DNA of 64,000 nucleotides, taken from positions 14,389-78,388 of the forward strand of contig CADCGC010000011.1 in the NCBI GenBank assembly GCA_902800905.1. The letters run 5' to 3'. A program made the translations under genes and the position numbers. How positions within the stretch are numbered: the first letter of the stretch is position 1; each line of letters opens with the position of its first letter. Below, piece by piece: positions 1 through 64,000 of this stretch. Under the pieces are notes generated by a model. That model was given only the letters and a program-made list of their open reading frames with translations. It ran no database searches and was not told the DNA's origin. The stretch comes from an uncultured Erysipelotrichaceae bacterium (GTDB lineage: Bacteria > Bacillota_I > Bacilli_A > RFN20 > CAG-826).

Positions 1-639
1 ACAGCGTTCTACTGTTTAGGAAGCGCGGTTGGTCCTCATCCATATCCTCTCATTGTTAGAGATTTCCAAGAAATCATTGGAAGAGAAGCCAAACAACAAT
101 TCGTAGAAATGACTGGTGAACTTCCTGATATCGTTACTGCTTGTGTTGGTGGAGGATCAAACGCGATTGGAATGTTTGAAGCGTTTTTAGAAGAACCGGT
201 TAATATTGTTGGAGTTGAACCTTTAGGAAAAGGACCAGAAATTGGTAAGAACGCGGCAACAATCTCTTTTGGAAAAGAGAATATATTACATGGTTTTAAC
301 ACTTTAGTGTTAGAAAATGAAGATGGAACCCCAGCAACTGCTTATAGTGTCGCTAGTGGACTTGATTATCCTGGAGTAGGTCCAGAACATGCTTTCCTCC
401 ATGAAATTGGAAGAGTTCAATATGAATCAGTGACTGATGAAGAAGCCGCAAGAGCGTTCTTCCTTCTCTCTAGACTTGAAGGAATTATTCCTGCCATTGA
501 AAGTGCTCACGCAGTGGCCTATGCCATTAAATGTGCTCAAAGAATGAACTCAGGTAGTATCTTAGTTTGTCTAAGCGGAAGAGGAGATAAAGACCTAGAT
601 TACATGATTGAACATTATGGGTACTTAATCGAAGAATAA
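1..639 (+). CDS. trpB: Tryptophan synthase beta chain, C-terminal part (5' end lies outside the window)
   Basis: Frame 1 is open from base 1. Translation [17 protein letters not shown] ... [15 protein letters not shown] ... [11 protein letters not shown] ... LSGRGDKDL matches conserved TrpB C-terminal blocks. TAA stop at 637-639. Confidence 0.9.
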
Positions 640-716
640 GTACTGATATTATCTAATAAAAACATGGTTCGTTGTTAAATATGTAATTATTATGATATAA
701 TAAACAGAATTTTGTT

Positions 717-1877
717 ATGCCTTATAGTTCGTTCGTAGTCTTAGCTTTAATTATTCATTTTCTTATAAATATCGATATTTTCAGTAAGAAAAGTGATTTT
801 CCTGCGATTAAAACATATCGTATTTTTGCAGCGGTTGTCGCTTTATATTTTGTGACTGATATTTTATGGGGATTCCTAGAATCCGCGAAACTCGTGACCG
901 CATTATATATTGATACTGCCTTATATTTTGTTGGTATGGGCGGAATCATTCTTTCTTGGACAGCGTTCTTAGTTAGATATCTTAGAAGTGATGGATGGGT
1001 GTCAAAGATAATTAGATCTATCGGTGTTCTTTTCTTTGCAACAGAAGCAATCATTTTAATTATTAACATTTTTTATCCGATTCTATTCACAGTTGACGAA
1101 AACTGCAATTATGTCACCTATCCTGCTAGAAACGCGATGTTAGGTGTCCAATTCGTTTTCTTTGTAATTCTATTTTTCTACACCTTGTTTACTTCAAAAG
1201 TAATTCATGGAAATATCAATAGTCGTAACTTAGTTATCGCTGTATTTTCTTTGATTTTAGGTGTTTTTATCGCATTACAATTCTATTATCCAAATTATCC
1301 TGTTTATTCCGCTGGAATATTAATTGGAGTCATTCTTCTTAACTCGTACACTGTTAAAAACAGTAAAACTAAAGTTCAAGGTGAACTAGAAGCCGCTAAC
1401 ACATTAGCGTACACCGATTCCTTAACCGGAGTTCATTCTCGTCACGCTTATGTTGAAATGGAAGAAAGAGTGGATAAGAAGATTGCTAATAACGAACTCA
1501 CCGAATTTGCAGTAGTGGTTTTTGATTTAAACGGATTAAAACATATTAACGATACCTTAGGCCATAAATCAGGTGATCAATATATTGTTGACGCTGTCGC
1601 CTTAATTAAAGAATATTTTGGTAATGAACATCTATACCGTTTTGGCGGTGATGAATTTGTCATTCTTCTTGATGGAGAATACTATCAAAAACGTCTCATC
1701 ATCATGAAAGAATTCAATAACAAGGTCGAAAAGAATCTAAAAGAAGGTAATAAACCAGTTATTTCATGTGGAATGTCTGATTTTAATCTTGAATCAGATA
1801 ATACTTTCCGTGCGGTCTTTATAAGAGCGGACCGTCAAATGTACGAAAGAAAACAAACTCTTAAAAATTTAAAATGA
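717..1877 (+). CDS. Membrane-bound diguanylate cyclase (multi-TM N-terminus + GGDEF domain)
   Basis: 386-aa ORF with several hydrophobic helices, then DSLTGVHSRHAY ... FDLNGLKHINDTLGH ... RFGGDEF. No RxxD I-site at the canonical position upstream of GGDEF. Ends at a TGA stop. Confidence 0.85.
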   Translation: MPYSSFVVLALIIHFLINIDIFSKKSDFPAIKTYRIFAAVVALYFVTDILWGFLESAKLVTALYIDTALYFVGMGGIILSWTAFLVRYLRSDGWVSKIIRSIGVLFFATEAIILIINIFYPILFTVDENCNYVTYPARNAMLGVQFVFFVILFFYTLFTSKVIHGNINSRNLVIAVFSLILGVFIALQFYYPNYPVYSAGILIGVILLNSYTVKNSKTKVQGELEAANTLAYTDSLTGVHSRHAYVEMEERVDKKIANNELTEFAVVVFDLNGLKHINDTLGHKSGDQYIVDAVALIKEYFGNEHLYRFGGDEFVILLDGEYYQKRLIIMKEFNNKVEKNLKEGNKPVISCGMSDFNLESDNTFRAVFIRADRQMYERKQTLKNLK

Positions 1878-1895
1878 TATATATAATATATAGAT

Positions 1896-3017
1896 ATGAA
1901 TTTCTTCATAAACAATTTCCATCTTTTTTGTATATGCATTGCGATGGGCTTTATTACCTATGTGAATTTTAAAGGTAACAAGAAACACTCATCGGATATT
2001 TTTATTATCCTTGGTCTATCTTTAGCTCTTGCAGCCTTTGTTGCCATTGAAGAATACACAAGAAGCCGCACGGATTTAATCTTTTTAGCGACGTTATGTT
2101 CTTTATTAGGGTATGTTATTAGGCCAATTGTTATTTATTTCTTTATCCGTCTTGCAGATAGAGAAAGGCTTGTTCCATGTTGGATTTTTATCATCCTCTT
2201 TGTCATTAATTTCTTGTTCTATCTTCCAGCCTTATTCATTAATAATGAAGCTCTTTCCCATTTTGCGTACTATTACGTGGTGAACGCTACTAATGATGGA
2301 ATTGAATTTGTTAGAGGTTCATTTAATTTCTCAAGTCATATTCTTTCAGGAATCTTACTCGCCTATTTAGTGTTCATTTCCTTTAGAATGATTTCTTTGA
2401 AACATCGCGATGACGCTTTGATGGTCTTAACCTGTGTTCTCTTTGTCGTTATCGCAGTGTTATTAGAGTCCTTAGCAATCGCTACAAATTTACTTAATAT
2501 GACAATTTCGATATCTTGTGTTTTCTATTATTTATTCTTAAATAGGGATGATAATCGTCGAGACGCTTTAACTCGCTTATTTACTAGAAAAACATATTAT
2601 GTCGATTTAGCGAAATATGAAAAAAGAATCGTCGGAGTCATATCAATCGATATGAATGGACTAAAATATCTCAATGACACGAAGGGTCATGAAGAAGGAG
2701 ATAATGCGATTATATGTGTTGGCAAAGCTATTCTCATGTCAATTAAAAAAGATATGTTAGCGTACCGTATGGGTGGAGATGAATTTTTAATTACTGCCTA
2801 TTCTTCAAAAAGAGAAGAATTAGATAATATCAGTAACAAAATTAAAAATATTGTCGAAAGTAGTGGTTATTACTGCTCTACTGGAGTGGCGTATAAAGAT
2901 AAAGAATCAATCTCTTATCAAGAGCTTGTCGAACTTTCTGAAGTAGAAATGTATAACGATAAAGCTAATTTCTATAAGACTCACAGAATTGAAAGAAGAA
3001 AAAGTAGAGTAATTTAA
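1896..3017 (+). CDS. Membrane-bound diguanylate cyclase (multi-TM N-terminus + GGDEF domain), tandem paralogue
   Basis: 373-aa ORF with a hydrophobic N-terminal half, then DALTRLFTRKTY ... IDMNGLKYLNDTKGHEEGD ... RMGGDEF. Confidence 0.8.
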   Translation: MNFFINNFHLFCICIAMGFITYVNFKGNKKHSSDIFIILGLSLALAAFVAIEEYTRSRTDLIFLATLCSLLGYVIRPIVIYFFIRLADRERLVPCWIFIILFVINFLFYLPALFINNEALSHFAYYYVVNATNDGIEFVRGSFNFSSHILSGILLAYLVFISFRMISLKHRDDALMVLTCVLFVVIAVLLESLAIATNLLNMTISISCVFYYLFLNRDDNRRDALTRLFTRKTYYVDLAKYEKRIVGVISIDMNGLKYLNDTKGHEEGDNAIICVGKAILMSIKKDMLAYRMGGDEFLITAYSSKREELDNISNKIKNIVESSGYYCSTGVAYKDKESISYQELVELSEVEMYNDKANFYKTHRIERRKSRVI

Positions 3018-3869
3018 TCACTCCTTTTCAAACAAATATTTTCTTTCCCGTTTAAGTGGGAATCTTTTTATTTTCGGATAACCGTAAATTGTAAATAAAC
3101 CTCTAGGAGTAATTAAATCTCCATTTTTAGCCTGATTAGTAACACCAATTAAAGCAGTTAATGATGATTTTTTAGGAGATTGGAATATGACTTTCATTGC
3201 TGGACGACCTAATATACGAATAATAGAAGGTAAATCACTAATGATATTTGTTCCACTTACACCCGGTTCAGAGATGATAAATTCATAATTTGGATAAATA
3301 TTATTTATATATAAATAATGAATATAAGCTTCTAAGTAGATTTTAGAAACATTATATTGAGTTAAAGAAGTATATTTATTGCTTTTTGAATCGTAATTTT
3401 TCGGAATTGATAATCCCGCGACTATTGAACCTTGAATAACAAAGCGTGTTTTTCGATTAACTTTAGAAGCATAATATTCAATAAAATGTCTAACACCTAA
3501 ATAATTAACTCCAAAAGTTAAAGGATAATCTTCCTTACTTCTTCCCTTTTTAGTTAACACTCCAGCGTTAAGAATTATCGTGTCTATATCGATATTTTTA
3601 TTAATTAATTCATCTATTCCTTTTTCAATTGATAAGAAAGAACTTTGATCATATATGACATAATCAATATTTGAATTAGGATATATTTCTTTTAATTTAT
3701 TTATTGTATCATTAACTTTTTTAGGGTTTCTCGCTAGTAAGATTAAAGAAGCGTTTTTACATAGTAAATGCTTAGCGAGTTGATATCCAATCCCACTTGT
3801 AGCCCCACTAAGAGCGATATTTCTATTAGCTAATGATTCGATATTATTTAAATATTTCTTGATGTTCAC
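3018..3869 (-). CDS. Short-chain dehydrogenase/reductase (SDR) family oxidoreductase
   Basis: 283-aa ORF with N-terminal GATSGIGY dinucleotide-binding motif and YNVSK (YxxxK) catalytic motif. Confidence 0.8.
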   Translation of the reverse strand: MNIKKYLNNIESLANRNIALSGATSGIGYQLAKHLLCKNASLILLARNPKKVNDTINKLKEIYPNSNIDYVIYDQSSFLSIEKGIDELINKNIDIDTIILNAGVLTKKGRSKEDYPLTFGVNYLGVRHFIEYYASKVNRKTRFVIQGSIVAGLSIPKNYDSKSNKYTSLTQYNVSKIYLEAYIHYLYINNIYPNYEFIISEPGVSGTNIISDLPSIIRILGRPAMKVIFQSPKKSSLTALIGVTNQAKNGDLITPRGLFTIYGYPKIKRFPLKRERKYLFEKE

Positions 3870-3958
3870 TCGATTATTATATTACAAAATTTAGAAATAT
3901 ATTTAATTTAATATATTCTTTATATTAGAATAATTCCAATAAAACTGGAGAGCGTTAT

Positions 3959-4747
3959 ATGAAACTGAGACAAATATTCACCTTATCATGCATTCTTCCA
4001 ATGTTGATGTCCTGTAATCCAAATGACATTTCTGGAAGATATGGCTTTCAATTAGGAAAAGATACTGGAACCCATTTCGGTGTTTTCATGGACTTAAAGA
4101 ATTCAACATTTGTTCCAAAAGAATCAACAGAAACAGGTTTCAAAGATTTTACTCTCACCGTCAGTATTAATATGTCTTCTGGAGAAGAATCAGAAGTCAT
4201 TCAAACAATCTTAGACATCATCGCTGATGAAGAAGGTAATGCTTCTTTACCAGGTTATTACAAAGTAACAGATGAAAAGAACACCAAAGGTGAAAGACGC
4301 TTAAAAGTTGGCTTTGATTTTGAAATCATTGTTGACCGCGCTGCTAATTATTTCTATAAAGCAACCGGTACAGAACTTGATAAAGAAGAAATCACTGAAG
4401 AATTAAGTAATCTCAATGATAGTGGATTCATTCAATCCTTACTTTATGTCACTCATAAAGATGATTATGTATATTTTTATATTCCAGTTAGTTTAGAAGA
4501 CGCTTTATTCCAAATCTATTGGTATGGATATGACTTAAGAGCAACAAAATCAACCGATCCATCTGCGATTCTTCCATATGAATTCTCAATTGTGGAAGTT
4601 GAAGCACATCCATTTGGTTCTCACCCAACTGCAGAAGAAATTAAAGCTATTAACGATAGTGGCTACGCTGAAAATCACGTTGGTATACAAGAAGATTTAA
4701 AATATCGTGACTATAACGCAGTTAAAACTGGTTTAGGCAAAAAATAA
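3959..4747 (+). CDS. Lipoprotein of unknown function (first gene of an ABC exporter cluster)
   Basis: Signal peptide MKLRQIFTLSCILPMLMSC with Cys lipobox, GGAG-like RBS upstream, and 2-nt gap to the next gene. Confidence 0.6.
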   Translation: MKLRQIFTLSCILPMLMSCNPNDISGRYGFQLGKDTGTHFGVFMDLKNSTFVPKESTETGFKDFTLTVSINMSSGEESEVIQTILDIIADEEGNASLPGYYKVTDEKNTKGERRLKVGFDFEIIVDRAANYFYKATGTELDKEEITEELSNLNDSGFIQSLLYVTHKDDYVYFYIPVSLEDALFQIYWYGYDLRATKSTDPSAILPYEFSIVEVEAHPFGSHPTAEEIKAINDSGYAENHVGIQEDLKYRDYNAVKTGLGKK

Positions 4748-4749
4748 TT

Positions 4750-5718
4750 ATGTTTGAAGATAGAGAAGTAATTATTTCTGTAGAAGGATTAACAAAAGAC
4801 TATGGTTATGGTCGTGGTGTTTTTGATATCTCTATTAAAATCCATAAAGGTGAATGTTATGGATATTTAGGCCCTAATGGAGCGGGTAAATCGACCACCA
4901 TTAGACATATCATGGGTTTTGCTAAACCAACCGTGGGAAAAGTTCAAATCTTTGGAGTTGATTCCTTTGGAAACACCGATAAGATTCTTTCTAAAGTTGG
5001 TTATCTTCCAGGTGAACCTGCTATTCCAGCCGGATTAGATGGCTGGGGATTTATTAAAATGATGCAAGGAATGAGAGGAGAAGTTAACGAAGAAAGACTT
5101 CAATATCTCTTAGACTTATTTAAATTTGACCCAAATATGTCAATTAAACAAATGTCACTTGGAGAAAAAAGAAAACTCGCAGTCGTTACTGCTTTTATGA
5201 ATGATCCTGATGTTTTAGTCCTTGATGAACCTACTAGTGGACTTGATCCAGTGATGCAAAAAGTCTTCATTCAATTCATCATCGATGAAAAGAAAAGAGG
5301 GAAAACAATATTATTATCAAGTCATATCTTCTCTGAAGTTGATGCGACTTGTGACACGATTAGTATTATTAAAGACGGTCATCACGTCTCAACATTTAAC
5401 GCGAACGAATTAAAGAAAGAACAAGATAAAATATATATTTTGTTCTTCTTAGATAGTGATTCACTCGTTAAATATATTAATGAAAATAACAAATTTGAAC
5501 TCGTTTATAAAAACTACGATTCTTTAGTGGCGGCGGTCAAATTCTCACCAGATAAACATAATGAATTCTTTAATAGTTTAAAAGGAATTAAGATTTCTCA
5601 CTTTGAAGAAAAACCATTCACCTTACAAGACTATTTCATGTCCTTCTATAAAGAAGAACGTGATTTTGGTGGTCTAGAAGGTGTTAAAGGTAACACTAAA
5701 GAAGGAATTAAGAAATAG
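4750..5718 (+). CDS. ABC transporter ATP-binding protein
   Basis: Walker A GPNGAGKST, signature LSLGEKRK, Walker B VLVLDEPTSGLD, H-loop SSHI. Confidence 0.9.
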   Translation: MFEDREVIISVEGLTKDYGYGRGVFDISIKIHKGECYGYLGPNGAGKSTTIRHIMGFAKPTVGKVQIFGVDSFGNTDKILSKVGYLPGEPAIPAGLDGWGFIKMMQGMRGEVNEERLQYLLDLFKFDPNMSIKQMSLGEKRKLAVVTAFMNDPDVLVLDEPTSGLDPVMQKVFIQFIIDEKKRGKTILLSSHIFSEVDATCDTISIIKDGHHVSTFNANELKKEQDKIYILFFLDSDSLVKYINENNKFELVYKNYDSLVAAVKFSPDKHNEFFNSLKGIKISHFEEKPFTLQDYFMSFYKEERDFGGLEGVKGNTKEGIKK

Positions 5719-5726
5719 GAGGAAAT

Positions 5727-6839
5727 ATGTCTAATAACGAATTTAAACGTCCTACTTATTTCTATATTCTTAAAGGTAGCGATGTTAAAGATAATAATGG
5801 TCATAAAGAAGAAACATGGGTAGTGGAAGTCTCTCCTACTCCATTTAAAGAATATAAAGAAGAAGTGCTAGTAGAAAATAACACTCCTAAAAAAGAAAGA
5901 AACCCACTTAAAGAGTTAAAAGAAGTGAGTCATCAAGAGAATAAAAAAGTCATCATCTCTGTTAAAAACTTAACTAAAGATTATGGTGGTGGTCGTGGAA
6001 TCTTTGATGTTTCTTTTGATGTCTATAAAGGAAGTGTTTTTGGGTATTGTGGCACTAATGGAAGCGGAAAAACCACAACGCTTCGTCATATTATGGGCTT
6101 TTTAAAGCCTGATAAAGGAAGTGTCACTGTTAAAGGATTAGACGCTTGGAAGGATTCAGAAAAGATTAAACAATATGTTGGTTATCTTCCAGGAGAAATT
6201 AATTTCCCACAAGTTGAAAGTGGAACTGAATTCTTAAAGATTCAAGCTGAAACACTCGGCTTAACTGACATGAGTAAAGCAGAAAGAATTATTAATTCTT
6301 TACAGTTAGACCCAACCGCGAATATTAAAAGAATGTCAAAAGGAATGAAACAAAAAACAGCCTTAACTGCAGCCTTTATGCATTCTCCTGAAATCATCAT
6401 TTTAGATGAGCCTACTACTGGACTTGATCCATTAATGAGAGATGTCTTTGTTAATATCATCAAAGAAGAAAAAGCTCGTGGAGCGACAATCATTATGTCT
6501 AATCACATGTTTGATGAACTTGAAGAAACATGTGATTATGTCGCCTTTATTAAAGATGGTCGAATCGTTGATATAGTAGATATGTATAAATTAAGACATC
6601 TTCCATATCGAGATTATGTCATTCAATTTGAAGATAAAAAAGATTATGACTCATTTGCTTCTTCAAAAATTGAAATCTTAGATAAAAATGAATTCGAATT
6701 ATCAATCACCTTTAGAATTGAATTAAAAGATACGAACGAACTAATTAATGAGTTCATCAAATACAAAGTGAAATCATTTGCAGAAAAGAAACATACATTA
6801 GAAGAATTCTTTGTTAAAGATATCGGAGGAAATAAATAA
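5727..6839 (+). CDS. ABC transporter ATP-binding protein with ~75-aa N-terminal extension
   Basis: AGGAGG RBS. Walker A GTNGSGKTT, signature MSKGMKQK, Walker B IIILDEPTTGLD. Confidence 0.9.
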   Translation: MSNNEFKRPTYFYILKGSDVKDNNGHKEETWVVEVSPTPFKEYKEEVLVENNTPKKERNPLKELKEVSHQENKKVIISVKNLTKDYGGGRGIFDVSFDVYKGSVFGYCGTNGSGKTTTLRHIMGFLKPDKGSVTVKGLDAWKDSEKIKQYVGYLPGEINFPQVESGTEFLKIQAETLGLTDMSKAERIINSLQLDPTANIKRMSKGMKQKTALTAAFMHSPEIIILDEPTTGLDPLMRDVFVNIIKEEKARGATIIMSNHMFDELEETCDYVAFIKDGRIVDIVDMYKLRHLPYRDYVIQFEDKKDYDSFASSKIEILDKNEFELSITFRIELKDTNELINEFIKYKVKSFAEKKHTLEEFFVKDIGGNK

Positions 6840-7819
6840 TGACTAGTACAGTTAATCACAACAAATTCATTTCAAAACCATTATTTAAACAGTCAATGAA
6901 GTCCTTATTAGGGTTATGGCTCGCTTTAATGATTGGTTCCGCCTTTATCTTTATTGTCATCAATTTAGCGATTGGTTCTAAACACGTCTTCACTAACATC
7001 AATATGGATGAAGTGACTACCTATGTTAAAGATGAAGGATTAGAGTGGCTTAAAATCTTAGGTTTACTTCAAATCATGGGATTTGATCTTAGTAGAATTC
7101 AAATCATGTCTCAAATTGACTTAAATAGCATTCTTAATGAATTAGTCTATAAGATCGCTGGTGTTCTATTACCAATGATTTATGTAATGATTGCCGCGAA
7201 TAGATTAATTGCCGCTCAAGTGACTGATGGATCAATGGCGTATATCCTTTCTACTCCAACAAATAGAAAAACCGTTATTAGAACTCAATATATCTTCTTA
7301 TTATTTACAATATTTGTAATGTATGTCGCTATTACAGTAGCGGCAGTAGCCTCTGAAGGAATATCATATGCGATTAATAAAGCAACGACTGAAGAATCAA
7401 TTTCTCCTTGGCACCCAGGAACAACATTATTATTCTGCTTAGGTTCATTTTTATCAATCTTTGCTTTAGCAGGTATTGCTTTTGGTGCGAGTGCATTCTT
7501 TAATAAAGCTAATAACGCAATGGCAGTAGGAGGAGGAGCGTGTATCATTTCTTTCTTAGCTTGTATTTTAGGTTTATTTGGTAATGAAGTATTCGTCGCT
7601 GTCGGTGTTGGTGTTAAAGCAATGGCATTCTTTAACTATTTATCAATCTTCACATTAATTGATAACTCATCAATGTCTGCGTTTGCTAAAGCGCTTCAAG
7701 GATATGATGTTGTTATTAGTTATGATTGGATTTGGAAGTTAGCAATATTGCTAGTAATAGGTGCAGTCTTTGCCTATATCGGTGGACGTAGATTCACTAA
7801 AAAAGACTTACCGTTATAA
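6839..7819 (+). CDS. ABC-2-type transporter permease
   Basis: 326-aa polytopic membrane ORF. Its start overlaps the stop of the preceding ATPase gene (ATAATG). Confidence 0.7.
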   Translation: MTSTVNHNKFISKPLFKQSMKSLLGLWLALMIGSAFIFIVINLAIGSKHVFTNINMDEVTTYVKDEGLEWLKILGLLQIMGFDLSRIQIMSQIDLNSILNELVYKIAGVLLPMIYVMIAANRLIAAQVTDGSMAYILSTPTNRKTVIRTQYIFLLFTIFVMYVAITVAAVASEGISYAINKATTEESISPWHPGTTLLFCLGSFLSIFALAGIAFGASAFFNKANNAMAVGGGACIISFLACILGLFGNEVFVAVGVGVKAMAFFNYLSIFTLIDNSSMSAFAKALQGYDVVISYDWIWKLAILLVIGAVFAYIGGRRFTKKDLPL

Positions 7820-7842
7820 TATATTAGGAGGATTTATATTAT

Positions 7843-8817
7843 ATGGAACCATGGGCAATTGTTCTTATTATTTTAGGCGGATTAATATTATTAATATTCT
7901 TCTGCTGTATTCGTATCGTTCCTCAAGCACATGAATATGTCGTCGAATTCTTAGGAAAATATCGTCGTACATTATCCGCTGGGGCACATATGTTAGTTCC
8001 ATTTTGTGAAAGAATATCACAAAAGATCACATTAATGGAACAAATCTTAGATGCACCTCCTCAACCAGTTATTACTAAAGATAACGTTACAATGCAAATC
8101 GATAGTGTGGTCTATTATAGAGTCTTTGACTCTAAGTTATACGCTTATGGAGCGGTTAACCCAGTAAGTGCTTTAGAAAACTTAACCGCGACAACATTAA
8201 GAAATATCGTTGGCGAGCTTGATTTAGATGGTACTTTAACTAGTAGAGACGTCATTAACGCGAAAATGACATCAATCATTGATAAGGCCACTGATGAATG
8301 GGGTATTAGAGTTACACGTGTTGAATTAAAAAACATCATTCCACCAAAAGAGATTCGTGACGCGATGGAAAAACAAATGAAAGCGGAACGTGATCGTCGT
8401 GAAACTTTACTTCAGGCTGAAGGACATAAAGCTGCAGCAGTCACTAGAGCTCAAGGTGATAAAGAAGCCGCTATCTTACAAGCTGAAGGTGAAAGAGACG
8501 CTAGAATTGCTAGAGCCGAAGGCGAAGCTAGAGAAATCTTCTTAAAGAAGAAAGCGGAAGCTGATGGATATAAAGCGTTAATTGAAGCTGGTATTACTCC
8601 AGAAGTGCTTGAATTAAAGAGATATGAAACATTAATGAAAGTCGCTGATGGACAAGCAAGTAAAGTTATCATTCCTACTGATGTTGTAGAATCAACTAGA
8701 AAGAATGTTCTATTTTCAGAAACAACAGGATTAGGAGAAACAACTCCTCAAGGAAGTCATATAGAAGCTAAACCTGAAGAAGATCCATGTTGCGAAAGAT
8801 TTGAGAAGAAAAAATAA
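7843..8817 (+). CDS. SPFH/band-7 (stomatin/slipin-like) membrane protein
   Basis: AGGAGG RBS, N-terminal TM helix, then IVPQAHEYVVEFLGKY ... ITKDNV ... RVELKNIIPP blocks typical of SPFH domains. Ala/Glu/Arg-rich coiled-coil tail. Confidence 0.85.
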   Translation: MEPWAIVLIILGGLILLIFFCCIRIVPQAHEYVVEFLGKYRRTLSAGAHMLVPFCERISQKITLMEQILDAPPQPVITKDNVTMQIDSVVYYRVFDSKLYAYGAVNPVSALENLTATTLRNIVGELDLDGTLTSRDVINAKMTSIIDKATDEWGIRVTRVELKNIIPPKEIRDAMEKQMKAERDRRETLLQAEGHKAAAVTRAQGDKEAAILQAEGERDARIARAEGEAREIFLKKKAEADGYKALIEAGITPEVLELKRYETLMKVADGQASKVIIPTDVVESTRKNVLFSETTGLGETTPQGSHIEAKPEEDPCCERFEKKK

Positions 8818-8834
8818 TCTAATTTCAACTAATT

Positions 8835-8859
8835 AAGAGTCATTAATTTGGCTCTTTTT
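8835..8859 (+). terminator. Rho-independent terminator after the SPFH gene
   Basis: Hairpin aagagtc/ggctctt (one mismatch) followed by a T run. Confidence 0.5.
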
Positions 8860-9094
8860 ATATACCTATTATCTTTTTTATAATATTTCAATTCAGTATT
8901 TTTGATATAAAAAGGTAGAAATAAAAATATAAATTAAAAATGGTTTTACATAGTAAAAAGATATTTTTTTCATGTATACATCATATTTTTTTGTTGAAAT
9001 ATATAATGTAGCCCTTAAAATTTTAATTATATATAAGTTCAACTCGTCTGTAGTGAACTATAAAAATTTAATTTCTTAGAAAGGAAAAAACACT

Positions 9095-11035
9095 ATGAAA
9101 AAGAAATTTTTTGGTTTAATGATGATGGGACTTTTATCACTCTCTCTTGCGGCTTGTAATAATCCTCAAGCGTCAAGTGGAGGAAACACTCCATCAGGAG
9201 GAGATGTTGATCCTAGCGGTGACACTGATCCTAGTGGAGGAGGACCGTCTACACCATCTGATAGCGACATTATTAATTCGGTTATGGCGAATATCTCAAT
9301 CGATTCATTTGCGACCTCAGGAGCGATGAAATATTGGATGAGATATGAAATGGAAGGTGAAGAACCTATCGAAAATGAAAACGTTAACCGTCTTATCACT
9401 TCAGTCTATAACGGAACAAATACTTTTATTAAGCTTGGTTCTCCTTATGACACTGCAACAAGCGATACTCGATATGACGCTGGTCCTGATAATGAGATTT
9501 TGATTTTCCAATTAAATCCATTATCTAACGAAGTTGAAGCATTATTCGTTCAAGATTATGCAACTGGTTTACCAGTTCCATATACTGAAGCATTTGGCTT
9601 CCCAATCAATAAAAAACTTGCGCCTTATTCTTTTACTGTAAATGAGAACAAATTAGTCTTAGAAGACCCTTCTGCGATTAATTTTAACTATTTATATAAT
9701 GTTTGCTTTGGTGGTCAAACAATGAGAAACCAATTAATGACATTTGAAATTGGCTTTGATAAAGACTATAAACCAACAACTTTATATATCGAATTCGGTA
9801 TGGAAAACGAATATATGATCTCTAAAGACATCTATGATGGTGTATTTATTGATCCTGCTTCAGTTGAAGTTGACCCTCTCCCTAGAGTAAGAGCCGCTCA
9901 ACCTGGACAAGAAAAACTTCAAGCATACTTCAATTCACTTCAAGAAATGAATTACACAGTGGAAGTTACTTATGTAACTAAATATCCAGATGAAGATTAT
10001 TTCTATCTTCATGATGATGAACCAATTGCCCCTCCTATTTCAGATGATGAAGGTGATGAAGGATCCGAAGAGCCTCCAGTCATTATAACTACTTATGTCA
10101 CTCCTAGTGGATATTATCATGACTGTCAAAATTGGTATAACGGTAGTGATGGTGCTATTGAAACTGACGCTGGTTTAATTGAATTTAAAAAAGATGAAAT
10201 TAGCGGGGTTTTTAACGCAACCGCGACCGCTAAACAAATTAGAACTGTCGAAGATAAATTTGGTGATTTCTGGAAATATTCTGCTCGTTCATTTAATGTA
10301 ACTGAAGATGGAAAATATGTTATTGCTAATGAAAAAGGATTTGAAAAATATCTTTGGACAAATCTTACTACTGAAGCTACAGTGTATGGCCCAACAATTC
10401 CTTTTGGAATTACATTCACAATTGACGAAGATAATAATCAATTGATTTACGAATATGGTGATGACTACACTTCTGTTAGAGGTGTTGTTAAAAACATTGG
10501 AACAACAGTCTTACCAGTCTCCATTAGTGAAGTGAATCCATTTACTCCTGCTACTAATTGGAATGAATGGTATAACCAAGATACAAATTGGAATCAACAT
10601 ACATATGATATATTAAATGTTTTAACAGAGAATAATCCTAATATTATTCCATATATCTACACTCCATATGATTTTGAAAGATCAGCTTATTCTGAAGGTG
10701 ATAGCGAATTCGTTATGGAACCATATCCTCATATCGTTGAGACCATCGAACAAGTTAGAAACTTCACAACCGCATATCAATGTGATACATGTGATGAAGC
10801 GGTTAGAGCATATAATGAGACATTAAGTCAAATTGAAAACGCGAATGCATTTAAATATGATCGACAAAAAGATTGTTATCGATATGTAACTGAGACTCTT
10901 GATTTAACAATGAGAGTGTATATTGATAAAGACTTTGTTGGTCAAATCGCTGATGAGAAGTTCAATTTTGCCTTAATCATTGATGTTGTTAATAATAACT
11001 TCAAATCAAATGATCCATACGCGATTGAAATCTGA
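9095..11035 (+). CDS. Large surface lipoprotein, unknown function
   Basis: MKKKFFGLMMMGLLSLSLAAC lipobox followed by a G/S/D/P-rich linker. 646-aa ORF ending at a TGA stop. Confidence 0.7.
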   Translation: MKKKFFGLMMMGLLSLSLAACNNPQASSGGNTPSGGDVDPSGDTDPSGGGPSTPSDSDIINSVMANISIDSFATSGAMKYWMRYEMEGEEPIENENVNRLITSVYNGTNTFIKLGSPYDTATSDTRYDAGPDNEILIFQLNPLSNEVEALFVQDYATGLPVPYTEAFGFPINKKLAPYSFTVNENKLVLEDPSAINFNYLYNVCFGGQTMRNQLMTFEIGFDKDYKPTTLYIEFGMENEYMISKDIYDGVFIDPASVEVDPLPRVRAAQPGQEKLQAYFNSLQEMNYTVEVTYVTKYPDEDYFYLHDDEPIAPPISDDEGDEGSEEPPVIITTYVTPSGYYHDCQNWYNGSDGAIETDAGLIEFKKDEISGVFNATATAKQIRTVEDKFGDFWKYSARSFNVTEDGKYVIANEKGFEKYLWTNLTTEATVYGPTIPFGITFTIDEDNNQLIYEYGDDYTSVRGVVKNIGTTVLPVSISEVNPFTPATNWNEWYNQDTNWNQHTYDILNVLTENNPNIIPYIYTPYDFERSAYSEGDSEFVMEPYPHIVETIEQVRNFTTAYQCDTCDEAVRAYNETLSQIENANAFKYDRQKDCYRYVTETLDLTMRVYIDKDFVGQIADEKFNFALIIDVVNNNFKSNDPYAIEI

Positions 11036-11056
11036 TAATTCAAATAACATTTTCTA

Positions 11057-11082
11057 AAGCCTCTAGAAATAGGGGCTTTTTT
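11057..11082 (+). terminator. Rho-independent terminator (copy 1 of an identical 26-nt sequence)
   Basis: aagcctctagaaataggggctttttt: GCCYCT/AGGGGC stem plus T6. An identical copy lies at 12616-12641. Confidence 0.8.
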
Positions 11083-11160
11083 ATGACCCAATATCCACAA
11101 CATAATCGGCTTCTAATTTTGGAATGTTTTTTTGACATTATATCGTTCTATCGCGTTATC

Positions 11161-11281
11161 AAATACTTTTCGCATTATCAACAGTTTTTCAAATAAATAC
11201 TTTTCGCATTATCAACAGTTTTTCAAATAAATACTTTTCGCATTATCAACAGTTTTCCAAATAAATACTTTTCGCATTATC
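11161..11281. repeat. 34-bp direct tandem repeat, about 3.6 copies
   Basis: The unit aaatacttttcgcattatcaacagtttttcaaat starts at 11161, 11195, 11229 and 11263 (last copy truncated). Copies are nearly identical, with one t/c difference. Confidence 0.95.
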
Positions 11282-11314
11282 GAAATTATGAAATAATATA
11301 TTCAGGAGGAATCG

Positions 11315-12603
11315 ATGATGGAATTTTATAGAAAAATATACGAAAAACTACTTGAGTGGAAAACAAAATATAATGGTAAAGCCGCTTTGCTAATTGAAGG
11401 AGCTAGGCGTATCGGAAAATCAACAATAGCTGAACGCTTTGGAAAAGAACAATACAAGTCCTATATTCTTATCGACTTTCGTATAGCTTCAAAAACTGTT
11501 AAAGATTGTTTTTACGAAAACCTCCTCCCTAACAAATTAAATGATTTTTTTAATATTATAAAAACTGAATATGGATAGTAAAAGACGGAAGATATGATTA
11601 TATAGAAACTGGTTCTTTAATATCAATTAAGGAAAACGTTAAAGACATCGTTATTCCATCAGAAGAGAAAAAAATACAAATGTATCCAATGGATTTTGAG
11701 GAATTTTTGATGGCAGAAGGAGAAGAACAATTGCTTGATTATATTAAAGAATGCGCTAAGAGAAAGAAACCACTAATCGATGCATTTCATAAAAGAGCTA
11801 ATTATTGTTTTAAGGAATATATGTTAGTTGGTGGAATGCCGCAAAGTGTTCTTGCGTATATTGAAAACAATAAAGATTTCAATAGAGCTGATGAAGCAAA
11901 AAGAGAGATTCTTAATTTATATAGAGATGATATAAATAAGGCTAGCAAACGATATAATATAAAAATCTCTCGTGTATTTGAAAATATTCCAGGTTTTCTT
12001 TCTAAACACGATAAAAAGATTGTTTTATCTAATTTAGATAACAAAAAAACTTTTTCTGAATATGCTGACCCTTTGTTTTGGCTTGATGATTCAATGATTT
12101 GCAATTTATGTTACAGATGTAATGATCCAAATGTTGGCTTTTCTTTGACAAAAGACGACTCATCTGTAAAGTGTTATTTAGGCGATACTGGTTTATTAAT
12201 ATCCTTAGCGTTTTCAGAGAACGAAATAGTGGAAAAAGAAATATATAAATCCATACTTCACGACAAACTTTCAATTAATAAAGGAATGATATTTGAGAAC
12301 GTCGTTGCCCAAATGCTTAAAGCTAAAGGAAACGAGTTGTATTATTATTCGCATTATTCGTTGGAAACACATAAAAATGATATTGAAATTGATTTTCTCC
12401 TATCAAATAACAGCAAGACAAGTTTAAAAGTATATCCAGTTGAAGTTAAATCCAGCAAAAATTACACAGTTAGTTCTTACGATTTGTTTAAAAAGAGGTT
12501 TGGAAGCAGAATCGAAAAATCATTCATTGTTCATCCTAAACAATTGACTTTTGATGAATCTTCAATTAAAACGCCACCATATATGGTTCCCTTTATAATG
12601 TAA
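11315..12603 (+). pseudogene. AAA ATPase (AAA_14 + DUF4143 family), disrupted
   Basis: N-terminal 87 aa carry Walker A (GARRIGKST) and stop at 11578. The rest (VKDGRYDYIETGSLISI ... YPMDFEEFL ...) continues in another frame from about 11580. The expected Walker B block between the two pieces appears to be missing. Confidence 0.7.
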
Positions 12604-12615
12604 TGAATAGTGGAT

Positions 12616-12641
12616 AAGCCTCTAGAAATAGGGGCTTTTTT
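12616..12641 (+). terminator. Rho-independent terminator (copy 2 of the identical 26-nt sequence)
   Basis: aagcctctagaaataggggctttttt, identical to 11057-11082. Confidence 0.8.
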
Positions 12642-12792
12642 CTTGATCTTATCATTTATAGTTGTTTAAATAATAGCACTGGTCATTCCAGCTTCTTGTT
12701 AGGCTAGACCCACGAGAAATCGTGTACCTTCAGTTTTGAATGCTTTTTTAAATCTTGAAAAAATAAAAAAGTATCACTACCATATAAGTGTT

Positions 12793-13353
12793 ATGAAATT
12801 AATTGATGTCAGAAAAATATACGAAGGAAAATACCTAACCTACTATATTGCGGATTATCAAAATAATGATAATAAGATTAAATCCTATGAGTTCATCTCT
12901 AGAGATAAAAACATCACTAAAGAGAATTTTGGTAATAATAGACCAGCAGGAGTGGGACTAGTACCTTTCTCAATGGATAAAAGTAAGATTCTTCTTCAAT
13001 CAGAATTTAGACTCGCCACTAATAGGAAAGTATATAACTTCCCAGCGGGATTAATTGATGAAGGAGAAACTCCTGAAGACGCTGCAAAAAGAGAATTAAA
13101 AGAAGAAACAGGTGTAGATTTAAAAGAAATCATAGATGTCTTATCTCCTTCTTATGCTTCTCAAGGAACAAGTGATGAACTAATGGTGATCGTTATTTGT
13201 AAATGTGAAGGAGAGATCGTTAATTCAACATTTGTGGATGAAGAAATTGAAGCTAGATGGTACTCAAAAGAAGAAATAAAAGAACTATTAAAAGAAGGCG
13301 CTTATATGTCAGTAAGAACTCAGATGTTTTTGTGGCAGTGGGCTAACGAATAA
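12793..13353 (+). CDS. Nudix hydrolase (ADP-ribose pyrophosphatase-like)
   Basis: Nudix box GLIDEGETPEDAAKRELKEETG. ATG at 12793 (MKLIDVRK...) is preferred over the upstream TTG at 12736 used by the ORF track. Confidence 0.85.
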   Translation: MKLIDVRKIYEGKYLTYYIADYQNNDNKIKSYEFISRDKNITKENFGNNRPAGVGLVPFSMDKSKILLQSEFRLATNRKVYNFPAGLIDEGETPEDAAKRELKEETGVDLKEIIDVLSPSYASQGTSDELMVIVICKCEGEIVNSTFVDEEIEARWYSKEEIKELLKEGAYMSVRTQMFLWQWANE

Positions 13354-13380
13354 ATATCCTACAAATTCAATATATTAAAT

Positions 13381-13418
13381 AAATTGATTTTCTAAAAGGT
13401 AAATCAGTTTATTTTTTT
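13381..13418 (+). terminator. Rho-independent terminator after the Nudix gene
   Basis: 10-bp stem aaattgattt/aaatcagttt (one G-U) followed by aT7. Confidence 0.6.
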
Positions 13419-13466
13419 ATGAAAATTATTTATATCGATACGACCGATACTTTTTAAGTATGGGTA

Positions 13467-13495
13467 TTGACACATCTATGCAAAGCATATAACAT
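13467..13495 (+). promoter_or_regulatory. Candidate sigma-70-type promoter for riboswitch module 1
   Basis: Perfect -35 TTGACA at 13467-13472. A-T-rich -10 candidates (tataac / taacat) lie 15-17 nt downstream, about 20 nt before the aptamer. Confidence 0.45.
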
Positions 13496-13510
13496 AACAC
13501 GCGAGAGAAG

Positions 13511-13601
13511 AGCAAAACTACAGTAATGTAGTGACGCAAAGCTAGAGGGTCTTAAATAGATAGCCAGTTGCCGCAAAAGAATTAGGTAGACTGGATTTTT
13601 T
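13511..13601 (+). promoter_or_regulatory. c-di-GMP-I (GEMM-I) riboswitch with terminator-type expression platform (copy 1)
   Basis: GCAAAAC-ctaca-GTAA-tgtag-tGACGCAAAGC-tagaGGGTCTTAA...GATAGCCAGTTGCC matches the GEMM-I core (GNRA-capped hairpin, ACGCAAAGC junction, AGCCAGUUGCC 3' strand). CCAGT...ACTGG plus a T6 tract follows and shares nucleotides with the aptamer 3' strand. Confidence 0.85.
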
Positions 13602-13607
13602 ATTTAA

Positions 13608-14399
13608 ATGACAATCAAAAAGAAAAATAACTTATTAAGAATAGTTGCTGCCACATCGATGACAATCTTTTCGTTATTAGCTTTATTTGTTGGTACATTC
13701 GCCTGGTTCTCACTTAATAGCGACACAAATGTAAATGGTGATGGTGGAATGAAAGTTGAAAACCATCTGAAAAGTTTCCAAAAGATGGAAATATTTAGTG
13801 GTGATTATGTTTCTGATAACGGAAATTATTATCGCTTTGAAGCAATTGCTGATGAGACAATTACTATTTCTTATGATGGAAGCGCTGTCGGTAGTTTTGT
13901 AATGGAGGAATATACTGCGTTTAATCGTCATCATCCAATTATGATTGTTTTGACATATGATAACGCCATTAGTTCTATTGATGTAACAGCTACTACAACA
14001 ACTTCTTATTTTGTTGGCGATGTTGCTCATAATGGTTTATCTCAATTTGTTGGAGAAACTTCAAAAAGACCATTATCTTCGTTTATTCACACTTATGCAT
14101 TCGGGTATGAAAACAATTTACCAGCTCCTACAAATGTTAGTGGAACAAATTATTACTATTATGAAGATAGTGTTGTAGAAGGTTGCGCAACTAACGGAGG
14201 AAGTTTTGTAACTCTTTCTGGTAGTTCATTTACATACAATACCACATGTTCGTTTGCCCATTTAAGTGGGGTTTCTTATAAGAAAATAGTCATTATCTTG
14301 GACTATTATCAAGACGCAATTGAATATATAGTTTCTGCATACTTGAAAGATTTAACAAGTACAATCGATTTGATGTGCGATTGGACTTTATCGGTGTAA
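13608..14399 (+). CDS. Secreted 263-aa protein with SipW-type signal peptide, unknown function (module 1 small subunit)
   Basis: MTIKKKNNLLRIVAATSMTIFSLLALFVGTFAWFS: K-rich n-region, hydrophobic core and GT-F-A-W-F motif as in TasA-class SipW substrates. By eye, roughly three quarters identical to the 17561-18355 product. Confidence 0.7.
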   Translation: MTIKKKNNLLRIVAATSMTIFSLLALFVGTFAWFSLNSDTNVNGDGGMKVENHLKSFQKMEIFSGDYVSDNGNYYRFEAIADETITISYDGSAVGSFVMEEYTAFNRHHPIMIVLTYDNAISSIDVTATTTTSYFVGDVAHNGLSQFVGETSKRPLSSFIHTYAFGYENNLPAPTNVSGTNYYYYEDSVVEGCATNGGSFVTLSGSSFTYNTTCSFAHLSGVSYKKIVIILDYYQDAIEYIVSAYLKDLTSTIDLMCDWTLSV

Positions 14400-14401
14400 T
14401 C

Positions 14402-17296
14402 ATGAGAAAGAATAGAGTAGGATTATCAGTTTTAATATCCACTTCAGTAATTACATTACTTGCCACTGTTACTGGTACTTTTGCATGGTTTGCTGAACAC
14501 ACTTTAGATGATCCTGTCGATGTTAATATTGATGGCTCAGCCACTCCATACCATTACGCCAGTGGAACAGGTACAAGTGGAGATCCATATATCATCAGAG
14601 AACCAATCCACTTATATAACTTAGCGTGGTTACAATATTTAGGAACATATAATAAAGATGATAACGATGATGGAGTTATTGATCAACAGTGGTACTTTAA
14701 GCTTGCTGATGATATTCCCGCTAGTGGACTTGATATGAGTGGATACACTCTTCCACCAATTGGAACAGAAGATTATCCGTTCATTGGTAACTTTAATGGA
14801 AACAATAAAAAAATAGTTAATTTAACTACTTCTAATAACGAAACAGATTTTGGCTCAAGAATTCCGCATAATTTGGATTATACCGCACCTGAAATAGTAG
14901 GTTTCTTTGGTGTTGTTGGAAAATTGGATGGAGATTATACCTACAATTCTTCAATTAACACAATCACTAATTTGAATTTAAATAATCTAACAGTTGTGAG
15001 CAAGACAAATAAAACCCTCATCGGATTAGCAGCGGGTTATGTTAATGGCAACATGAGCGGTGTTAAATTAAGTGGCAACGTTACTTTAGATGTTAATGAT
15101 AGAACATGTTCATCCTTAGGTGGAGAATTTACTAAATTATCTGATTACGGTTTGGTTGGGTATTCCACTAAAAGAGGCGGAGGCGGAGATTTTTCACAAA
15201 AAATATCAAAATATTTTGATAGTGATGATGGTGAAGGTCAAGGTGATGACAACGATTGGGGCGGTTCTATTAATCCAAGGCTATACAATAGATGGATTTA
15301 TGATTCTTATAAAGGAACAAGCTATGATCATGAGATTTCTACAATGAGTAGTAGCATCAGCACAATTAACACAATTACAAATAGTGATTATAAGTTAGCG
15401 TTTTCTACAGTAAGCAGAACAAATCAAAGAACATCGCATACACAATATAATAACTACTGCGATCCAGATTATATCGATCAACCTCAAGATGGCTGGTCAG
15501 TTGCAACAAACGTTAGGAATATTGCATATCAACTTAAAGATGGTTGTTATTTACCTTTAAGATTCGCTGATGACGAAAAAACTGGCACACACTCAAAAAA
15601 TACCGGATACATCATTGGTTCATCATCTGGTAACCTTGGAAGTCCAAAACTATCTTCTTATTTTACTGTTAATATAGGGAATTCATTGAAAAATACCAAA
15701 ATCGAAACAACTGGTATTGCTGGTGGATATTCGTATGCAAACAACTATTCATATGTCGATTCAGACTTAGAATTGCTAACATATTCTATTAATGATTCTG
15801 CTTGGTACCGTGTTGAAGATAGTCATAATATTGGCCACACAACAACCAATGCATTAATCAAGGACTTTCCAAAGAAAAGTGTAGAATACCTAGGCTTTGA
15901 AAAATACAACGACTCTAGGAATACTTTACAAACAATATTTGAAAGTGCAACAACGATTCAAGGAATCCATTTTGAGAATTATCAAGTGAGTTCTTCTAAT
16001 TTGTTAAATGTAGCAAGTAATATTAAGATCACAGGAACGACATACAACACAACATATCAACTTCCAAAAGGGTCGATAGACTTTAATCTAAAAAGGACTG
16101 GTTTTATTAATTTCTTTGCCGGAACATATTATTCTTCTGTTATTTATAATTTTGGTTTTTTTACTTTGAATCATGTTTTTAGAAACGGAGGAACTATTTC
16201 TTCAATCAAAAAAATAGATGAGATTTATCAAAATAAGTATTGGAATAGAGGAGCTTTATCAGATTCTATAACAAATCCTAAATTCTTTTATAAGTACTCC
16301 GATGGAACATTTTCAAATATTGTTGCAAATAACGTAACTAGAGCTGCAACAGTTGCTGATCGAGACACTGAATTTGGTAACGATGGATTACTTTTCGATG
16401 TTAAAACTGTTCTTGAAGGAGTTTTAGGAACAAGCGGAAACATATTGAGGCAAGCAGTTAATAATTTATTATTTTATTTTGAAATACCTGTTAATAATGG
16501 TGAATATGCGATGGGAATGCCAGCAAAACCATCTGGAATAACTTCATATACTGGAGCTTATATGATTTATCTCGATATTGGCGCTAATGCTGATTCAATC
16601 GATTCTGATGTAATTACTGGTTATTCTGTGTTAACGGAAACAACTATGATTGCATATCCGCTTGGTGTTGATTTTGATGTTACTGGATCAGGAAATAATG
16701 GCGGTTCATCATTCTGCGTTTATATCGCATCAGGAAAAAAAGGAACAATTTCATTTGAACTAAATAATGAAAGAAATAATATCTCTATAACTAGTACAGC
16801 TAGTCTTTCGGTTTATTCGTATCAAAGTGGTACGTTCGGTACGACGTATACGGTGAGCGGAAATTCTCCTGGCGAATTAGAAGAACCGCCTGGAGGTGGA
16901 ACAAAACTCATTCATATAAGGGTAGAAACTACCGAAAGTGTTGTAGATAACGTATTAATTACCGATATTCTTGATGATGAAGGAAACATCGATTCATCAA
17001 CATATAGTGTTAATGGCGAAAATAAAACAATAGTTCAACTTCAATCTTTAATTGAATCATTAACTGATGATGTTTTGGAAGGATTTAGAACTAGAGATAT
17101 CGCTGTTACATTAACTAGAATTAGTGGCACTAATACATTTGACGCAACTTTGCCAACTCTTCCATGGGAAAATAGTGGTGTGTACGCTATTACATTAGAT
17201 GCAACGGGATTATCTTTAAGAGTTAATTTAGCAAATGATGTAACTGCGACTATTAATGGCACACCTGTGTCAAATAATAGCGTCTACCCATCATAA
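14402..17296 (+). CDS. Large secreted adhesin-like protein (beta-helix/GLUG-like N-terminal region) with SipW-type signal peptide (module 1)
   Basis: ATG at 14402, 2 nt after the upstream stop. MRKNRVGLSVLISTSVITLLATVTGTFAWFAEHT signal. GDPYIIREPIHLYNLAW ... FIGNFNGNNKKIVNL ... FFGVVG ... LIGLAAGYVNG resembles the start of parallel beta-helix surface proteins. No LPXTG or C-terminal TM. Confidence 0.7.
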   Translation: MRKNRVGLSVLISTSVITLLATVTGTFAWFAEHTLDDPVDVNIDGSATPYHYASGTGTSGDPYIIREPIHLYNLAWLQYLGTYNKDDNDDGVIDQQWYFKLADDIPASGLDMSGYTLPPIGTEDYPFIGNFNGNNKKIVNLTTSNNETDFGSRIPHNLDYTAPEIVGFFGVVGKLDGDYTYNSSINTITNLNLNNLTVVSKTNKTLIGLAAGYVNGNMSGVKLSGNVTLDVNDRTCSSLGGEFTKLSDYGLVGYSTKRGGGGDFSQKISKYFDSDDGEGQGDDNDWGGSINPRLYNRWIYDSYKGTSYDHEISTMSSSISTINTITNSDYKLAFSTVSRTNQRTSHTQYNNYCDPDYIDQPQDGWSVATNVRNIAYQLKDGCYLPLRFADDEKTGTHSKNTGYIIGSSSGNLGSPKLSSYFTVNIGNSLKNTKIETTGIAGGYSYANNYSYVDSDLELLTYSINDSAWYRVEDSHNIGHTTTNALIKDFPKKSVEYLGFEKYNDSRNTLQTIFESATTIQGIHFENYQVSSSNLLNVASNIKITGTTYNTTYQLPKGSIDFNLKRTGFINFFAGTYYSSVIYNFGFFTLNHVFRNGGTISSIKKIDEIYQNKYWNRGALSDSITNPKFFYKYSDGTFSNIVANNVTRAATVADRDTEFGNDGLLFDVKTVLEGVLGTSGNILRQAVNNLLFYFEIPVNNGEYAMGMPAKPSGITSYTGAYMIYLDIGANADSIDSDVITGYSVLTETTMIAYPLGVDFDVTGSGNNGGSSFCVYIASGKKGTISFELNNERNNISITSTASLSVYSYQSGTFGTTYTVSGNSPGELEEPPGGGTKLIHIRVETTESVVDNVLITDILDDEGNIDSSTYSVNGENKTIVQLQSLIESLTDDVLEGFRTRDIAVTLTRISGTNTFDATLPTLPWENSGVYAITLDATGLSLRVNLANDVTATINGTPVSNNSVYPS

Positions 17297-17310
17297 TAAT
17301 ATTATGCTTA

Positions 17311-17333
17311 AGACACCATTTTGGTGTCTTTTT
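17311..17333 (+). terminator. Rho-independent terminator ending module 1
   Basis: agacacc-atttt-ggtgtct followed by T4. The same stem sequence ends module 2. Confidence 0.8.
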
Positions 17334-17421
17334 GCTATTGACGTAATAAATAGTAATTGTACAAAGGCTAGTTATTACAAGTTTTTTATTGCTGTAATCA
17401 AATTATATTGATTATTTTTTG

Positions 17422-17451
17422 TTGACAAAATCACACACGCATTAATAAAAT
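17422..17451 (+). promoter_or_regulatory. Candidate sigma-70-type promoter for riboswitch module 2
   Basis: TTGACA at 17422-17427 and TAAAAT at 17446-17451 (18-nt spacer), about 14 nt before the aptamer. Confidence 0.5.
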
Positions 17452-17464
17452 ACAAGTAGAAAAA

Positions 17465-17556
17465 GGCAAAACTACAGTAATGTAGTGACGCAAAGCTATA
17501 GGGTCTTAATTAAGATAGCCAGTTGCCATAAATATGATGGTAAACTGGGTTTTTTA
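17465..17556 (+). promoter_or_regulatory. c-di-GMP-I (GEMM-I) riboswitch with terminator-type expression platform (copy 2)
   Basis: GGCAAAAC-ctaca-GTAA-tgtag-tGACGCAAAGC-tataGGGTCTTAA...GATAGCCAGTTGCC. Terminator CCAGTTGCCAT...ATGGTAAACTGG plus T6 re-uses the aptamer 3' strand. Confidence 0.88.
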
Positions 17557-17560
17557 TTAG

Positions 17561-18355
17561 ATGGCAAAAAAGAAACAAACAACATTAAAAATTGTGGCCG
17601 CCACATCGATGACGATCTTTTCTCTTTTTGCCTTATTCATTGGTACATTTGCTTGGTTCTCCATCAATAACAACACAAATGTTGATGGCGATGGTGGAAT
17701 GAAAGTAGAAAACCATCTCAAGAGTTTCCAACGAATGGAAATATATAGTGGTGAATATGTCACAAAAAGTGGAACAGATTATTATAGATTTGAACCAACG
17801 CCTGACGCTGAAGTAACTATTTCATATGATGGAAGCGCAATTGGTAGTTTTGTAATGGCAGAATATACAGCCTTTGACCGTCATCATCCAATTATGTTTG
17901 TTTTATCTTTTGATAACTCTCTTGGTTCAATTGATATAACCGCTACAACACCAACATCTTATTATGTTGGAGATGTCGCTAATAATGGATTAAACCAAGG
18001 CGTCGGTGGAGATCCGGATACAAAACCTCTATCGTCTTTTATTCATACTTACGCAACAGGGTATGCTGAATATTTACCGGCTCCAACAAATTTAGGTGAT
18101 GGCTCTTTCTATTATTATTCTGATAGTACTATGGAAAGTTATGCTTCTAATGGTGGTAGTTTTGTAACTTTTTCTGGTAGTTCGTTTACATATAATCAAA
18201 CATTCTCATTTGCTCACTTTAGTGGAGTTTCATATAAAAAGATTGTTGTTTTTCTTGATTATTATCAAGAATCAATTGAATATATCGTTTCGGCATATTT
18301 AAAAGATTTAACAGATACAATCGATTTAGCATGTGATTGGAAAATATCGGTGTAA
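17561..18355 (+). CDS. Secreted 264-aa protein with SipW-type signal peptide (module 2 small subunit)
   Basis: MAKKKQTTLKIVAATSMTIFSLFALFIGTFAWFS. Paralogue of 13608-14399. Confidence 0.7.
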   Translation: MAKKKQTTLKIVAATSMTIFSLFALFIGTFAWFSINNNTNVDGDGGMKVENHLKSFQRMEIYSGEYVTKSGTDYYRFEPTPDAEVTISYDGSAIGSFVMAEYTAFDRHHPIMFVLSFDNSLGSIDITATTPTSYYVGDVANNGLNQGVGGDPDTKPLSSFIHTYATGYAEYLPAPTNLGDGSFYYYSDSTMESYASNGGSFVTFSGSSFTYNQTFSFAHFSGVSYKKIVVFLDYYQESIEYIVSAYLKDLTDTIDLACDWKISV

Positions 18356-18361
18356 TTAATT

Positions 18362-21300
18362 ATGACAAAGGCAAGAATTGGATTAATTGGTCTATTATCA
18401 ACATCGGTTGTTGCGATATTAGCGATTGCAACAGGTACTTTTGCATGGTTTGCTGAACATACTTTAAATGATCCGGTTGATGTTAATATCAATGGTTCCG
18501 CTAGTCCATATCACTATGCGAGTGGAACAGGAACAAGTGAAGATCCATATCTCATTAGAGATCCAATCCACCTCTATAACTTAGCGTGGCTTCAATATTT
18601 AGGGACATATAACAAAGATGAAAACGAAGATGGCGCTATTGATAGACAATGGTACTTTAAACTTTCTGATGACATACCCGCTAGTGGACTAGATATGAGT
18701 GGATACACTCTTCCACCAATTGGAACAGAAGATTATCCGTTCATTGGTAACTTTAATGGCAACAATAAAAAAATAGTTAATTTAATTACTTCAAATAATG
18801 AAACAGATTTTGGAGATAGAATTCCACATAACCTAGAATATACCGCTCCTAAAATAGTGGGATTCTTTGGAGTTATCGGTGAAATTGAAGGTGATCCAAT
18901 TGCTACATATGACTCTGATATTAATGAGTTTAAAGATACAACATTAGAGGGATTAACAGTTAAAAGCAATACAGCTAATACATTAATCGGTTTAGCGGCT
19001 GGCTATGTTAATTTAAAAGAACACGTTACCGGTTTATCAAATATCAAAATCGGAGATTCTTCTTCTAAATCGTCATCAATTTCATTAGATGGATGTAGTC
19101 CAATTTCAAATATTACTCCTAATCTTTCTGATTATAGTTTAGTTGGATATAATACAAAAACTGGTAGTGTTTCGAACTACACAAAGAAAGTGTATGAGAA
19201 TTATCATAAAGAAGTTTCAGGTGGACAAGAAGGTGGATTTGGATCATACATCGATTTTAAAGAATTTAATAGATGGCTATACGATTTGCATATAACAAAG
19301 TCGTATGATAAAGGTCCAAACAATCCTGATATAGGCTACGAAGTTATCTTTTCTAGTACTTCCACAAAAAGAATAAATGTTAAAACAGGTGATAACTACA
19401 CACTTTCTTTTAATACTTCATCGACATATTTTGGAAATCCTTCTGTGGCTTTCTATCTAACATACTACACAACATCTTCAGGTGGTGTTTATCGCTTTTA
19501 TAGTTTTGACTTCAGAAATGATAATACCGGAAATTATTACGAAATAGATAATACAAAAACGGATGGTATTTGGTATAATCAAGATTTTACATGGTCCGTT
19601 TCTGGAAGTGGATCATCCAAAAGATACGCAATCACCTTTAATAATTCGGTTGCAACTTTCAGTAATTATTCTAGTTTTGATTTAAAATCTACTAATACAT
19701 CAGAAACTAATTTTCAGCCATATAATGGAAATACTAGAATTGTAAGTTTGAGTTTTGCATATGTTGCTGTTGAGGTTAAAAGATTTAACGATGATAATTA
19801 TACGCCTATATTATTTAACGATGATAAGACAGGAGTTGCCTCAAACAATACTGGATATATTATTGGAAAATCATTAGCAGGAAATTTATATGGTAACTGT
19901 TCTCCGAAAATTTCGTTATATGACAAAAAAACATATTTAAGTAATTCAATTAACGCATCCGGTGCAATTAAGCAAAATGGCATTAAGTATTACAATCAGT
20001 CTACATCAACATGGGACACAATTGCCGACACAGTAGAAGATGGTGTAATTACTGGTTCGTCTCCTTCTTTTGAAAGATATATTAACCCTAGAAATGAAAT
20101 GACAACAATTGTTGATAATTCTGACCGTATTCAAGGAATTCACTTTGATTATCAAAGTGGTGCAGGAAACTTGACAACTAGTAGCACAAAAAGTGCGACT
20201 ATGTATACAATCATGAATCCAACAGCAACAACATATAAAATGCCACGCGGATCTATTGATTTCTATTTGCAAAAACCTGGTTATATTACATTCTTTGCTG
20301 GTTCGTATACAGAAACTGCAAGCGTAAAAATTAATTTTTTCTCGCTTTACAAGATTAATAGACCTGTTTCTAATGGAGTTACTGATTTTAGTTCGATAAG
20401 TTCTATCGATGAAATTTCTAAAATATATAAAACTGCTGTATTCGATAGTAAAAACCCAACTTATGTTTATCAATATGTTGGTGGAAGCGAACCTGCTAGT
20501 CATGGAGAATTGGTTTATGATTTATCTTGTTTGTGGGTAGAAAAAGATAATAGTGATCATACACTCTATTATTTTGAAATACCTGTTGGAACAGGAGAAT
20601 TCGCTATGGGTGCGGTTAATTCAGCTCATAGTCCTGCTTCAACCACTCAAGGCGCTTATATGATGTATTTGGATTTAGGTGCTAATGGACAATCAGTTGG
20701 TGATACATTAATGGACATTCACCAAGTAAAAACATCACAAAATAGTGCTTCTTATCCTCAAGGTGTTGATTTTAACATTACAGGTATTTCATCAACTACT
20801 GGTGGTGATTCATTATGTTTAAGAATTCCAAATATCTCCTCCGCTTCAACTGGAACAACTACATTTGCGGTTGCTTCAAACATAACAATTACGGACTCCA
20901 TCACAAACTCAGACGCAACCGTTGTTTATAAAAAATCTGCTGCTGTCTTAAATAATGCATCAACTAACGTAACAGATTCGTCAGGATCAATTACTGGTGG
21001 TTATACTTATATAAGAGCAACGATAACAACGCCAGCTGGAGAAAATTGGCTAATAGAGTATTTAGAAAATCTGGATGGCTCTGGTGGACGATATACTACC
21101 ATTACTCAAAATGGAAATAATAGGACAATATCGGACTTGCCAACAATATATACATCTAATATTAGCGAAGCCAAAGGAAGAGATGATTCATTCATTGCGG
21201 TCAGTTTTGATTTTACAGGTAGCGATTTCACAATAACAGCCGCTGATTATTCAACTGCGTCAACGATTGACTTAACGATACCAACTTCTGAACTTGGTTC

Positions 21301-21376
21301 AACGACATTTAGTAATGTTATATTTAAAACAGGATATTCAACATTGAAAGTCAATGGATCTGCTTATCCATCCTAA
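18362..21376 (+). CDS. Large secreted adhesin-like protein with SipW-type signal peptide (module 2)
   Basis: MTKARIGLIGLLSTSVVAILAIATGTFAWFAEHT. The N-terminal ~180 aa are nearly identical to the 14402-17296 product and the remainder diverges, with conserved islands (IQGIHF, GSIDF, YFEIPV, GAYM.YLD.GAN). Ends ...AYPS. Confidence 0.7.
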   Translation: MTKARIGLIGLLSTSVVAILAIATGTFAWFAEHTLNDPVDVNINGSASPYHYASGTGTSEDPYLIRDPIHLYNLAWLQYLGTYNKDENEDGAIDRQWYFKLSDDIPASGLDMSGYTLPPIGTEDYPFIGNFNGNNKKIVNLITSNNETDFGDRIPHNLEYTAPKIVGFFGVIGEIEGDPIATYDSDINEFKDTTLEGLTVKSNTANTLIGLAAGYVNLKEHVTGLSNIKIGDSSSKSSSISLDGCSPISNITPNLSDYSLVGYNTKTGSVSNYTKKVYENYHKEVSGGQEGGFGSYIDFKEFNRWLYDLHITKSYDKGPNNPDIGYEVIFSSTSTKRINVKTGDNYTLSFNTSSTYFGNPSVAFYLTYYTTSSGGVYRFYSFDFRNDNTGNYYEIDNTKTDGIWYNQDFTWSVSGSGSSKRYAITFNNSVATFSNYSSFDLKSTNTSETNFQPYNGNTRIVSLSFAYVAVEVKRFNDDNYTPILFNDDKTGVASNNTGYIIGKSLAGNLYGNCSPKISLYDKKTYLSNSINASGAIKQNGIKYYNQSTSTWDTIADTVEDGVITGSSPSFERYINPRNEMTTIVDNSDRIQGIHFDYQSGAGNLTTSSTKSATMYTIMNPTATTYKMPRGSIDFYLQKPGYITFFAGSYTETASVKINFFSLYKINRPVSNGVTDFSSISSIDEISKIYKTAVFDSKNPTYVYQYVGGSEPASHGELVYDLSCLWVEKDNSDHTLYYFEIPVGTGEFAMGAVNSAHSPASTTQGAYMMYLDLGANGQSVGDTLMDIHQVKTSQNSASYPQGVDFNITGISSTTGGDSLCLRIPNISSASTGTTTFAVASNITITDSITNSDATVVYKKSAAVLNNASTNVTDSSGSITGGYTYIRATITTPAGENWLIEYLENLDGSGGRYTTITQNGNNRTISDLPTIYTSNISEAKGRDDSFIAVSFDFTGSDFTITAADYSTASTIDLTIPTSELGSTTFSNVIFKTGYSTLKVNGSAYPS

Positions 21377-21377
21377 T

Positions 21378-21405
21378 AGACACCTTCCATTAAGGTGTCT
21401 TTTTT
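21378..21405 (+). terminator. Rho-independent terminator ending module 2
   Basis: agacacc-ttccattaa-ggtgtct followed by T5. Confidence 0.8.
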
Positions 21406-21502
21406 AACCAATTAATTGGTTAATTGAGAATAATAAAAACATTAAGAAAATAATTAAGAAATTCGTATTTTCTCCCTCTTATTAATATGAGAGGGCTTTT
21501 TT

Positions 21503-21833
21503 ATGAACGAATACAAAAAAAGCATTGTTCAAAGATGGTGACTTTGAATTAGAAGTAACTATTTCACCAGAAGAAAAAACTATATGGATGACACAAAAGC
21601 AGATGGAGTTATTGTTTGAAAAAACACATTCGACTATTGCAGGTTATATTAAAGATGTATTAAAAACATATAAATCAGCCATTGACAATTCTGACAAAAG
21701 TATTGTCGATAATGTCGAAAATATTGACATTTATATTGAAATTATTGACAAGAGCATTAAAAGAAAGCTGAATTATAACCTTAAAATTGTCTTTGCAGTA
21801 GCCCAAAGAGTAAAGTCAAATAGAGGTATATAA
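21503..21833 (+). pseudogene. RhuM-family protein remnant (frameshifted and truncated)
   Basis: ATG at 21503 gives MNEYKKSIVQRW-stop. After an A7 tract (21514-21520) the next frame continues FKDGDFELEVTISPEEKTIWMTQKQMELLF, the typical RhuM N-terminus. The rest is degenerate and short. Confidence 0.55.
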
Positions 21834-21878
21834 TTACAACAATTTCTAGATAATTATTTAAAAGAATATGAATCGTTA

Positions 21879-22193
21879 ATGGAAATAAACGAGAATAATC
21901 TTATTATATATAATAACGGAGAAGTAGAAATACCAGTAATTGTTGCTCTTGAAGAGAAAACTGTATGGCTTAGTTTAGACCAAATCGCGATGCTTTTCGG
22001 AAATAGCAAATCTAATGTTTCAGAGCACATCAAAAACATCGTAGAAGATGATGAATTAGACTTAAATCGAGTTGTTCGGAATTTCCGAATAACTGCCTCT
22101 GATGGTAAGAAATATGATGTTAGGTGTTATAACCTTGATATGATACTTGCAGTAGGTTATAGAGTTAGAACAAAAAGAATGATTTATTACTAG
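21879..22193 (+). pseudogene. RhuM-family protein N-terminal fragment (truncated)
   Basis: IIYNNGEVEIPVIVALEEKTVWLSLDQIAMLFGNSKSNVSEHIKNI ... YNLDMILAVGYRVRTKR matches the RhuM N-terminal domain. The ORF stops after 104 aa, whereas the family as I recall it is about three times longer. Confidence 0.6.
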
Positions 22194-22314
22194 ATGAAAA
22201 GCAAGATAGTGGTCTCTGTGATTAAGGAGATGCTTAATAAAATATAAATAATAAGGATACAAAGAAAATAAATACTTTTCATGAATGAAAATATAAGAGT
22301 ATATTAATTACATT

Positions 22315-23229
22315 ATGAATTTCTTTTTTGACAAGATTATTAACGTTAAGGACAATCCGATTACCGAATCAATTCAATCCTCAATTGCAATTATTATTAC
22401 TGCTGGATTAATTGCTTTAGTGTACTTCCTAAATATTCCTAATCCAAATCTTATTCTCTTTACAGGTTTAATTGCTTTAACTTCTATATTTGGATTTATC
22501 CCAGGAGCGTTTGCTCTTGTGGGTGTATATGTGTACACTCTCTTATTTTTCTCAACTAATCATTCATTTGTTGATTTCACTGAACAGAACGCTATTAAGA
22601 CAATTGTCTCATTTATCACATCCACAATGTGTTTTGCTTTTGTTGGAACATTAAACCACTGGTTTAAGAAGAGTATTCTCATCATGCTTCAAACCAATAG
22701 CGAACTAAAAAACGAAAAGAAATCATTAGAACAAATATCATTAAAAGATGAATTAACAGATATTAAGAATAGACATTCTCTTAGAATTGATTTCCCTTCA
22801 TATGTTGGAGAAGAAATTCATCTAATGATATTTGATGTTGACAATTTCAAGAAATTCAATGACACATATGGTCATTCTCTTGGTGATGAAGTTCTCAAAG
22901 TAGTGGGTTCTAAAACCAAAGGAATCTTTGGTGAAAAATCAGTCTATCGTTTTGGAGGAGATGAATTTGTCGTCATTGTTAAAGAAGACACATTCATTAA
23001 CTTCAAAGAAAAGATTCAAACACTAATGAAAGAAGTGGAACATATGACCATAGAAGATAATGAATTAATCATCCATCTCTCTGTTGGATTCACATATGGA
23101 GTTCCTACCGATAACGGCGATCTTAGACAAATGATCGACTTCGCTGATGAGTTACTCTATGAAGTAAAGAAAAGTGGCAAAAATAACCTAATTGGTAAAC
23201 GATACGAATTGGACTTAATGGATAGTTAG
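22315..23229 (+). CDS. Membrane-bound diguanylate cyclase (GGDEF)
   Basis: 304-aa ORF with N-terminal TM helices, then DELTDIKNRHSL ... FDVDNFKKFNDTYGHSLGD ... RFGGDEF. Confidence 0.85.
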   Translation: MNFFFDKIINVKDNPITESIQSSIAIIITAGLIALVYFLNIPNPNLILFTGLIALTSIFGFIPGAFALVGVYVYTLLFFSTNHSFVDFTEQNAIKTIVSFITSTMCFAFVGTLNHWFKKSILIMLQTNSELKNEKKSLEQISLKDELTDIKNRHSLRIDFPSYVGEEIHLMIFDVDNFKKFNDTYGHSLGDEVLKVVGSKTKGIFGEKSVYRFGGDEFVVIVKEDTFINFKEKIQTLMKEVEHMTIEDNELIIHLSVGFTYGVPTDNGDLRQMIDFADELLYEVKKSGKNNLIGKRYELDLMDS

Positions 23230-23232
23230 AAG

Positions 23233-23258
23233 GCTTCAATGAATGAAGCTTTTCTTTT
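23233..23258 (+). terminator. Rho-independent terminator after the GGDEF gene
   Basis: gcttca-atgaa-tgaagc followed by a T-rich run. Confidence 0.55.
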
Positions 23259-23308
23259 GATATTTTTTTAAATTTGTCTAGATTTTACTAAAGTAACTTA
23301 TTTTTTGT

Positions 23309-23338
23309 TTGACTATTTTTCAAAAAAACAGCTAAAAT
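23309..23338 (+). promoter_or_regulatory. Candidate promoter of the monocistronic fibre-subunit gene
   Basis: TTGACT at 23309-23314 and TAAAAT at 23333-23338 (18-nt spacer). Confidence 0.5.
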
Positions 23339-23479
23339 ATAGTTGCATCAAAAAGGTGACTTAGAACGTCCCATTCTACGAGCTTGATTGATGTATTCAA
23401 ACTTAACTATCATCCATTCAAAACAAATAGACGACAATTGAATGGTATTTTGTCGTTTAAATACAAGGAGATAATTAAA

Positions 23480-24616
23480 ATGAAAAAATCAAAAGTTGTC
23501 ATTCCTGCATTAGGTTTAATCGCTTTATCAACAGCCGCCTCTATTACAGGTACTGTTGCATGGTTCTCTGCAAACCAAAGCGTTTCAATTAAAGGTATGA
23601 CAGTTTCTACAAAAGTTGGAGATAACTTATTAGTCTCTGGCACAAACGCAAACGCAGCAAGTTATAGTACATCATTAGAACAAGAACGTACAGGTGTTCT
23701 CGAACCAGTTTCATCCGTTGATGGTGTTGACTTCTACTACACCGCAACAGACAACGTCCAAAATGGTGGTGACGCTATTGCAGACGAATACGTCTTATAT
23801 GCTGAAGGTACTTCATTATCAAATACTAATGCTGGAAAAACAAAATATGACGCTGATTTCCAAACCAATTATGCTTTAGAAGGTGTTGTTTCTGATTCTA
23901 ACGTCTATTATGGTTTCATCGATTACGCTTTCTATGTGAAAGCCGTTAATGGTGGTGCTGCTGACAAATACTTAATTTTACACGACTTAAACATCACTTA
24001 TGATGGAGATATCATTTCTGAAAAAGCATGGAGAGTTGCTGTCTTTGATGAAGCTGCTTCCGAATACGTTGCAATCGAAGGTGATGTCGCAGTAGGCGCA
24101 AGAAAAGCCATGCTTACTCCTTCAGGAGCTGCTAACTTCACAACTGGACAAGCTGTCAGCTCCACAAGTGGAACAGGTTCTGTCACATACACAAGTGCTG
24201 CTTGGCACTTAGACACAATCGCTGCTGGAGCAACCGAATATAACAAGATTACTGTTAGATTATGGCTCGAAGGCGAAGACAACACATGTAACAACGATAC
24301 ATTTGCAAGCTTAACAGCAAACTGGAAACTTGATGTTGAAGTTAAATTAGAAGACGCCAACACCAACGCTATCACAAATATTAGATCAGTCGCAGCTGTT
24401 GCTACAAAATCAACAACTACTGGTACTGTCGAACTTCATGGTGATACAGCTTCCTCATATCAATGGTATTTAGTTACTGGTAATTCTGCTATTAGTGGTG
24501 CAACCAGTGCCTCATACACAAACGATGGTGCTGCTAGAGATGTTTACTGCATCGTCAAGACCGCTGCTGGTAGAACATATAAATCCAATGTTCTCAGCCT
24601 TGATGCTGGTGCATAA
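23480..24616 (+). CDS. TasA/camelysin-like secreted protein with SipW-type signal peptide; putative major fibre subunit
   Basis: AAGGAG RBS 9 nt before the ATG at 23480. MKKSKVVIPALGLIALSTAASITGTVAWFSANQS signal. C-terminal core ITVRLWLEGEDNTCNND...NWKLDVEVKL shares the W-L-E-G motif with the downstream paralogues. It has its own promoter and a strong terminator. Confidence 0.7.
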   Translation: MKKSKVVIPALGLIALSTAASITGTVAWFSANQSVSIKGMTVSTKVGDNLLVSGTNANAASYSTSLEQERTGVLEPVSSVDGVDFYYTATDNVQNGGDAIADEYVLYAEGTSLSNTNAGKTKYDADFQTNYALEGVVSDSNVYYGFIDYAFYVKAVNGGAADKYLILHDLNITYDGDIISEKAWRVAVFDEAASEYVAIEGDVAVGARKAMLTPSGAANFTTGQAVSSTSGTGSVTYTSAAWHLDTIAAGATEYNKITVRLWLEGEDNTCNNDTFASLTANWKLDVEVKLEDANTNAITNIRSVAAVATKSTTTGTVELHGDTASSYQWYLVTGNSAISGATSASYTNDGAARDVYCIVKTAAGRTYKSNVLSLDAGA

Positions 24617-24637
24617 TTAGCAAACTAAACTCACAAA

Positions 24638-24667
24638 GAAATCCTCGATTCATTCGGGGATTTTTTC
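24638..24667 (+). terminator. Rho-independent terminator after the putative major subunit gene
   Basis: 9-bp stem aaatcctcg/cggggattt (one G-U) followed by T6. Confidence 0.8.
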
Positions 24668-24777
24668 TTTTTCTCGATCGCATTTCTTATATACACGCGT
24701 TCTTCTAATTTTTTATTTATTTAAAATAATGCTTGCATACTTGTTTTATTTAGTGTTATTTTATTAACGAGAAAAAA

Positions 24778-24898
24778 GCACAACCATAGTGATATGGTGC
24801 CGCAAAGCTAAAGGGTCTTAAGAAGAAGGATTAAGATAGCCAGTTGCCTTAGAGAGTCGTTCTCGGCCAATGCGTTGGATGATAGGCAACTGGCTTTT
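24778..24898 (+). promoter_or_regulatory. c-di-GMP-I (GEMM-I) riboswitch with long terminator-type expression platform (copy 3)
   Basis: GCACAAC-CATA-GTGA-TATGG-tGCCGCAAAGC-taaaGGGTCTTAAG...GATAGCCAGTTGCC. The 11-nt AGCCAGTTGCC (24838-24848) is perfectly complementary to GGCAACTGGCT (24885-24895), which is followed by TTTT. Confidence 0.85.
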
Positions 24899-24951
24899 GA
24901 TTCTCTATTGGGACATTAATTTAGCCTTTCCTTCTAGGCACACTCTCACTT

Positions 24952-25785
24952 ATGGAATACAATATTAGGTACGTTAACAGGAGAAAAAGACGCATTCGTG
25001 CGGCTATCATTGGTGGCATCTCGACAGTAGTGGTTGCCTCTTTAAGCATAGTTGCATTCTTGGGTCGATTTGTTGGTACATTTACTGTATCTTTAGATAC
25101 AGGAACTGTTAAACTTACTCTTGCTGAAGAAAGTGCATTCCTCACCTCAACATCATTCCTAAGAGTGAACAATCTAGCGCCATTTGAAGAATATACATAC
25201 ACATGGTTTAACGATGAATATTCTGAAGATGAGTTAGATAATGATATTTCTAATTACAAAATTGGATATCATTATGCTTCTGATGGAACGACCATCAAAA
25301 ACGTCAAGTTCTTTAAATATACTTTCTATTTGAAGAATGTTGGGTCAACTAAAGCTTTTTACGACTGCAAGATCAGAATTCTTGAGTCTAAAGCTTCAAA
25401 CGATAAAAGAAAACTCGATGATACATTAAGAGTTATGGTTTATCGTAATCCACTCAACGGATCTCATAATAAGAAAATATATGGTAAGGCCGTTAGACCT
25501 CGCACTAATGAACAAGGCGAACTTGATTATCGTCCTCCAATTTCAATGTCAGAAGAAATGGCGAGCTATTTAAGCCAACCATTCCCTGGATATGTTGATG
25601 ATACATTTGTATCGGGTGAATTAATCGCACAATATAAACGTGTTGAAATTGCCGTAAGTGAAGTAACAAGGTACACCCTCGTCACCTGGTTAGAAGGATA
25701 TATGTCCGGAACCGAAGCAGAGGAAAACGCACCTATTGGTGCAACAATCAAATTAGGAGTTGAAATAAACGCATATGAAAATTAA
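24952..25785 (+). CDS. TasA-like protein with Arg-rich N-terminus and TM segment but atypical cleavage region (candidate membrane-anchored base/anchor subunit)
   Basis: First ORF after riboswitch 3. RRKRRIRAAIIGGISTVVVASLSIVAFLGRFVGTFTVSLDTGTVKLTL lacks the A-W-[FY] motif. YTFYLKNVGST and VTWLEGYMSG...GATIKLGVEINA resemble TasA/camelysin core motifs. Confidence 0.6.
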   Translation: MEYNIRYVNRRKRRIRAAIIGGISTVVVASLSIVAFLGRFVGTFTVSLDTGTVKLTLAEESAFLTSTSFLRVNNLAPFEEYTYTWFNDEYSEDELDNDISNYKIGYHYASDGTTIKNVKFFKYTFYLKNVGSTKAFYDCKIRILESKASNDKRKLDDTLRVMVYRNPLNGSHNKKIYGKAVRPRTNEQGELDYRPPISMSEEMASYLSQPFPGYVDDTFVSGELIAQYKRVEIAVSEVTRYTLVTWLEGYMSGTEAEENAPIGATIKLGVEINAYEN

Positions 25786-26734
25786 TAAGAAATTAATCGT
25801 TGCTTCTTTATCAACTGCCCTTGGTCTAGGAATTGTCGGTAGTGTTACTGGCACTGTCGCCTGGTATCAATATTCAACTAAAGCCATCACTTCTATCGTT
25901 GGTGCAAACGCATCTCAAAGTGGTTTATTAAGAATCTCTACAGATGACAACAACTATAAGAAGGATCTTTACACAACTGATATCTTAGGTGCTGCAGAAA
26001 ACGCTGAAAGTAATGACTTTGACGGCAATTTTGAACCTGTCACTTTTGGTGGCGTTGCAAAAGACGGAGCTATGCCTTCTGATGCTTATCTTAATCCAAG
26101 ATATGGTCATCAACCATTAAATGAATGGAAATCAGCTAAAGGCAAAAACTACGAATATTTGCAATATGACCTCTACCTCAAAGCTGAAAAATATGACGAA
26201 ACTGCAAATGATTACATCCCAGTAGCTGGTTTACCAATCTACTTATCGAACATGGAAATCATTAATGGAACAGTCGGAAAAGACATCGCTGATGCTGTGT
26301 TTGTTCACATCGCAGTTGATGGAGGAGACAACTTCCTCATCAGTAGAACTGGTGCTGATGTTAACACTTATGGTGAATTAGATTTAGATAACGATTCCCA
26401 TAATGATCCATATTTTGGATATCAACCAGACATCGCTGACCCAGCTCATTACGACGATCCAGTTGCTTATGGCACAGATGGAACAAAGAACACTTCCTAT
26501 AGTGTTATTGCCGGTGCTAATTCTATTATTTCTCCTAGAGGAGAGGATGGCAGAATTGATCCAGCAACTGCAACAAAACTTTGTGACACCATTGATGGTG
26601 GCATTAAGTTAACAGTCACTATTTGGCTCGAAGGTTGGGCTATGGCTCAATTATGGAATCCAACTCAAACCGCTAACGCTCAATTCAAAATCGGTATGAC
26701 TTTTGATGTCGGCAGAGGCGCCTTTGAAGATTAA
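25775..26734 (+). CDS. TasA/camelysin-like secreted protein with SipW-type signal peptide (minor subunit paralogue)
   Basis: MKINKKLIVASLSTALGLGIVGSVTGTVAWYQYST. C-terminal LTVTIWLEGWAM...AQFKIGMTFDVG. Overlaps the preceding gene by 11 nt. Confidence 0.7.
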   Translation: MKINKKLIVASLSTALGLGIVGSVTGTVAWYQYSTKAITSIVGANASQSGLLRISTDDNNYKKDLYTTDILGAAENAESNDFDGNFEPVTFGGVAKDGAMPSDAYLNPRYGHQPLNEWKSAKGKNYEYLQYDLYLKAEKYDETANDYIPVAGLPIYLSNMEIINGTVGKDIADAVFVHIAVDGGDNFLISRTGADVNTYGELDLDNDSHNDPYFGYQPDIADPAHYDDPVAYGTDGTKNTSYSVIAGANSIISPRGEDGRIDPATATKLCDTIDGGIKLTVTIWLEGWAMAQLWNPTQTANAQFKIGMTFDVGRGAFED

Positions 26735-26748
26735 GGAGGGAACTAACT

Positions 26749-27735
26749 ATGAAAATGAATAAGAAATTAGTAGTTGCCACCTTATCAACCGTCATGGGTA
26801 TTGGTTTAGTTGGTAGTATCTCTGGTACTGTTGCTTGGTACCAATATTCCACAAGATCAATGGCAACCTTAATTGGTACAGAAGTATCTCACGCTGGCAC
26901 AGTCACATTAAGTACCGACGGAACAAACTACTCTGGTAGACTTTGGACCAACGATATCTTAGGTTCTAACAGTGTGAAATTCCATCAAGCTACCTTTGGT
27001 AAGCTTAATAATGATGGTTCTTTACCAGCTCAAGCATACTTAAATCCAGAAGCCGGCTATGGCGCTCTCAATTTATGGGACAAAGCAGTAGCAGGCGTGG
27101 ATTATGTTCAATTTGACCTCTATTTCAGAGCTCTTGAACTCAAAAATTCAAGTGATTTATATGAACGTGTCGCAAAAGACATCTATTTAACTGATGTCGT
27201 CATCGAAGATTTGGATAGTGGTAAAGATATTTCTGACGCAGTCAGAGTTCACTTCCAAAACAAGAATGACGCTACTGATAACTGGTTCTTATCAAAAGAA
27301 GCAGTCACAGGACAAAAAGTCGGTGCCTATCTTGACTTAGATAGAGATGGTGATCCAGATAAGGAACGTAGTGAATACATCTACGAACCAGATCCAAGTG
27401 CACCAGACTGCAAATATGGTCAATTTAGTGGCGACACACCACTTGAACAATTAGATACCAAAGGTATCGATGATACAATCGCGTCTGAAAACGCATCAAC
27501 AGGCGCCCTTGAAGATACAACTGGTAAATTCCACGTTACAACCTTAAATGCAACTGAATACGCTGCTAATAGCAACACAGATGTTTGCTACACAGTTACT
27601 ATTTGGCTTGAAGGTTGGCACGTCTTTAGCGGCGCAACCGACGCTATCTGGGATTTACAAAGTACATACGATGCAAGCTTCCATGTTGGTTTCACCTTTA
27701 ATGCTGGAAGTAATGTATTCGATGTTGATGCATAA
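26749..27735 (+). CDS. TasA/camelysin-like secreted protein with SipW-type signal peptide (minor subunit paralogue)
   Basis: AAGGAGGG RBS. MKMNKKLVVATLSTVMGIGLVGSISGTVAWYQYST. C-terminal YTVTIWLEGWHV...ASFHVGFTFNAG. Confidence 0.7.
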   Translation: MKMNKKLVVATLSTVMGIGLVGSISGTVAWYQYSTRSMATLIGTEVSHAGTVTLSTDGTNYSGRLWTNDILGSNSVKFHQATFGKLNNDGSLPAQAYLNPEAGYGALNLWDKAVAGVDYVQFDLYFRALELKNSSDLYERVAKDIYLTDVVIEDLDSGKDISDAVRVHFQNKNDATDNWFLSKEAVTGQKVGAYLDLDRDGDPDKERSEYIYEPDPSAPDCKYGQFSGDTPLEQLDTKGIDDTIASENASTGALEDTTGKFHVTTLNATEYAANSNTDVCYTVTIWLEGWHVFSGATDAIWDLQSTYDASFHVGFTFNAGSNVFDVDA

Positions 27736-27787
27736 TCATTACAATTTCGTTTAAAAATATAAAAATATCTGGAGAAAGGAGGAGCAA

Positions 27788-28945
27788 ATGAAAAGCATAA
27801 CTAAAGTTAGATTATTAATTTTAGCGATGAGCGCTGTTTCAGTTGTGTCAATGGTTGGATCAACCGCTGCGACTGTTGCTTGGTACGTCAATAGTACTGG
27901 TGCGAAAGTCACATATACAGGAACATCTGTTCAAAAGTCTACAAGACTTACTTTAGGATTAGTTGACGAAGAGAACAAATTCACTGACGCAGATTTAGTC
28001 ACATACAACTTAGAAAGAGAATCAGGCGCAACAGTTGATGGTAAGACCATTGTCTGGTCAAAATCATCAAGCATCATAAATGATGTTCTCACTAAATACC
28101 TAACTGAATATGGCTATGCAACATATCTCCTTTCTCCAGTAACTACAAAAGCTAGGGCAATTGATAGCACAGATGGTTTAACGCTTTACAAAGCTCCAGA
28201 AACATCTCAAACCGTTTTAGATGAAACTGCAGATCCAAAATCTTATATCACTCTCCCATTTGCATTCAAAATTGTTAATAGTAGCAATGAGAAAGTTCAA
28301 GATAAAGAAATTTGGTTAACCAATTCAATGGTTACGACAAGTTTAGCTAATAATGATGGTAATAGTGTGATTAGACTCTTTGTTGACAATCATCACAATA
28401 GTGAAAAATTCATTGTTAGACCTGCAGATAACTCTGATTCAACTGGTGAGACTGTAGTTGGAGGACTTTTAAACCTCGCTGGTGGAGATAGCACTGTCTA
28501 TGACTATGATTCAAATACTTTACACGAATATATTTATGGCGATTACGATAAGTCTGGTGGATTTGCACCAATTTATTCCGATTCAACCTATGAATATTTC
28601 CCTGGATTTGATGAAAATGAATATGACAATGTCAATGACACTCCATACGAAACAGCGTCGACATTCTATGCCAAACACAATAAGAATTGTTACCCAATAA
28701 CGAATTATAATGAACTTCAAAACAGATTCTTGAAGGCTCACTATCATACGATGGGAACCATTAGACCAACATCCACAAATGGTGTTTATAGTGGCGGTAA
28801 ACCAATCGCATATACAGAAAGCGCTTCAAAAATTGGATATTCAACAATCTCGATTTATGTTGAAGGATGGGATCATGCCTTAACCGATGACAAAATCGAT
28901 GTACAATTCAATCTTTCAATGACATTTGAAATTAATACACTTTAA
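27788..28945 (+). CDS. TasA/camelysin-like secreted protein with SipW-type signal peptide (minor subunit paralogue)
   Basis: AAGGAGGAG RBS. MKSITKVRLLILAMSAVSVVSMVGSTAATVAWYVNST. C-terminal STISIYVEGWDHAL...VQFNLSMTFEIN. Confidence 0.7.
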   Translation: MKSITKVRLLILAMSAVSVVSMVGSTAATVAWYVNSTGAKVTYTGTSVQKSTRLTLGLVDEENKFTDADLVTYNLERESGATVDGKTIVWSKSSSIINDVLTKYLTEYGYATYLLSPVTTKARAIDSTDGLTLYKAPETSQTVLDETADPKSYITLPFAFKIVNSSNEKVQDKEIWLTNSMVTTSLANNDGNSVIRLFVDNHHNSEKFIVRPADNSDSTGETVVGGLLNLAGGDSTVYDYDSNTLHEYIYGDYDKSGGFAPIYSDSTYEYFPGFDENEYDNVNDTPYETASTFYAKHNKNCYPITNYNELQNRFLKAHYHTMGTIRPTSTNGVYSGGKPIAYTESASKIGYSTISIYVEGWDHALTDDKIDVQFNLSMTFEINTL

Positions 28946-28953
28946 TTCCTTTT

Positions 28954-30064
28954 ATGAAAAGAAAACAGATTATTCTTACTCTAAGTGTAGGCATAATCGC
29001 TTTAGGTACGATAGGAGTTGGAGCTTCTGTTGCGTGGTATGTCAATAGTAACAACTTATATGTTAATGCGATTGATATCACAATTAGCAGTGGTCCAGAA
29101 CTCTTAATTTCAAGAAGCACCAATCTTGACAGTTTTGTGAGCGAACTTGATTTATCAAGCGAACCAAAAAAGAGCGACTTTGCTCCTGTCACAAGTGCAT
29201 ATTCTTCTGACTGGATTAATAATAAAAGTGATAAACCAATTTTCTATGATGACACAATGAACTTCATTTACCCTGAAAATGGAAGTCGTAAAATCACAAC
29301 AGATATTGGTTATTATCAAGAAACACTATATTTATATAGTGATACAAACGCTGATGTAATTATTGATCCAAATAATACGTACTTAAAAGCTAATGCTTCT
29401 TTTAATAAACGCGTACGCACAGGAAATCAAAGAAACTGCTAATCAAGAAAATGTTTCTTCTGATTATCTCAAATATCGAGATATGACAGTGGAACAAATC
29501 GCTGATAGATTAAACAAGCTTCCTGAAGCAATGAGATTCTCAGTGCTTGTACCAGATGAAGAAGTATATCAATACGGAATTATTGATCCAAACAAAGACC
29601 AAACCAAAATTGTTGAATATGGTGGTCTACTAGACGTTAATATCGATGGATACTTTGATAGCTTCCATGATGGAAATGTCAACAAAGAACATTTCTATGG
29701 TGATATTAATGATCCAAGTAAAATCGTCTATGCTGAATCAGAATTAAATGATTCAGATTACGTAGATCCTACTAAAGATACAAGTGCGTTCAATGCACGC
29801 CACGGGGCAAATATTCAAAGATTCGATAAAGAAGCCTCAATTAATAACGGACTCGTCATTAATAAAGAACCATCTCTCGGGTTATATGACTTCAGTCCAA
29901 TGAAAGAAAATAAACCATTCGTTATTCGTTGCAACGAATATGAACCAAGAAAAATCGTCTTAACAATCTATATTGAAGGCTGGGATTTAGAAAGTGTTAA
30001 TTACACGATGGGAGCAAGCTTTATTGCCTCTCTCGGCTTCAGGGTTGATAGACCAAGTAAATAA
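28954..30064 (+). pseudogene. TasA/camelysin-like paralogue interrupted by a 1-nt frameshift (or sequencing error)
   Basis: 28954-29442 encodes MKRKQIILTLSVGIIALGTIGVGASVAWYVNSN... and stops at 29440-29442. The +1 frame is open from 29387 and carries the family C-terminus LTIYIEGWDLESVNY...ASLGFRVD up to 30064. Confidence 0.65.
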
Positions 30065-30078
30065 GGAGAAAGTTAGGT

Positions 30079-31593
30079 ATGGAAGCATATTTTGAGTACT
30101 TAAGAGAAATGCTTGTCAAATTCTTTTCTGACTTAGGTAGATTCTTCTACAAGTGGTGGGTCTCACCATGGGAAGATGTCGGAGGGAACTTTGAATCTTA
30201 CAACGCAATATTTCAACAACATGTAAATGATTTCCACTTTGTGGGATGGTTATTCTACATTATTTTCCTTATTTTCTTTATTGCCCTTATTGGAGCGATT
30301 GGTTTTGGTTTATATATCCTCATTAGAAAATATGTCCGTTTCTATAGAATTCAAAAAGAAAAGGATGATCTTATTAGAGAAATCGAGAGATTACAATACG
30401 ACTTATACATTCAATTAACTGAAAAAGAAAAGATTCTTAATCTTAAAACTGCCTATATGGGTATTAAACCTGCTGATGGCTCAGAAGAAGCTAAAGTTAT
30501 CGAAGAAGTTAACTCTAGATTCCCAAAACTTATCTCTGTTGACCAAACCTATAAAGACAGAAATCCTGCTATTGCCTTCAAAGAAGGCTTATCTCTAGAA
30601 GAATTATGTAATTCATTTAGAAATTACTGTGCTTCAAAAGAAACCTTATATTACACAATTGACACAATTAGACAATTATTCGCCGGTATCGCAACTTCTA
30701 AATTAATCATCTTAGAAGGTATCTCTGGTACAGGTAAAACATCTATGGCAACCGCCATTGGTAAATTCTTCCTCTTCGATAGTGCTATCATCTCTGTTCA
30801 ACCATCTTGGAAAGATCGAAGTGAACTATTAGGCTACTACAATGAATTTACTAAGAAATTCAATGAATCAGAATTCTTAAAAGCTTTATACACAACAACA
30901 TATCGTAAAGATCTTAACGTTATATGTCTTGATGAAATGAACTTAGCGAGAATTGAATACTACTTCGCTGAATTCTTATCCGTCATGGAAATTAAAGAAA
31001 CCGATAAATGGTTAATCGACTTAATTCCTTCTACAGAAGCTGGTGACCCAATCCACTTAGAAGATGGTAAACTCAAGATTCCTCAAAATGTTATCTTCTT
31101 TGGTACCGCCAATAACGACGATAGCACATTCACTATTTCAGATAAGGTCTATGACCGTGCTATTTCCTTATTCTTTGATGATAAAGGACGTAAGTTTGAC
31201 TGCCAAGAACAAGAACCAATGACTGTTCCATACGCTCAACTTGTTTCCTTATTTGAAGAAGCCAAAAAGCAAAATCAAATCTCTGAAAACATGATTGAAA
31301 AATTTGAACAACTTGATAACTTTGTCATCAAGAAATTCAAACTCGCCTTTGGTAACCGTATTCTTAAACAAATCGAAAGCTTTGTTCCAGTTTACGTTGG
31401 TTGTGGTGGAAATGAATCTGATGGTTATGACTTCATTTTCACAAACAAGATTTTAAAGAAATTTGAAAGCTTAAATATCGCCTTTTTAAAAGATGAATTA
31501 AAAGAACTTGATGCATATTTAGACAAATTATACGGTAAAGGACAATTCAAACTCGCTCACGCGAAAATTGAATCAATGCTTAAAAATAATTAA
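30079..31593 (+). CDS. Membrane-anchored McrB-like AAA+ (AAA_5) NTPase
   Basis: AAGGAG RBS. One strong TM helix (about aa 53-83) and a short coiled coil. Walker A GISGTGKT, then SVQPSWKDRSELLGYYN, Walker B ICLDEMNLARIEYYFAEFLSVME, and FFGTANNDDSTFTISDKVYDRA. These blocks parallel the McrB GTPase motifs, including an NxxD-like element. Confidence 0.7.
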   Translation: MEAYFEYLREMLVKFFSDLGRFFYKWWVSPWEDVGGNFESYNAIFQQHVNDFHFVGWLFYIIFLIFFIALIGAIGFGLYILIRKYVRFYRIQKEKDDLIREIERLQYDLYIQLTEKEKILNLKTAYMGIKPADGSEEAKVIEEVNSRFPKLISVDQTYKDRNPAIAFKEGLSLEELCNSFRNYCASKETLYYTIDTIRQLFAGIATSKLIILEGISGTGKTSMATAIGKFFLFDSAIISVQPSWKDRSELLGYYNEFTKKFNESEFLKALYTTTYRKDLNVICLDEMNLARIEYYFAEFLSVMEIKETDKWLIDLIPSTEAGDPIHLEDGKLKIPQNVIFFGTANNDDSTFTISDKVYDRAISLFFDDKGRKFDCQEQEPMTVPYAQLVSLFEEAKKQNQISENMIEKFEQLDNFVIKKFKLAFGNRILKQIESFVPVYVGCGGNESDGYDFIFTNKILKKFESLNIAFLKDELKELDAYLDKLYGKGQFKLAHAKIESMLKNN

Positions 31594-31606
31594 TTAAAAG
31601 GATTAT

Positions 31607-33817
31607 ATGGCTAGCAGCAACAAAAAACTCTTCCAAAAATATGTCGAAAAGATGAACTCCTTCAACAAGGACAAAAATGTTGAAGCGATTTATGATTCTT
31701 TACTTAATGGAAAGAATTCATATATTAGATTAACAAGAAAAGGTTCATCTTCTTTTGACCCAACTTGGATCGATGTAATTGAAGACTGCTTATACGATTT
31801 AGGAGAAATCATTAATAATCCTCGTGAAGTCACTAAAACCGAAAGTAGCATTACCCCAGTTGAACTCGCTAAAAAAATTGATGGAGAATCCGTTGTCCAT
31901 CTCGCGAGCCACACTCAATATATTAAAGAAGTGGATGAAGACGGTAATGTCGTTCCTTCGAAAATCTTATCTCACTATAATGTCGAAGACATTCATACCT
32001 ATGAAAATAGATTCATCGCGACATTTATTAGAAGATTACTTCTCTTTATTGAAAAGAGATATGAATTTATCGAAAAGACCGTTAATTTAACATGTAACGA
32101 TGTTTTAATGGTCAAAAACAAATCAATCGTCGATGGCCAAGAAGTTGAAATCGAAACCAAAATCACGATTAAAAAAGACATCATTGATGAAAGTGCAAAA
32201 CACGCGAAAGAATATATTGAACGTATTTTTAATATGCGCGATTACATCAAATATTACTATAATTCTCCATTTATGAAGGCTCTTAAGAACGAAAAAGACG
32301 TTCGTAAGCCAATCCTTCAAACAAATATCATCCGTAAAAATCCAAAATACAGAAAATGTTACGAAACATTCGTTTTCATTGAAAGGTTTGAATCTTTAGG
32401 TGTGTCTTATCACGTCGATGAGAACTATCAAACTTTTAACGAAAACGAAAGAGAAGAGATTAACTATCTCATGTTATCTAGCTTCCTTTCTGTTCAAAAT
32501 GACCATGAATTTGCTTCTATTAAAAAGAATAGTAAGACCTATAAACCAAGAATCCTTACTAGTATTGATGATGAGAAGTTCGTTTATGGTGACCTTTTAA
32601 AAGGTCCAATCGAATTCGTACGAGTGGATCAAGCCTATAGAGACTATTTACACGCTCAAGTGAGAGAAGATTTACCACTTCACCCAAATAAATACGAAAA
32701 AGAATATTACAAAGAAGAATATGATCTTAAGAAAGCTGAGAAGCTCAATCAAAAAGAATTAGATAAATTAATCGCTCGTAAAGAAAAAGAAATCGCTGAG
32801 TGGGAGAAATATGTTGAAAAACTCATCGCTCAAAGAGAACTTGAAGAAGCGAAGCAAAGACAAAAAGAACTCGAAGAACTTCGTAAATACCATGAATCTC
32901 TTATTGAAATTAGAAGAAAACGTATCATCGAAGAAGCTGAGAAGAATAAAGATCCATATGATGGACCAATTTATCGTCCAGAAGAACAGGCTAAAACTCC
33001 AGAAGTGCCTCTAGAAGTTGAATTAGCCCAGATGTCGAATGAAATCCCATCTGAAAGTGAAACTCCTCTTAATGAACCTGTTAGTGAACCTAATAATGAA
33101 GAAACAGTTTCTAATGAAACTCCAGTTGAGGCTCCAATAGAAGAAAACGTTCCTGAAGTAGCAGAAACCGCTCCTCAGGTAGAAGAGGCTCCATTAGCTG
33201 AAGAGCCAGTTCAAGAAGCCGCTCCAGTAGAGGAAGCTCCTCAAGAAGAAGTACCTGCTGAAGATGTTCCTGCTACAGAAGCACCTGTTGAAGAGTCACA
33301 AGTCGAAGAACCAGCTCCTGAGGTGGTGGAAGAAGTTCCTTCTGAAGAGTCTCAAGAACCTGAAGAAGAAATAGAGAATGCTCCAAAGAAAGAACAAGTT
33401 ATCTATCGTGTTATGGGTGACGCGCAAGTCATTTATGTCGACGGACATAAAGAAACTGTTTACGCTGCTAGCGATGAAGAATATGAACTAGTGGAAGAGA
33501 ATAAAGAAGAGGAACAACCTTTGGTTGAAGAGACTAAAGAAGAACCAAAAGTCGAAGAAAAACCAAAACCAAAGAGAATGCCTCCTCAACGTAAAAAGAA
33601 AGAAACTCCTCCTCAAGAAGAACAAGTTGATTACTCTACTAAAGAGGGAGATGTTCTTAAAGTCATTCCAGGAAAATTCATCGTTAAAACCAATAACGGT
33701 TACTATATTAGTGATGAACAGTTCTCTGATCATCGTGGGGACGCCACAATATTTGACGACTTCAATGTCGCTAATCAAAAGAAATCTCAATTTGGTGGAA
33801 AGGTCATTAAGTTATGA
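31607..33817 (+). CDS. McrC N-terminal/DUF2357-like protein lacking a recognisable nuclease domain; long coiled coil and acidic Pro/Glu-rich region
   Basis: 736-aa ORF. HTYENRFIATFIRRLLLFIEKRY and ILQTNIIRKNPKYRKCYETFVFI resemble the DUF2357/McrC partner-binding region. I found no D...(D/E)xK block. A K/E-rich heptad-like segment is followed by about 125 aa of P/E/V/A low complexity (about 33000-33400) and a small C-terminal domain. Confidence 0.5.
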   Translation: MASSNKKLFQKYVEKMNSFNKDKNVEAIYDSLLNGKNSYIRLTRKGSSSFDPTWIDVIEDCLYDLGEIINNPREVTKTESSITPVELAKKIDGESVVHLASHTQYIKEVDEDGNVVPSKILSHYNVEDIHTYENRFIATFIRRLLLFIEKRYEFIEKTVNLTCNDVLMVKNKSIVDGQEVEIETKITIKKDIIDESAKHAKEYIERIFNMRDYIKYYYNSPFMKALKNEKDVRKPILQTNIIRKNPKYRKCYETFVFIERFESLGVSYHVDENYQTFNENEREEINYLMLSSFLSVQNDHEFASIKKNSKTYKPRILTSIDDEKFVYGDLLKGPIEFVRVDQAYRDYLHAQVREDLPLHPNKYEKEYYKEEYDLKKAEKLNQKELDKLIARKEKEIAEWEKYVEKLIAQRELEEAKQRQKELEELRKYHESLIEIRRKRIIEEAEKNKDPYDGPIYRPEEQAKTPEVPLEVELAQMSNEIPSESETPLNEPVSEPNNEETVSNETPVEAPIEENVPEVAETAPQVEEAPLAEEPVQEAAPVEEAPQEEVPAEDVPATEAPVEESQVEEPAPEVVEEVPSEESQEPEEEIENAPKKEQVIYRVMGDAQVIYVDGHKETVYAASDEEYELVEENKEEEQPLVEETKEEPKVEEKPKPKRMPPQRKKKETPPQEEQVDYSTKEGDVLKVIPGKFIVKTNNGYYISDEQFSDHRGDATIFDDFNVANQKKSQFGGKVIKL

Positions 33818-34818
33818 GCGACAAAGTGAATAATGAAGTGATCCAAGAAGTTGTGGAGGAAACTCCTAAGAAAAAGAAAAGAGAAAAAAAGCCTAAAAGT
33901 AAGGCTCTTAAAATCATCGAATGGGTGTTACTAGGAATCTTCTTACTAGTATTTGGCTTCTTAGGAGCTGCTCAAATCGATGGAATGGTTAACAAAGCCA
34001 AAAACAATGATGAAGAAATCCGTTTCGGAGTAGGAACATTCATCGTTCTTACTAACTCCATGGAACCTTTATATAAAACGCAAAGCGCGTTAATTACATA
34101 TAAAGAAGAAATGGATGTCATCGTTAACGCTCTCAAGGGAGTTAAAGGTGCTGAAGTTGTCAGTGATCCGGAACATAATCCCGAAGATGTTGGCAAAGAC
34201 TTCATCATGACATTCCCTGGATACAATGCTAGCCTAGATGAGACCGATCCTAATAAAAAAGACATCAATAACGGCATTGACATTACATTCAAAAACAACG
34301 ATACAGGAATAAAACCTTCAGAATTTGACTTAAGAACTCCTGAATTCGTAACTGGCCAAATGATAGCTATTGGTCAGGTAATGACTCACCGTATTAGAGA
34401 ACTTCATATTAGGCAAAATGTTGAATTTGGCAAAGGAAAATATGTATTTGTCACATCAGGTATTAATGATCAAGGCGAATACAGCAAAATGGGACAATAT
34501 CAATTTGTCACCGAAAAATTATATTTAGGAACCGTGAAAGTTAATTCACCATTCCTAGGAGGAATCTTCTATTTCGTTTCCTCACCATGGGGCTTATTAG
34601 TGTTATTGCTTCTCCCCGCTGCCTACTTAATCATCGTTTCCGCTAAAGACATCTTTAAAGCTTTAAAGGAAACTGAAGAAGGTGAAGCAAAAGAAAATAA
34701 AACACCAAGTAGTCTAGATACTATCTCTAATGAAGATAGAGAAAGACTCAAACGAGAATTACTCGATGAAATGATTTCCAAGAAACAAGGAGAAAAGAAA
34801 GAGGATGAACAAAAATAA
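33814..34818 (+). CDS. Signal peptidase I of the ER/archaeal (SipW-like, S26B) type with Lys-rich N-terminus, large insertion and C-terminal TM
   Basis: The start overlaps the upstream stop (ATGA). TM helix, then VLTNSMEP (catalytic Ser box), VMTHRI (His box), SGINDQG (cf. KGDNN), and a C-terminal TM LLVLLLLPAAYLIIV. Confidence 0.75.
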   Translation: MSDKVNNEVIQEVVEETPKKKKREKKPKSKALKIIEWVLLGIFLLVFGFLGAAQIDGMVNKAKNNDEEIRFGVGTFIVLTNSMEPLYKTQSALITYKEEMDVIVNALKGVKGAEVVSDPEHNPEDVGKDFIMTFPGYNASLDETDPNKKDINNGIDITFKNNDTGIKPSEFDLRTPEFVTGQMIAIGQVMTHRIRELHIRQNVEFGKGKYVFVTSGINDQGEYSKMGQYQFVTEKLYLGTVKVNSPFLGGIFYFVSSPWGLLVLLLLPAAYLIIVSAKDIFKALKETEEGEAKENKTPSSLDTISNEDRERLKRELLDEMISKKQGEKKEDEQK

Positions 34819-36361
34819 TAAGATACTTATTATTTACAATATCTTGTTTGCCGCTTGTGGCTTAATCTTTTTAGCATCCTTATCAATTCAAATCGCCACT
34901 GTTATATCACCAAGTTTATTTGGAGATGTTACTACAGCGATTGATTTCATTGTTCTTGTTATTTGTATTGTCTCAGGTTTTGGAACAGTGTTTTCACTTA
35001 TCTCAGCCTTTAAAGAAAGAGATTTTATCGCTCAACTCCAAGCTGAAAATACTTACACATTAGGACACGCGATTGCTTTCTATAATCTTGATGCTTTTAG
35101 ACAAAAAGTATCTATGTTCATTCGTTCTCCATTATCAAAGAACAAAAAACAAGCGATTCTTGTTTTCTCAACCGCTTCACTTGAAACTTCATTTAATGCA
35201 TTTAAAAATGATGCGATGACTGAACTCAACTTTAATGTTGCTTCATTCTTAACAGGTTTATTTGAAAACCCAAAGAGTGAATTTGCTAATAAGCGTTATG
35301 TCTTTGGATTTAATAGAGGAATCTTCCTTATTTATTCTTTTGAAGCTGAAGAAGAAAGAGTGAAACAACTTGTAAGTGTAATTCTTACTAAAGTTTATGA
35401 CATAGTCAAAGAATATGATCTCAAGATTTGGGCTCAACCATTCTTTGGTCTTAGAGAAGTGAACAAAGGAGAAAATATCATCAGTGCGATTGAAGATGCG
35501 TTCTCCGCTAGAAGCACTGGAGAAGCAAACTTTGAATCATTCTCAAGATTTGTTCCTCAAATCACCAACCAAGAATCAACAAACTTCTTAAAAGAATTAC
35601 AAGACGCTTTGAATAATGGCGAATTCGTTCCATATTATCAACCAAAATATTCCTTAAAGAAGAAAGAAATTGTCTCTGCTGAAGTTCTTTGTCGATGGAA
35701 TTCTCCTACTAGAGGATTATTAACTCCTGGTGTCTTTATTGATAAAGCTGAACAATTTGGTTTAATCTCTGCAATTGATATTTATATCTTTGAAGCAGCC
35801 CTAAAAGACTTGTCTAACTCTATTAGAAGAGGTAGAAGAGTTATTCCTGTTTCCACAAACTTCTCATTATATGAGTTCTTCTCACATTCATTCTTAGACA
35901 CAATTGTTGCTTTACTACAAAAATATCAAGTTCCACCTTCACTCGTGGAAATTGAAATTACTGAAACAACCTCTCAAGTTAACCAATTCTTATCAGTTTC
36001 CGTTATTAAGAAACTTAAAGATAAAGGCATCAGAGTCTTAATGGATGACTATGGTGTTGGATATTCTCAAATTGATAACTTGAAGAATATTCCTTTCGAT
36101 GCGATTAAAATCGATAAATCATTCGCTGATGAATTACTTGAAGATGAAAAGACACGCTCAATCGTGAAGTTCTTAGTGGAACTTGGCCATGTCAATGACA
36201 TGGAAGTCATTATCGAAGGTGTTGAAAAGAAAGAACAAGTTGATATATTAAGAAAGATGGGAGTCGACACAATTCAAGGATTCTATTATTCTAAAGCTTT
36301 AAGCTTTGCGGATTATGAAGAATTCCTTAAGAACAATCCATTTGAAGGAGGAAAGAAATAA
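34805..36361 (+). CDS. Membrane-bound c-di-GMP phosphodiesterase (EAL domain, catalytic residues apparently intact; degenerate GGDEF-like middle domain)
   Basis: Two N-terminal TM helices. EAL blocks are all present: YYQPKY, AEVLCRW, STNFS, EIEITET, MDDYGVGYS, IKIDKSF, IEGVE, IQGFYYSKA. Confidence 0.8.
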   Translation: MNKNNKILIIYNILFAACGLIFLASLSIQIATVISPSLFGDVTTAIDFIVLVICIVSGFGTVFSLISAFKERDFIAQLQAENTYTLGHAIAFYNLDAFRQKVSMFIRSPLSKNKKQAILVFSTASLETSFNAFKNDAMTELNFNVASFLTGLFENPKSEFANKRYVFGFNRGIFLIYSFEAEEERVKQLVSVILTKVYDIVKEYDLKIWAQPFFGLREVNKGENIISAIEDAFSARSTGEANFESFSRFVPQITNQESTNFLKELQDALNNGEFVPYYQPKYSLKKKEIVSAEVLCRWNSPTRGLLTPGVFIDKAEQFGLISAIDIYIFEAALKDLSNSIRRGRRVIPVSTNFSLYEFFSHSFLDTIVALLQKYQVPPSLVEIEITETTSQVNQFLSVSVIKKLKDKGIRVLMDDYGVGYSQIDNLKNIPFDAIKIDKSFADELLEDEKTRSIVKFLVELGHVNDMEVIIEGVEKKEQVDILRKMGVDTIQGFYYSKALSFADYEEFLKNNPFEGGKK

Positions 36362-37119
36362 TGATCGTGGTCATTGGTGCGTCACATGATGACATCCTTT
36401 ATTTCGAGAAAGTTCTTTATAACAGACGTGAAGAAGTTTTCTTAAACCGTTACGTTGCTTATATTGGAACGGTCTTCAATCAAGAACTTTTAGTTATGGG
36501 TGACCAATATGGTTCCATTCTTTCTAGTGCGGTTGTTTCTCATATTTTAAATAAATATTATGTCGATTTAGTAATCTGTGTCGGTCGTTGCTTTGGTATT
36601 GATAAACGCACCAAGAGTGGTGACATTGTTATTTCAAATAACATCATAGATGTTAATGCTGATTTATCTTTAGTTAAAAACGTTGGAATTGGACAAATTC
36701 CAGGTTTCCAACATGAATTCAAAGTTCAAAACGATATTATCAACTACCTTAAAAAAGGTGTTGGTAAGAGAAGCTATATCACTTCTTACGACGCAGTCTA
36801 TTTATCAAGTGATAATTTAGCAGAAGAAACATTAAAGATTTTAAATCAAAATCGAGGAGTATATGGCATCACCGATGAAAGAATCGTCTTTGATCATAAT
36901 AGCGCTGGTGTCGCTTTAGCGGCCACCTTGAAAGACATTCCATATGTCTCGATTAAAGTCGTTCAAAATCTTTTAGATAAAGAAGAAAATATCGATGACT
37001 ATCTTAAAGTTCTCGATAAATATATCGATTTAGGTAAGTCAGTTGTTTCTACAATTGGTGATATTGGTAGAAATGATATCTTAAGAGGAGGTATTGGTAA
37101 TGAATACAAAGGGTCGTAA
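36361..37119 (+). CDS. MTA/SAH nucleosidase (Pfs, PNP_UDP_1)-like protein, catalytic residues apparently substituted
   Basis: MIVVIGASHDDILYF ... GDIVISNNIIDVNADL ... GQIPGF aligns by eye with the Pfs blocks MKIGIIGAMEEEV ... GDIVVSDEARYHDADV ... GQLPGC. Positions matching the Pfs acidic catalytic residues read SHDD, DHNS and VQN. Confidence 0.5.
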   Translation: MIVVIGASHDDILYFEKVLYNRREEVFLNRYVAYIGTVFNQELLVMGDQYGSILSSAVVSHILNKYYVDLVICVGRCFGIDKRTKSGDIVISNNIIDVNADLSLVKNVGIGQIPGFQHEFKVQNDIINYLKKGVGKRSYITSYDAVYLSSDNLAEETLKILNQNRGVYGITDERIVFDHNSAGVALAATLKDIPYVSIKVVQNLLDKEENIDDYLKVLDKYIDLGKSVVSTIGDIGRNDILRGGIGNEYKGS

Positions 37120-40100
37120 TTTTCTCGATCGTCAAAAGAACCTATCTTCCTTAGGAAGATTCTACCTAATCGTTCCAGCGGTTATTTTAGGTGTGGATGT
37201 TATCGTTTCCATTATTTTCGCGGTATTATATCTCGCTAAAGAAGAAAGAGTGTTCTTAATTCTTTTAATTGTCTTCTTTGCCTTATCTTTACTTGCCTAT
37301 ATTGCTTTCTCTATCTTTATGATGAAAAGATTACACGCGGTGTATTATGAACAAATCTATTTAACAACTTATTCCAATATCAAAAAACTCGCCGCTAACG
37401 ATACAAGTTTTGATTTCTATCGTGATTTGAATATCGATGAAGTCGATAGCATGAATGACGCCATGCATGATATTAAAAAGAAATTCGACAATTCTTATTT
37501 AGTGGTCACAACACCAGATTACACTAATCTTAACTTAGAATATGTCGATAAGAATCGTAATTTAATTACCTTTGAATCTTTCAAAAAGAATCTCTTTAAT
37601 ATCATCCATGTTTCTCAATCCTTTAAAAACACCTTAATCTCTGTTTCTTATATGTTAGATGATGAATTGTCAGAAGATGATAAGAATAGAATTCTTAACC
37701 TATATTTCCATACATTTAATGACTATGAAAGAACATTATTCATGTTTGGAGAAGACGGAAAATCTTTAATCATTTATCTACCAGTTATCGACTCTTTAAG
37801 TAGAGTTAAAGAACAATTAGAGCTCACCGCTAGTGATAGTTCAATCGTCATTAGAGAAGCTGGTGGACTTAGAAATATCGCTCCTAGATATGCTCTTGTA
37901 GTCTATCCATATTCTAGTGAAGAATATCTTTTAAGTGATCTTAGATATGCTAGAAGACAAAACAAGAATATGAATATCTTCATTCCTAATAGAATTGAAA
38001 ATAATATTGGCAAAAATCTCTTAATGAGTAGCACGATGAATCATAGCTATATGTCAAAGATTCTTTCTAAGATTTCTACATTAGAGTATAACGCGACAAA
38101 CAGTGAAGAAAGTGAAACCGCAATTAAAGCTTTATTTGATGAATTAGTGAAATTCTTAGAATTAGATGAAGCCGGTATCATCGTTTACGATGATTCTACT
38201 AAAGCGTATCGCCTACTCCTCGCTAGTGAAGGAGCAAATATCTTCCAAAAGAATAAAACTATTGACCAATCCTTCATTTCTTCTTTAGAAAGTGCTTCTG
38301 AAGATGATGGTTCATATTATTTCTCAACCAGAAATCACGCGAATAAAGTCTTAGGCCGTCAACTTGATTTCTTTGGAATTAAAAGTGGATATTATCAAGT
38401 CGTTACTAATGCGGACGGACGAACTATCGCTTTGATTTACTTCTTTAATAGATATCGCGATTTCTATATCGATTCCTATTTAAGAGAATCATTCTTCATG
38501 CTCTGTTTAAGAATCGCTCACTACTTTGAAAAGAAAGAACTTCTTGATTATCTTGATCTCCGTAATAGCGAGAATGAATATATCCTCTCCATGAGTGATT
38601 ATATGCTTTATAAATCAAACGATGAATTTACCCTTACATATTTATCTAATGATTTAAAGAAATTCATTCCAAAAGCCACAATTGGAGGATATTGTTATAA
38701 AGAATTATATGGATTTGATCGTCCATGTAACGACTGTCCAAAAAGAACCTTTAAAGCTAAAGAAGTTACTCTTGGTAAGAAGAGATTTGAATTATCTTTG
38801 AACCTTAACGAAAGAAAGAAACAAAACTACGCAATGTTATTAAAAACTCTTTCTGATGACGAAGATGTTGATTCAAGAGTCCTCTTTAATGAAAACTATC
38901 TCACATATTCCTATTATTCATTACATAAAGTCTTAAAGAACGAATATACATCAAGTGGTCGTGGTTATGTTTTACTTTTAACCATCGATAACTTTGATTC
39001 ATTCTTAGAGAGCCAAAAAGAACAAGGATTGCTTTTCTGTGTCCGTTCATTAATTAGAAATATCAAAAACAAATTAAAGATCTCTGATGTCTATCTCTAT
39101 AACCCATCGACAATTGCGATTCATCTTCCATCATATGGTCATGCGGATGTTCTTAATATTTGCGAAAACATCTATGATGTTTCTAAAGAACATTATTTAG
39201 ATGATGGTAGTGATGATCAATTTAAATTAACATATCTTCCTGTTGGTTATCCTCGTGGATATGCTTCAGTTGATGACTTTATGAGACATATGGGTGATTT
39301 CTATCGTTCTGATAAGAATGAAAGAGGCAAAGACTTCATTTACTTCTGTGACTATGCGATTAGCCGTAGTGCTTCTAAACGTGAATTCATGTTATCCGTC
39401 ATTGAAAATGAATTCTCTGGTCAATCTACAGCCTCTGTTAATCTTCAACCAATCGTTCAAGTTTCTAACAAACACATCTATGGCGCAGAAATTCTTCTCC
39501 GTATTAACGACGTTCATAGAGGAGTCTTCTTTAACGCGGAAGAGATTTCACGTATCGCTGAAAAAGAAAATAAGACTCATATCATTACTGAATCAATCAT
39601 TAACTTTGTTGGTAACTTATATAAAGAGCACGGTAAAGGTGCATTCAAAATTAACGATTTTGAACGTATCGCGATTAACATCGACCAAACTTACTTAAAA
39701 GATCCAAACTTAATTAAATCAGTTATTGAACTCGTTGAGAAAAATAACATTCCTGATAACTTCATTTCCTTTGAAATTCCTGAGGATATGATTCCAGATA
39801 ATATCGACAAGATTAAAGACTTCGCTAATCAGTTGAAGAGTTACCATATCTTCTTCTCTTGCGATAGATTTACTGGAGAATATATCGGTAGTGAAAAGCT
39901 TAAGGATTTAGGATTTAACGAAGTTAAGATTGCTCGTAACTTAATCATTAAGATTGATAAAGACCCAATTCAACTTAAGGCGGTTGAAGATATCGTGAAG
40001 AACGCTCATAACGTTGGTATTAAAGTTGCTGTCGTTGGTGTTGAAAACGAAGCACAATATAATATTCTTAAGAATCTAGATAATGAAATGGTGGTCCAAG

Positions 40101-40165
40101 GTTACTACTTCTATAAACCGCTTACTAGAAGTGACCTTATTAGTGCGATTGTTTCATATAACTAG
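37100..40165 (+). CDS. Large membrane protein with degenerate GGDEF-like and degenerate EAL domains (LapD-like candidate c-di-GMP receptor)
   Basis: GAGGAG RBS then ATG at 37100. Two TM helices. Cys motif CYKELYGFDRPCNDCPKR. GGDEF-like region lacks GGDEF (YNPSTIAIHL). The EAL fold is retained (LQPIVQ, AEILLRI, INID, SFEIPED, VQGYYFYKP), but DDxG reads CDRF, KID reads KIA and EGVE reads VGVE. Confidence 0.65.
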   Translation: MNTKGRNFLDRQKNLSSLGRFYLIVPAVILGVDVIVSIIFAVLYLAKEERVFLILLIVFFALSLLAYIAFSIFMMKRLHAVYYEQIYLTTYSNIKKLAANDTSFDFYRDLNIDEVDSMNDAMHDIKKKFDNSYLVVTTPDYTNLNLEYVDKNRNLITFESFKKNLFNIIHVSQSFKNTLISVSYMLDDELSEDDKNRILNLYFHTFNDYERTLFMFGEDGKSLIIYLPVIDSLSRVKEQLELTASDSSIVIREAGGLRNIAPRYALVVYPYSSEEYLLSDLRYARRQNKNMNIFIPNRIENNIGKNLLMSSTMNHSYMSKILSKISTLEYNATNSEESETAIKALFDELVKFLELDEAGIIVYDDSTKAYRLLLASEGANIFQKNKTIDQSFISSLESASEDDGSYYFSTRNHANKVLGRQLDFFGIKSGYYQVVTNADGRTIALIYFFNRYRDFYIDSYLRESFFMLCLRIAHYFEKKELLDYLDLRNSENEYILSMSDYMLYKSNDEFTLTYLSNDLKKFIPKATIGGYCYKELYGFDRPCNDCPKRTFKAKEVTLGKKRFELSLNLNERKKQNYAMLLKTLSDDEDVDSRVLFNENYLTYSYYSLHKVLKNEYTSSGRGYVLLLTIDNFDSFLESQKEQGLLFCVRSLIRNIKNKLKISDVYLYNPSTIAIHLPSYGHADVLNICENIYDVSKEHYLDDGSDDQFKLTYLPVGYPRGYASVDDFMRHMGDFYRSDKNERGKDFIYFCDYAISRSASKREFMLSVIENEFSGQSTASVNLQPIVQVSNKHIYGAEILLRINDVHRGVFFNAEEISRIAEKENKTHIITESIINFVGNLYKEHGKGAFKINDFERIAINIDQTYLKDPNLIKSVIELVEKNNIPDNFISFEIPEDMIPDNIDKIKDFANQLKSYHIFFSCDRFTGEYIGSEKLKDLGFNEVKIARNLIIKIDKDPIQLKAVEDIVKNAHNVGIKVAVVGVENEAQYNILKNLDNEMVVQGYYFYKPLTRSDLISAIVSYN

Positions 40166-40190
40166 TTAAATTATCATTTATTACGAAAAT

Positions 40191-40211
40191 AAGCGCGAGA
40201 AGCGCTTTTTT
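40191..40211 (+). terminator. Rho-independent terminator ending the riboswitch-3 operon
   Basis: aagcgc-gagaa-gcgctt followed by a T run. It is the first convincing terminator after 24898. Confidence 0.75.
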
Positions 40212-40242
40212 CTTATATAATCAATTAGAAGAGGATTTCAAT

Positions 40243-40734
40243 ATGGCAGAACGTGATCAAGTATTAGAAATAATGGAAATAACGGCAAAATACACGGATG
40301 GTAGCAGAATCAGTGTGATTTTAAATAAATATGATGAGTGGGTTTCTTCTATTGGAAGAGAAAACGCTTTCTCTTTGTTTAATTACATTGCCTCTACTTC
40401 ATATCATATCGTTGAAAAAACAACACATAATGGATCTGATTTAATTACTTATCTCTATAATTATTTCGCTAACGAGAATATTTACGCTAGGCAAGCAAGA
40501 TTTGCCTTTAGAACATATTTTGAAGACTCTATTTCTAAAGAAATAACTCCACACATGGATTTAACAACCATCAGTTGGAAATACAATATAATTATCGATA
40601 AATATAATGGAGATAAAGAATTGATGCAAAGTGATGTTTTTCTACTCATTTGTGTTTTATCGACATTTGATAAAGTTGCAAATATGGCAAAATCAGATGC
40701 TTTACTTAATCTATTAACCTTCTGGTATCATTAA
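40243..40734 (+). CDS. Hypothetical cytoplasmic protein
   Basis: 163-aa ORF with a purine-rich RBS-like sequence and its own terminator. No recognisable motifs. Confidence 0.4.
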   Translation: MAERDQVLEIMEITAKYTDGSRISVILNKYDEWVSSIGRENAFSLFNYIASTSYHIVEKTTHNGSDLITYLYNYFANENIYARQARFAFRTYFEDSISKEITPHMDLTTISWKYNIIIDKYNGDKELMQSDVFLLICVLSTFDKVANMAKSDALLNLLTFWYH

Positions 40735-40740
40735 AAAAGA

Positions 40741-40760
40741 AAAGCGCAATCGCGCTTTTT
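40741..40760 (+). terminator. Rho-independent terminator
   Basis: aaagcgc-aatc-gcgcttt followed by T. Confidence 0.6.
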
Positions 40761-40842
40761 AAATACTTTCTTATTGCATAATTATATTTATATTATAATT
40801 CATTACAAAGTAATGAAATTAGCACTCGATATACATGAGTGC

Positions 40843-40869
40843 TTGACTCTCTCTCTCTCTCTCTAAAAT
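40843..40869 (+). promoter_or_regulatory. Candidate promoter whose -35/-10 spacer consists of a CT dinucleotide repeat
   Basis: TTGACT at 40843-40848 and TAAAAT at 40864-40869, separated by 15 nt of pure CT repeat, 29 nt upstream of the ATG at 40898. Confidence 0.5.
40847..40864. repeat. (CT)9 microsatellite
   Basis: Nine uninterrupted CT units read directly from the sequence. Confidence 0.98.
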
Positions 40870-40897
40870 TTAATCATAAAGTGATTAATTTGGTTGC

Positions 40898-41638
40898 ATG
40901 GAAAAGAGAGACTTATTTAAACTTACAAAAAGTGAAAACAATGAGGATCTAATTGAAGAATACATTTTATCTTTTAAAAAAGATAATCCATCCATTGATG
41001 TTCAAACAATAACAGATGACGATATTGACCCCATATATTTTTCTTATGATAAAAAAATAAGAATATTGATACTTGGAACACACGTAACAATCAATTCGCT
41101 CAATGCAAGACTTCAATATACAAACGTAAGAAATAATAAGTTTTGGACTATTTTAGAATCGGTTTTTAATTTAAACGGTCTAACTTCACTGACAAAAAAA
41201 TATGAGCAATGTTTTAAGAGCGTTAAAAATGAAAACCCTATTAATTATAATAAGCTCTATGATATTAAAAAGATGATTGTTCATTGTCTTAAAAAAACAA
41301 AATTTGATATAGCAATTTCAGACATAATCGGTTGCTGCAGATGTTTAAGTGGCAGGGATAGGGATATAATTCCTGGAACAGAAAAGAAATCTAGAGATTT
41401 GGACAAACTAATTAATGATGCCGATTTAATTGTATTTAATGGGAGAAACACTGAAACTATATTAAATGATTTGATCAAAAGAAAACGTTTTATATTTAAT
41501 TTTTCATACAAAGAGAAATCTATTGCCGTTATAAGCACAAGTGGTGTTGCTAGTATTAAAGTCGAACAAAAGATTAAATGTTGGAAATGTATGATTAATT
41601 CAAAACTAAAAGAATTAAATGTTGCAGAACAGATATAA
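40898..41638 (+). CDS. UDG-superfamily protein (DNA-deoxyinosine/hypoxanthine-DNA glycosylase-like)
   Basis: RILILGTHVTINSLNARLQYTNVRNNKFWTILESVF resembles the LILGSFPS..S....YY.....N.FW motif of family-6-type glycosylases. Assignment is tentative. Confidence 0.4.
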   Translation: MEKRDLFKLTKSENNEDLIEEYILSFKKDNPSIDVQTITDDDIDPIYFSYDKKIRILILGTHVTINSLNARLQYTNVRNNKFWTILESVFNLNGLTSLTKKYEQCFKSVKNENPINYNKLYDIKKMIVHCLKKTKFDIAISDIIGCCRCLSGRDRDIIPGTEKKSRDLDKLINDADLIVFNGRNTETILNDLIKRKRFIFNFSYKEKSIAVISTSGVASIKVEQKIKCWKCMINSKLKELNVAEQI

Positions 41639-41651
41639 AAGGAGAAGTTAT

Positions 41652-43649
41652 ATGAAAAACAGGTTTTTAGTGTGCTTTGCATTTGTAATAATGTTGTTAA
41701 ATACTATTTGTTGCTCGAATTCAAACAAAGAGGCGTTTACAATTACTTGGAAAAACTGGGACGGAGACATACTCGAAATAGATAACGATGTTCCTTATGG
41801 TTCAATTCCATCATATGATAGCGATATTCCTACTAAAGAAGGAACAAACGATTATAACTATGTTTTTGATGGATGGTCTCCTGCTGTTTCTAAAGTTACA
41901 GAAAATAAAACGTATACAGCAGTTTTTAAAGAGGAAAGAATTAAATATACATTATTGTTTGATTTAGATGGAGGAAGTTCACCATCTTACGTTTCCTCAA
42001 AAGAAGTTTTTTCTCTTAATCTATCAGATTTTTTCTTTGATGTTTCTAAGATGGGATATTCATTTAGAGGTTGGTCCTATAATGGAAGCGTTGTATTTGA
42101 TGAGGATGGGAATCAACTATCTTATCCAACTATGGCAAGCGAAATGCAATTCGTTGCAATTTTTAATCAAAAAGTTAAATTAACGATTACGACAAATATG
42201 AAAGAAGCAGGAACTATAGTTGGAGATGGCGAATATCCATACAATACATGCGTTGATATAAGCGTTAACACATACTTGGGTTATTCTTTTGTTGGATGGT
42301 ATTCTTCAAATAGTTACTTGTCAAATAGTATTAATTACCAAATTATGCTTTGGGAAGAAGATGTCACTATAGAAGCAAGGTTTAAACTAAGTTCATTCAC
42401 TTTTAATGCTTATGTCAATGCGCCTCATTTAGGTTCTATTCTTGTTAAATACCAAGGAAACACTCAATATTCAACGTTTTCGAAAGCATATGATTATACT
42501 CAAAGTATAACTGTATCCGTATATTCAAAAACTGATGTAAGGTTTTTAGGATGGTATGACGAAGACGGAAATGTCATCACTACGAATATATCTTATTCGT
42601 TTTCAATGCCTAATTATAATTACACCTTAGAAGCAAGATGGAATTATTTTACAATTAGTTATGTTCTAAATGGAGGTGAAAACAACAAATTAAATCCAGA
42701 TTCATATGCTTTAGAATCTGGGACAATTAATCTTTATGAACCACAACGATATAATTATAAATTTATCGGTTGGTATCTAGATGATAAACTTTTGACTAGT
42801 ATTGATTCAAACATTGGAAAAAATATTGTCCTTATTGCAAAATGGAAGATGATTCCTGTACTTATTGACGAGAAAATCTCATATGGCTTATATCCACAAG
42901 AGAACATTAATGACAGTGAGATAATTTCAAAATTAAATAATCTGCAGGAAACAAATGAAAAGGGTTGGTATTTCCTAGATGGCGAATATTATGTTAAAGA
43001 TGTTGCCGTAGAACGAGACCGAGAATACATTCATTATTTTTCAAGTGGAACCGAGATTATTTGTGGAGAAACATATTGGTTTAAATGTTCACCGATTAAA
43101 TGGAACATTATTTCATTATCAGATAATTTGTATACGCTTGCTTCAAGTATGCTTATCGATTATCAAATGTTCGATCAAAACTACAACAATTATGATAAGT
43201 CGGATATAAGGCGTTGGCTGAACAATTATTTTTATAATGTAGCTTTTGATGGAAGTGATGACTACATTGTCGAAACACTAGTGGATAATTCTTCGCAAAC
43301 AACCGACTATCCAAATAATAACTATTGTTGTGATGACACTCTTGATAAAGTCTCGCTGGTTAGCGCATCAGAATCATGTAATAAAGCATTCAAAACAAGC
43401 GATTATATGAGAGCAATTAGTGGGATTTATAATCATAAAGGACAGCGAACCACCTATCAACCAGCCACCTATTATCCTTATACATATTGTGGTATTTATT
43501 GGACGCGTTCTCCTTCTCATTCAAGCGGAACAGGAGTAAACCTATCTATTTTAACAGGCAGTGATACGGAGGGTACAGGTGATTTTGGAATATCATCAAC
43601 AAACAAATTCCATTACGTTAGACCAAGAATAGTGATAGAACTATATTAA
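41652..43649 (+). CDS. Surface lipoprotein with Listeria-Bacteroides (InlB B-type) repeats and a DUF6273-like C-terminal domain
   Basis: AAGGAG RBS. MKNRFLVCFAFVIMLLNTICC lipobox. Recurrent F.GW (FDGWSP, FRGWSY, FVGWYS, FLGWYD, FIGWYL) about 70-80 aa apart. C-terminal YWTRSP-type motif. Confidence 0.65.
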   Translation: MKNRFLVCFAFVIMLLNTICCSNSNKEAFTITWKNWDGDILEIDNDVPYGSIPSYDSDIPTKEGTNDYNYVFDGWSPAVSKVTENKTYTAVFKEERIKYTLLFDLDGGSSPSYVSSKEVFSLNLSDFFFDVSKMGYSFRGWSYNGSVVFDEDGNQLSYPTMASEMQFVAIFNQKVKLTITTNMKEAGTIVGDGEYPYNTCVDISVNTYLGYSFVGWYSSNSYLSNSINYQIMLWEEDVTIEARFKLSSFTFNAYVNAPHLGSILVKYQGNTQYSTFSKAYDYTQSITVSVYSKTDVRFLGWYDEDGNVITTNISYSFSMPNYNYTLEARWNYFTISYVLNGGENNKLNPDSYALESGTINLYEPQRYNYKFIGWYLDDKLLTSIDSNIGKNIVLIAKWKMIPVLIDEKISYGLYPQENINDSEIISKLNNLQETNEKGWYFLDGEYYVKDVAVERDREYIHYFSSGTEIICGETYWFKCSPIKWNIISLSDNLYTLASSMLIDYQMFDQNYNNYDKSDIRRWLNNYFYNVAFDGSDDYIVETLVDNSSQTTDYPNNNYCCDDTLDKVSLVSASESCNKAFKTSDYMRAISGIYNHKGQRTTYQPATYYPYTYCGIYWTRSPSHSSGTGVNLSILTGSDTEGTGDFGISSTNKFHYVRPRIVIELY

Positions 43650-43728
43650 TAATATATAGAGACTTAAAAGGTCTTCTTTTTAATCAAGCCCATTTTAATT
43701 AATCTAAAAGAAAAAGTCACAAATGTGA

Positions 43729-44097
43729 CTATTCTTTTTTATCTCCTTGGAGTTCTTGGAGAAGTTCTCTCTTAAGAGCTTCTTTTTGTTCGTCTGTTAA
43801 GTCATTGACTTGAACTGGTTCTTTCTTTGTTTGTTTCTTAACATAGAAGACGAGTCCAACAATGTTAATAACTAAGATAACGAATAATGGAATAACGAAT
43901 CCGACAAGATATAAGACATTGTCTCTCATTAACGCTCCAATGAGATTGTCTTGACTTCTAAGAGCTTGTAATTCCTCAGGAGTCTTTCCAACGATGTTAA
44001 TAAGCATGATAATGTGTATTACAAATAAGAATACTGTAACGGCAACATCTAGTGCGATTGCTGCGATCCATAACAATTTTTTATTTTTCATAATCAA
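43729..44097 (-). CDS. Small membrane protein (2 TM) with charged C-terminal tail
   Basis: 122-aa ORF with two hydrophobic helices. A hairpin agtcac/gtgact plus T run lies just downstream on the minus strand. Confidence 0.5.
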   Translation of the reverse strand: MIMKNKKLLWIAAIALDVAVTVFLFVIHIIMLINIVGKTPEELQALRSQDNLIGALMRDNVLYLVGFVIPLFVILVINIVGLVFYVKKQTKKEPVQVNDLTDEQKEALKRELLQELQGDKKE

Positions 44098-44308
44098 AAA
44101 ATCCTACGAATATACTAAGACAATAACAATTATTTATCAATAAAAATTTAATTAAAGCAATTTGTGGTGTAGAGTTTTTCATCAAAATTTGAAAATTATA
44201 TAGATATATAATATCTATATCTTAACTAAGAAAAATACAAAAATAAAAATGTAGAGAATTTTGCCGATAAGTTCTATAATATTACCGATAAAGGAGATTT
44301 TACCTTTT

Positions 44309-45793
44309 ATGAAGTATATATCTGTAGAAGAAGCTGGAAAGAAATTCAATTTATCGGCAAGAAGTATTCGTAATTACTGCTCTCAAGGACGAATCCCAGG
44401 AGCGGTCCTTTCAGGTAAGACTTGGCTCATTCCAAATGACGCAAAAAAACCTGATCGTGCAAATTCTAAAAATGAAGAAACTGCCTTAGAAAATCTTAGA
44501 TACGGAAACGACTTAGTGTCTTTCATTAATGAAAGTCCAGTCGCGTGTTACGCGATTAAAAATGTTTCTAATATTTTAATTAAAAAAGGATATAATGAAG
44601 TTAAAGAATATCAAAGATTTAACTTCAAAGCCGGAGATAAAGTTTTCATCGTTAGAAACGACACAACAATCGTGGCCTTTAATATTGGTAAAAACGTTGA
44701 TGATAATCATCCATATTTCCATGTTGTGGTTTCTCATGCTGATTCACCAAGTTTTAAAGTTAAACCAGAAGCTAATACAACAACAGATAAATACACTAAA
44801 ATCAATGTTGCTCCATATGGAGGAATGATTGTCCCTTCTTGGCTAGATCGACCTTTATCAATTGCTGGTAAAGTAGTAATTAATAAAGAAAACAGTGTAA
44901 AAACAGAATTAGTGAATTTATCTGATTACACCTTATTTATTCCTAATGTTTGTATCCATTTCAATCGAGATATTAATAGCGGATATGATTATAATATGGC
45001 GGTTGACACTCAACCATTTGTTGCTTTTGAAGATAACGCATCTTTAAAAGATGAAATTGCCTCTAACTTGAAGCTCAAAAAAGAAGATATCGTTAATTTT
45101 GATTTGTTCTTATATAACAAACAAAGCGGAATTGTTTGGGGAAAGAAAAATGAATTCATTTCCTCTGGTAGATTAGATGATTTGATGTGTGTTTATACAT
45201 CCTCTATCGCTTTTAGCGATACTAATAACGATAATGCGATTAATGTCTTATATATTGCTGATAATGAAGAAGTCGGTTCCTCTTCTAATCAAGGTGCTGA
45301 TAGCGACTTCTTAAAATCCTCACTCTTAAGAGTGTGCAAAGACTTAAATCTTGAATATGAAGTTGCTGTCGCTAATTCATTCCTAGTGAGTGCGGATAAT
45401 GGGCACGCTGTCCATCCAAACAAGCCATATTTAACTGATAGTGATAACAAAATCTATATGAATAAAGGCATTGCTATCAAGTTTAATGCTACAGGAGCGT
45501 ATACAAGCGACGCCATTAGCAGTGCAATCTTCCAAAAGATTTGTGATAATGCCTCAGTTCCATATCAATTCTTCACTAATAGAAGCGATGTTAGAGGTGG
45601 TGCTACGTTAGGAAGAATCTTATTATCTCAAGTATCGTTAATGTCCGTAGATATCGGCTTAGCTCAACTTGCAATGCATTCCAGTTACGAAACAGCAGGA
45701 ACTAAAGACATCAAATACGCGATTGATGCTTTTAAAGAATTCTATTCATCGAATATAGTAGTAGATGGAAATAGTTATAAAATAACTAAATAA
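44309..45793 (+). CDS. M18-family aminopeptidase fused to an N-terminal helix-turn-helix (MerR/excisionase-like) segment
   Basis: MKYISVEEAGKKFNLSARSIRNYCSQGRIPGAV (HTH) followed by M18 blocks HADSPSFKVKP, DNEEVGS, GHAVHPN, HSSYE. ATG at 44309 is preferred to the upstream TTG. Confidence 0.75.
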   Translation: MKYISVEEAGKKFNLSARSIRNYCSQGRIPGAVLSGKTWLIPNDAKKPDRANSKNEETALENLRYGNDLVSFINESPVACYAIKNVSNILIKKGYNEVKEYQRFNFKAGDKVFIVRNDTTIVAFNIGKNVDDNHPYFHVVVSHADSPSFKVKPEANTTTDKYTKINVAPYGGMIVPSWLDRPLSIAGKVVINKENSVKTELVNLSDYTLFIPNVCIHFNRDINSGYDYNMAVDTQPFVAFEDNASLKDEIASNLKLKKEDIVNFDLFLYNKQSGIVWGKKNEFISSGRLDDLMCVYTSSIAFSDTNNDNAINVLYIADNEEVGSSSNQGADSDFLKSSLLRVCKDLNLEYEVAVANSFLVSADNGHAVHPNKPYLTDSDNKIYMNKGIAIKFNATGAYTSDAISSAIFQKICDNASVPYQFFTNRSDVRGGATLGRILLSQVSLMSVDIGLAQLAMHSSYETAGTKDIKYAIDAFKEFYSSNIVVDGNSYKITK

Positions 45794-45838
45794 CAAATAA
45801 TCAACATATTCATTATAATTTGATATCATAAATGATAT

Positions 45839-46729
45839 ATGACAACAGAAGAGAAAATTGAATATGTTGATTTTCTTTTTCACCACAGTGGAAAGGCTTG
45901 GGAAAATCGAGGCCTTATTTTTGATTACCTTTTCGACCTTCTTGAAGAAGAAGTTCCAATTGCCGCAACTTGGTTAGCGGAAGCATATGAAACCGAAAAA
46001 TTAACCGAATATGATTTTGAATGTAGTTATGCTTACACTAAATTAGCTAAGAATCTTAATGATCCTGAAGGATTATATTTTTGGTCAAAGGATAATCATT
46101 ATTATAGAGATGAAAAATTTAGACTAAATCTTCTTAAGCGAAGTGCGGAACAAGGCTATCCTGATGCTTGCCACGATTTAGCGGAAAAACTTATCGATAC
46201 AGAACCTGATAAAGCAATTGAGTTATTTAAAAAAGGGACTGCAGATAATAATAAATGGAATCTTATTGATTATGGAATTGCTCTCTATTCATTGAATAGA
46301 GATTTAGAGGAAGCTTTTAGAGTGGTCAAACAATCGTATGACAAAGACACATACAAAGTAGCAGTTCTTTGTCTGGCCTATTTTTACGATAACGGAGTTG
46401 GAGTAAAAAAAGATATTGATAAAGCTTGCGAATTATATTTCAGTGATCATCATCTTTGGACAGGAGAAGACGCGAGAGGATTTCTTGCTCTTCATATTTT
46501 AAATGGAAAATGTAACCTCAAAAGCAAAGAAGAAGCCTTCGAAGACTTAAAAATAGCGGGAGACAATATCTATGTTCATCCGAATATCTACGCGCTTCTA
46601 TCAATCTGCTATCAAAAAGGTTTATACGCTGAAGTTGATTTAAAAAAAGCTGACGAATACAAAAAGAAAGCACATGAATCATTAAAAAAGATTCATAAAT
46701 ATAGTTTTCTTAAGGGAATATTGCTATAA
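45839..46729 (+). CDS. Sel1/TPR-like repeat protein
   Basis: 296-aa ORF with repeated A..WL/YA..Y..G.GV.KD-type helical repeats (e.g. LAYFYDNGVGVKKDIDKACELY). Confidence 0.55.
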   Translation: MTTEEKIEYVDFLFHHSGKAWENRGLIFDYLFDLLEEEVPIAATWLAEAYETEKLTEYDFECSYAYTKLAKNLNDPEGLYFWSKDNHYYRDEKFRLNLLKRSAEQGYPDACHDLAEKLIDTEPDKAIELFKKGTADNNKWNLIDYGIALYSLNRDLEEAFRVVKQSYDKDTYKVAVLCLAYFYDNGVGVKKDIDKACELYFSDHHLWTGEDARGFLALHILNGKCNLKSKEEAFEDLKIAGDNIYVHPNIYALLSICYQKGLYAEVDLKKADEYKKKAHESLKKIHKYSFLKGILL

Positions 46730-46750
46730 TTTACTTTAGTAAAACATCTT

Positions 46751-47650
46751 ATGAACGTTAAAAACGTAATAATAGGTATTTCTTTAACCACTTTAACAAT
46801 CGCTAGTGGGATTGTTGGTTTTAGTGGTCTATTTAAGCAACAAAGTAAAACCTATTTCCACAAAGACTGGATGAAAGATATTAGTGATTTAACTCCAATT
46901 AAAGAAGTTAATATTCCAGGAGCACACGACACGATGGCTTTACGTTCAATTGGTGATTTAGCGGGACAATGTCAATCTCTTTCTTTAGAAAACCAACTCA
47001 ATATTGGAGTGAGATTTTTAGATATCCGTCTTCAACTCGTAAGAGATGAATTAATCGCAGTGCACGGTATCGTTGATCAAAAAGCAAGTTTTGCTCAAAT
47101 CGTCTACACATGTGAATCATTCTTAAAGAATAATCCAACAGAATTCATCTTCATGTCTGTTAAGGAAGAAGAAAAAGCCAAGAGTTCTTCTCTTTCTTTT
47201 GAAGACGCATTAAAACAATACGCGAAAGGCGACTATTGGAATTTAGATACTTCTTTACCAGTTTTAACAGGTTTAGCAAGAAGTAAGATTCATCTTATAT
47301 CTAGATATAAAGATTCCACAATTGGGACTCCTGCCTATAACGGCTGGGCTGTTAACGCGACTTTCACAATGAATGGAATTCATATCCAAGATGAATATAA
47401 AGTCAATGATATTGAACACAAAAAGACAGTCATTAAAGAATGTTTAGAAGAAAGTTCTCTTCTCTATCAAATGAAAATCAACTTCTTAAGTGGATATATG
47501 ACTAATTCGTTCCCTCCAAGTTACGCGCCAAGTGTCGCTAATACGATTAATCCTTGGATTATGAATGAACTTCAAAATTATCCAACAAATCGAGGAGTAG
47601 TGCTCTTTGATTTTGTCACTGAAGAGATAATGGAAGGATGGTTTAAATAA
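46751..47650 (+). CDS. Phosphatidylinositol-specific phospholipase C (PI-PLC X-domain) family protein, membrane-anchored/secreted
   Basis: N-terminal TM/signal, then IPGAHDTM and VRFLDIRL blocks typical of bacterial PI-PLC. Confidence 0.75.
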   Translation: MNVKNVIIGISLTTLTIASGIVGFSGLFKQQSKTYFHKDWMKDISDLTPIKEVNIPGAHDTMALRSIGDLAGQCQSLSLENQLNIGVRFLDIRLQLVRDELIAVHGIVDQKASFAQIVYTCESFLKNNPTEFIFMSVKEEEKAKSSSLSFEDALKQYAKGDYWNLDTSLPVLTGLARSKIHLISRYKDSTIGTPAYNGWAVNATFTMNGIHIQDEYKVNDIEHKKTVIKECLEESSLLYQMKINFLSGYMTNSFPPSYAPSVANTINPWIMNELQNYPTNRGVVLFDFVTEEIMEGWFK

Positions 47651-48015
47651 TGAAATTATTTAGAAACATTCTTGCCTTCTTTGCTTTAGGGCTATCAACG
47701 ATTGTCTCTTTAGCTTTTACTTTTGTTGAATTAAGGCCAATATTCGCTGGTGACTTTAACTTAATGGAAGATCCAAGTTTATCAATTGCTGGATATCTCT
47801 TTAGAGCATTCTTTTATATCTTGATGGTGGTGAACGCAGTTCTAATTGCTATTAATATCATTAAAGGTAATAAACTTGATTTATTTGGTTTGATATTTAA
47901 CGCGGCGTTAGTGACGGTTGCCTTCGTTTCTCTAATATTCTATGAATGGTACGTCTCTTTAGCGGTCATCCTCTTAAATGTCTCAACCTTACTGATACGG
48001 ATATTCAGAAAATGA
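47650..48015 (+). CDS. Small polytopic membrane protein
   Basis: 121-aa hydrophobic ORF whose start overlaps the upstream stop (TAATG). Confidence 0.5.
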   Translation: MKLFRNILAFFALGLSTIVSLAFTFVELRPIFAGDFNLMEDPSLSIAGYLFRAFFYILMVVNAVLIAINIIKGNKLDLFGLIFNAALVTVAFVSLIFYEWYVSLAVILLNVSTLLIRIFRK

Positions 48016-48020
48016 AACAA

Positions 48021-48044
48021 AAAGGAGCAAATGCTCCTTTTTAT
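48021..48044. terminator. Bidirectional hairpin terminator between convergent genes
   Basis: aaaggagc-aaat-gctccttt flanked by A and T runs. Confidence 0.7.
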
Positions 48045-48063
48045 ATTACAAGTATTATAATTA

Positions 48064-48732
48064 TTATCTTAAGACGAATGTCACTGCAATCATAATGCAG
48101 GTGACAACACTCGCGGTAATTGGAGAATAGAGAATCTTTTGTAATCCTTCAAATTTCCATTCATATTTATGAGCGAGTTGCATAACTCCATATAAAATAG
48201 CGCCAAAAGCGAAGACATATAAAGTAGCGACCATATTGAATTTAAATGCGTATTTTTCAATATTATCAAGTAGCACACTTGGAGTAGTGGTCAAGATATT
48301 ACTTCTAATGAATGTTGTACCAATTAAGAGGTACATGGTATTCGCTAAGATGAATGTTCCTAAGCCTTTAAAAGAAATAATTTCTTTTGGTCTAATAACA
48401 AGTAAAGCAACCGCACCAGTTAAGGCTTCTAAAAGAATATAATAGACAGGATTGAAACTTAAATGGAAAATCGCACAGACAATGGCTTTAATAGAAGCCG
48501 CCATAATTCCCATATAGATTGATGAAAGGAAATTACCAGTCTTCTTATAGCACGCTCCCATAAGCATATAAGCAATAGGAACCATAATGGTGGTGCTACA
48601 AGCAAACATTCCTGCTCCTTCAACAAATGGAAGATGTAAGAATGAGCCTAAAGTCGCTTCTAAGATTCCCCAAAGTCCGCCAAAAAGGAGGACAGAGAAT
48701 AAAACATCTAAAATCTTGTTACGTTTTTCCAT
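48064..48732 (-). CDS. Polytopic membrane protein, unknown function
   Basis: 222-aa ORF with about 6 hydrophobic helices. Confidence 0.5.
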   Translation of the reverse strand: MEKRNKILDVLFSVLLFGGLWGILEATLGSFLHLPFVEGAGMFACSTTIMVPIAYMLMGACYKKTGNFLSSIYMGIMAASIKAIVCAIFHLSFNPVYYILLEALTGAVALLVIRPKEIISFKGLGTFILANTMYLLIGTTFIRSNILTTTPSVLLDNIEKYAFKFNMVATLYVFAFGAILYGVMQLAHKYEWKFEGLQKILYSPITASVVTCIMIAVTFVLR

Positions 48733-48787
48733 AAAATAAATCCTTCTAACATTGAAATTGTATTATATAACACAATTTAGTTCTATA

Positions 48788-49345
48788 TTATTTTTCAAAA
48801 ATGACTGAAATAGAATAGAAACCTGGTTTATTGAATTCGGTTTCGTTTTTGATTTGCCACGAAGTGTGATTTACTTCGTATTCATAAACCATCCCTCCAT
48901 CATTAGGGTCAGCGGCAGGAATAGAGGAAGCGTGATATTCTAAAGAGGTTTCTCCATTTCCATAGACATTGAAGTTCGTGCCTTTACCGCCATAGAAATC
49001 AACAACTAACCTTTTAACAGTGTAATTAGACACTGATTTGATATATGCGTTTGGCTTAACAATGATTTCTTGAAGCCCACTTCCTAGATTTTTAAGATAG
49101 CAAGGAGATCCAATCTCAAATTTATATTTAACAGTTTCGTCTTCTTCTGACGCTAGTTCAACTTGAATAGCAGAACCAGAATCTTCATTTGTTAAAGTAG
49201 ATTTGCTTGGAGTTAATTTAACTGTGTAGGTGCTACCTCCAACTGGTGGAAGTTCAGGAGCAGCTTCAGGAGCACATCCCACTAATAAAGTACTTAATGC
49301 TAGAACAAATAATAGTCTCTTCATGTTGTAAACCTTCTTCTTCAA
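48788..49345 (-). CDS. Lipoprotein, unknown function
   Basis: MKRLLFVLALSTLLVGC lipobox. The start may be the second Met. Confidence 0.65.
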   Translation of the reverse strand: MKKKVYNMKRLLFVLALSTLLVGCAPEAAPELPPVGGSTYTVKLTPSKSTLTNEDSGSAIQVELASEEDETVKYKFEIGSPCYLKNLGSGLQEIIVKPNAYIKSVSNYTVKRLVVDFYGGKGTNFNVYGNGETSLEYHASSIPAADPNDGGMVYEYEVNHTSWQIKNETEFNKPGFYSISVIFEK

Positions 49346-49492
49346 TATGAAACCATAAATATTTAACTTTGTTAATAATTAAATTTTGCCTCGTACGCGC
49401 GGTCATTAACCTTGAATAACGCGCACATAAAAAAGATTTTTTTCATCTTTTAAAAATCATAGTTTTCGTTACAATATAAAGGAGGTATTTCA

Positions 49493-50350
49493 ATGATTGA
49501 TTTCTATTCAAAAGTTGCAGAATATAAGAATCTAGGAAAAGACTTAGTAGTGGTCACTGTCACAGAAAAAAGTGGCATGGGTCCTGCTGATGTCGGTAAG
49601 AAAATGGCGGTCTTAGAAGACGGTAGTGCTTTTGGCACTGTCGGAGGAGGGGCCATTGAATTTTACGCGAGAAATAAATGCAAAGAAGTCATTGAAAGAA
49701 GAGAGTCTTTCACTGAAAAGTACTGTTTATATGATCGAGAAGTCCATGTCGATGATGGAGAAGTGAAACTTAATATGGCCTGTGGAGGTCATGTGACACT
49801 TTTCTATGAATTTGTTGGACCTAAAAACTATGTTTATATCTTTGGAGCTGGCCACTGTGGAGCGGCTCTAGCAAGAATCCTTCGTCCACTTAATTTCTTT
49901 GTCACCATCATCGATGAAAGAGATTATGTTATTGACGCTTTAGATGATTCTGCGAATATCAAAGTTAATAAAGGCTTTGTTCAATATATTGAAGAGAACG
50001 GAATTCCTGATAATCGATATATCGTTGTCTGCACTCCAAGTCATCAAAATGACTACAATGTTTTAGATAAAATCTTAGAACTTAAGATGAAACCAAGATA
50101 CTTTGGAATGCTGTGTTCTAAAAAGAAAGTAACTGACTATTTCACAAGAGCGGTCGAAAAATATGGAGAAGATATTGATTTCTCGAATTTCTATTCTCCA
50201 ATTGGTTTACAAACTGGAGGAGATTCTCCAGAAGAGGTCGCGATATCAATCGCCAGTGAAATTCTCTCAGTGTTCTATAAAAAAGAAGATTTATCTTCCC
50301 ATATGAGAGACACCGTTAAAGAAAGTCAAAAATATTTCAAAAAAAGATGA
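49493..50350 (+). CDS. XdhC/CoxI-family accessory protein
   Basis: AAGGAGG RBS. N-terminal XdhC_CoxI-like region (VVTVTEKSGMGPADVGKKM ... GTVGGGAIE) and Rossmann-like YIFGAGHCGAALARIL. Confidence 0.75.
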   Translation: MIDFYSKVAEYKNLGKDLVVVTVTEKSGMGPADVGKKMAVLEDGSAFGTVGGGAIEFYARNKCKEVIERRESFTEKYCLYDREVHVDDGEVKLNMACGGHVTLFYEFVGPKNYVYIFGAGHCGAALARILRPLNFFVTIIDERDYVIDALDDSANIKVNKGFVQYIEENGIPDNRYIVVCTPSHQNDYNVLDKILELKMKPRYFGMLCSKKKVTDYFTRAVEKYGEDIDFSNFYSPIGLQTGGDSPEEVAISIASEILSVFYKKEDLSSHMRDTVKESQKYFKKR

Positions 50351-50368
50351 GCGAGACGCTCATCTTTT
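50346..50368 (+). terminator. Rho-independent terminator after xdhC-like gene
   Basis: gatgagcg-aga-cgctcatc followed by TTTT. Confidence 0.75.
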
Positions 50369-50390
50369 AATATATCAAAGATATATTATA

Positions 50391-53300
50391 TTAATGTAAT
50401 GTGACGTAAAGAGAGGATTCGGCTTTACCATCTAATTCAAAGTCATCAGATTGATTCCAAATTCTAATACTCGGGTCACCATTTCCCCATCCAATTTCAG
50501 AATCAGAATCAAATCTCACAATCTTGCAACCAATCCAGGTTGAATCACAATAGAAGACATATTCATCTTCAACGGTTTCATGTAAATCAAGCCATTGACC
50601 TTCACCTTTGATATTCCAAACGTAGACTTTTAATTGAGCATCATCTTTTGTCCAATGATAATCATTGTAAGCAATAACTTTATATTCGCAGTCAATTACT
50701 TCATACACAAAATTAATATCAACTGTGATTGACTCTCCGCCATATAACATATCAATTGTGATTTCGATTTCTCCATTAGGAGAAATGAACACGTTATTTT
50801 CATTTGGAATATAACCAGCAGTGGATAACGCTCTAACGAGTGCATCATAAATTTCTTGTGCGCCTTGATCTTCTTGAGGAGTGATAAATAAAGAAACATA
50901 ATCACCAGAAGTATCTAATTGATAGGTGACACCTTGATAAGAGAATTCTGGTAAAACATCTCTAACTCCAAGAGGATATGTTTTATCGATTTCATCTTTA
51001 GGATAAGTAGTGTATCCTTCAAATGGATATTCTTCTTCGTAAGTCATGAACAAGACCATAACTGTATTGTCATCGTTACTTATATCAAATCTTAATGACA
51101 ATCTATTTGATCTTGAAACATATATGACATCATATTCTTCTTCCTGCACAGGAATGACATATTTTTTAAATCCAGCGTTAGTAAGAATTTTCGCTAATTC
51201 TTCGACTGCTTCGCTTTGAGTCATTGAAGAACCTAATTGAATAATAAGAGCACCAGCGTCATAGAAAGCATATGAACTACTACCTTGAACTTTTAGTTCA
51301 GGAACTCTTTCGTTTTCTAAACCTTGCTCTTTAAGATAAGCCGCAATTGCGTCACTTGGATAAACAGGTTCAGTTGGTACTTCATAGTGTTCAGGAACGA
51401 TTTCAGCGTTTTTAAAGACGATATCCGCACTTATTGGGTTACCGCTTTCATTAGAGCCCTTCATTGCAAAGTGCAATTCTTGCTTTTCGACATCGAATTG
51501 GTAGATTTCGACATCTTCTTTGTAATCATCAAGCTTCATTCCGCTAACATATAGTTCGTGAATTTTTAATTCAACTTCAGCTATATTATCGGATGGTTTC
51601 TTGTATGCGTTAAATTCACCTAATCCAACATATTTCATTTCGAGATATTCGTTATGGAATTCAAGTGATTTGTCAGTAAAGAAACTATATGATTGATTTT
51701 CATACATGTTTAACATTTCATCGATTTGATCCTGTTCAAAACCATTATTAACGATTTTGTCAAAGACAAATGTTGAGCCTTCTTCTCCACTTAATAAAGA
51801 AGCACAATCTTCTGGATATTCTTCTGGCTCTTCTGGCATAAGAATAACAGTGTTAGAAACATCAGAAACATCAACAGTGTATTTATATAAGTTGTTCAAA
51901 ACGTAATCAGCTTTATATAACTCTCCATTAACGAACATAATGCTGACTTCAGTTAATGTGACTTCATCATTACATTTATAACTTCTGCATCTATAGAATG
52001 TGTTCGCGCCACTTGGTTCACTTAATTCTTCAAATGGAAGTAGTGATAAGTAATATAGACCAGCAGATTTACCAAAGTATGAATGGTCATCATTTGATTC
52101 CTCATATTTAACAGCGTCTTCTTTGATCCATTTATCGTTATCCGCGGAATAGGAATATTTTTCATAGTAACCAGGTTGATCATTTACTGCTTCATAGTAA
52201 TAACCAGTACTAGTTAAATATAAATTGTTTTCAATAACTTCTTGATAGTTACCTTCACCAGATTTAAATGTAGTGGTGTATTCTAAATCAGCGCCTCTAT
52301 ATTGTTTCTTTAAGAATGTCGCACTTTGATCATGGTCAAGATAATCCATATTTGTGATGATAGAAGTATATTGACTCTTTGTAATCAAGAATCCTTCAGT
52401 AATTGGTTCAATAGTAGATGATTCATCTAGCTTATAAACACAATATTCGGTATCTAAAGTAATTGCATAGGTATCTTCAGCAATTTTTTCAAATATGAAA
52501 ATCGATCCACCAGTAGGAGTAGAAATTTTAACTTCTCCACCTGATTCAATATTGGATAAAACAGTGGTCATGACAATATTGTCATCGTTATCTAATAAAA
52601 ATGAGCCAGTGAAGTAGTGCTTCTCACCTAAATAATCAGCGTAATCAACAAAGATTCCGGTTCCATCTTTATGAATAATAATCGCTCCATCTTTGTATAA
52701 ACTTAGATTTTGTGATAGAGATTTATCTTGAGGATATGTTCCAGCCTTTGGAAGTTTATTCTCTGGATCAACTGGGCCTGGACCTGGATTACTTTTTTTC
52801 ACTAATTCAGGGACATTAACTTCGTTACCAACTTTAAAGGAAGTGACTTCAATATATCCTTCTCCAGATTCTGCTCCAGCGACTGCTTTAGCCGCAAACT
52901 TCAAGGTAATACCTGTAGCAGCGTCAATAACAACAGTGAAACTAGCAGCAGCAACACCAGCTGCAACCATTGAAGCTTCATATTGATAGGCGCTTCTATT
53001 CAAAAAAGTGATATTAGAAACCTTTTTAAGTGTTACTTGAGCGTTCTTCACATATTCATATGCATAGTAGAACGATACCGTTACAGTGGACACTGTTTGA
53101 TTGAAGTCCATCAAATTAGTGGTCTCTTCATATACATATTGATTTTCTTCGTAGCTATATACTTCAACTCCGTCATCAACTTTCTTATACGCTCCGGATT
53201 CTTTTATCCAGAAAACATCTCTCACTAAGCCAACAGTGACTTGGCCACTTGAAGCATCTCCTTGAGTGGATGTCGCTTCTCCTTTAAGAGTGATTTCAAA

Positions 53301-53506
53301 TCCTTGAGTTTGACCAAGTTGGAGTAATTTGTTCTTCACTTCTTCAATCGAGTAAGGAAGTTCATCATTACCAGTCTCTCCACCTGGATTAACTGGATCT
53401 CCACCTGGATCATTGCCGCCTTGATTACCGTTATTAGAGGTTGTACATCCAGTAACTAAGGCCGTAGAAAAAAGTAGTGACAAAAAAAGACACCGAGTTT
53501 TTTCAT
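50391..53506 (-). CDS. Very large surface lipoprotein; the canonical RBS+ATG is 1 nt out of frame with the long ORF (T7 tract)
   Basis: The long ORF (track: 50391-53555 from an upstream TTG with no RBS) contains LFLSLLFSTALVTGC plus a G/N/P/D-rich linker. On the minus strand, AGGAGG-N8-ATG (53504-53506) reads MKKLGVFF, then a T7 tract (53482-53488) puts it in the wrong frame. T8 would give MKKLGVFFLSLLFSTALVTGC. Confidence 0.6.
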
Positions 53507-53608
53507 AAAAATTTCCTCCTAATTTAAGAATACTTTTGCGTGCACCTGAAAACAATAAAAAAATATAAAAGAAAAGGGTTTTTAAACCCTCTAAAAAATA
53601 TTATTTTT

Positions 53609-54136
53609 CTAGTCCTCATCAGAGAATCTTCTTAATTTCGCTCTGATGATTTCTTTAGCCTCGGCCTCATGATCTTCACTCTTGAATTTTCTAACCGCGA
53701 TGACTTTTGGTTTTTCGATTTCGTAATCATCAACAAGAACATAGCCAACTTCTTTGAGTAGACGATAAGTGCCATTTCTTGCAATCACTTTAGTGCCTTT
53801 TTCTAAAGTAGTGATTTTTTCTTTATCGACAACGAAGTAAATTCTCTTTCCTTCTTCTTTTTCGACCTTTTCAACATAATCACCATTGACTTGATAGGCG
53901 TCTTTATAGAAACCTTCTCTAATGATTTTCACTAAGACATCTTCTTTTAATGTGGAGACATCTCTTTCATCAATATATCTGTATCTTGGTGAACCATCTT
54001 TATTAGTGACAAGTTTTCCATCTTTATCATGCATCTCTTCGATATATGCTTCATAGACTGTGTATGAACTTGTGATTTTATATTCACCATATTCCTTGAT
54101 ATAGGATTCATCATGGGCTAATTCTTTTCCAAACAT
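53609..54136 (-). CDS. Hypothetical cytoplasmic protein
   Basis: 175-aa charged ORF with no recognisable motifs. Confidence 0.4.
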   Translation of the reverse strand: MFGKELAHDESYIKEYGEYKITSSYTVYEAYIEEMHDKDGKLVTNKDGSPRYRYIDERDVSTLKEDVLVKIIREGFYKDAYQVNGDYVEKVEKEEGKRIYFVVDKEKITTLEKGTKVIARNGTYRLLKEVGYVLVDDYEIEKPKVIAVRKFKSEDHEAEAKEIIRAKLRRFSDED

Positions 54137-54180
54137 TTTTTCTACCTCTTTATTCCCAATTATTTATTATACAATCTTGT

Positions 54181-54750
54181 TCATCTTTTAATCATCACAA
54201 TCTTGTAATATGTATCACTTTCCCCTAATTCAATCGGTTTGAAATATCTTAGTAGTGGTTCACATTCTTCTTGGGGCGCTTTTAAGAGCCTAGAAACCTT
54301 CCCTGCTGAGCGTTTATGGTGTTCGTTGAGTGATTCTCTACCAATATCATGAATGATGGCGAGAAGCCCGTCTTCTTTAAGAAGATCATTCGCCTTTTTA
54401 ACAAATCCTTCAACATCCATGAAGTGAGGATAGGCATCAAAACAAATAATCGCGTCAAAAGGTTTTGACTTAAATTCATAGAAATCTTCATTAACAAAAG
54501 TTACTTTTGGATTCTTAATCTTCTCTTTCGCGTATTTAATCATTTCTGAACTGAAATCTAAGGCAACAACTTCGCCTTTATTTCTTAACGCGAGTTTTTC
54601 AGAGATGATTCCTTTGCCACATCCTAAATCTAAGATGCTTGGACACTTCTCTAAGAAAAGGGAATCTAAAAGATCTTCGATGAGTTTTGAATCATCGTGA
54701 ACATAGTTAATAGCGATATTATTGAAGAATTCTTTGATGTTTTCGTTCAT
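54181..54750 (-). CDS. Class I SAM-dependent methyltransferase
   Basis: ILDLGCGKGIISEKL (motif I) and VVALDFS (motif II). Confidence 0.8.
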   Translation of the reverse strand: MNENIKEFFNNIAINYVHDDSKLIEDLLDSLFLEKCPSILDLGCGKGIISEKLALRNKGEVVALDFSSEMIKYAKEKIKNPKVTFVNEDFYEFKSKPFDAIICFDAYPHFMDVEGFVKKANDLLKEDGLLAIIHDIGRESLNEHHKRSAGKVSRLLKAPQEECEPLLRYFKPIELGESDTYYKIVMIKR

Positions 54751-55862
54751 TATTTGCTTAATTCATCCATGTCAATTTTAGCGTATCCCCCGTAGGCGAT
54801 AGAGTACTCTAAGAGTTCATTATAGCAAGCTTTACCAACGAATTTGGTTAAGATTTCATCACTCTTAGTGGCAATATTGAAGTTACTCATTTCATGACTA
54901 ATTGACGCAACATAATATGTTGTCATTAGTTGAACTTCAAGATTTGTATAGTAAGCATTATATGGCATTTGGACATAAGTTTCCTTATTTTTAAATGCAT
55001 CAAGAGCGTTTAAGGTTTCTTTGTTTTCTTTATATTGGTTAATGAAACCAGAAAGATTCATGCTATCGAGAATGATCTTATCAGGGTTGATTTGAAGTAG
55101 TTTTTCTTGGTCAATTTCAACTTGTCCCATTCCTGGAAGATCTAAATCTTTTAATGCATCTTTAACTTTTGCATATTTGAGAGTTGGGTTATTGAGCATT
55201 GTGCCATAAATACTGGTCTTACCCCAGTTACCAACGCAACCGACATAATAACTATCGTTTGATTCTGGTAACGCACTTAATTCTGTAACCACTCCATCGA
55301 TATAATTAATAAGTTCGGTTGCTCTACTTTCTTTAGAAAATGCTTTTCCTAAGATAGTAAAAGAGTTTTTAGTAACTGTATCAAAGACACCTTCAGGCCC
55401 TTGTTTAAGTCCGATAACAGGAACATTTAATTCTTCGCTTAATGTGTTATTTACTTCAGCAGAGTAGAAAGAAACGATAACATCTGGGTTAGTTTCTAAA
55501 ATCTTTTCTTTTTCAGGTGCTTGAGCGGCTGGTCCGCCTCTTCCACAACTTGGAAGAGTATCAAAGAACGTTTTGTTTACATGATAATATGGGCGGATAA
55601 CTTGTCCTCCAAAACCATAGGTTTTAGTGGTGGTCTCAAAGTCTTCAACCGCGACAATCTTACTTAAATCTCCAATGTAGGAGTAATAACGAAGGGCGCC
55701 GGCCCCAATACAGATAACTCGATCTCTTTTGGTTTTATCAATTTGGACGGTTCTTCCTTGTCCATCCGTCAATTCAATTAAATTCCCTTCTTCGATTGGC
55801 TGAGCAGGAACACATCCCGCTAATAAAGGGATTAAAGAAAAGAGCAAAAGCTTATTTTTCAT
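54750..55862 (-). CDS. ABC transporter substrate-binding lipoprotein (iron-siderophore/cobalamin-type)
   Basis: MKNKLLLFSLIPLLAGC lipobox. Sits downstream of FecCD-type permease and ATPase genes with overlapping starts and stops. Confidence 0.7.
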   Translation of the reverse strand: MKNKLLLFSLIPLLAGCVPAQPIEEGNLIELTDGQGRTVQIDKTKRDRVICIGAGALRYYSYIGDLSKIVAVEDFETTTKTYGFGGQVIRPYYHVNKTFFDTLPSCGRGGPAAQAPEKEKILETNPDVIVSFYSAEVNNTLSEELNVPVIGLKQGPEGVFDTVTKNSFTILGKAFSKESRATELINYIDGVVTELSALPESNDSYYVGCVGNWGKTSIYGTMLNNPTLKYAKVKDALKDLDLPGMGQVEIDQEKLLQINPDKIILDSMNLSGFINQYKENKETLNALDAFKNKETYVQMPYNAYYTNLEVQLMTTYYVASISHEMSNFNIATKSDEILTKFVGKACYNELLEYSIAYGGYAKIDMDELSK

Positions 55863-56607
55863 AAATGAAATAACCTCCTTGTTCTGTCTTAATTAATTGT
55901 GATTTAATTCCATAAACTTCATAGAGAAGTTCAGGTGTGATTTCTTCTTTTTTACAGACTTTATATACCGATTTATCTTTCAAGAAGACAAATGTATCAC
56001 CGATGTCTAAAGCTTGGTTAATGTCGTGCATCGACACTAAAGAGCTTTTGTTATATTTCTTACATTCTTCTTTGATTAAAGAAATGATATTAACTTGGCT
56101 AGCGATATCTAAGTTACTGGTTGGTTCATCAAAGATGATGGTTTTTGCGTCTTGAATGAAACTTCTCGCAATTGCGACTTTCTGTCTTTCTCCTCCAGAG
56201 ATTTCAGATGTGATTTCATCTTTGATATCTTCCAAATGGAATTCTTTAATGATTTTATCAACTTTTTCTAAGTCATTCTTATTTGGATAGACATAGTAAT
56301 AGGGGAGTCTACCTAAAGTGATAACTTCTTTCACTGTTAAATCATTTCCATTTATTAGTTGAGGAACATAAGCGATTAAAGAAGCATAATCTTTACTTTT
56401 AATCTCTTTAATTGATTTGTCGTCAAAGATGATATCTCCTTCTTTAACCTTATTCACTCCAGTAAGACAATTGATAATCGTCGATTTTCCTACTCCGTTA
56501 GGGCCGAGTAAAACCACACATTCTCCTTCTTTGATTTCGAAAGAAACCCCTTGGAGTACTTTTTTATTTTTACGATATGAGAAAGACAAATTATTCACTT
56601 TAATCAT
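55852..56607 (-). CDS. ABC transporter ATP-binding protein (FepC/FecE-like)
   Basis: Walker A GPNGVGKST, signature ISGGERQK, Walker B IIFDEPTSNLD. Confidence 0.9.
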   Translation of the reverse strand: MIKVNNLSFSYRKNKKVLQGVSFEIKEGECVVLLGPNGVGKSTIINCLTGVNKVKEGDIIFDDKSIKEIKSKDYASLIAYVPQLINGNDLTVKEVITLGRLPYYYVYPNKNDLEKVDKIIKEFHLEDIKDEITSEISGGERQKVAIARSFIQDAKTIIFDEPTSNLDIASQVNIISLIKEECKKYNKSSLVSMHDINQALDIGDTFVFLKDKSVYKVCKKEEITPELLYEVYGIKSQLIKTEQGGYFIYEK

Positions 56608-57647
56608 GATTTCTTTCTCCTACTAAGTAACAAAATCAATATAAATATTGGGGAGCCAATTAAAGATGTAATCGCTCCTACTGGAAGAGAGATACCGTTC
56701 GCGGCCACTCTAGAAATATCATCGCAAATAAGAAGGAAACACGCTCCAAAAAGAGAAGAGGTGGTAATTAGATATTTATGGTCATTGCCAACAATCTTTC
56801 TCATGATTTGAGGAACGACAAGTCCGATAAATCCAATGATTCCTAATAAGGAAACACAAACTGCAGTTAATAGTGAGGCAAGTAAAAGAGAAATGAATCT
56901 AAAGACATTAAGATTAATTCCTAATGTTCTAGAGGTATCTTCTCCTAATAGCAAAGCGTTATATCGATATGAGAAAACTAAGAAGAATAGGAGTGCCACT
57001 AAAGTGACAACTAAAATAATTAAATCATAGGTATATGTCGCTCTTCCTAGATCTCCAAAAGACCAATAAATCGCGCTGCTTAATGTTGTATCAGTAGCGA
57101 AATATTGAATCAAAGTAGTGGCCCCAGTACAAAATGTACCAAAGGTAACACCGATTAAAACAGTGGTGGCGGTGTTAAATTTTTTAAATCGAGAAAGTCC
57201 TAAAACAAGTAGAGTTCCGCCTAAAGCGAATAAGAAAGCAAATAAACTTGTTAAATAAGGATTTTCAACAAAGACTTTTCCTCCAGTAACTGGAATCATT
57301 CCTCCACCTATTACAATGATTGCGATATTTGCGCCTAATACAGCGGAGTTACTAACACCTAAAGTGGTAGGAGAGGCCATAACATTGTTACTGACTGTCT
57401 GCATGATAACACCGCTGATTGATAGAGCAATTCCTGCTAATAAAGCAGCGATGACTCTTGGTAAACGAATGTTTAGCATAATAATGCGATTTACCTCTTC
57501 TCCTTGATTGAATAAACCAAGCAAAGCGTCAGTAAATGACATATTGCTTGAGCCAATGAAGAGAGAGAAAAAGAAAATAACTAAAGTTAAAACACATAAA
57601 GAGATAACTGTAATCATTCTTTTTCTTAATAAAGACAAGCTATTCAT
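56604..57647 (-). CDS. FecCD-family ABC transporter permease
   Basis: 347-aa polytopic ORF with typical FecCD blocks (RLPRVIAALLAGIALSISG, LLLGEDTSRTLGINL). Confidence 0.85.
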   Translation of the reverse strand: MNSLSLLRKRMITVISLCVLTLVIFFFSLFIGSSNMSFTDALLGLFNQGEEVNRIIMLNIRLPRVIAALLAGIALSISGVIMQTVSNNVMASPTTLGVSNSAVLGANIAIIVIGGGMIPVTGGKVFVENPYLTSLFAFLFALGGTLLVLGLSRFKKFNTATTVLIGVTFGTFCTGATTLIQYFATDTTLSSAIYWSFGDLGRATYTYDLIILVVTLVALLFFLVFSYRYNALLLGEDTSRTLGINLNVFRFISLLLASLLTAVCVSLLGIIGFIGLVVPQIMRKIVGNDHKYLITTSSLFGACFLLICDDISRVAANGISLPVGAITSLIGSPIFILILLLSRRKKS

Positions 57648-57708
57648 CTGCTACATATTAATATATGTGTGACAAATAAAATAGAAAAAAAGAAACAATA
57701 ATAGTATA

Positions 57709-58284
57709 ATGTGTTCGATATTTATGAGATACAAGAAAGAAGAAGCTAGTGCGTTAGAGAAAATATATGAGGCAGTCTCTAGCCTAATTAAAGAAAAAGA
57801 CTATAGCAAAATCACGAACACTGACATCATCAAAGAAGCGAATATTTCTAGGTCGACTTTTTATATTTATTTTAAAAATAAAGACCAGATATTCATTCAT
57901 ATTTGTGATGATATCTTTAATCACATCTTTTCTCATTCGTTAAAGAAAGAAAAACATCATGATTTTTCTAAAGATGCTCCTGAGGAGTTGAAACATATCA
58001 TCATCCATTCTTTCTATCACTTCTTAGAAGATAAAGAATTAATTCTTTCTATCCTTAATAGTGGTGCGTCTTCCATCTTTCTTTCTCAATTAAGAAAAAG
58101 ATTAAAACCACTTGTGACATCTTTGGTGAATAAGAAAATCATTGGGAATAATGACATTCCTATGGATTTAAAGATTCACCAATATATCAATGGATATACC
58201 GCGTTACTACAGTATTATTTAAGACACGCGAGTGACATTTCTCCAGAGAAGATCAGCGAATATTATTTCTCTTTCTACAAATAA
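57709..58284 (+). CDS. TetR/AcrR-family transcriptional regulator
   Basis: N-terminal HTH ITNTDIIKEANISRSTFYIYFKNKDQIF. Divergent from the ABC importer operon. The start could be the ATG at 57724. Confidence 0.8.
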   Translation: MCSIFMRYKKEEASALEKIYEAVSSLIKEKDYSKITNTDIIKEANISRSTFYIYFKNKDQIFIHICDDIFNHIFSHSLKKEKHHDFSKDAPEELKHIIIHSFYHFLEDKELILSILNSGASSIFLSQLRKRLKPLVTSLVNKKIIGNNDIPMDLKIHQYINGYTALLQYYLRHASDISPEKISEYYFSFYK

Positions 58285-58345
58285 TTATTTAAGAATAGTC
58301 TATTTTCCTTTATCATTATTCCAAATGAGTTAGGGGGTAAACTCA

Positions 58346-59554
58346 ATGGAAGATATTTTAAATTTAATTCAAAAAGAACAAGATAGACAAAATAACGGCA
58401 TCGAACTCATTGCTAGCGAAAACTATGCTTCTAAAAATGTAAGAGCGATGTGCGCTTCAATTCTCACCAACAAATACGCGGAAGGATATCCAGGAAGAAG
58501 ATATTATGGAGGATGTGAATTTGTTGATGAAATCGAAAGAATCGCCATTAGAGAAGTTTGTGATCTTTTTGGATGCGAATTCGCTAACGTCCAACCTCAT
58601 TCCGGAAGTCAAGCTAACGCTGCTGCATATAGAGCGTTAATGCCAGAAGGAGGCAAAGTCCTCTCTTTAGTCCTTAATGATGGAGGACACCTCACACATG
58701 GTTCTCCTGTTAGTTTCTCCTCTCATATGTATACATTCGTCCATTATCCTTTGGATAAAGATGGTAGACTCAACTATGATTCTTTAAGACAAATCGCTCT
58801 AGAAGAAAAACCAAACGTCATCTTAAGTGGCTATAGCGCGTTCCCATACGAAATTGATTTCAAAAAGATTAGAGAAATTTGTGATGAAGTTCACGCTTTA
58901 ATGATGGTGGATATGGCGCATATCGCCGGACTTATCGCCGCTAAAAAACACATGTCACCAATCCCATACGCTGATATCGTGACAAGTACAACTCATAAGA
59001 CATTAAGAGGCCCAAGAGGAGGAATCATCCTCACAAATAATCCTGACTTAATCAAGAAAATCAATTCTGCTGTCTTCCCATTTTATCAAGGTGGACCACT
59101 TGAACATATTATTGCCGCTAAAGCGGTGTGCTTTAAAGAGGCGCATACAGAGGCGTTTAAAGAATATGTGGCATCTTTAATGGCGAATACCAAAAAATGC
59201 GCCCAAACACTAAAAGAATTAGGCGCAATCGCTACTGATACTGACAACCATCTCTTCTTGCTTAACACATTAGATTCGTTTGGTCTAACTGGTAAAGAAG
59301 CTCAACAAAAACTAGAAGATATTGGAGTCACCACAAATAAGAATATGATTCCAGGAGATAAACTATCTCCAAAAGAAACTAGTGGACTTCGTATTGGCTT
59401 TGCCGCAGTGACCACTAGAGGATGTACATTAGATGATGCTTCTAGAATTGCTAAGCTCATCTATGATTATCTCAAAGGCAACATCAATCAAGAAGAAGCA
59501 AAAGATATAGTGAAGTCAATTGTCTCTTCTTGGAAAGAAATACAAGAAATTTAA
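58346..59554 (+). CDS. glyA: Serine hydroxymethyltransferase
   Basis: ELIASENY, GGHLTHGSPVSFS and TTHKTLRGPRGG (PLP-Lys) blocks. Confidence 0.95.
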   Translation: MEDILNLIQKEQDRQNNGIELIASENYASKNVRAMCASILTNKYAEGYPGRRYYGGCEFVDEIERIAIREVCDLFGCEFANVQPHSGSQANAAAYRALMPEGGKVLSLVLNDGGHLTHGSPVSFSSHMYTFVHYPLDKDGRLNYDSLRQIALEEKPNVILSGYSAFPYEIDFKKIREICDEVHALMMVDMAHIAGLIAAKKHMSPIPYADIVTSTTHKTLRGPRGGIILTNNPDLIKKINSAVFPFYQGGPLEHIIAAKAVCFKEAHTEAFKEYVASLMANTKKCAQTLKELGAIATDTDNHLFLLNTLDSFGLTGKEAQQKLEDIGVTTNKNMIPGDKLSPKETSGLRIGFAAVTTRGCTLDDASRIAKLIYDYLKGNINQEEAKDIVKSIVSSWKEIQEI

Positions 59555-59575
59555 CCAGCTGTGCTGGTTTTTTCT
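59553..59575 (+). terminator. Rho-independent terminator after glyA
   Basis: aaccagc-tgt-gctggtt followed by a T run. Confidence 0.8.
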
Positions 59576-59801
59576 TTTCAATAAAAAAAATCCCTATTTC
59601 TAGGGCAATTGTCGAACCATACGGTTCTCATAACTTAATCATTTAACCAAAATTATATTTCAAAATCAATAAACAAATAAAAAATGTTCGCCCCGCCACC
59701 AATTAATGATGACAATCCATCACATTATTCCGCATAATGCAACGGCGATTCACGAACCTTAATATTAAACCAAAGTTGTTGTTTGGAATCAACACAAATA
59801 T

Positions 59802-60731
59802 TTATTTGATTCCTAAAAAATCATTAACGATACTTCTATATCTTTCCTTGTCCATGATATAGCTGAGTCCATGTTCAGCAGTGGGGAAAGATTCATATCT
59901 AATCTTATCAGGGAATAATTCTTTTAATGCTTTAGAGAATGATTGAGGGACTAAAGTGTCTTTTTCTCCATGGATAATCATAATGTCAGCTTTGCTGTTT
60001 TTAACAAAATCTCTCGCATCCATATGATTAAGATTTGTGTGACCAAAAAGAATTGAAGAAAGATTCGCTAACGGATAGAAAATCTTTGGATTCATCTTTA
60101 AGGTGTATTTTAAAGTATTAGAAATAACTTCCTTAGGAGTGGTGTATGGACAATCAGAAATGACTTTGTCTCCTTCTTTCAATAAATCAGAAGCGTATAA
60201 CACAGTCGCTCCACCCATAGAGATACCAATAAGAACAATTCTTTTATCTTCTCCAAATGTTTCTCTAGCATATTTGATCCAACTTTTCGCGTCTTCTCTT
60301 TCTCTAACACCAAAGGTGATGGAGTGGCCTTGAGATTCTCCGTGTCCTCTTTCTTCGATAAGAACGACATTAAATCCAGCGTCAATCATATCATGAGCCC
60401 CACCAGAGAAATCTCGACATGGTGTTCCTCGATATCCATGGAACATAATACACACTGTATCGGAATTATTCTTATAGACTCTAGCGTGTAATTTCTTCTT
60501 GTCAAAAGAAGTGACATAAGCGTCTTCATACGGGATATTTCTCATCTCTGTAATCATTTTGTTAATTATATTAACATCACAGTATTCTAGAGTAGCGCCA
60601 GTAAGGAGATAGTCATCATCCTGCCCTTTGACTGGTGTATAAAATGTTCCTTTATAAACGATATATAAACCCACAAGGAAAAGAATGATTAATCCACCTA
60701 GTACTCCAAGTATTATCCATAGCCACATCAT
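59802..60731 (-). CDS. Alpha/beta-fold hydrolase with N-terminal membrane anchor
   Basis: N-terminal TM helix, HGYRG, nucleophile elbow GISMGG, and late HG..D and H motifs. Confidence 0.75.
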   Translation of the reverse strand: MMWLWIILGVLGGLIILFLVGLYIVYKGTFYTPVKGQDDDYLLTGATLEYCDVNIINKMITEMRNIPYEDAYVTSFDKKKLHARVYKNNSDTVCIMFHGYRGTPCRDFSGGAHDMIDAGFNVVLIEERGHGESQGHSITFGVREREDAKSWIKYARETFGEDKRIVLIGISMGGATVLYASDLLKEGDKVISDCPYTTPKEVISNTLKYTLKMNPKIFYPLANLSSILFGHTNLNHMDARDFVKNSKADIMIIHGEKDTLVPQSFSKALKELFPDKIRYESFPTAEHGLSYIMDKERYRSIVNDFLGIK

Positions 60732-60808
60732 ATGAATATTTTGACTGATTGCGGCTTAAAAATAAATTAATATTTTATTTCTTTCCTTTTGGTTATATGA
60801 TTTTAAAC

Positions 60809-61816
60809 ATGAAAAAATCAATATACGAAATCAATTACAATTCACCTTTAGATGTCTATGAGACTCAAAAGGCGATTAAATTTGTTAAAGACACTTTTGA
60901 AAAGAAGCTCGCGGAAAAGTTAACTCTATTAAGAGTGACCGCTCCATTATTTGTCTCGACTCATTCAGGACTTAATGATGGATTAAGTGGAGTTGAAAAA
61001 CCAATAGGTTTTACTGTCCCTAGACTTAATGAAGATGTTGAAATCGTTCATTCTCTTGCTAAATGGAAAAGAATGGCGTTATCTAAATATGACATCCATA
61101 TCTATAAGGGTCTATACACTGATATGAACGCGATTAGAAAAGATGAAGAACCAGATTTCATTCATTCCATCTATGTTGACCAGTGGGACTGGGAAAAAGG
61201 GATCTTAGAATGTGATCGTACATATTCTTGTTTAAAAAGAACAGTGAAACAGATATATTCTGCAATCTACTGGTTATCAGTCCAAGTTGAGAAAAAATAT
61301 CCTTTCTTAGAAAATTCTTTACCAAGAGATATCACTTTTGTTTCCACTAAAGAGTTGGAGAAAATGTATCCAAACCTTTCTAGAAAAGAAAGAGAAGATG
61401 AAATCTGTAGGAAGTATAAAGCGGTTTTCTTATATCAAATTGGAGAAAAACTTCAAGACGGTCTTCCTCATGATTCAAGAGCAGCGGACTATGATGACTG
61501 GAAACTTAACGGAGATATCTTAGTCTATTATCCCCTCTACGATATGGCGTTAGAGCTATCAAGTATGGGAATAAGAGTGAATAAAGAAAGACTAGTCAAA
61601 CAGCTTAAAGAAAAACACGAAGAATATAAACTTGAAAATGATTATTGCCAGTCCATCTTAAATGATGATCTTCCTCAATCAATTGGAGGAGGTATCGGAC
61701 AATCTCGTCTATGTATGTTCATGCTTCAAAAAGCCCATATTGGAGAAGTTCAAGTCTCCATTTGGGACAAGGATGAAGTAGAAAAATTAAAGAAACACAA
61801 TATATACTTACTTTAG
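60809..61816 (+). CDS. asnA: Aspartate--ammonia ligase (asparagine synthetase A)
   Basis: VHSLAKWKR, SIYVDQWDWEK, LELSSMGIRV and IGGGIGQSRLCMFMLQKAHIGEVQ match AsnA. ATG at 60809 is preferred to the upstream alternative start. Confidence 0.92.
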   Translation: MKKSIYEINYNSPLDVYETQKAIKFVKDTFEKKLAEKLTLLRVTAPLFVSTHSGLNDGLSGVEKPIGFTVPRLNEDVEIVHSLAKWKRMALSKYDIHIYKGLYTDMNAIRKDEEPDFIHSIYVDQWDWEKGILECDRTYSCLKRTVKQIYSAIYWLSVQVEKKYPFLENSLPRDITFVSTKELEKMYPNLSRKEREDEICRKYKAVFLYQIGEKLQDGLPHDSRAADYDDWKLNGDILVYYPLYDMALELSSMGIRVNKERLVKQLKEKHEEYKLENDYCQSILNDDLPQSIGGGIGQSRLCMFMLQKAHIGEVQVSIWDKDEVEKLKKHNIYLL

Positions 61817-61831
61817 TAAAAGGCAAAGAAA

Positions 61832-63034
61832 ATGGAAGAAAATAAAGTTATTGAACAGCCAAAAGAAAAAGAACCTAACAAGATTCTTAATTTCTTTATG
61901 ACAACATTAAACGGCACAGCGTATGGCTTATTTGCCACTTTAATTGTTGGCACAATCATCGGAACAATCGGATATTTCTTCTCCCTAGGAAGTGGTAATC
62001 CTTTCTGTGATTTTATGTCAACAGTCTTAGGAACCTCAAAAGGATTAGGCTATGTCCTTCAAATCTTAACTGGAGCAGGAATAGGAGTAGGAATCGCTCT
62101 TACATTAAAAATGGATCCTCTTAAAACCATTATTCTAGCCGCGGTAGGAGAAACTGCTGCATATTTCTCTTTATCAACTAAATTTGTGAATGATCCAACC
62201 GTCGCCTTTAACACTTTTGATGGAATTAAAGTTGGTGACCCTCTTACCATCTATTTAGTCTGTATCGCTACTGCGTTACTAATAAAATTAGTATTTACTA
62301 AGAAAACACCTGTTGATATTGTTTTAATTCCTCTATTTGGAGGCTTAGTGGGATTAGTTCTTTCTTTAGGAATCAGATACCCAACCATCTATATTACTTA
62401 CGCAATTCAATGGCTTGTTAATAGTGGCACTCAAGTTGTTCCATTTGTCATGGGAATCATCGTTGCTGTCCTTATGGGTATGGCGTTAACCGCTCCGATT
62501 AGTAGCGCCGCCATTGCCGCAATGGTTTTCTTCATTCCTGCTAGTGCAACAAATATCGCTGATTACCAAGGTTTATTAATCGCTAGTGGTGCTGCGATTG
62601 TTGGCTGCTCAACTCAAATGGTGGGTTTTGCGGTTCAATCAAGAAAAGACAATCCAATAGGTATGGTTATCTCAATTGGAATTGGAACAAGTATGCTTCA
62701 ATTTAAGAATATCTTAAAGAAACCAGTTATTTGGCTTCCTACAATCATCGCTTCAGCGATATTAGGGCCAATCTCTACATGTTTATTAAAGGCCATCTGT
62801 GTTGGCGATTTATCAGTTTTTGGAGTTAGAGATATCGTTGGCTCTGCTGCTGGAATGGGAACCGCTGGACTTGTTGGTCAAATTGGCACAATTTCCTCTA
62901 TGGGAGTCACTTCCTGGGAAGCTTGGGTTGCTATTTTTGTACTTGAAATCATTGCACCTGCAGTTTTAGTTTTCTTCATTGACTTATTATTTAGAAAACT
63001 TGGCTGGATTAAAGAAGGGGATTTAAAGGTCTAA
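61832..63034 (+). CDS. Polytopic membrane protein, PTS EIIC-like (PTS_EIIC_2-type) transporter
   Basis: 400-aa ORF with about 10 TM helices. N-terminal LNGTAYGLFATLIVGTIIG resembles the PTS_EIIC_2 family. Tentative. Confidence 0.45.
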   Translation: MEENKVIEQPKEKEPNKILNFFMTTLNGTAYGLFATLIVGTIIGTIGYFFSLGSGNPFCDFMSTVLGTSKGLGYVLQILTGAGIGVGIALTLKMDPLKTIILAAVGETAAYFSLSTKFVNDPTVAFNTFDGIKVGDPLTIYLVCIATALLIKLVFTKKTPVDIVLIPLFGGLVGLVLSLGIRYPTIYITYAIQWLVNSGTQVVPFVMGIIVAVLMGMALTAPISSAAIAAMVFFIPASATNIADYQGLLIASGAAIVGCSTQMVGFAVQSRKDNPIGMVISIGIGTSMLQFKNILKKPVIWLPTIIASAILGPISTCLLKAICVGDLSVFGVRDIVGSAAGMGTAGLVGQIGTISSMGVTSWEAWVAIFVLEIIAPAVLVFFIDLLFRKLGWIKEGDLKV

Positions 63035-63035
63035 T

Positions 63036-63953
63036 ATGGCAGTTAACGAGTTAGAAATGAAGAATTATTTCTCTAAAAGAGAATTTACCTCTTTTTTAGA
63101 AACTTTTAATAATTTCAACAACGTTTTAGCGGACTTCGATGAAAGACAATTCGAAGGTTTAGAACTTAACTGTTATCGACCTTTATATTATCTTTGGTGT
63201 TCAACAGTCAAAAACGCGAATGAATTCGCTCGTCAACCACACAAAAACGAATTAACTAATTATTCTTTCGATAAGGCTTTAGAAATTTACATATCATACC
63301 TTAAAGAATATATGCATTTTTATGGGCTTGATTATTTAGGACATGACTTAATAGATAAAAACATCATCATCGACTATATGTTTGGTGAAGATAAGGTCTA
63401 TCAATCATTCGTTAATGGTGTTTTTCCAGATTGGATTTTTAAAGACACTAGAACCATTGAAGGAACAAGAAAGAAACTAAAAGAATATTGCTTAAATGCA
63501 ATCACTGAACAAGAAAAACGTTTAAAGAGACTAATGGACTATTTTAGCGGTAAAGTCAGTGCCTATTCTCTTAAGAGTGAACTTGAAAGCAAGATTAATG
63601 AAGCAAGAAAACTTTATGATTCATTTAAATATGCTTCTTGGGGTGATATTAGTTACCAAAGAGAAGAAATTGCTAAAAAAGTCGATAATGTTTTCTCAAA
63701 ATATATGACTGGTCCAAATAGTTATATTGAACAAATCAAAGCAATTAGTAACGATAAAAGCTACTATGAGAACGTCAAACTATATTTCAAATTTGAGAAA
63801 AAATTAAACACCTTAGTGACATTCTTAGATTATGCCTATCAAACTAAAAAATATCGTAAAGGAAGTTCAAATTACGATTATAACAAAGATGGATACTATT
63901 TTATGTGTTTGAGGTTTGACAGCTTCTTATACGACTCAAACAAATTGTATTGA
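63036..63953 (+). CDS. Hypothetical cytoplasmic protein
   Basis: 305-aa ORF starting 1 nt after the upstream stop. No recognisable motifs. Confidence 0.4.
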   Translation: MAVNELEMKNYFSKREFTSFLETFNNFNNVLADFDERQFEGLELNCYRPLYYLWCSTVKNANEFARQPHKNELTNYSFDKALEIYISYLKEYMHFYGLDYLGHDLIDKNIIIDYMFGEDKVYQSFVNGVFPDWIFKDTRTIEGTRKKLKEYCLNAITEQEKRLKRLMDYFSGKVSAYSLKSELESKINEARKLYDSFKYASWGDISYQREEIAKKVDNVFSKYMTGPNSYIEQIKAISNDKSYYENVKLYFKFEKKLNTLVTFLDYAYQTKKYRKGSSNYDYNKDGYYFMCLRFDSFLYDSNKLY

Positions 63954-64000
63954 TAGAGACAAATAAAATTAATAAGAATTCCCATAAATTTTATGGGTTT

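Follow-up and report, generated by a model that had tools for sequence, protein, structure and literature searches.

The window, as we call the whole 64,000-nucleotide stretch of DNA analyzed here, contains two co-oriented units of ~3.95 kb each, in which a promoter-like site is followed by a c-di-GMP-I aptamer, a small gene, a large gene and a terminator (all features given below are on the + strand). In unit 1, the promoter-like site (13467..13495; TTGACA-N17-TAACAT, 10/12 match) lies 5 nt upstream of the aptamer (13501..13575). A gene for a 263-aa protein follows (13608..14399), with a K-rich N-terminus, a hydrophobic helix, the motif GTFAWFS, a predicted beta-sandwich and a conserved C-terminal CDW, and then a gene for a 964-aa protein (14402..17296) with a GTFAWFAEHT N-terminus, a conserved N-terminal domain and a beta-rich body with conserved islands. 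Unit 2 has a promoter-like site at 17422..17451 (TTGACA-N18-TAAAAT, 11/12 match), an aptamer at 17456..17531, and genes for proteins of 264 aa (17561..18355) and 1004 aa (18362..21376; family HMM score 810 bits). The true starts of the large genes are ATG 14402 and ATG 18362, so that 2 and 6 nt, respectively, separate them from the stops of the small genes. Unit 1 ends in an intrinsic terminator (17310..17336) with a 9-bp stem, AAGACACC/GGTGTCTT (17310-17330), and a T-run, and unit 2 in one (21378..21406) with AGACACC...GGTGTCT at 21378-21400. The preliminary description of this DNA had proposed this two-unit layout, with a TTGACA promoter and a terminator for each unit and a large ORF starting 2-6 nt after the small one, and every one of these elements is present. 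The site at 17422 is the best sigma-70-like match in 13300-25000 and that at 13467 the second best, each directly 5' of an aptamer; the overall count of promoter-like matches in this interval is not above chance. We propose that each unit is a self-contained transcription unit, comprising a promoter, a riboswitch with a competing terminator, the small and large genes, and an end terminator.

Direct-repeat analysis recovered 77-91% nucleotide identity between the units at a spacing of 3950-3960 nt; this similarity begins with the aptamer and reaches about 300 nt into the large gene. The small proteins, described earlier as highly similar throughout, are 72% identical in pairwise alignment. The view of the two aptamer-led units as paralogous cassettes is supported. 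For the large proteins, a conserved N-terminus and a strongly divergent remainder had been described, and pairwise alignment bears this out: the divergence is not uniform. In 60-residue windows, identity is 75% over residues 1-60 and 86-93% over ~30-180; it is about 90% across roughly the first 170 residues, 59% across the first ~350 aa, and ~30% beyond residue ~340-350, where conserved islands remain. Both proteins share the previously noted ...YPS C-terminus.

The riboswitch-small-large module is a conserved, widespread unit of uncultured gut and rumen Bacilli. Of the GTDB loci, 64 were testable; 46 of these have an aptamer at a distance of 760-1370 nt upstream of the large gene, and 14 have no riboswitch. 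A small-family ORF is found immediately upstream of 63 of 95 large-family ORFs, loci with multiple cassettes recur across the family, and distant contigs carry gene pairs of 232+974, 265+1006 and 251+1222 aa, each behind a riboswitch. The hosts are unclassified Bacilli, Acholeplasmatales, Anaeroplasmataceae and Ca. Enterosoma, from rumen or gut.

Downstream of the cassettes lie a gene for a GGDEF diguanylate cyclase (22315..23229; PF00990, E 1.9e-28; canonical GDEVL and GGDEF motifs) and one for a 378-aa exported protein with the N-terminus TGTVAWFSANQ (23480..24616). The latter gene is not riboswitch-led and is strain-variable; its product is 48% identical to its counterpart in a close relative (L001) and scores 15.9 bits with TIGR04088, just under the cut-off of 19. 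A third c-di-GMP-I aptamer (24767..24851) then leads an operon (24952..33817) that encodes fibre-subunit-like proteins, an AAA+ ATPase (504 aa) and a 736-aa protein. Four AWY-type fibre-subunit-like genes are intact (277, 319, 328 and 385 aa) and a fifth is split into ORFs of 162 and 223 aa. At 33814..34818 lies the gene for a divergent SipW-like signal peptidase of the ER/archaeal type, which has NSMEP and THRI boxes and carries an insertion of ~100 aa. Two genes for EAL phosphodiesterases and one of the PNP/UDP family form the operon 3' end (34805..40165); the locus holds three GGDEF and two EAL genes. Cassette and operon adjoin in L001, L090, L015, L030, L040, L041, L049 and L073, and other genomes show synteny between cassettes and parts of the operon. 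This recurrent synteny supports the proposed link between the cassettes and the riboswitch-3 operon; at most distant loci, the operon is absent from the fetched flanks of +/-6-10 kb.

Our preferred explanation is that the units are surface-protein cassettes that are turned on through their riboswitches, processed by the SipW-like peptidase and reshuffled by recombination, and we put the probability of this explanation as a whole at roughly 0.55. The cassettes would probably give the cell interchangeable surface proteins on settling down.

The small family, the large family and the fibre-like proteins of the riboswitch-3 operon have in common a K/R-hydrophobic-[TS]xAWF N-terminus, and hhalign links the small family to the operon subunits only via this segment (probability 90.6%). 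In family representatives, AWF lies near residue 27-32 (104/120 large, 164/174 small); 3-4 K/R and a hydrophobic stretch with a mean KD of 1.8 come before it, position -3 is T/S/A and position -1 is A. Both cassette proteins start with a segment rich in K/R, continue with a hydrophobic helix of ~19 residues and then have the motif [T/S]-x-A-W-F, which hardly varies; they would therefore be exported by Sec. Both would then most likely be cut at A|W by the operon's SipW-like peptidase, which would likewise cut the AWY/AWF-type fibre-subunit-like operon proteins. The preliminary description had gone further, in stating that both proteins need this peptidase. That was not borne out: a TIGR04088 search of the cassette N-termini gave no match even at E 10, and the peptidase falls far below the SipW cut-off (NF046067, E 1.6e-10, 40.8 bits against 190). 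It also matches TIGR02228 (E 3.3e-5) and has no relative by sequence in the PDB.

Alternatively, the N-terminal helices could be uncleaved signal-anchors, making these type-II membrane proteins, displayed directly on the membrane in a lineage whose peptidoglycan is reduced or lacking; AWF would be an interfacial aromatic belt, and the SipW-like peptidase and fibre operon would be uninvolved. We regard this as rather unlikely. AlphaFold draws one continuous helix through the AWF motif (residues 3-34, large; 4-38, small), a model that also fits an uncleaved signal-anchor, and the lack of a TIGR04088 match and of the operon in the fetched flanks of many distant loci point the same way. In addition, some orders in the host clade are predicted to be peptidoglycan-deficient (PMC10868615). 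However, [TS]xAWF is nearly invariant in three unrelated families and its positions -3 and -1 hold small residues, which looks like a protease site and not like a generic anchor; the same motif heads the operon subunits, which are encoded beside the peptidase, and the 18 residues after AWF in the large-protein model are low-confidence, linker-like sequence.

Cleavage by the SipW-like enzyme would recall Bacillus subtilis tapA-sipW-tasA (also B. cereus CalY/TasA and C. perfringens sipW-bsaA), where a dedicated ER/archaeal-type signal peptidase is likewise encoded with its substrates, the substrates' special signal ends in T-x-A|(A/W)-F, and a ~250-aa accessory protein (TapA, 253 aa) stands beside a polymer-forming protein. 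A biofilm or sessility role would be a further likeness. Donor-strand assembly of TasA is driven by the N-terminal strand of the mature protein (PMC10151520, PMC9674648). The differences are considerable: the partner in the cassettes is a ~1000-aa multidomain protein rather than a ~260-aa fibre subunit, the peptidase has its ~100-aa insertion and a score far below the SipW cut-off, control is by a c-di-GMP riboswitch rather than SinR/Spo0A, and the operon's AAA+ ATPase and 736-aa protein have no Bacillus counterpart. The cassette proteins resemble TasA, TapA and camelysin neither in sequence nor in fold, and in the literature searched no paper joins SipW with c-di-GMP riboswitch control. By analogy with TapA for TasA, the small protein may be an obligate partner of the large one, as an anchor, assembly factor or adaptor. 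The model of small protein 1 (pLDDT 78.7, pTM 0.73) is a beta-sandwich after the N-terminal helix; neither the small nor the large protein belongs to a family in Pfam, NCBIfam or the PDB.

The large protein would be a ~1000-residue beta-rich surface protein in which the N-terminal module and the core are conserved and stretches of the surface are hypervariable, and would form the specificity-bearing or antigenic part of the cassette. Its N-terminal ~180 residues, with the motif GTGTSxDPYxI...FxGNFNGNNKKIxNL, are the most conserved part family-wide, and its C-terminal two thirds are not freely variable, because family-wide motifs are kept there as well. The preliminary description had called this protein an adhesin, which our searches did not bear out: Pfam and NCBIfam gave no adhesin, lectin, Ig or enzyme domain in either cassette protein, and Foldseek of the models (large protein 1, pLDDT 80.2) gave no significant match in PDB or BFVD. 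Surface adhesion is a putative function, suggested by context. The large protein could instead be a secreted or surface enzyme, such as a beta-helix polysaccharide lyase, a hydrolase or an "IgA1 protease-like" protease, with the small protein as inhibitor, chaperone or carbohydrate-binding partner. For example, the sole match of large protein 1 among PDB sequences is a weak one to 3n6z, a "putative immunoglobulin A1 protease" (E 0.014), the best, non-significant fold matches of the small model are CBM32 modules, and the hosts live in polysaccharide-rich habitats. Core motifs such as YFEIPVxxGEYAMG, YLDxGAN and YPxGVDF contain invariant E/D/R residues, and the invariant acidic residues E694, E701, D725 and D757 of the conserved core could be catalytic. 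Yet the 3n6z match is confined to the N-terminal motif, 31 family members gave no catalytic domain with Pfam/NCBIfam, and ON control by c-di-GMP, a link to a fibre-like operon and hypervariability between strains typify surface or adhesion proteins, not housekeeping enzymes. We therefore consider an enzyme unlikely.

How the surface-protein cassettes might be switched on is suggested by their leaders. All three aptamers exceed the gathering thresholds in Rfam searches (35 for RF01051, 59 for RF03167): aptamer 1 matches RF01051 with 60.9 bits, aptamer 2 has RF03167 as its best clan match with 59.9 bits, and aptamer 3 scores 57.8 bits. Aptamer 2 is not a true "GGC" variant, as A replaces the diagnostic G of RF03167 (GACGCAAAG vs GACGCGAAg). 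Pairing is kept in 95.8% of cells over 76 distinct family aptamers, with changes on both sides in 205 cells. In each leader of the window, folding places the aptamer 3' strand in a terminator hairpin. Platform 1 (13564..13606) pairs CCAGUUGCC, the aptamer 3' strand, with GGUAGACUGG, and its U-run ends 2 nt before the ATG; in the MFE fold this hairpin forms and the aptamer's second helix is lost (whole-leader z = -3.1). Platform 2 (17519..17556) forms CCAGUUGCCAU...AUGGUAAACUGG followed by GUUUUUUA (-14.8 kcal/mol, z = -3.8), and platform 3 (24840..24902) forms a long hairpin, CCAGUUGCC/GGCAACUGG, followed by CUUUUGAUU. Of 77 family leaders, at least 41 show the same sharing. Because the terminator competes for the aptamer's 3' strand, the leaders are predicted to be c-di-GMP ON switches, which supports the earlier proposal of c-di-GMP-induced cassettes. 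At low second messenger, the terminator hairpin would form with strand CCAGUUGCC and transcription would stop just before the small gene; with ligand bound, the strand would be locked in the aptamer and both genes would be transcribed.

Among Firmicutes, c-di-GMP riboswitches control adhesin and pilus genes such as C. difficile CD2831 and pilA1 and B. thuringiensis Bc2-cap, where the surface-protein gene has a GEMM-type aptamer in its 5' leader, the aptamer acts as a transcription-termination ON switch, and high c-di-GMP leads to attachment. The cassettes resemble these in their GEMM-type leaders and predicted termination switch. Those proteins, however, are sortase/LPXTG-anchored collagen-binding proteins or type IV pilins, whereas the cassette proteins have no LPXTG and no recognised adhesin domain, share an AWF signal, involve a small partner gene that is obligate, and are encoded in tandem, recombining cassettes.

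The aptamers had been described as near-identical GEMM-I elements; clan membership holds, but the ligand-contact base at the Vc2-G20 position differs, being A in unit 1 and G in unit 2 (canonical G20/A47/C92). Aptamer 3 also has A there, as do about 70% of the family's cassette aptamers, and in aptamer 1 the base 5' of the GC(A)AA pair is A. The G20A change makes Vc2 bind both c-di-GMP and 3'3'-cGAMP, and natural A20 riboswitches, such as the Geobacter GEMM-Ib (cGAMP) class, are cGAMP-sensing or bispecific (PMC6140456). Aptamers 1 and 3 may thus be bispecific, and their inducing ligand could include 3'3'-cGAMP; from sequence, both dinucleotides are candidate ligands. If unit 1 and the operon (A20, GEMM-Ib type) answered to 3'3'-cGAMP or both ligands and unit 2 (G20) to c-di-GMP only, then regulation, and not binding specificity, would be what the duplication divided up. 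We find this improbable: A20 alone gives bispecific rather than cGAMP-specific binding and c-di-GMP is still bound tightly (PMC6140456), the surroundings are canonical c-di-GMP enzymes rather than Hypr-GGDEF or exoelectrogenesis genes, the nearest GGDEF protein keeps the GDEVL Asp that specifies GTP, and no cGAMP synthase was seen in the window.

The proposed diversification of the cassettes is supported by comparison with L001, whose flanking genes are 92-98% identical to the window and which has a single cassette. This cassette resembles unit 1 in promoter and aptamer, resembles unit 2 in the small gene and the N-terminal part of the large gene (87-99%; the small protein is 89% identical to small protein 2), and has a third variable region of its own: a mosaic that, judged from these identities, shows recombinational shuffling between strains. 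Between the units, dS falls to 0.3-0.4 across residues 60-150 of the large gene, compared with 0.7-1.0 for the small gene, and reaches saturation further 3'; this drop in the conserved 5' part points to gene conversion or recombination and not to purifying selection only. A plain old tandem duplication drifting neutrally, its N-terminus conserved by structural constraint with no role in specificity, would fit the family-wide conservation of that region and a dN/dS < 1 wherever measurable between the units, but is very improbable given the dS profile, the L001 mosaic, a unit-2/unit-1 chimeric small protein (P0122) and the recurrence of multi-cassette loci. Mycoplasma variable surface lipoprotein loci and mosaic adhesin genes are likewise multi-allelic, recombining surface-protein cassettes, and the likeness extends to tandem paralogues with conserved 5' ends (signal and N-terminus) and divergent bodies, and to mosaic alleles that differ, as does copy number, between close strains. 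Here, in contrast, we found no sign of a programmed switch: no invertible promoters, no convincing inverted repeats and, in the cassette genes as read, no long homopolymer or simple-sequence tracts. Since both copies own a complete promoter and riboswitch, variation appears to be population-level rather than phase variation. The conserved 5' kilobase (leader, small gene and large-gene N-terminus) could serve as a homology arm for duplication, deletion and swaps of the variable region, and related strains would carry different cassette numbers and alleles because cassettes duplicate, delete and swap through it.

Two consecutive units, at 13467-17333 (unit 1) and 17422-21405 (unit 2), had been described as tandem copies of a single layout, and every element of that layout was found in both. 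In unit 1, a promoter-like site at 13467 (TTGACA-N17-TAACAT) lies just 5' of aptamer 1 (13501-13575; Rfam RF01051, 60.9 bits, gathering score 35), followed by small gene 1 (13608-14399), large gene 1, whose ATG at 14402 starts 2 nt after the small-gene stop, and a terminator at 17310-17330. Unit 2 repeats this order, with a site at 17422 (TTGACA-N18-TAAAAT) just 5' of aptamer 2 (17456-17531; Rfam c-di-GMP-I clan, 59.9 bits), small gene 2 (17561-18355), large gene 2 (ATG 18362, 6 nt after the stop) and a terminator at 21378-21400. Both terminators consist of an AGACACC/GGTGTCT-stem hairpin and a T-run, and the small ORFs encode 263 and 264 aa. The two sigma-70-like sites are the top two matches within 13300-25000; because the total number of matches there is not above chance, the evidence for promoters is the position and rank of these two sites. 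No Shine-Dalgarno sequence is recognisable before the small genes (13596-13607 and 17549-17560), where the U-run of the leader terminator stops 2-5 nt 5' of the ATG, and GGTG 6-13 nt upstream is the sole such element before the large genes. No further or silent cassette copies were found within the window.

Divergence between the units is far from uniform, as the preliminary description had proposed. Direct-repeat analysis, at a spacing of 3950-3960 nt, gave 77-91% nucleotide identity over a stretch that begins at the aptamer, spans the small gene and takes in the first ~300 nt of the large gene; beyond it, the units match in short islands only. The small proteins, expected to be highly similar, share 72% identity. 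In 60-residue windows, the large proteins are 75% identical at residues 1-60 and 86-93% at ~30-180; the first ~350 residues share 59% identity and those after them about 30%, and the C-termini (...VYPS and ...AYPS) agree again, which upholds the proposed pattern of a conserved N-terminal part, a divergent remainder and a shared YPS end. The islands in the diverged part are real, and can be refined: across the family, the C-terminal two thirds of the large protein are not freely variable, and carry invariant motifs (NTGY, IxGIHF, LPKGSIDF, YFEIPVxxGEYAMG, YLDxGAN, YPxGVDF) between variable stretches. Because these motifs persist family-wide, the islands conserved between the units are the core of the large family.

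The pair recurs well beyond this genome. Distant contigs carry the same two genes, for example 232+974, 265+1006 and 251+1222 aa, each behind a c-di-GMP-I aptamer, and more distant cassette variants nearby in those contigs have riboswitches of their own. One relative's locus (L004) has tandem c-di-GMP-I aptamers at 9025-9100 and 9104-9181 (+) before a single small/large pair, and a third, at 8590-8669 (-), heads a divergent three-gene variant of 290+507+1027 aa; in two others (L006, L007), variants of 282+504+1007 aa with their own riboswitch lie 3' of the pair. A scan of one genome per GTDB species gave 80 loci, nearly all from uncultured rumen or gut Bacilli ("Bacilli bacterium", Erysipelotrichaceae, Acholeplasmatales, Anaeroplasmataceae, Ca. 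Enterosoma, Clostridium sp. CAG:288); we suspect that a few bins named after other phyla are binning errors. With a covariance model trained on 11 aptamers, 77 aptamers were identified in these loci. Sufficient upstream sequence was available for 64 loci: 46 have an aptamer 760-1370 nt 5' of the large gene on the same strand, four have one directly 5' of it, and 14 have none. Of 95 large-family ORFs, 63 have a small-family ORF immediately 5'. Riboswitch, small gene and large gene are thus a conserved module. We found no description of this module in the searchable literature, nor any of this system in the literature on SipW with c-di-GMP riboswitches or on c-di-GMP riboswitches in these lineages.

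Over 76 distinct cassette-associated aptamers, the two-helix fold is paired in 95.8% of cells, with double-sided changes in 11 of 17 pairs, against 24-39% paired in control alignments that had been slid. In all three leaders of the window, the 3' strand of the aptamer, CCAGUUGCC, can pair alternatively with a downstream complement (GGUAGACUGG, GGUAAACUGG and GGCAACUGG in leaders 1, 2 and 3, respectively), which is directly followed by a U-run that stops a few nt 5' of the start codon. The minimum free energy fold of each of the three full leaders makes this terminator hairpin and loses the second helix of the aptamer. Since the hairpin competes for the aptamer's 3' strand, ligand should block termination, and leaders 1-3 are predicted to be ON switches. 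A folding test found the competing-terminator design in at least 41 of 77 related leaders, a lower bound, as its length limit left out several leaders with shorter hairpins; it was used in place of an exact-match search for the terminator complement, which was too strict and missed unit 1.

Which ligand these leaders sense may depend in part on one base. Aptamers 1 and 2 had been called near-identical, and all three aptamers belong to the same clan and score 57.8-60.9 bits, but they differ at the position of the Vc2 ligand contact G20, immediately 5' of the first GC pair, where aptamer 2 has G and aptamers 1 and 3 have A. A47 and C92 are present in all three. Aptamer 3 (24767-24851; RF01051, 57.8 bits, gathering score 35) heads a neighbouring operon and, like aptamer 1, scores above the RF01051 gathering score. 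Aptamer 2 reaches 59.9 bits with the c-di-GMP-I-GGC model (RF03167), 0.9 bits above its gathering score of 59. We rejected that label: GACGCAAAG aligns with the consensus GACGCGAAg with A in place of the diagnostic G, and on this alignment aptamer 2 is a canonical c-di-GMP-I aptamer. A rough pattern count in the 77-aptamer alignment gave 52 A against 22 G at the G20 position, so that A is present in about 70% of the aptamers that belong to cassettes, a share that may be unusually high for GEMM-I.

This base lies behind the rival idea that leaders 1 and 3 may respond to ligands beyond c-di-GMP. Aptamers with A20 still bind c-di-GMP and also admit cGAMP; a G20A change lets Vc2 bind 3'3'-cGAMP as well as c-di-GMP, and naturally occurring A20 riboswitches either sense cGAMP or are bispecific (PMC6140456). 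On the side of c-di-GMP, three GGDEF and two EAL genes of the window lie within 40 kb (717-1877, 1896-3017, 22315-23229, 34805-36361 and 37094-40165), a dense signalling neighbourhood around the cassettes, and the cassette-adjacent GGDEF gene retains the canonical GDEVL/GGDEF residues. Because of this gene content, c-di-GMP is the most likely ligand of the leaders. With G20 and A20 aptamers on sister cassettes, the locus is a natural test case for the tuning of GEMM-I ligand specificity.

Both cassette proteins begin with the same kind of signal, in which 3-4 K/R residues and a ~19-residue hydrophobic stretch precede [T/S/A]-x-A-W-F near residue 27-32. Of 120 large-family and 174 small-family members, 104 and 164, respectively, carry this pattern, in which A occupies position -1 and T, S or A position -3. 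It has the layout of a SipW-dependent-type signal peptide, in which a positive n-region and a hydrophobic h-region precede T-x-A, an aromatic residue and F, and it resembles the TasA-type cleavage site, T-W-A↓A-F. A GTVAWY/GTVAWF head also starts a 378-aa protein (23480-24616) and four products of the riboswitch-3 operon, of 319, 328, 385 and 162 aa. That the signal might be an uncleaved signal-anchor has to be weighed against the site itself, which in both families obeys the -3/-1 rule for signal peptidase I; the curated model for SipW-dependent signals (TIGR04088, cut-off 19 bits) matched neither small nor large N-termini at E<=10, and the 378-aa protein alone approaches the cut-off (15.9 bits, E 0.011). 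In profile-profile comparison (hhalign), a 33-residue signal segment was the sole link between the small family and the operon proteins (probability 90.6%). We also considered the small protein as a diverged TasA/TapA-like or operon-type subunit, and rejected this since the similarity is confined to that region. The gene for the 378-aa protein is not riboswitch-led and comes with a separate promoter-like site and a strong terminator (24636-24666). Its product is strain-variable (48% identity between the window and the counterpart in L001, a close relative), and L001 carries an extra, inverted paralogue; the two L001 genes lie at 10454-11461 (-) and 11870-12946 (+).

Beyond the signal, the two families are wholly unannotated. 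Neither cassette protein matches any Pfam or NCBIfam model, and among 31 large-family members scanned there was no recurrent domain and nothing meaningful in either database. More than 1100 relatives of the large protein were detected, with lengths of roughly 900-1290 aa; they are unnamed and nearly all metagenomic, or called "hypothetical protein" wherever a name exists. The window's own large protein had no entry in the contig index. The small family comprises 393 representative clusters at 50% identity (exhaustive profile search, E<=1e-3), and most of the 150 matches listed are ~250-340 aa and match over their whole length. AlphaFold models, both of moderate confidence, gave an N-terminal helix and beta-sandwich for the small protein (pLDDT 78.7, pTM 0.73) and an N-terminal helix, low-confidence linker and long beta-rich body for the large protein (pLDDT 80.2, pTM 0.53). 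Neither model has a significant fold match: Foldseek found nothing at E<=1e-3 for the large model in the PDB or BFVD, or for the small model in the PDB. Leukocidin, discoidin and CBM32 folds were discarded as candidates at TM-scores of 0.05-0.35, and profile searches of PDB sequences gave no relatives for the small family, the operon subunits or the peptidase.

A less likely reading of the large protein is as an enzyme, not an adhesin. The sole sequence link of the large family to a solved structure is 3n6z_A, a "putative immunoglobulin A1 protease"; the match is weak (family profile, E 0.014) and limited to an N-terminal motif, GxGTxxxPYxI...FDG..xxIxN. The corresponding conserved motif of the large family (GxGTxxDPYxI ... 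YFKL ... PIG ... FxGxFxGNxKxIxNL) is a typical feature of entry modules in beta-helix/GLUG-type surface proteins. One of 31 members matched Pfam Glug (PF07581), at E 0.98, which does not confirm a GLUG-type assignment. The large proteins also differ from sortase-anchored (LPXTG) adhesins and MSCRAMMs: their C-termini have neither an LPXTG sorting signal nor a hydrophobic tail, and they contain no Pfam adhesin domains. The two families are large and confined to uncultured host-associated Bacilli, including some orders predicted to be without peptidoglycan, and the conserved riboswitch offers a functional handle on both, as a probable part of a c-di-GMP "settle down" programme. If they are surface or attachment factors, they would be candidates for sortase-independent attachment of gut and rumen lineages to host, feed particles or other microbes.

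Comparison with relatives revealed how the cassettes vary. In L001, a rumen MAG with 92-98% identity to the window in the flanking genes, a single cassette lies at this site, with the NUDIX and RhuM-like genes on either side, and a more distant relative (L090) likewise has one in this position, followed by the operon. By sliding-window comparison, the upstream region, promoter and aptamer of the L001 cassette are unit-1-like (82-95% to unit 1; to unit 2, 45-58% 5' of the aptamer and 86% in the aptamer core that is shared). Its small gene and the N-terminal part of its large gene resemble unit 2 (83-99% in most windows, 78% in the lowest), and its variable body is unlike both units, with 45% protein identity to unit 1. 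The L001 cassette is a mosaic, a metagenomic small protein (P0122) is a unit-2/unit-1 chimera, and cassettes are shuffled between strains. Between units 1 and 2, dS is 0.3-0.4 at large-gene residues 60-150, 0.7-1.0 in the small gene and saturated further 3'. This heterogeneity indicates that gene conversion or recombination probably acted in the conserved 5' part, beyond purifying selection alone. An invertible or phase-variable switch was dismissed, there being no convincing inverted repeats flanking the promoters. A contig with a small gene 98% identical to small gene 1 ends just inside the large gene. Strain-level shuffling would bear on colonisation specificity and on metagenomic strain tracking.

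Besides its fibre-subunit-like genes, the riboswitch-3 operon has genes for an AAA+ ATPase, a 736-aa protein and a 334-aa SipW-like protein, and two EAL genes at its end. The SipW-like gene (33814-34818) lies 12-20 kb 3' of the cassettes. Its product falls below the curated cut-offs of NF046067 (40.8 bits, cut-off 190, E 1.6e-10) and TIGR02228 (23.8 bits, cut-off 51.85), the SipW models align with its C-terminal half only, and it has no match in Pfam or the PDB; putative Ser and His boxes, NSMEP and MTHRI (SMEP and THR type), are legible in the translation. Parts of the operon adjoin cassettes in at least eight other genomes (L001, L090, L015, L030, L040, L041, L049 and L073), and in L030 and L073 the cassette riboswitch directly follows the operon end. 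Given the shared signal, the SipW-like gene and this recurrent adjacency, the idea of one c-di-GMP regulon with a dedicated peptidase appears well supported by context. By combining the shared AWF N-terminus with a divergent SipW-like enzyme, the locus would extend the range of SipW-type secretion and assembly systems so far known.

The best-supported reading is that the cassettes are c-di-GMP-induced exported two-protein modules whose signal is common with the neighbouring fibre-like system, the large protein carrying strain-variable surface regions and the small protein being its obligate partner. The small gene of L001 resembles that of the unit matching its large-gene N-terminus, and does not follow the variable body; any interaction of the two proteins is therefore more likely to involve the conserved N-terminal module. 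The closest functional analogue is TapA/SipW/TasA, in which both the fibre subunit and an accessory protein of ~250 aa are substrates of SipW and assembly is driven by N-terminal strands (PMC10151520). Sequence searches found no similarity of the cassette proteins to TasA (Peptidase_M73) or TapA, neither is among the 50 Foldseek PDB matches listed for the small model, and the operon-subunit profile has no PDB match. Because the cassette proteins were non-homologous in every comparison made, the likeness is one of "works like", not "is a member of".

A bolder possibility, to which we give roughly one chance in five, is that cassettes and riboswitch-3 operon make up a surface-fibre system, so far undescribed, that is induced by c-di-GMP and independent of sortase, in gut and rumen Bacilli with reduced genomes. 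Cleavage by the divergent SipW-like peptidase would leave every substrate with a common W-F/W-Y strand exposed at its N-terminus, and the operon subunits would polymerise by donor-strand exchange. Each cassette would be a plug-in pair, a small adaptor and a ~1000-aa specificity module, mounted on the fibre or nucleating it via the same strand, and strains would exchange specificity modules through recombination over the conserved 5' kilobase.

Several neighbouring genes deserve mention. Between the fibre-like genes and the SipW-like peptidase (30079-33817) lie the ATPase (504 aa, AAA_5/McrB-like) and the 736-aa protein, which has a long acidic, Pro/Glu-rich region; both are conserved in L090, L015, L030, L025 and L032. 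The overlapping ORFs at 28954-29442 (162 aa, AWY-headed) and 29393-30064 (223 aa) correspond to a single 361-aa gene in L090 (17898-18983), and matches to them are contiguous in L015, so that this genome has a split or frameshifted operon subunit gene. An AAA_14/DUF4143 ATPase gene is divided into 87-aa and 307-aa ORFs (11315-11578 and 11680-12603) and is intact (456 aa) in a near-identical contig (L088, 7627-8997); the split is probably a frameshift, pseudogene or sequencing error. The RhuM-like gene 3' of unit 2 is broken into two ~100-aa ORFs (21525-21833 and 21879-22193), and its counterpart in L001 (7831-8736) is intact, at 301 aa. Finally, 3' of the operon, 41619-43649 encodes a lipoprotein-like 676-aa protein with InlB B-repeat/Flg_new repeats and DUF6273, a 1063-aa relative of which lies 5' of the cassette in L090.

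Follow-up and report, generated by a model that had tools for sequence, protein, structure and literature searches.

A conserved operon joining a new beta-sandwich subunit family to a SipW-type peptidase, a McrBC-derived pair, and predicted c-di-GMP control

An association between McrBC-derived GTPases and signal peptidases has already been named: Bell et al. 2024 (eLife, PMC11090510) called it CoCoPALM, for "pilus assembly linked to McrBC". The same study independently arrived at a link between this clade of GTPases and both pilus assembly and signal peptidases, and placed the clade as sister to the CoCoNuT type IV restriction systems. The locus analysed here lies in a window of 64,000 nucleotides, and the first-pass annotation of that window had described it as a TasA-like fibre system with no known assembly machinery and of undescribed composition. 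The latter claim is not supported, because the combination of McrBC and a peptidase is the CoCoPALM association itself. The observation of the locus is confirmed, its genes form a real conserved operon, and the ORFs, motifs, and gene order originally listed were all borne out on re-check, whereas the interpretation of the locus as a whole is partly supported.

Operon structure and conservation

The 11-gene unit starts with a c-di-GMP-I riboswitch and five subunit genes, as proposed, and has an intergenic spacing of −25 to +52 nt. It ends at the first convincing + strand terminator past the operon (40191..40217, +), in which the hairpin at 40191–40207, AAGCGCGAGAAGCGCTT, is followed by TTTTCTT. 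The major subunit gene has its own transcript, apart from the operon. The description of this first paralogue as monocistronic agrees with a promoter-like site upstream (23309..23338, +; TTGACT-18-TAAAAT, 10/12 matches, a consensus match only) and an intrinsic terminator downstream (24636..24676, +), with a 13-bp stem (hairpin at 24636–24666) and then a T-run.

A synteny survey of 80 species-level genomes or loci, in which the denominators differ by count, showed that the locus is a conserved functional unit rather than a chance neighbourhood. The McrC-like gene lay directly downstream of the McrB-like gene in 71/71 loci, with the SipW gene at most three genes further on in 50/51; a subunit gene was directly upstream of the McrB-like gene in 56/63, and at least three subunit genes were upstream in 32/34. 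The EAL phosphodiesterase gene was present in 46 of 50 loci, and the Pfs-like gene lay within the operon in the same proportion (46/50). The hosts were rumen and gut Bacilli MAGs and the cultured Acholeplasma laidlawii; the core was also found on a metagenome contig of higher GC content, and relatives of its subunits carry the label Clostridia.

The McrBC-derived pair and the signal peptidase

The tightest-conserved part of the locus is the McrBC-derived pair. The membrane-anchored McrB-like AAA+ GTPase (30079..31593, +) consists of an N-terminal tail of ~52 aa, a TM helix, a coiled coil, and the GTPase domain, and shares 47% identity with its orthologue in locus L001 and 49% with that of A. 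laidlawii. It matched the McrB structures 6hz4, 6ut6, and 7vsr with E-values of 1e-4 to 4e-4, and its GxxGxGKT, DE, and N-N-D-D motifs align with McrB, N-N-D-D standing opposite McrB NTAD. The McrC-like partner (31607..33817, +; BLASTP E 7e-46 to the L001 orthologue) comprises a DUF2357 N-terminal domain, a coiled coil, an acidic/proline-rich linker, and a small C-terminal domain. Its N-terminal 300 aa scored 32.8 bits (cut-off 23.3) against Pfam DUF2357, which is the McrC N-terminal domain. The alignment of structures and motifs with McrB and the DUF2357 score above cut-off thus uphold the proposed McrBC origin of the embedded NTPase pair.

In another reading, the pair would serve in conflict or against phages in the manner of CoCoNuT, with the secreted proteins serving as surface-remodelling or decoy effectors and no filament being formed. 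The GTPase domain matched PADLOC PDC-M26A, a candidate phage-defence family, with an E-value of 7e-41, the clade is sister to the CoCoNuT systems, and a RhuM-like fragment lies nearby. However, PDC-M26 is a candidate only and the match is confined to the GTPase domain, the GTPase is TM-anchored, and domain scans detected no nuclease, HEPN, or DNA-binding domain, the McrC-like protein giving no PD-(D/E)xK match. Together with a fixed chromosomal order in at least 80 species and a housekeeping-type c-di-GMP control, where defence islands are typically patchy, this makes a defence role very improbable.

The SipW-type peptidase of the ER/archaeal S26B type (33814..34818, +), whose gene overlaps the McrC-like gene by 4 nt, has an insertion of ~90 aa and, at its C-terminus, a conserved cytoplasmic helix, and matched the NCBIfam SipW model at E 1.6e-10, below the model cut-off. 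Its assignment to the Ser/His ER-archaeal type was substantiated by SMEP and THRI, which were invariant in 24 orthologues. The GDN motif of SipW-type peptidases is GIN or GTN in this clade, and because the aspartate is replaced, catalysis presumably rests on the Ser/His pair alone. This ORF is the only signal-peptidase-like one within the window, as had been stated; no S26A motif, sortase, or LPXTG was found within the window, and general Pfam and NCBIfam scans of the locus genes returned no usher, type IV, or Tad components.

The subunit family and its relation to TasA

The six subunits are encoded at 23480–24616, 24952–25785, 25775–26734, 26749–27735, 27788–28945, and, frameshifted, 28954–29442/29393–30064, all on the + strand, and their paralogy follows from hhalign cross-matches. 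The minor subunits m1, m2, and m3 and the sixth subunit matched one another with probabilities of 99.3–100% and the major subunit with 96–99% (for m1, 100% to m2 and 98.7% to the major subunit), and the odd subunit matched m1 and m2 with 93–95%. As first described, a K/R-rich n-region and hydrophobic core precede [GA][TS]-V-A-W-[FY] in five of the six, the second paralogue having GTFTVSL instead, and [WY][LIV]EG occurs near the C-terminus of all six. Across the subunits of the surveyed loci, [GAS][TS]xAW[FY] is the dominant signal motif, and 4,504 clusters at 50% identity matched the family profile.

The major subunit (23480..24616, +) has a SipW-type signal ending in ITGTVA before WFSANQ, a conserved N-terminal strand, a beta-sandwich core, and a C-terminal PKD-like domain (the last ~80 aa match PKD domains). 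The odd subunit, encoded by the first operon gene (24952..25785, +), has an N-terminus of signal-anchor type lacking the A-W-[FY] site: a basic cluster and a TM helix are followed by FLGRFVGTFTVSL. The orthologues found have the same architecture, 25/45 of them matching G[TSN]F.[VI][SK]L, and the gene is a single copy at the operon head in 35 of the 48 loci with a definable head. The uncleaved-looking N-terminus makes this protein a candidate membrane anchor, terminator, or initiator. Of the remaining genes, m1 (25775..26734, +) encodes a GTVAWY signal and a WLEGW motif, m2 (26749..27735, +) carries both signal and C-terminal motifs and is placed by hhalign paralogy, and m3 (27788..28945, +), with an ATVAWY signal and a YVEGW motif, has 55 orthologues in the 80 surveyed loci. 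The sixth subunit gene (28954..30064, +), which in relatives is the gene directly upstream of the GTPase, is frameshifted by one extra A at 29407–29409 (AATAAACG here versus AATAACG in the intact L004 orthologue).

The claim that these proteins are TasA-like did not survive comparison past the signal peptide. No Peptidase_M73 or any other TasA model of Pfam or NCBIfam matched the paralogues or 60 homologues, the NCBIfam scan did not report the curated SipW-signal model TIGR04088 for the subunits, hhalign against TasA-family sequences aligned the signal peptide alone, and a subunit profile search against PDB sequences gave 0 matches. Foldseek, the structural comparison proposed at the outset, gave an E-value of 0.08 and TM-scores of 0.23–0.26 for the TasA fibre, with no match at E ≤ 1e-3. 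It might still be argued that the subunits are divergent TasA/camelysin homologues that self-assemble extracellularly, with the odd subunit TapA-like and the McrBC-like pair a passenger, since they have the signal peptide class and SipW linkage of TasA, the TasA fibre 8aur is among the weak Foldseek matches, and next to the A. laidlawii locus stands a true TasA-family gene accompanied by a SipW of its own. In that genome, however, the NCBI pipeline labels the neighbouring gene "TasA family protein" and the orthologous subunits "hypothetical", and the McrBC-like pair is always present and overlaps the SipW gene. With the failed profile and structure matches, we consider descent from TasA highly unlikely.

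The subunits are instead a new beta-sandwich family, comprising a cleavable type plus one signal-anchor paralogue. The core has no significant structural relative in Foldseek (best E-value 0.018, TM-scores ≤0.36), and its weak matches include donor-strand filament subunits: the Sulfolobus thread 7pnb, CanA, the TasA fibre, the type 1 pilus, and PapE. AlphaFold2 models of the major subunit and of its core only each have an overall pLDDT of 88. In the former, residues 16–38 are unstructured, including the first ~11 mature residues (28–38), where pLDDT is <50; in the core-only model, pLDDT is <50 over the first 18 residues of the mature protein (28–45). The residues that are near-invariant family-wide (W28, F29, S30, N32, V35, V37, G39, M40, V42, and T44) are found in the N-terminal stretch of the mature protein, within or slightly past this unstructured segment.

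A non-filamentous role, in which SipW processes adhesins or matrix proteins that are induced by c-di-GMP and function as monomers or as a coat while the GTPase pair regulates SipW or secretion, would suit the adhesion-type, PKD-like domain of the major subunit, the lack of a significant Foldseek match to any pilin, and two more riboswitch-controlled pairs upstream that encode ~1,000-aa proteins with the same signal peptide. A conserved mature N-terminal strand left unpacked in monomer models, a set of one major, several minor, and one signal-anchor subunit as is typical of pili, and the donor-strand filament subunits among the weak fold matches argue against it, and we judge it unlikely.

Predicted c-di-GMP control and filament assembly

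The c-di-GMP-I (GEMM-I) aptamer (24767..24851, +) scored 57.8 bits with Rfam RF01051 (gathering score 35) and 78.3 bits with a model built in this analysis. Of 48 loci, 39 have a riboswitch at the operon head. In the expression platform (24838..24906, +), the aptamer's 3' strand doubles as the 5' arm of a terminator hairpin: AGCCAGTTGCCT (24838–24849) pairs with AGGCAACTGGCT (24885–24896), followed by TTTTGATTCT. The hairpin forms in the ligand-free fold (MFE −52.6 kcal/mol, z −4.3), and the strand sharing recurs in nine relatives. Because the two structures compete for one strand, ligand binding should prevent termination, implying an ON switch.

Adjoining the locus is a gene for a membrane GGDEF diguanylate cyclase (22315..23229, +; Pfam GGDEF E 1.9e-28, RFGGDEF motif), the probable local source of c-di-GMP, with homologues next to the locus in L004, L008, L022, L047, and L053. 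The membrane EAL phosphodiesterase (34805..36361, +; Pfam EAL E 5.5e-65) has intact catalytic motifs; across 52 aligned sequences there are few departures from ExLxR, N, ExxE, DDFG, KxD, EGV[ED], and QG. The next gene encodes a Pfs/MTAN-like protein (PNP_UDP_1; 36361..37119, +; Pfam E 8.5e-13), with a best E-value of 4e-9 to PDB MTANs and Q-N opposite the MTAN catalytic S-D. The last, a 1,023-aa membrane protein (37094..40165, +), had been annotated as a degenerate GGDEF-EAL protein. Pfam detected an EAL domain (E 1.5e-37) but no GGDEF part, and the EAL domain is indeed degenerate: in 34 aligned sequences, a [VI]G[VI]E-type motif always stands in place of EGVE, DDFG has almost always given way to [CV]D[QR][YF], and KxD is often lost. 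These changes make the protein a candidate c-di-GMP receptor. The three proposed layers of c-di-GMP control (riboswitch, intact EAL phosphodiesterase, and conserved degenerate EAL protein) are all present.

We therefore moderately favour a CoCoPALM member that builds a c-di-GMP-induced, SipW-processed surface filament, with the McrBC-derived GTPase as its assembly platform. Binding of c-di-GMP to the aptamer would avert termination and switch the operon on. SipW would then cut between A and W in GTxAW[FY], freeing the conserved N-terminal strand with its alternating hydrophobic residues, which AlphaFold leaves unpacked in the monomer and which may enter a neighbouring subunit to form a fibre. 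Donor-strand complementation of this kind would be consistent with the data. The odd subunit would remain in the membrane as fibre anchor or terminator, while in the cytoplasm the GTPase ring, together with the McrC-like protein, may dock via coiled coils on the conserved cytoplasmic tail of SipW as an assembly or gating platform. The EAL phosphodiesterase would feed back negatively, and the receptor for c-di-GMP would be the degenerate EAL protein. Counting against a filament are the lack of a significant structural relative of the subunit core, the PDC-M26A defence match, the frameshifted sixth subunit, the unreported TIGR04088, and the replaced GDN aspartate.

We found no paper describing the subunit family, its uncleaved-looking anchor member, the ON-type riboswitch, or the c-di-GMP module. 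TasA and these subunits share a class of signal peptide and a SipW linkage. With the CoCoPALM class, the locus has in common a McrBC-derived GTPase pair linked to a signal peptidase; it is probably a member of this barely described class.

Subunit paralogues and their relation to TasA

The region contained exactly the genes listed in the first-pass annotation. Among them are six forward-strand genes that encode a major subunit (23480–24616), an odd subunit (24952–25785), three subunits starting at 25775, 26749, and 27788 (m1, m2, and m3), and a sixth subunit (28954–30064). As had been noticed from the sequence, the paralogues share a K/R-rich n-region and a hydrophobic core, with [GA][TS]-V-A-W-[FY] in five of the six (23480, 25775, 26749, 27788, and 28954), and all six carry the C-terminal [WY][LIV]EG block; the gene at 24952 has GTFTVSL in place of the A-W-[FY] signal motif. 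Across the window, a [GAS][TS]xA-W-[FY] motif followed the h-region in nine proteins. In profile–profile comparisons with hhalign, m1, m2, m3, and the sixth subunit matched one another at probabilities of 99.3–100%, the major subunit matched these four at 96–99%, and the odd subunit matched m1 and m2 at 93–95%, indicating that the six genes are true paralogues. The sixth gene is frameshifted by one extra A in a short A-run at 29407–29409. Its orthologue is intact in the closest related locus (L004, a rumen Bacilli MAG with a 93% identical GTPase), where the SipW gene, not the sixth subunit, is divided into two ORFs. Both disruptions may be real pseudogenes or assembly errors.

The paralogues had been called TasA-like, and this designation was not borne out: no similarity beyond the signal peptide was demonstrable with Pfam, NCBIfam, a profile search of PDB sequences, hhalign, or two Foldseek searches. 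None of the paralogues matched Peptidase_M73 at E ≤ 0.1 in Pfam or NCBIfam, the SipW-signal model TIGR04088 was not reported for them at E ≤ 0.1, and PF12389 gave 0 matches to 60 subunit homologues at E ≤ 1. As a positive control, PF12389 matched a neighbouring gene in Acholeplasma laidlawii 8195 (L080:15059–15628; E = 4e-7), which PGAP names a "TasA family protein" while labelling the orthologous subunits "hypothetical". The subunit family profile found nothing among the PDB sequences. When the profiles of the major subunit, m1, m2, and m3 were compared by hhalign with TasA-family sequences (including that of B. subtilis TasA), only the signal peptide aligned, and the sixth subunit aligned over the signal peptide only or over a short stretch of 21 columns (probability 26%). 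In Foldseek, the TasA fibre 8aur was reached at E = 0.08, with TM-scores of 0.23–0.26. What stands of the earlier claim is the SipW-cognate signal peptide in five of the six paralogues and the SipW gene in the same operon. These are also the features that would speak for a true TasA-family fibre, a reading that the profile searches render very improbable, and the subunits should not carry the TasA label in annotation.

The major subunit had 269 homologues in a collection clustered at 90% identity, all unannotated and none with a Pfam domain, and the subunit family profile matched 4,504 clusters at 50% identity. The AlphaFold models of the full-length major subunit and of its core only had pLDDT values of 88.4 and 88.7, respectively. 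With the full-length model, Foldseek returned spurious multi-Ig matches and a PKD match for the C-terminal domain only (the last 80 residues form a PKD-like domain). As this search was uninformative, the core was modelled separately. The core model had no relative in the PDB at E ≤ 1e-3, and its weak matches included five donor-strand filament subunits, namely those of the Sulfolobus thread 7pnb (TM-score 0.36), CanA, the TasA fibre, the type 1 pilus, and PapE. Besides the TasA fibre, archaeal donor-strand filaments and chaperone–usher pili were the only filament classes among the weak fold matches, none of which was significant (TM-score ≤ 0.36); the presence of these matches is no more than suggestive. 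More telling than these matches is the mature N-terminal stretch of the major subunit, WFSANQSVSIKGMTVSTK, which has alternating hydrophobic residues and belongs to the best-conserved portions of the family. In the full-length model, pLDDT fell below 50 over its first 11 residues, and in the core-only model over all 18. Conserved yet unpacked in the monomer models, it looks as a donor strand would. With no filament match reaching significance, the subunits might instead be adhesins that do not form filaments, but the properties of WFSANQSVSIKGMTVSTK point towards polymerisation, and we regard non-filamentous adhesins as rather unlikely.

The signal peptidase and the McrBC-derived pair

As the first-pass annotation had stated, the window contains a single SipW-like gene (33814–34818, +). 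No S26A-type motif, LPXTG motif, or sortase was found in the window; a regular-expression match to the sortase pattern TLxTC at 41284–41703 (−) is an antisense ORF. In the SipW-like protein, the Ser of the SMEP box and the His of the THRI box were invariant in 24 aligned orthologues. Within the clade of the window, the aspartate of the GDN box is replaced (GIN, GTN, or GAN) and an insertion of approximately 90 amino acids separates the Ser and His boxes, whereas GDN is retained and the insertion is absent in the orthologues from a higher-GC metagenome contig (L001), Acholeplasma (L080), and loci L072, L079, and L083. The NCBIfam SipW score of 40.8 bits fell below the curated cut-off of 190, and a search of PDB sequences gave chance matches only. 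After the last transmembrane (TM) segment, the protein has a charged helix, ...[DE]R[EK]RLK[KR]ELL[DE]EM..., which is kept as far as the L001 contig and Acholeplasma and, according to the positive-inside rule, should be cytoplasmic. A 122-amino-acid protein with two TM segments, encoded elsewhere in the window (43729–44097, −), has a C-terminal tail, LTDEQKEALKRELLQELQG, that resembles this cytoplasmic tail (phmmer against the L001 SipW, E = 1.3e-4). Similar ORFs of 116–135 amino acids adjoin the locus in L008, L015, L019, L020, L050, L055, L060, L061, and L073, and the 122-amino-acid protein could be another docking partner of coiled-coil proteins.

In the McrB-like GTPase (30079–31593, +), the Walker A, Walker B, and N-N-D-D motifs align with GxxGxGKT, DE, and NTAD of E. 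coli McrB (E = 1e-4 to 4e-4). The signature, which is N-N-D-D in the window and N-K-D-D in relatives, aligns without gaps with N-T-A-D of McrB and fits "NxD then D" or NxxD equally well. The N-terminus consists of an acidic tail of approximately 52 amino acids, one TM helix (residues ~53–83), and an R/K-rich, heptad-rich sequence, an order that should place the GTPase domain in the cytoplasm; no FtsB or DivIC homology was detected in this region with Pfam. In the McrC-like partner (31607–33817, +), the first 300 residues match DUF2357, the McrC N-terminal domain, above the Pfam curated cut-off (the full-length query gave nothing), and they are followed by a long, charged, coiled-coil-like region and then an acidic and proline-rich part. 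The A. laidlawii orthologue has a C-terminal Rho_N domain. The partner reaches 2,331 amino acids in L046 (4599–11594) and 2,247 in L064 (9017–15760), against 455–970 elsewhere, indicating that its C-terminal part is highly expandable. A match of the GTPase domain to PDC-M26A, a PADLOC candidate, would fit membership of the pair in a defence module; however, no nuclease or DNA-binding domain was found in either protein with Pfam, NCBIfam, or PADLOC, the GTPase is TM-anchored, and the operon context is fixed. A defence function therefore seems most unlikely, and a McrBC type IV restriction system in particular finds no support, given the lack of a detected nuclease or DNA-binding domain together with the membrane-anchor N-terminus.

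The McrB-like protein was used to query GTDB genomes, one from each species, and the GTPase was identified in at least 535 species-level genomes, mostly rumen or gut MAGs named "Bacilli bacterium" or labelled Erysipelotrichaceae, and also in Candidatus Enterosoma and Enteromonas, Acholeplasmataceae, and the cultured A. laidlawii. Gene order was counted in the 80 best loci from these at least 535 species. The McrC-like gene lay directly downstream of the McrB-like gene in 71 of 71 loci, and SipW within three genes downstream of the GTPase in 50 of 51; SipW was immediately upstream in 5 of 63. A subunit gene immediately preceded the GTPase in 56 of 63 loci, three or more subunits lay upstream in 32 of 34, and the EAL and Pfs-like genes were each present in 46 of 50. 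The locus is thus conserved as a unit across genomes. On the 345-kb L001 contig, a c-di-GMP-I riboswitch, an odd-type subunit, and three major-type subunits are followed, past one opposite-strand gene, by SipW, the McrB-like gene, the DUF2357 gene, a second SipW, and a GGDEF–EAL gene. In A. laidlawii, GGDEF–EAL and EAL genes precede the riboswitch, the odd subunit, and two subunits, after which come SipW, the McrB-like gene, the DUF2357-like gene, and a second SipW. Directly downstream of this core is a second SipW-dependent cluster (L080, 14364–17366), comprising a genuine Peptidase_M73/TasA-family protein (189 amino acids), a third small SipW (169 amino acids), and three further small proteins, at least two with SipW-type signal peptides.

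A survey of McrBC systems described a further large clade whose GTPase carries a fused FtsB-like domain with a TM segment and a coiled coil; the authors named these systems CoCoPALM and deferred the detail to a later paper (Bell et al., eLife 2024, PMC11090510). The published description comprises a few sentences (PMC11090510). Judged from its genes, the window locus is of this kind, with McrB-like/DUF2357 adjacency and association with a signal peptidase. The first-pass annotation knew of no described TasA/SipW locus of this composition, but the locus is a member of a named, uncharacterised class (PMC11090510); the observations of the first-pass annotation stood, and of its interpretation this point and the TasA membership were not supported. 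Our literature searches found no later CoCoPALM paper and none linking CoCoPALM to c-di-GMP, SipW substrates, or Acholeplasma, and nothing relevant on PDC-M26 or on any connection of SipW to DUF2357 or a c-di-GMP riboswitch, or of Acholeplasma to c-di-GMP and riboswitches; the supplements of the CoCoNuT paper available in text form do not mention CoCoPALM. The subunit family, the putative anchor subunit, the predicted ON riboswitch, and the conserved c-di-GMP module are new, testable details.

Predicted control by c-di-GMP

The c-di-GMP-I aptamer at 24767–24851 was confirmed with Rfam RF01051 (57.8 bits; gathering score 35) and ends 101 nt before the first gene of the operon (24952). Pattern scans placed a promoter-like site at 23309–23338 (+), a strong terminator after the first paralogue at 24636–24666 (+), and the first convincing forward-strand terminator beyond the operon at 40191–40207, in agreement with the transcription units read previously. 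The 3' strand of the aptamer, AGCCAGUUGCCU, has an exact complement 35 nt further downstream, AGGCAACUGGCU, which is followed by a U-rich tract, and the ligand-free minimum-free-energy fold is the terminator hairpin formed by these two segments (−52.6 kcal/mol, z = −4.3). Because the ligand-stabilised aptamer should preclude this hairpin, the riboswitch should be an ON switch acting by anti-termination. The same complement followed by a T-run occurs in nine relatives. An exact-complement scan was positive in 21 of 44 loci, an unreliable frequency from a crude method that misses G–U and mismatched stems; about ten of these are true complements of ≥8 nt, and the other 7-mers may be chance. With our own covariance model, built from 13 aptamers and applied to ≤450 nt upstream of the first gene of the operon, the aptamer was found in 39 of the 48 loci whose operon head could be defined. 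This is an underestimate, because most misses are head-finding artefacts; the operon-head walk chose the wrong head in L001, in L080, and in a few further loci. In loci of the Acholeplasmataceae type, two or three c-di-GMP-I aptamers occur in tandem (L082, 14846–15143; L081, 5931–6329; L077, 2033–2252), those in L081 directly upstream of the odd subunit gene.

The odd subunit occurs as a single copy, and among the 48 loci in which an operon head could be defined, it is encoded by the first gene behind the riboswitch in 35. At the N-terminus, the protein has FLGRxxG[TS]FT[VI]SL together with a basic cluster and a TM helix, an architecture that recurs across orthologues, 25 of 45 of which match the core motif; the A-W-[FY] site is absent. 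The protein would thus escape SipW cleavage and tether or terminate the polymer at the membrane. Such an uncleaved membrane tether would be useful in the wall-less Acholeplasma, where sortase anchoring is impossible.

As first annotated, the EAL phosphodiesterase (518 amino acids; 34805–36361, +) is intact, with ExLxR, N, ExxE, DDFG, KxD, EGVE, and QG all kept, and these catalytic motifs are retained, with few exceptions, in 52 aligned sequences. The 1,023-amino-acid protein (37094–40165, +) is a degenerate EAL protein, also as annotated: among 34 aligned sequences, nearly all are without DDFG and the first Glu of EGVE, and KxD is usually missing too. The same pattern of motif loss is seen in EAL-domain receptors such as FimX and LapD. 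The Pfs/MTAN-like protein (36361–37119, +) aligns with MTA/SAH nucleosidases, with Q-N for the catalytic S-D and ASHDD for AMQEE, and may be a non-catalytic nucleoside-binding module.

A GGDEF cyclase gene (22315–23229, +) lies just upstream of the locus, and two further membrane proteins with GGDEF motifs, read from the sequence, are encoded at 717–3017, making this stretch unusually rich in c-di-GMP signalling genes. Two further c-di-GMP riboswitches lie upstream of the locus, the second scoring as a c-di-GMP-I-GGC variant (59.9 bits; gathering score 59). Each precedes a pair of genes for proteins of approximately 263 and 964–1,004 amino acids (riboswitch and pair at 13501–17296 and 17455–21376), and a GTFAWF signal peptide is present in both members of a pair. 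These proteins matched no family in Pfam or NCBIfam and share the signal peptide alone with the fibre subunits (hhalign); homologous pairs occur near the locus in L009 and L022. Between the second, adhesin-like pair and the GGDEF gene, two short tandem ORFs of 102 and 104 amino acids (21525–22193) look like gene fragments; the second of them has a match to the beginning of the RhuM virulence family (E = 5e-9).

A proposed filament pathway and its relation to known systems

We consider that the CoCoPALM locus probably encodes a surface filament that is induced by c-di-GMP and processed by SipW. In this model, a cytoplasmic and membrane platform docked on the SipW tail would be formed by the McrBC-derived GTPase pair, negative feedback would come from the EAL enzyme, and the degenerate EAL protein would act as the c-di-GMP sensor. 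More tentatively, the TM-anchored McrB-like ring, the nuclease-less McrC-like partner, and the SipW-type peptidase could possibly constitute a new NTP-driven machine that assembles, and perhaps retracts or gates, donor-strand filaments whose pilins belong to a new family, in wall-less as well as monoderm Bacillota, a distinct c-di-GMP-switched pilus-assembly pathway anchored by an uncleaved signal-anchor pilin. If the model is true, the system makes a surface structure of very wide occurrence on which no experiments have been done, built on a subunit family of ~4,500 clusters at 50% identity without a Pfam family. A restriction-enzyme GTPase would have been recruited for envelope biogenesis, and the possible anchoring of fibres in wall-less or sortase-less bacteria would be explained. 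The riboswitch, phosphodiesterase, and degenerate receptor would form a compact c-di-GMP circuit within one operon. The model is directly testable, because the locus is present in the cultivable A. laidlawii.

Archaeal donor-strand filaments (the Sulfolobus 0406 thread 7pnb, Pyrodictium CanA cannulae, and bundling pili) and chaperone–usher pili resemble the proposed filament in their beta-sandwich subunits with an N-terminal extension and, in the archaeal case, in processing by an archaeal-type signal peptidase. To our knowledge, these systems have no NTPase and none is under c-di-GMP riboswitch control. The matrix-fibre operons tapA-sipW-tasA (Bacillus subtilis), sipW-calY/tasA (B. cereus), and sipW-bsaABC (Clostridium perfringens) likewise place a dedicated ER/archaeal-type signal peptidase beside its substrates, with GTxA|[WYF]F-type signal peptides and an accessory first gene. 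Polymerisation through the mature N-terminal strand, which is established for TasA (PMC9674648, PMC10151520), is here only expected. Unlike these operons, the window locus has subunits without Peptidase_M73/TasA homology, five to six paralogues including a signal-anchor one, a McrBC-derived GTPase pair, and c-di-GMP riboswitch control, and systems of its type occur in wall-less Acholeplasma.

The GTPase pair shares with the McrBC type IV restriction enzyme of E. coli (PDB 6hz4, 6ut6) the AAA+ GTPase domain with Walker A/B and a signature that aligns with N-x-x-D, and a partner with the McrC N-terminal domain DUF2357. It differs in having a TM helix and a coiled-coil-like segment in place of the DNA-binding N-domain, in a partner without a detected PD-(D/E)xK nuclease, and in an operon context of secretion, not restriction. 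The resemblance to CoCoPALM extends to the McrB-like GTPase with an N-terminal TM helix and coiled-coil-like segment, the adjacent McrC homologue, which has DUF2357 and a coiled-coil-like region and in which no nuclease was detected, and the tight association with signal-peptidase-family genes. Its description includes neither the subunit family with its signal-anchor member nor the c-di-GMP riboswitch and the EAL/degenerate-EAL/Pfs-like module. Finally, c-di-GMP-I riboswitches control adhesin and pilus genes in Clostridia and Bacilli (e.g., C. difficile surface proteins), also with a GEMM-I aptamer in the 5' leader and with the ON logic by anti-termination that is predicted here; in contrast to these, the riboswitch in the window would govern a whole machine, including its own phosphodiesterase and degenerate EAL protein.

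Follow-up and report, generated by a model that had tools for sequence, protein, structure and literature searches.

Systems related to the locus

The arrangement examined in this study is already known, having been named CoCoPALM by Bell et al. in 2024 (eLife 2024, section 7; PMC11090510). That description, three sentences long and with fuller treatment deferred, gives no mechanism. It comprises a McrB-like GTPase of the NxD branch, an N-terminal transmembrane (TM) helix and helical stalk fused to it, a DUF2357-containing McrC homolog with a long helix, and an adjoining signal peptidase gene. The sister NxD systems, the CoCoNuTs (CnuB/CnuC), are predicted defense systems that also contain coiled-coil fusions and McrC homologs often devoid of an active nuclease, but they are soluble and always accompanied by a HEPN or other nuclease (PMC11090510). 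A second point of comparison is provided by the tapA-sipW-tasA operon of Bacillus subtilis and the sipW-bsaA-bsaB-bsaC operon of Clostridium perfringens, in which an ER-type S26 peptidase is encoded with several secreted paralogs (PMC9674648, PMC11580942). Both are free of NTPase genes. No dedicated NTPase is required by the TasA-type fibers investigated to date (PMC9674648), and help is reported from type IV pilus proteins only (PMC11580942).

The window, a stretch of 64,000 nucleotides from an uncultured Erysipelotrichaceae bacterium, contains a gene pair that is a member of the CoCoPALM class. All four features fit the description by Bell et al., and nothing in the pair contradicts membership. 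As to the identity of its parts, we are highly confident that they form a CoCoPALM-type McrBC derivative, consisting of a McrB GTPase and a nuclease-less DUF2357 partner.

Both genes, like all features given below, lie on the + strand. The first (positions 30079 to 31593) encodes the 504-aa GTPase and the second (31607 to 33817) the 736-aa McrC-like protein, in agreement with the two open reading frames reported in an earlier, sequence-only reading of this DNA. Shine-Dalgarno-like sites precede each of them (GGAGA ahead of 30079 and AAGGA ahead of 31607). The spacer between the genes is 13 nt, the partner ATG starting 14 nt past the last base of the GTPase stop codon. The partner TGA overlaps the ATG of a SipW-type signal peptidase gene as ATGA at 33814 to 33817, just as had been noted earlier. 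The motifs quoted in that reading, namely, GISGTGKT, VQPSWKDRSELLGYYN, LDEMNLARIEYYFAEFLSVME, GTANNDDST..DRA, HTYENRFIATFIRRL, and NPKY.KCYETF, were all found, and they are invariant or nearly so in homologs.

A membrane-anchored GTPase of the McrB type

McrB was the sole family matched by the GTPase among all PDB chains, both with the single sequence (E value of 4e-4) and with the family profile (7e-5 to 1.4e-4). The Pfam AAA_5 model remained just under its cutoff (20.7 versus 22 bits). More than 8,000 homologs were retrieved, the best of them 70 to 93% identical. The AAA+ core (aa 188 to 375; 30640 to 31203) was delimited by phmmer and hmmsearch alignments to Escherichia coli McrB (6hz4, 6ut6, and 7vsr), with which it shares Walker A, Walker B, the sensor asparagine, and, where McrB has its arginine, a conserved arginine residue. 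Walker A (GISGTGKT, aa 214 to 221; 30718 to 30741) and Walker B (D285-E286 in LDEMN; 30931 to 30936) are both invariant. Comparison of relatives located the GTPase signature at N345-N-D347-D348 (31111 to 31122), where relatives read NNDD, NKDE, or NMDE but always keep the asparagine and the aspartate two residues on. This fits the NxD(D/E) motif described as the mark of the NxD McrB branch (PMC11090510) and differs from the NxxD of E. coli McrB. Judged by its sequence, the protein thus belongs to the NxD branch of McrB-family GTPases and has kept both Walker motifs and the N-x-D sensor residues intact; its McrB-type assignment had been proposed in the sequence-only reading.

Where E. coli McrB carries a DNA-reading N-terminal domain, the window GTPase has a predicted membrane anchor. 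An aromatic N-tail (aa 1 to 56; 30079 to 30246), conserved in the alignment and predicted to be extracytoplasmic or interfacial, is followed by a single TM helix at about aa 57 to 82 (30247 to 30324; Kyte-Doolittle peak of 2.84 over residues 49 to 86). The helix was present in 28 of 28 relatives examined, and the strong TM helix of the earlier reading was thus recovered; the partner has no such segment. A basic and then K/E/L-rich helical stalk extends to about aa 128 (from aa 83; 30325 to 30462). It is a putative short coiled coil on the basis of sequence and conservation, with a heptad pattern seen by eye only, which a crude heptad script run on these residues did not pick up. The positive-inside rule gives values of 0.5 K/R before the TM helix against 5.7 after it, and the N-tail is net negative. 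Owing to this strong positive-inside bias, the GTPase domain is placed in the cytoplasm, and the protein is predicted to be anchored at the cytoplasmic membrane face in an N-out/C-in orientation.

The profile of PADLOC candidate PDC-M26 component A also matched the GTPase strongly (7e-41; 2e-38 and 3e-41 for relatives), which adds to the case for the McrB assignment, and was its best match in the defense library, which gives the candidate no description. Together with the descent of the family from type IV restriction systems and the predicted defensive role of CoCoNuTs, this match could point to an anti-phage or conflict module, that is, a McrBC derivative at the membrane that is no more than a resident of the surface-fiber operon or its guard, for example by sensing phage attack at the fiber and triggering an abortive response. 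A close NxD relative located outside such an operon (L076) appears to be a complete reader-GTPase-nuclease system. L076, however, has a soluble N-terminal extension, unmatched by Pfam, in place of the TM anchor, and its partner keeps a PDDEXK_7 nuclease. The PADLOC match itself is confined to the GTPase core (profile positions ~270 to 445 of 724), and no other PDC-M26 component matched the window partner.

A McrC-like partner without a nuclease

As in E. coli McrBC, where the DUF2357 module activates McrB, the gene order is B then C. The window partner itself gave no match in a Pfam search, DUF2357 included. Across its family (1,526 representatives at 50% identity), DUF2357 was matched by 7 of 30 close and 16 of 40 distant homologs; several of these matches exceeded the gathering score, and the strongest had an E value of 1.5e-10. 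In addition, residues 46 to 145 of the family profile were aligned by hhalign to the DUF2357 region of the L076 DUF2357-PDDEXK_7 protein with a probability of 88% (E value of 3e-6). The resemblance to the DUF2357/McrC N-terminal region, noticed in the sequence-only reading, is thereby substantiated. The conserved N-terminal region with its DUF2357 core comprises aa 1 to 350 (31607 to 32656), and its invariant residues include Y132-E133-N134, R151, and T239-N240. Within it, the AlphaFold2 (AF2) model contains a long beta-hairpin at aa 162 to 191 (32090 to 32179; strands 162 to 175 and 178 to 191, pLDDT of 71 to 77) with helices on both sides. E183 and K185 of this hairpin are invariant among close homologs, and by analogy with McrC it is a candidate "finger" that might enter the GTPase ring. 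A Foldseek search with the AF2 model, whose quality over the DUF2357 region is low (overall pLDDT of 60), returned no McrC structure.

None of the 70 partner homologs matched a nuclease family, and past residue 350 the model shows nothing but one long helix, a disordered stretch, and a domain of 50 aa, which leaves no room for a nuclease such as the PD-(D/E)xK domain of E. coli McrC. The partner retains only the N-terminal DUF2357 module of McrC, and both the lack of a nuclease and the order of the C-terminal parts given in the sequence-only reading hold. The first of these parts is an ~85-residue K/E-rich helical segment (32690 to 32944; AF2 helices 362 to 367 and 369 to 446, the latter with a pLDDT of 80 to 90), composed of 27% D/E and 26% K/R and interpretable as a coiled coil or a single alpha-helix. 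It is followed by an acidic, Pro/Glu-rich tract of ~240 residues (aa 448 to 686; 32948 to 33664) with a net charge of −51, 14% Pro, and a pLDDT below 50. The tract varies in length, and partner homologs range from 524 to 1,167 aa. The small C-terminal domain (aa 687 to 736; 33665 to 33814), modeled as beta-beta-beta-alpha-beta with a pLDDT above 90, had no match among PDB sequences. It is kept in close homologs but was detected in no more than roughly half of the loci, and its occurrence does not covary with the peptidase tail motif described below.

Operon neighbors

The peptidase gene (33814 to 34818) is translationally coupled to the partner and encodes a 334-aa SipW/ER-type (S26B) signal peptidase, matched by the NCBIfam SipW model below threshold (1.6e-10). 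It has two TM segments and invariant Ser82 and His192. Unlike SipW of B. subtilis and C. perfringens, it contains a large insertion and long cytoplasmic tails: a polybasic N-tail and a C-tail with a conserved, sometimes repeated motif.

Upstream of the GTPase gene lie six paralogous secreted subunit genes (23384 to 30064), each with an N-terminal hydrophobic segment. They occupy 23384 to 24616 (true start likely near 23480), 24952 to 25785, 25775 to 26734, 26749 to 27735, 27788 to 28945, and 28954 to 30064 (frameshifted). GTVAWYQYST and WLEGW are common to all six, the former invariant and located right after the signal sequence. The predicted cleavage region (G-T-V-A/W-Y) resembles that of TasA. 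The "TasA-like" label given to the subunits earlier was nevertheless not confirmed: no Peptidase_M73 or TasA sequence was matched, the SipW-type signal peptide was matched only below threshold, and a confident beta-sandwich model (pLDDT of 82) resembled no PDB fold, neither TasA nor any pilin.

A fold of this kind would also suit subunits that make up a surface layer, an adhesin complex, or a matrix and not a fiber, with the GTPase taking part in FtsB-like remodeling of the envelope or division site during its deployment. FtsB-like TM and coiled-coil homology has been reported for the N terminus of the CoCoPALM GTPase (Bell et al., PMC11090510), and many carriers are metagenome-assembled genomes of reduced-genome rumen and gut Bacilli. 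We consider this explanation improbable. Pfam detected no FtsB/DivIC homology in the GTPase N terminus, the stalk is cytoplasmic by the positive-inside rule whereas the coiled coil of FtsB is periplasmic, and the invariant post-signal segment of the six paralogs is reminiscent of major and minor polymer subunits that use an N-terminal donor strand.

The cluster is headed by a GGDEF diguanylate cyclase gene (22315 to 23229; Pfam GGDEF, 1.9e-28), which is also present upstream in several related loci. Its conserved tail (34805 to 40165), assigned by Pfam, consists of genes for an EAL protein (34805 to 36361), a PNP_UDP_1-family protein (36361 to 37119), and a 1,023-aa EAL protein (37094 to 40165).

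Conservation of the cassette

Linkage was counted only in related loci with enough flanking sequence, and the denominators differ by feature. The GTPase gene was directly upstream of the partner gene in 57/57 loci, and an S26 peptidase gene, the association raised in the sequence-only reading, directly downstream in 59/61, with the identical 4-nt overlap in 27. Upstream, two or more genes for secreted subunit paralogs were present in 45/45 loci; downstream, 50/55 had an EAL gene. Hosts include rumen and gut Bacilli, Lachnospiraceae, and Treponema rectale, which carries the whole cassette. Lachnospiraceae keep the GTPase-partner-peptidase triad at ~30% partner identity; in these versions, EAL genes are missing, the partner has no acidic tract, and the peptidase has no tails.

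Homologous pairs thus sit in a peptidase/subunit operon and not in defense islands. Fixed positions and often overlapping frames in 57 to 59 loci of three lineages, movement between phyla as one unit, and an operon that encodes no nuclease, HEPN domain, or other effector make the defense module hitchhiking in the operon, which had been offered as an alternative, very unlikely. The preferred earlier proposal, namely, recruitment of a McrBC-type pair into a secretion operon, with loss of the DNA reader and the nuclease and acquisition of a membrane anchor, is supported by the McrB clade, the DUF2357 module without a nuclease, and the linkage of the triad across three lineages.

Proposed role in surface-fiber assembly

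The best overall explanation, to which we assign a probability of roughly 0.6, is that a CoCoPALM-type McrBC derivative works in surface-fiber assembly; a role of the pair in the fiber/secretion system is, by itself, probable. By reference to the McrBC structures from E. coli and Thermococcus, the GTPase would form a hexameric ring suspended beneath the membrane from six TM helices and their stalks. The helix-hairpin-helix finger of the partner would insert into the ring and stimulate GTP hydrolysis, and its long helix may dimerize and connect two rings in the manner of the McrC nuclease dimer. The finger-in-ring geometry is proposed by analogy only, because the partner model has low confidence around DUF2357 and did not retrieve McrC. 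Linkage and translational coupling suggest that the complex works with the cotranslated peptidase and the six Sec-exported subunits, as the cytoplasmic GTP-consuming module of a pilus-like assembly system. How the GTPase is coupled to the subunits can be put forward only tentatively: its nucleotide state might act via the TM helices and the ~55-residue outer tail on subunit processing, polymerization, or anchoring, possibly under c-di-GMP control, which is proposed because the operon also carries GGDEF and EAL genes.

Alternatively, the pair may be a regulatory switch or scaffold that performs no mechanical work, its nucleotide state, perhaps responsive to c-di-GMP or to the EAL/GGDEF proteins, gating or recruiting the peptidase. 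The operon has a conserved GGDEF gene and two conserved EAL genes, the peptidase tails could dock cytoplasmic partners, the acidic tract could bind basic tails, and subunits with Sec-type signal sequences need no extra motor for export itself. Even so, we regard the switch as rather unlikely, since the strictly conserved catalytic residues argue for real turnover, Lachnospiraceae retain the triad in versions that lack EAL genes, the peptidase tails, and the acidic tract, and no c-di-GMP-binding motif was found.

The locus differs from TasA-type operons in having an NTPase at all. It also extends the CoCoPALM description by six paralogous subunits, by the c-di-GMP genes and the PNP_UDP_1 gene, by two parts of the partner (its acidic tract and its C-terminal domain), by the tail motifs of the peptidase, and by the occurrence of the cassette in Treponema.

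A membrane-tethered GTPase of the McrB type

The pair consists of a 504-amino-acid (aa) ORF (30079 to 31593, forward strand), referred to here as the GTPase, and, 13 nt downstream on the same strand, a 736-aa ORF (31607 to 33817), referred to as the partner, each preceded by a Shine-Dalgarno-like sequence. A sequence-only reading of this region had described them as a McrBC-type pair without a nuclease that had gained a membrane anchor and been recruited into a fiber operon. Both ORFs, their tight packing, and all of the motifs quoted in that reading are present, and the motifs are invariant or nearly so in homologue alignments.

The assignment of the ATPase to the McrB type was borne out by database comparison. 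Among all PDB sequences, Escherichia coli McrB was the only match of the GTPase used as a single sequence (E = 4e-4, residues 188 to 375), and a profile built from 25 homologues retrieved McrB chains only (6hz4, 6ut6, and 7vsr; E = 7e-5 to 1.4e-4). The match to Pfam AAA_5 fell slightly under the cutoff. Walker A (GISGTGKT), Walker B (LDEMN), and the arginine of the DRA motif were invariant in the alignment of GTPase homologues. The stretch GTANNDDST is ambiguous when taken alone, since it can be read as NxxD or as NxD-D. It aligns without gaps with GTANKDEST and GTVNMDETT from two related loci outside this type of operon (L075 and L076, respectively), which identifies N345 and D347 as the invariant residues, the next residue being D or E. 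By this alignment, the GTPase signature is NxD(D/E), exactly the variant by which Bell et al. define a major noncanonical branch of McrB (NxD, in most cases with E or another D as the next residue; PMC11090510, section 7).

Hydropathy analysis revealed, as had been claimed, one strong transmembrane (TM) segment in the GTPase, located at approximately residues 57 to 82, and none in the partner. The TM helix is followed by a conserved K/E/L-rich segment (residues 83 to 128) in which a coiled coil was judged by eye; our own crude heptad script missed even the long helix that AF2 predicts in the partner and was not counted as evidence. Residues 1 to 185, comprising the N-tail, TM helix, stalk, and linker, matched no domain. 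The N-tail of about 55 residues is conserved, aromatic, and net negative. Across 28 family members, the 15-residue flanks of the TM helix contained on average 0.5 Lys/Arg on the N-terminal side and 5.7 on the C-terminal side. The positive-inside rule predicts that the stalk and GTPase domain are cytoplasmic, as an NTPase domain must be, and that the N-tail lies outside or at the interface.

These features bear on a role of the pair in the cell envelope or in division. In the class designated CoCoPALM, Bell et al. (PMC11090510) describe an NxD GTPase fused to an FtsB-like TM and coiled-coil module. The N-terminal module of the GTPase studied here gave no Pfam match to FtsB or DivIC at E ≤ 0.1, and it is predicted to span the membrane in the opposite orientation to FtsB. 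We regard an envelope or division role as quite improbable, and as less likely than a purely regulatory or scaffold role.

The partner is a McrC relative without a nuclease

The partner itself had no match in Pfam, NCBIfam, PADLOC, or the PDB. Its relatives were more informative: DUF2357 was matched by 7 of the 30 close homologues and by 16 of the 40 distant ones, several of them above the gathering score, with a best E value of 1.5e-10. Using hhalign, residues 46 to 145 of the partner family profile aligned to the L076 protein over its DUF2357 region with a probability of 88% (E = 3e-6), and the aligned stretch ends in an invariant YENRFIA motif. Together, the DUF2357 matches of the relatives and this alignment show that the homology of the partner to McrC-type proteins, proposed earlier from motif resemblance, is real. 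The absence of a nuclease was likewise upheld. Neither the partner itself nor any of 70 scanned family members matched a PDDEXK or other nuclease domain, and the nuclease-bearing partner of L076, which served as a positive control, was recognized by both DUF2357 (E = 2e-45) and PDDEXK_7 (E = 4e-36). A regular-expression search of the partner for PD-(D/E)xK returned meaningless matches only, located in the hairpin and coiled-coil regions.

The AF2 model of the partner had a mean pLDDT of 60. It comprises a helix/long β-hairpin/helix unit (residues 132 to 218), a K/E-rich helix of about 85 residues (helix 369 to 446 in AF2), an acidic, disordered Pro/Glu tract of about 240 residues with a net charge of −51, and a confidently modeled C-terminal domain of 50 residues (33665 to 33814). 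A Foldseek search of the full-length model against the PDB returned nothing below an E value of 0.06, which tells nothing either way, as the model is poor at DUF2357 (pLDDT of 40 to 60 in places) and mostly disordered. The C-terminal domain had no significant match among PDB sequences; it was recognized in no more than roughly one-half of the related loci, two of which have two copies. When the N-terminal partner profile was searched against 1.84 billion representatives, 1,526 proteins were retrieved, 600 of them below 1e-30. Among the matches listed, the N-terminal module is common to partner relatives of 161 to 2,240 residues. In an alignment of 39 homologues, one distant member has Big_2 repeats (E = 1e-135) together with further Ig-like domains of bacterial type, a surprising feature given that the protein should be cytoplasmic.

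Conserved gene neighborhood and hosts

To place the pair in its genomic context, 74 related loci from species-representative genomes and three more were annotated with the window's own proteins. Neighbors were counted with the partner gene as the reference, the denominators being loci with enough flanking sequence. The GTPase gene lies directly upstream of the partner in 57/57 loci, an S26 peptidase gene lies directly downstream in 59/61, at least two ORFs resembling the secreted subunits lie upstream in 45/45, and an EAL gene lies downstream in 50/55. The two loci without a downstream peptidase are L075 and L076, both ordinary NxD McrBC relatives that are not membrane anchored. These counts support the interpretation of a stripped McrBC pair within a secretion operon. 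Most carriers are Bacilli of the rumen and gut known from metagenome-assembled genomes, and dozens of species from these habitats share the arrangement.

The conserved gene context is the strongest evidence obtained in this analysis, and its pattern is that expected of an integrated machine, not of a defense-island passenger. If the pair served in defense, homologous pairs might have been found mostly in defense islands; this was not seen, the peptidase and subunit neighbors being fixed across loci. Of the PADLOC models, PDC-M26A matched the GTPase (E = 7e-41), a match confined to the GTPase core, and none was matched by the partner or the peptidase. No nuclease gene was present among all genes scanned from 22315 to 40165, and PHROGs gave no meaningful viral family match. 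A defense role is, in our estimate, very unlikely, and less likely than a regulatory or scaffold function.

Lachnospiraceae carry a version of the pair in which the partner is only about 30% identical, found also in the cultured Anaerosporobacter faecicola. The gene order in this family is subunits, in some cases a peptidase, GTPase, partner, peptidase, and further secreted proteins. In A. faecicola KCTC 15857 (L069, 5879 to 14123), as in L070 to L074, the partner is 382 aa long without the acidic tract or C-terminal domain, other secreted proteins are encoded downstream, and EAL and PNP genes are absent; L069 has a peptidase gene on each side of the pair. A complete cassette was found in the finished genome of the spirochete Treponema rectale (CP031517; L077, 5805 to 26800), with GGDEF, subunit, GTPase, 853-aa partner, peptidase, EAL, and PNP genes, which indicates that the whole unit was transferred between Bacillota and a diderm phylum.

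Genes for cyclic di-GMP (c-di-GMP) turnover frame the cluster in the window, with one GGDEF gene upstream (22315 to 23229) and two EAL genes downstream (34805 to 40165). A PNP_UDP_1 gene (nucleosidase/phosphorylase family) always lies between the two EAL genes, and conservation of this tail was seen in 50/55 loci. Immediately before the GGDEF gene lies a gene fragment, a 104-aa ORF (21879 to 22193) whose match to the RhuM family of virulence proteins is limited to positions 1 to 42. Four ORFs of 646 to 1,054 aa (9095 to 11035, 14375 to 17296, 18362 to 21376, and 50391 to 53555 [−]) had no Pfam match at E ≤ 1e-4. Elsewhere, the window has a chromosomal appearance and encodes SHMT and an M18 aminopeptidase; tRNA genes are absent. 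Outside the fiber-type operons, L076 (178 to 4277, Flavobacteriales UBA5871) encodes an NMDE GTPase with a soluble N-terminal extension lacking a Pfam match, next to its DUF2357 and PDDEXK_7 partner, and L075 (3 to 2731, Bacilli SUG800) encodes an NKDE GTPase and a partner ending in a Cys4 ribbon, with an adjoining ABC transporter.

The partner gene overlaps a putative S26B signal peptidase gene

The TGA of the partner gene overlaps the ATG of a putative SipW/endoplasmic reticulum (ER)-type (S26B) signal peptidase gene (33814 to 34818, forward strand) in the sequence ATGA at 33814 to 33817, confirming the overlap noted earlier, and the same 4-nt overlap occurs in 27 loci. The peptidase scored 40.8 bits against the SipW equivalog (cutoff, 190) and 23.8 bits against TIGR02228 (cutoff, 51.85). 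It has both catalytic residues of ER/SipW-type S26B enzymes, Ser (in SMEP) and His (in THR), and they are invariant across its relatives. The Asp of the GDNN box is replaced in the Bacilli and Treponema peptidases, which read SGIN or AGIN at this site (34450 to 34470 in the window, approximately residues 213 to 219), but three of four aligned Lachnospiraceae peptidases retain it; that of L069 (7702 to 8364) reads GVNN. The latter peptidase, encoded beside the GTPase gene, passes the archaeal-type model TIGR02228 at 87.4 bits.

The cytoplasmic N-tail of the peptidase is polybasic (KKKKREKKPKSK). After the second TM helix, a conserved tail motif, S-x-E-D-x-E-R-L-K-x-E-L-L-x-E-M, is present; all Bacilli-type loci have it, and some have three to five copies. 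The peptidases in which these tails were noted include those of L057 (13231 to 14409), L077 (17852 to 18931), and L025 (12680 to 13936). It occurs in every locus where either the tail motif or the partner C-terminal domain was found, all of which are of the Bacilli type or from Treponema. The N-tail and the C-tail motif could serve to dock cytoplasmic partners. Docking of the partner C-terminal domain on the tail motif was rejected in this form, as the domain was detected in only about half of these loci and the copy numbers show no correlation.

The secreted paralogues are not recognizably TasA-like

Six secreted paralogues are encoded upstream of the GTPase gene (23384 to 30064, forward strand). 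Each has a Sec-like hydrophobic start followed by a nearly invariant GTVAWYQYST segment and, near the C terminus, WLEGW; an LDL(D/N)xDG loop is the third hallmark that they have in common. The earlier description of these proteins as TasA-like could not be confirmed. As a family, the subunits had no Pfam or PDB sequence match. TasA/camelysin (Peptidase_M73) was not matched in Pfam or PDB profile searches with the subunits, and Pfam analysis of 23 members gave a single Peptidase_M73 match at E = 0.016. AF2 modeled one subunit (25775 to 26734) as a β-sandwich (pLDDT, 82; pTM, 0.81), for which Foldseek found nothing in the PDB below an E value of 0.03, with TasA absent from the top 50. The SipW-dependent-type signal peptide model TIGR04088 matched subunit 1 only, at 15.3 bits against a cutoff of 19. 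Since the PDB profile search, the Pfam analysis, and Foldseek with a confident model all failed, the label was dropped. That the subunits form a fiber is suggested by the multiple paralogues, the dedicated peptidase, and the invariant postcleavage segment.

Compared with its closest relative (L006, 7317 to 8453), a single 378-aa ORF, the sixth subunit gene (28954 to 30064) has one additional A, which breaks it into two overlapping reading frames near 29405 to 29407; the gene is unsplit in all other loci. The split may reflect an error in sequencing, a pseudogene, or slippage in an A-rich run.

Comparison with known systems

McrBC is the classic example of a restriction motor that runs on GTP. 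Like canonical McrBC, the window protein has the McrB AAA+ GTPase core. Unlike it, the GTPase lacks the modified-DNA-binding N-terminal domain and has NxD(D/E) in place of NxxD, and the partner lacks the McrC PD-(D/E)xK nuclease. The sister CoCoNuT systems encode a nuclease within the cnuBC operon or beside it (an active McrC nuclease, HEPN, or another), whereas the window operon has none. The operon also differs from TasA/SipW matrix-fiber operons, its subunits having no TasA/camelysin family or fold match. The operon described in PMC11580942 has no McrB-like gene, and a literature search on PDC-M26 and on SipW with AAA+ proteins returned nothing relevant.

The closest correspondence is with CoCoPALM. 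The window GTPase has the NxD signature with D or E next, together with an N-terminal TM helix and a helical segment; the adjacent DUF2357 McrC homologue has a long helix, coiled coils being usual on both the McrB and McrC homologues of this class (Bell et al., PMC11090510); and a signal peptidase family gene adjoins the pair. Given that all testable CoCoPALM features are present and that defining features of McrBC and CoCoNuT are absent, the pair is, judged by its sequence, a member of this named but functionally unexplored class. Bell et al. (PMC11090510) named CoCoPALM and deferred it to a later paper; no such follow-up was found in our literature search. The novelty of the present finding is limited by the class already having a name.

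A proposed surface-polymer machine

By analogy with McrBC structures, the GTPase would assemble into a hexameric ring, the hairpin finger of the partner would insert into that ring and stimulate GTP hydrolysis, and the long partner helix may mediate dimerization. From its context, the complex would be the nucleotide-consuming component, on the cytoplasmic side, of a surface-polymer system that depends on the peptidase, with its state relayed across the membrane via six TM helices and the outer tails and tuned by the c-di-GMP enzymes of the same operon. We tentatively propose, with a probability of roughly 30%, that the pair is the motor of an unrecognized surface-filament machine, in which GTP hydrolysis at the inner membrane face drives or gates the polymerization (or retraction) of SipW-processed β-sandwich subunits of a new fold, under c-di-GMP control and on a cassette that moves between Bacillota and Spirochaetota. 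The operon combines an intact, membrane-tethered McrB-type GTPase and a nuclease-free DUF2357 partner, both obligatorily linked to secreted paralogues and an S26 peptidase; it might also be read as giving the pair a purely regulatory or scaffold role, which seems to us unlikely. If the motor proposal is true, the pair would be a functional analogue of the type IV pilus ATPases built on a restriction enzyme chassis.

The analysis contributes handles on CoCoPALM, namely, the GTPase topology, the conserved operon content including c-di-GMP genes, and candidate interaction motifs, and the two cultured carriers, A. faecicola and T. rectale, make the function of the class directly testable. A ring-plus-activator unit appears here stripped of all parts that touch nucleic acid, bound to the membrane, and tied to a signal peptidase and secreted paralogues. 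If the pair powers or gates the assembly of an extracellular polymer, this would be a new way to spend cytoplasmic nucleotide energy on bacterial surface structures and a clear exaptation of a defense machine for cell-surface biology.
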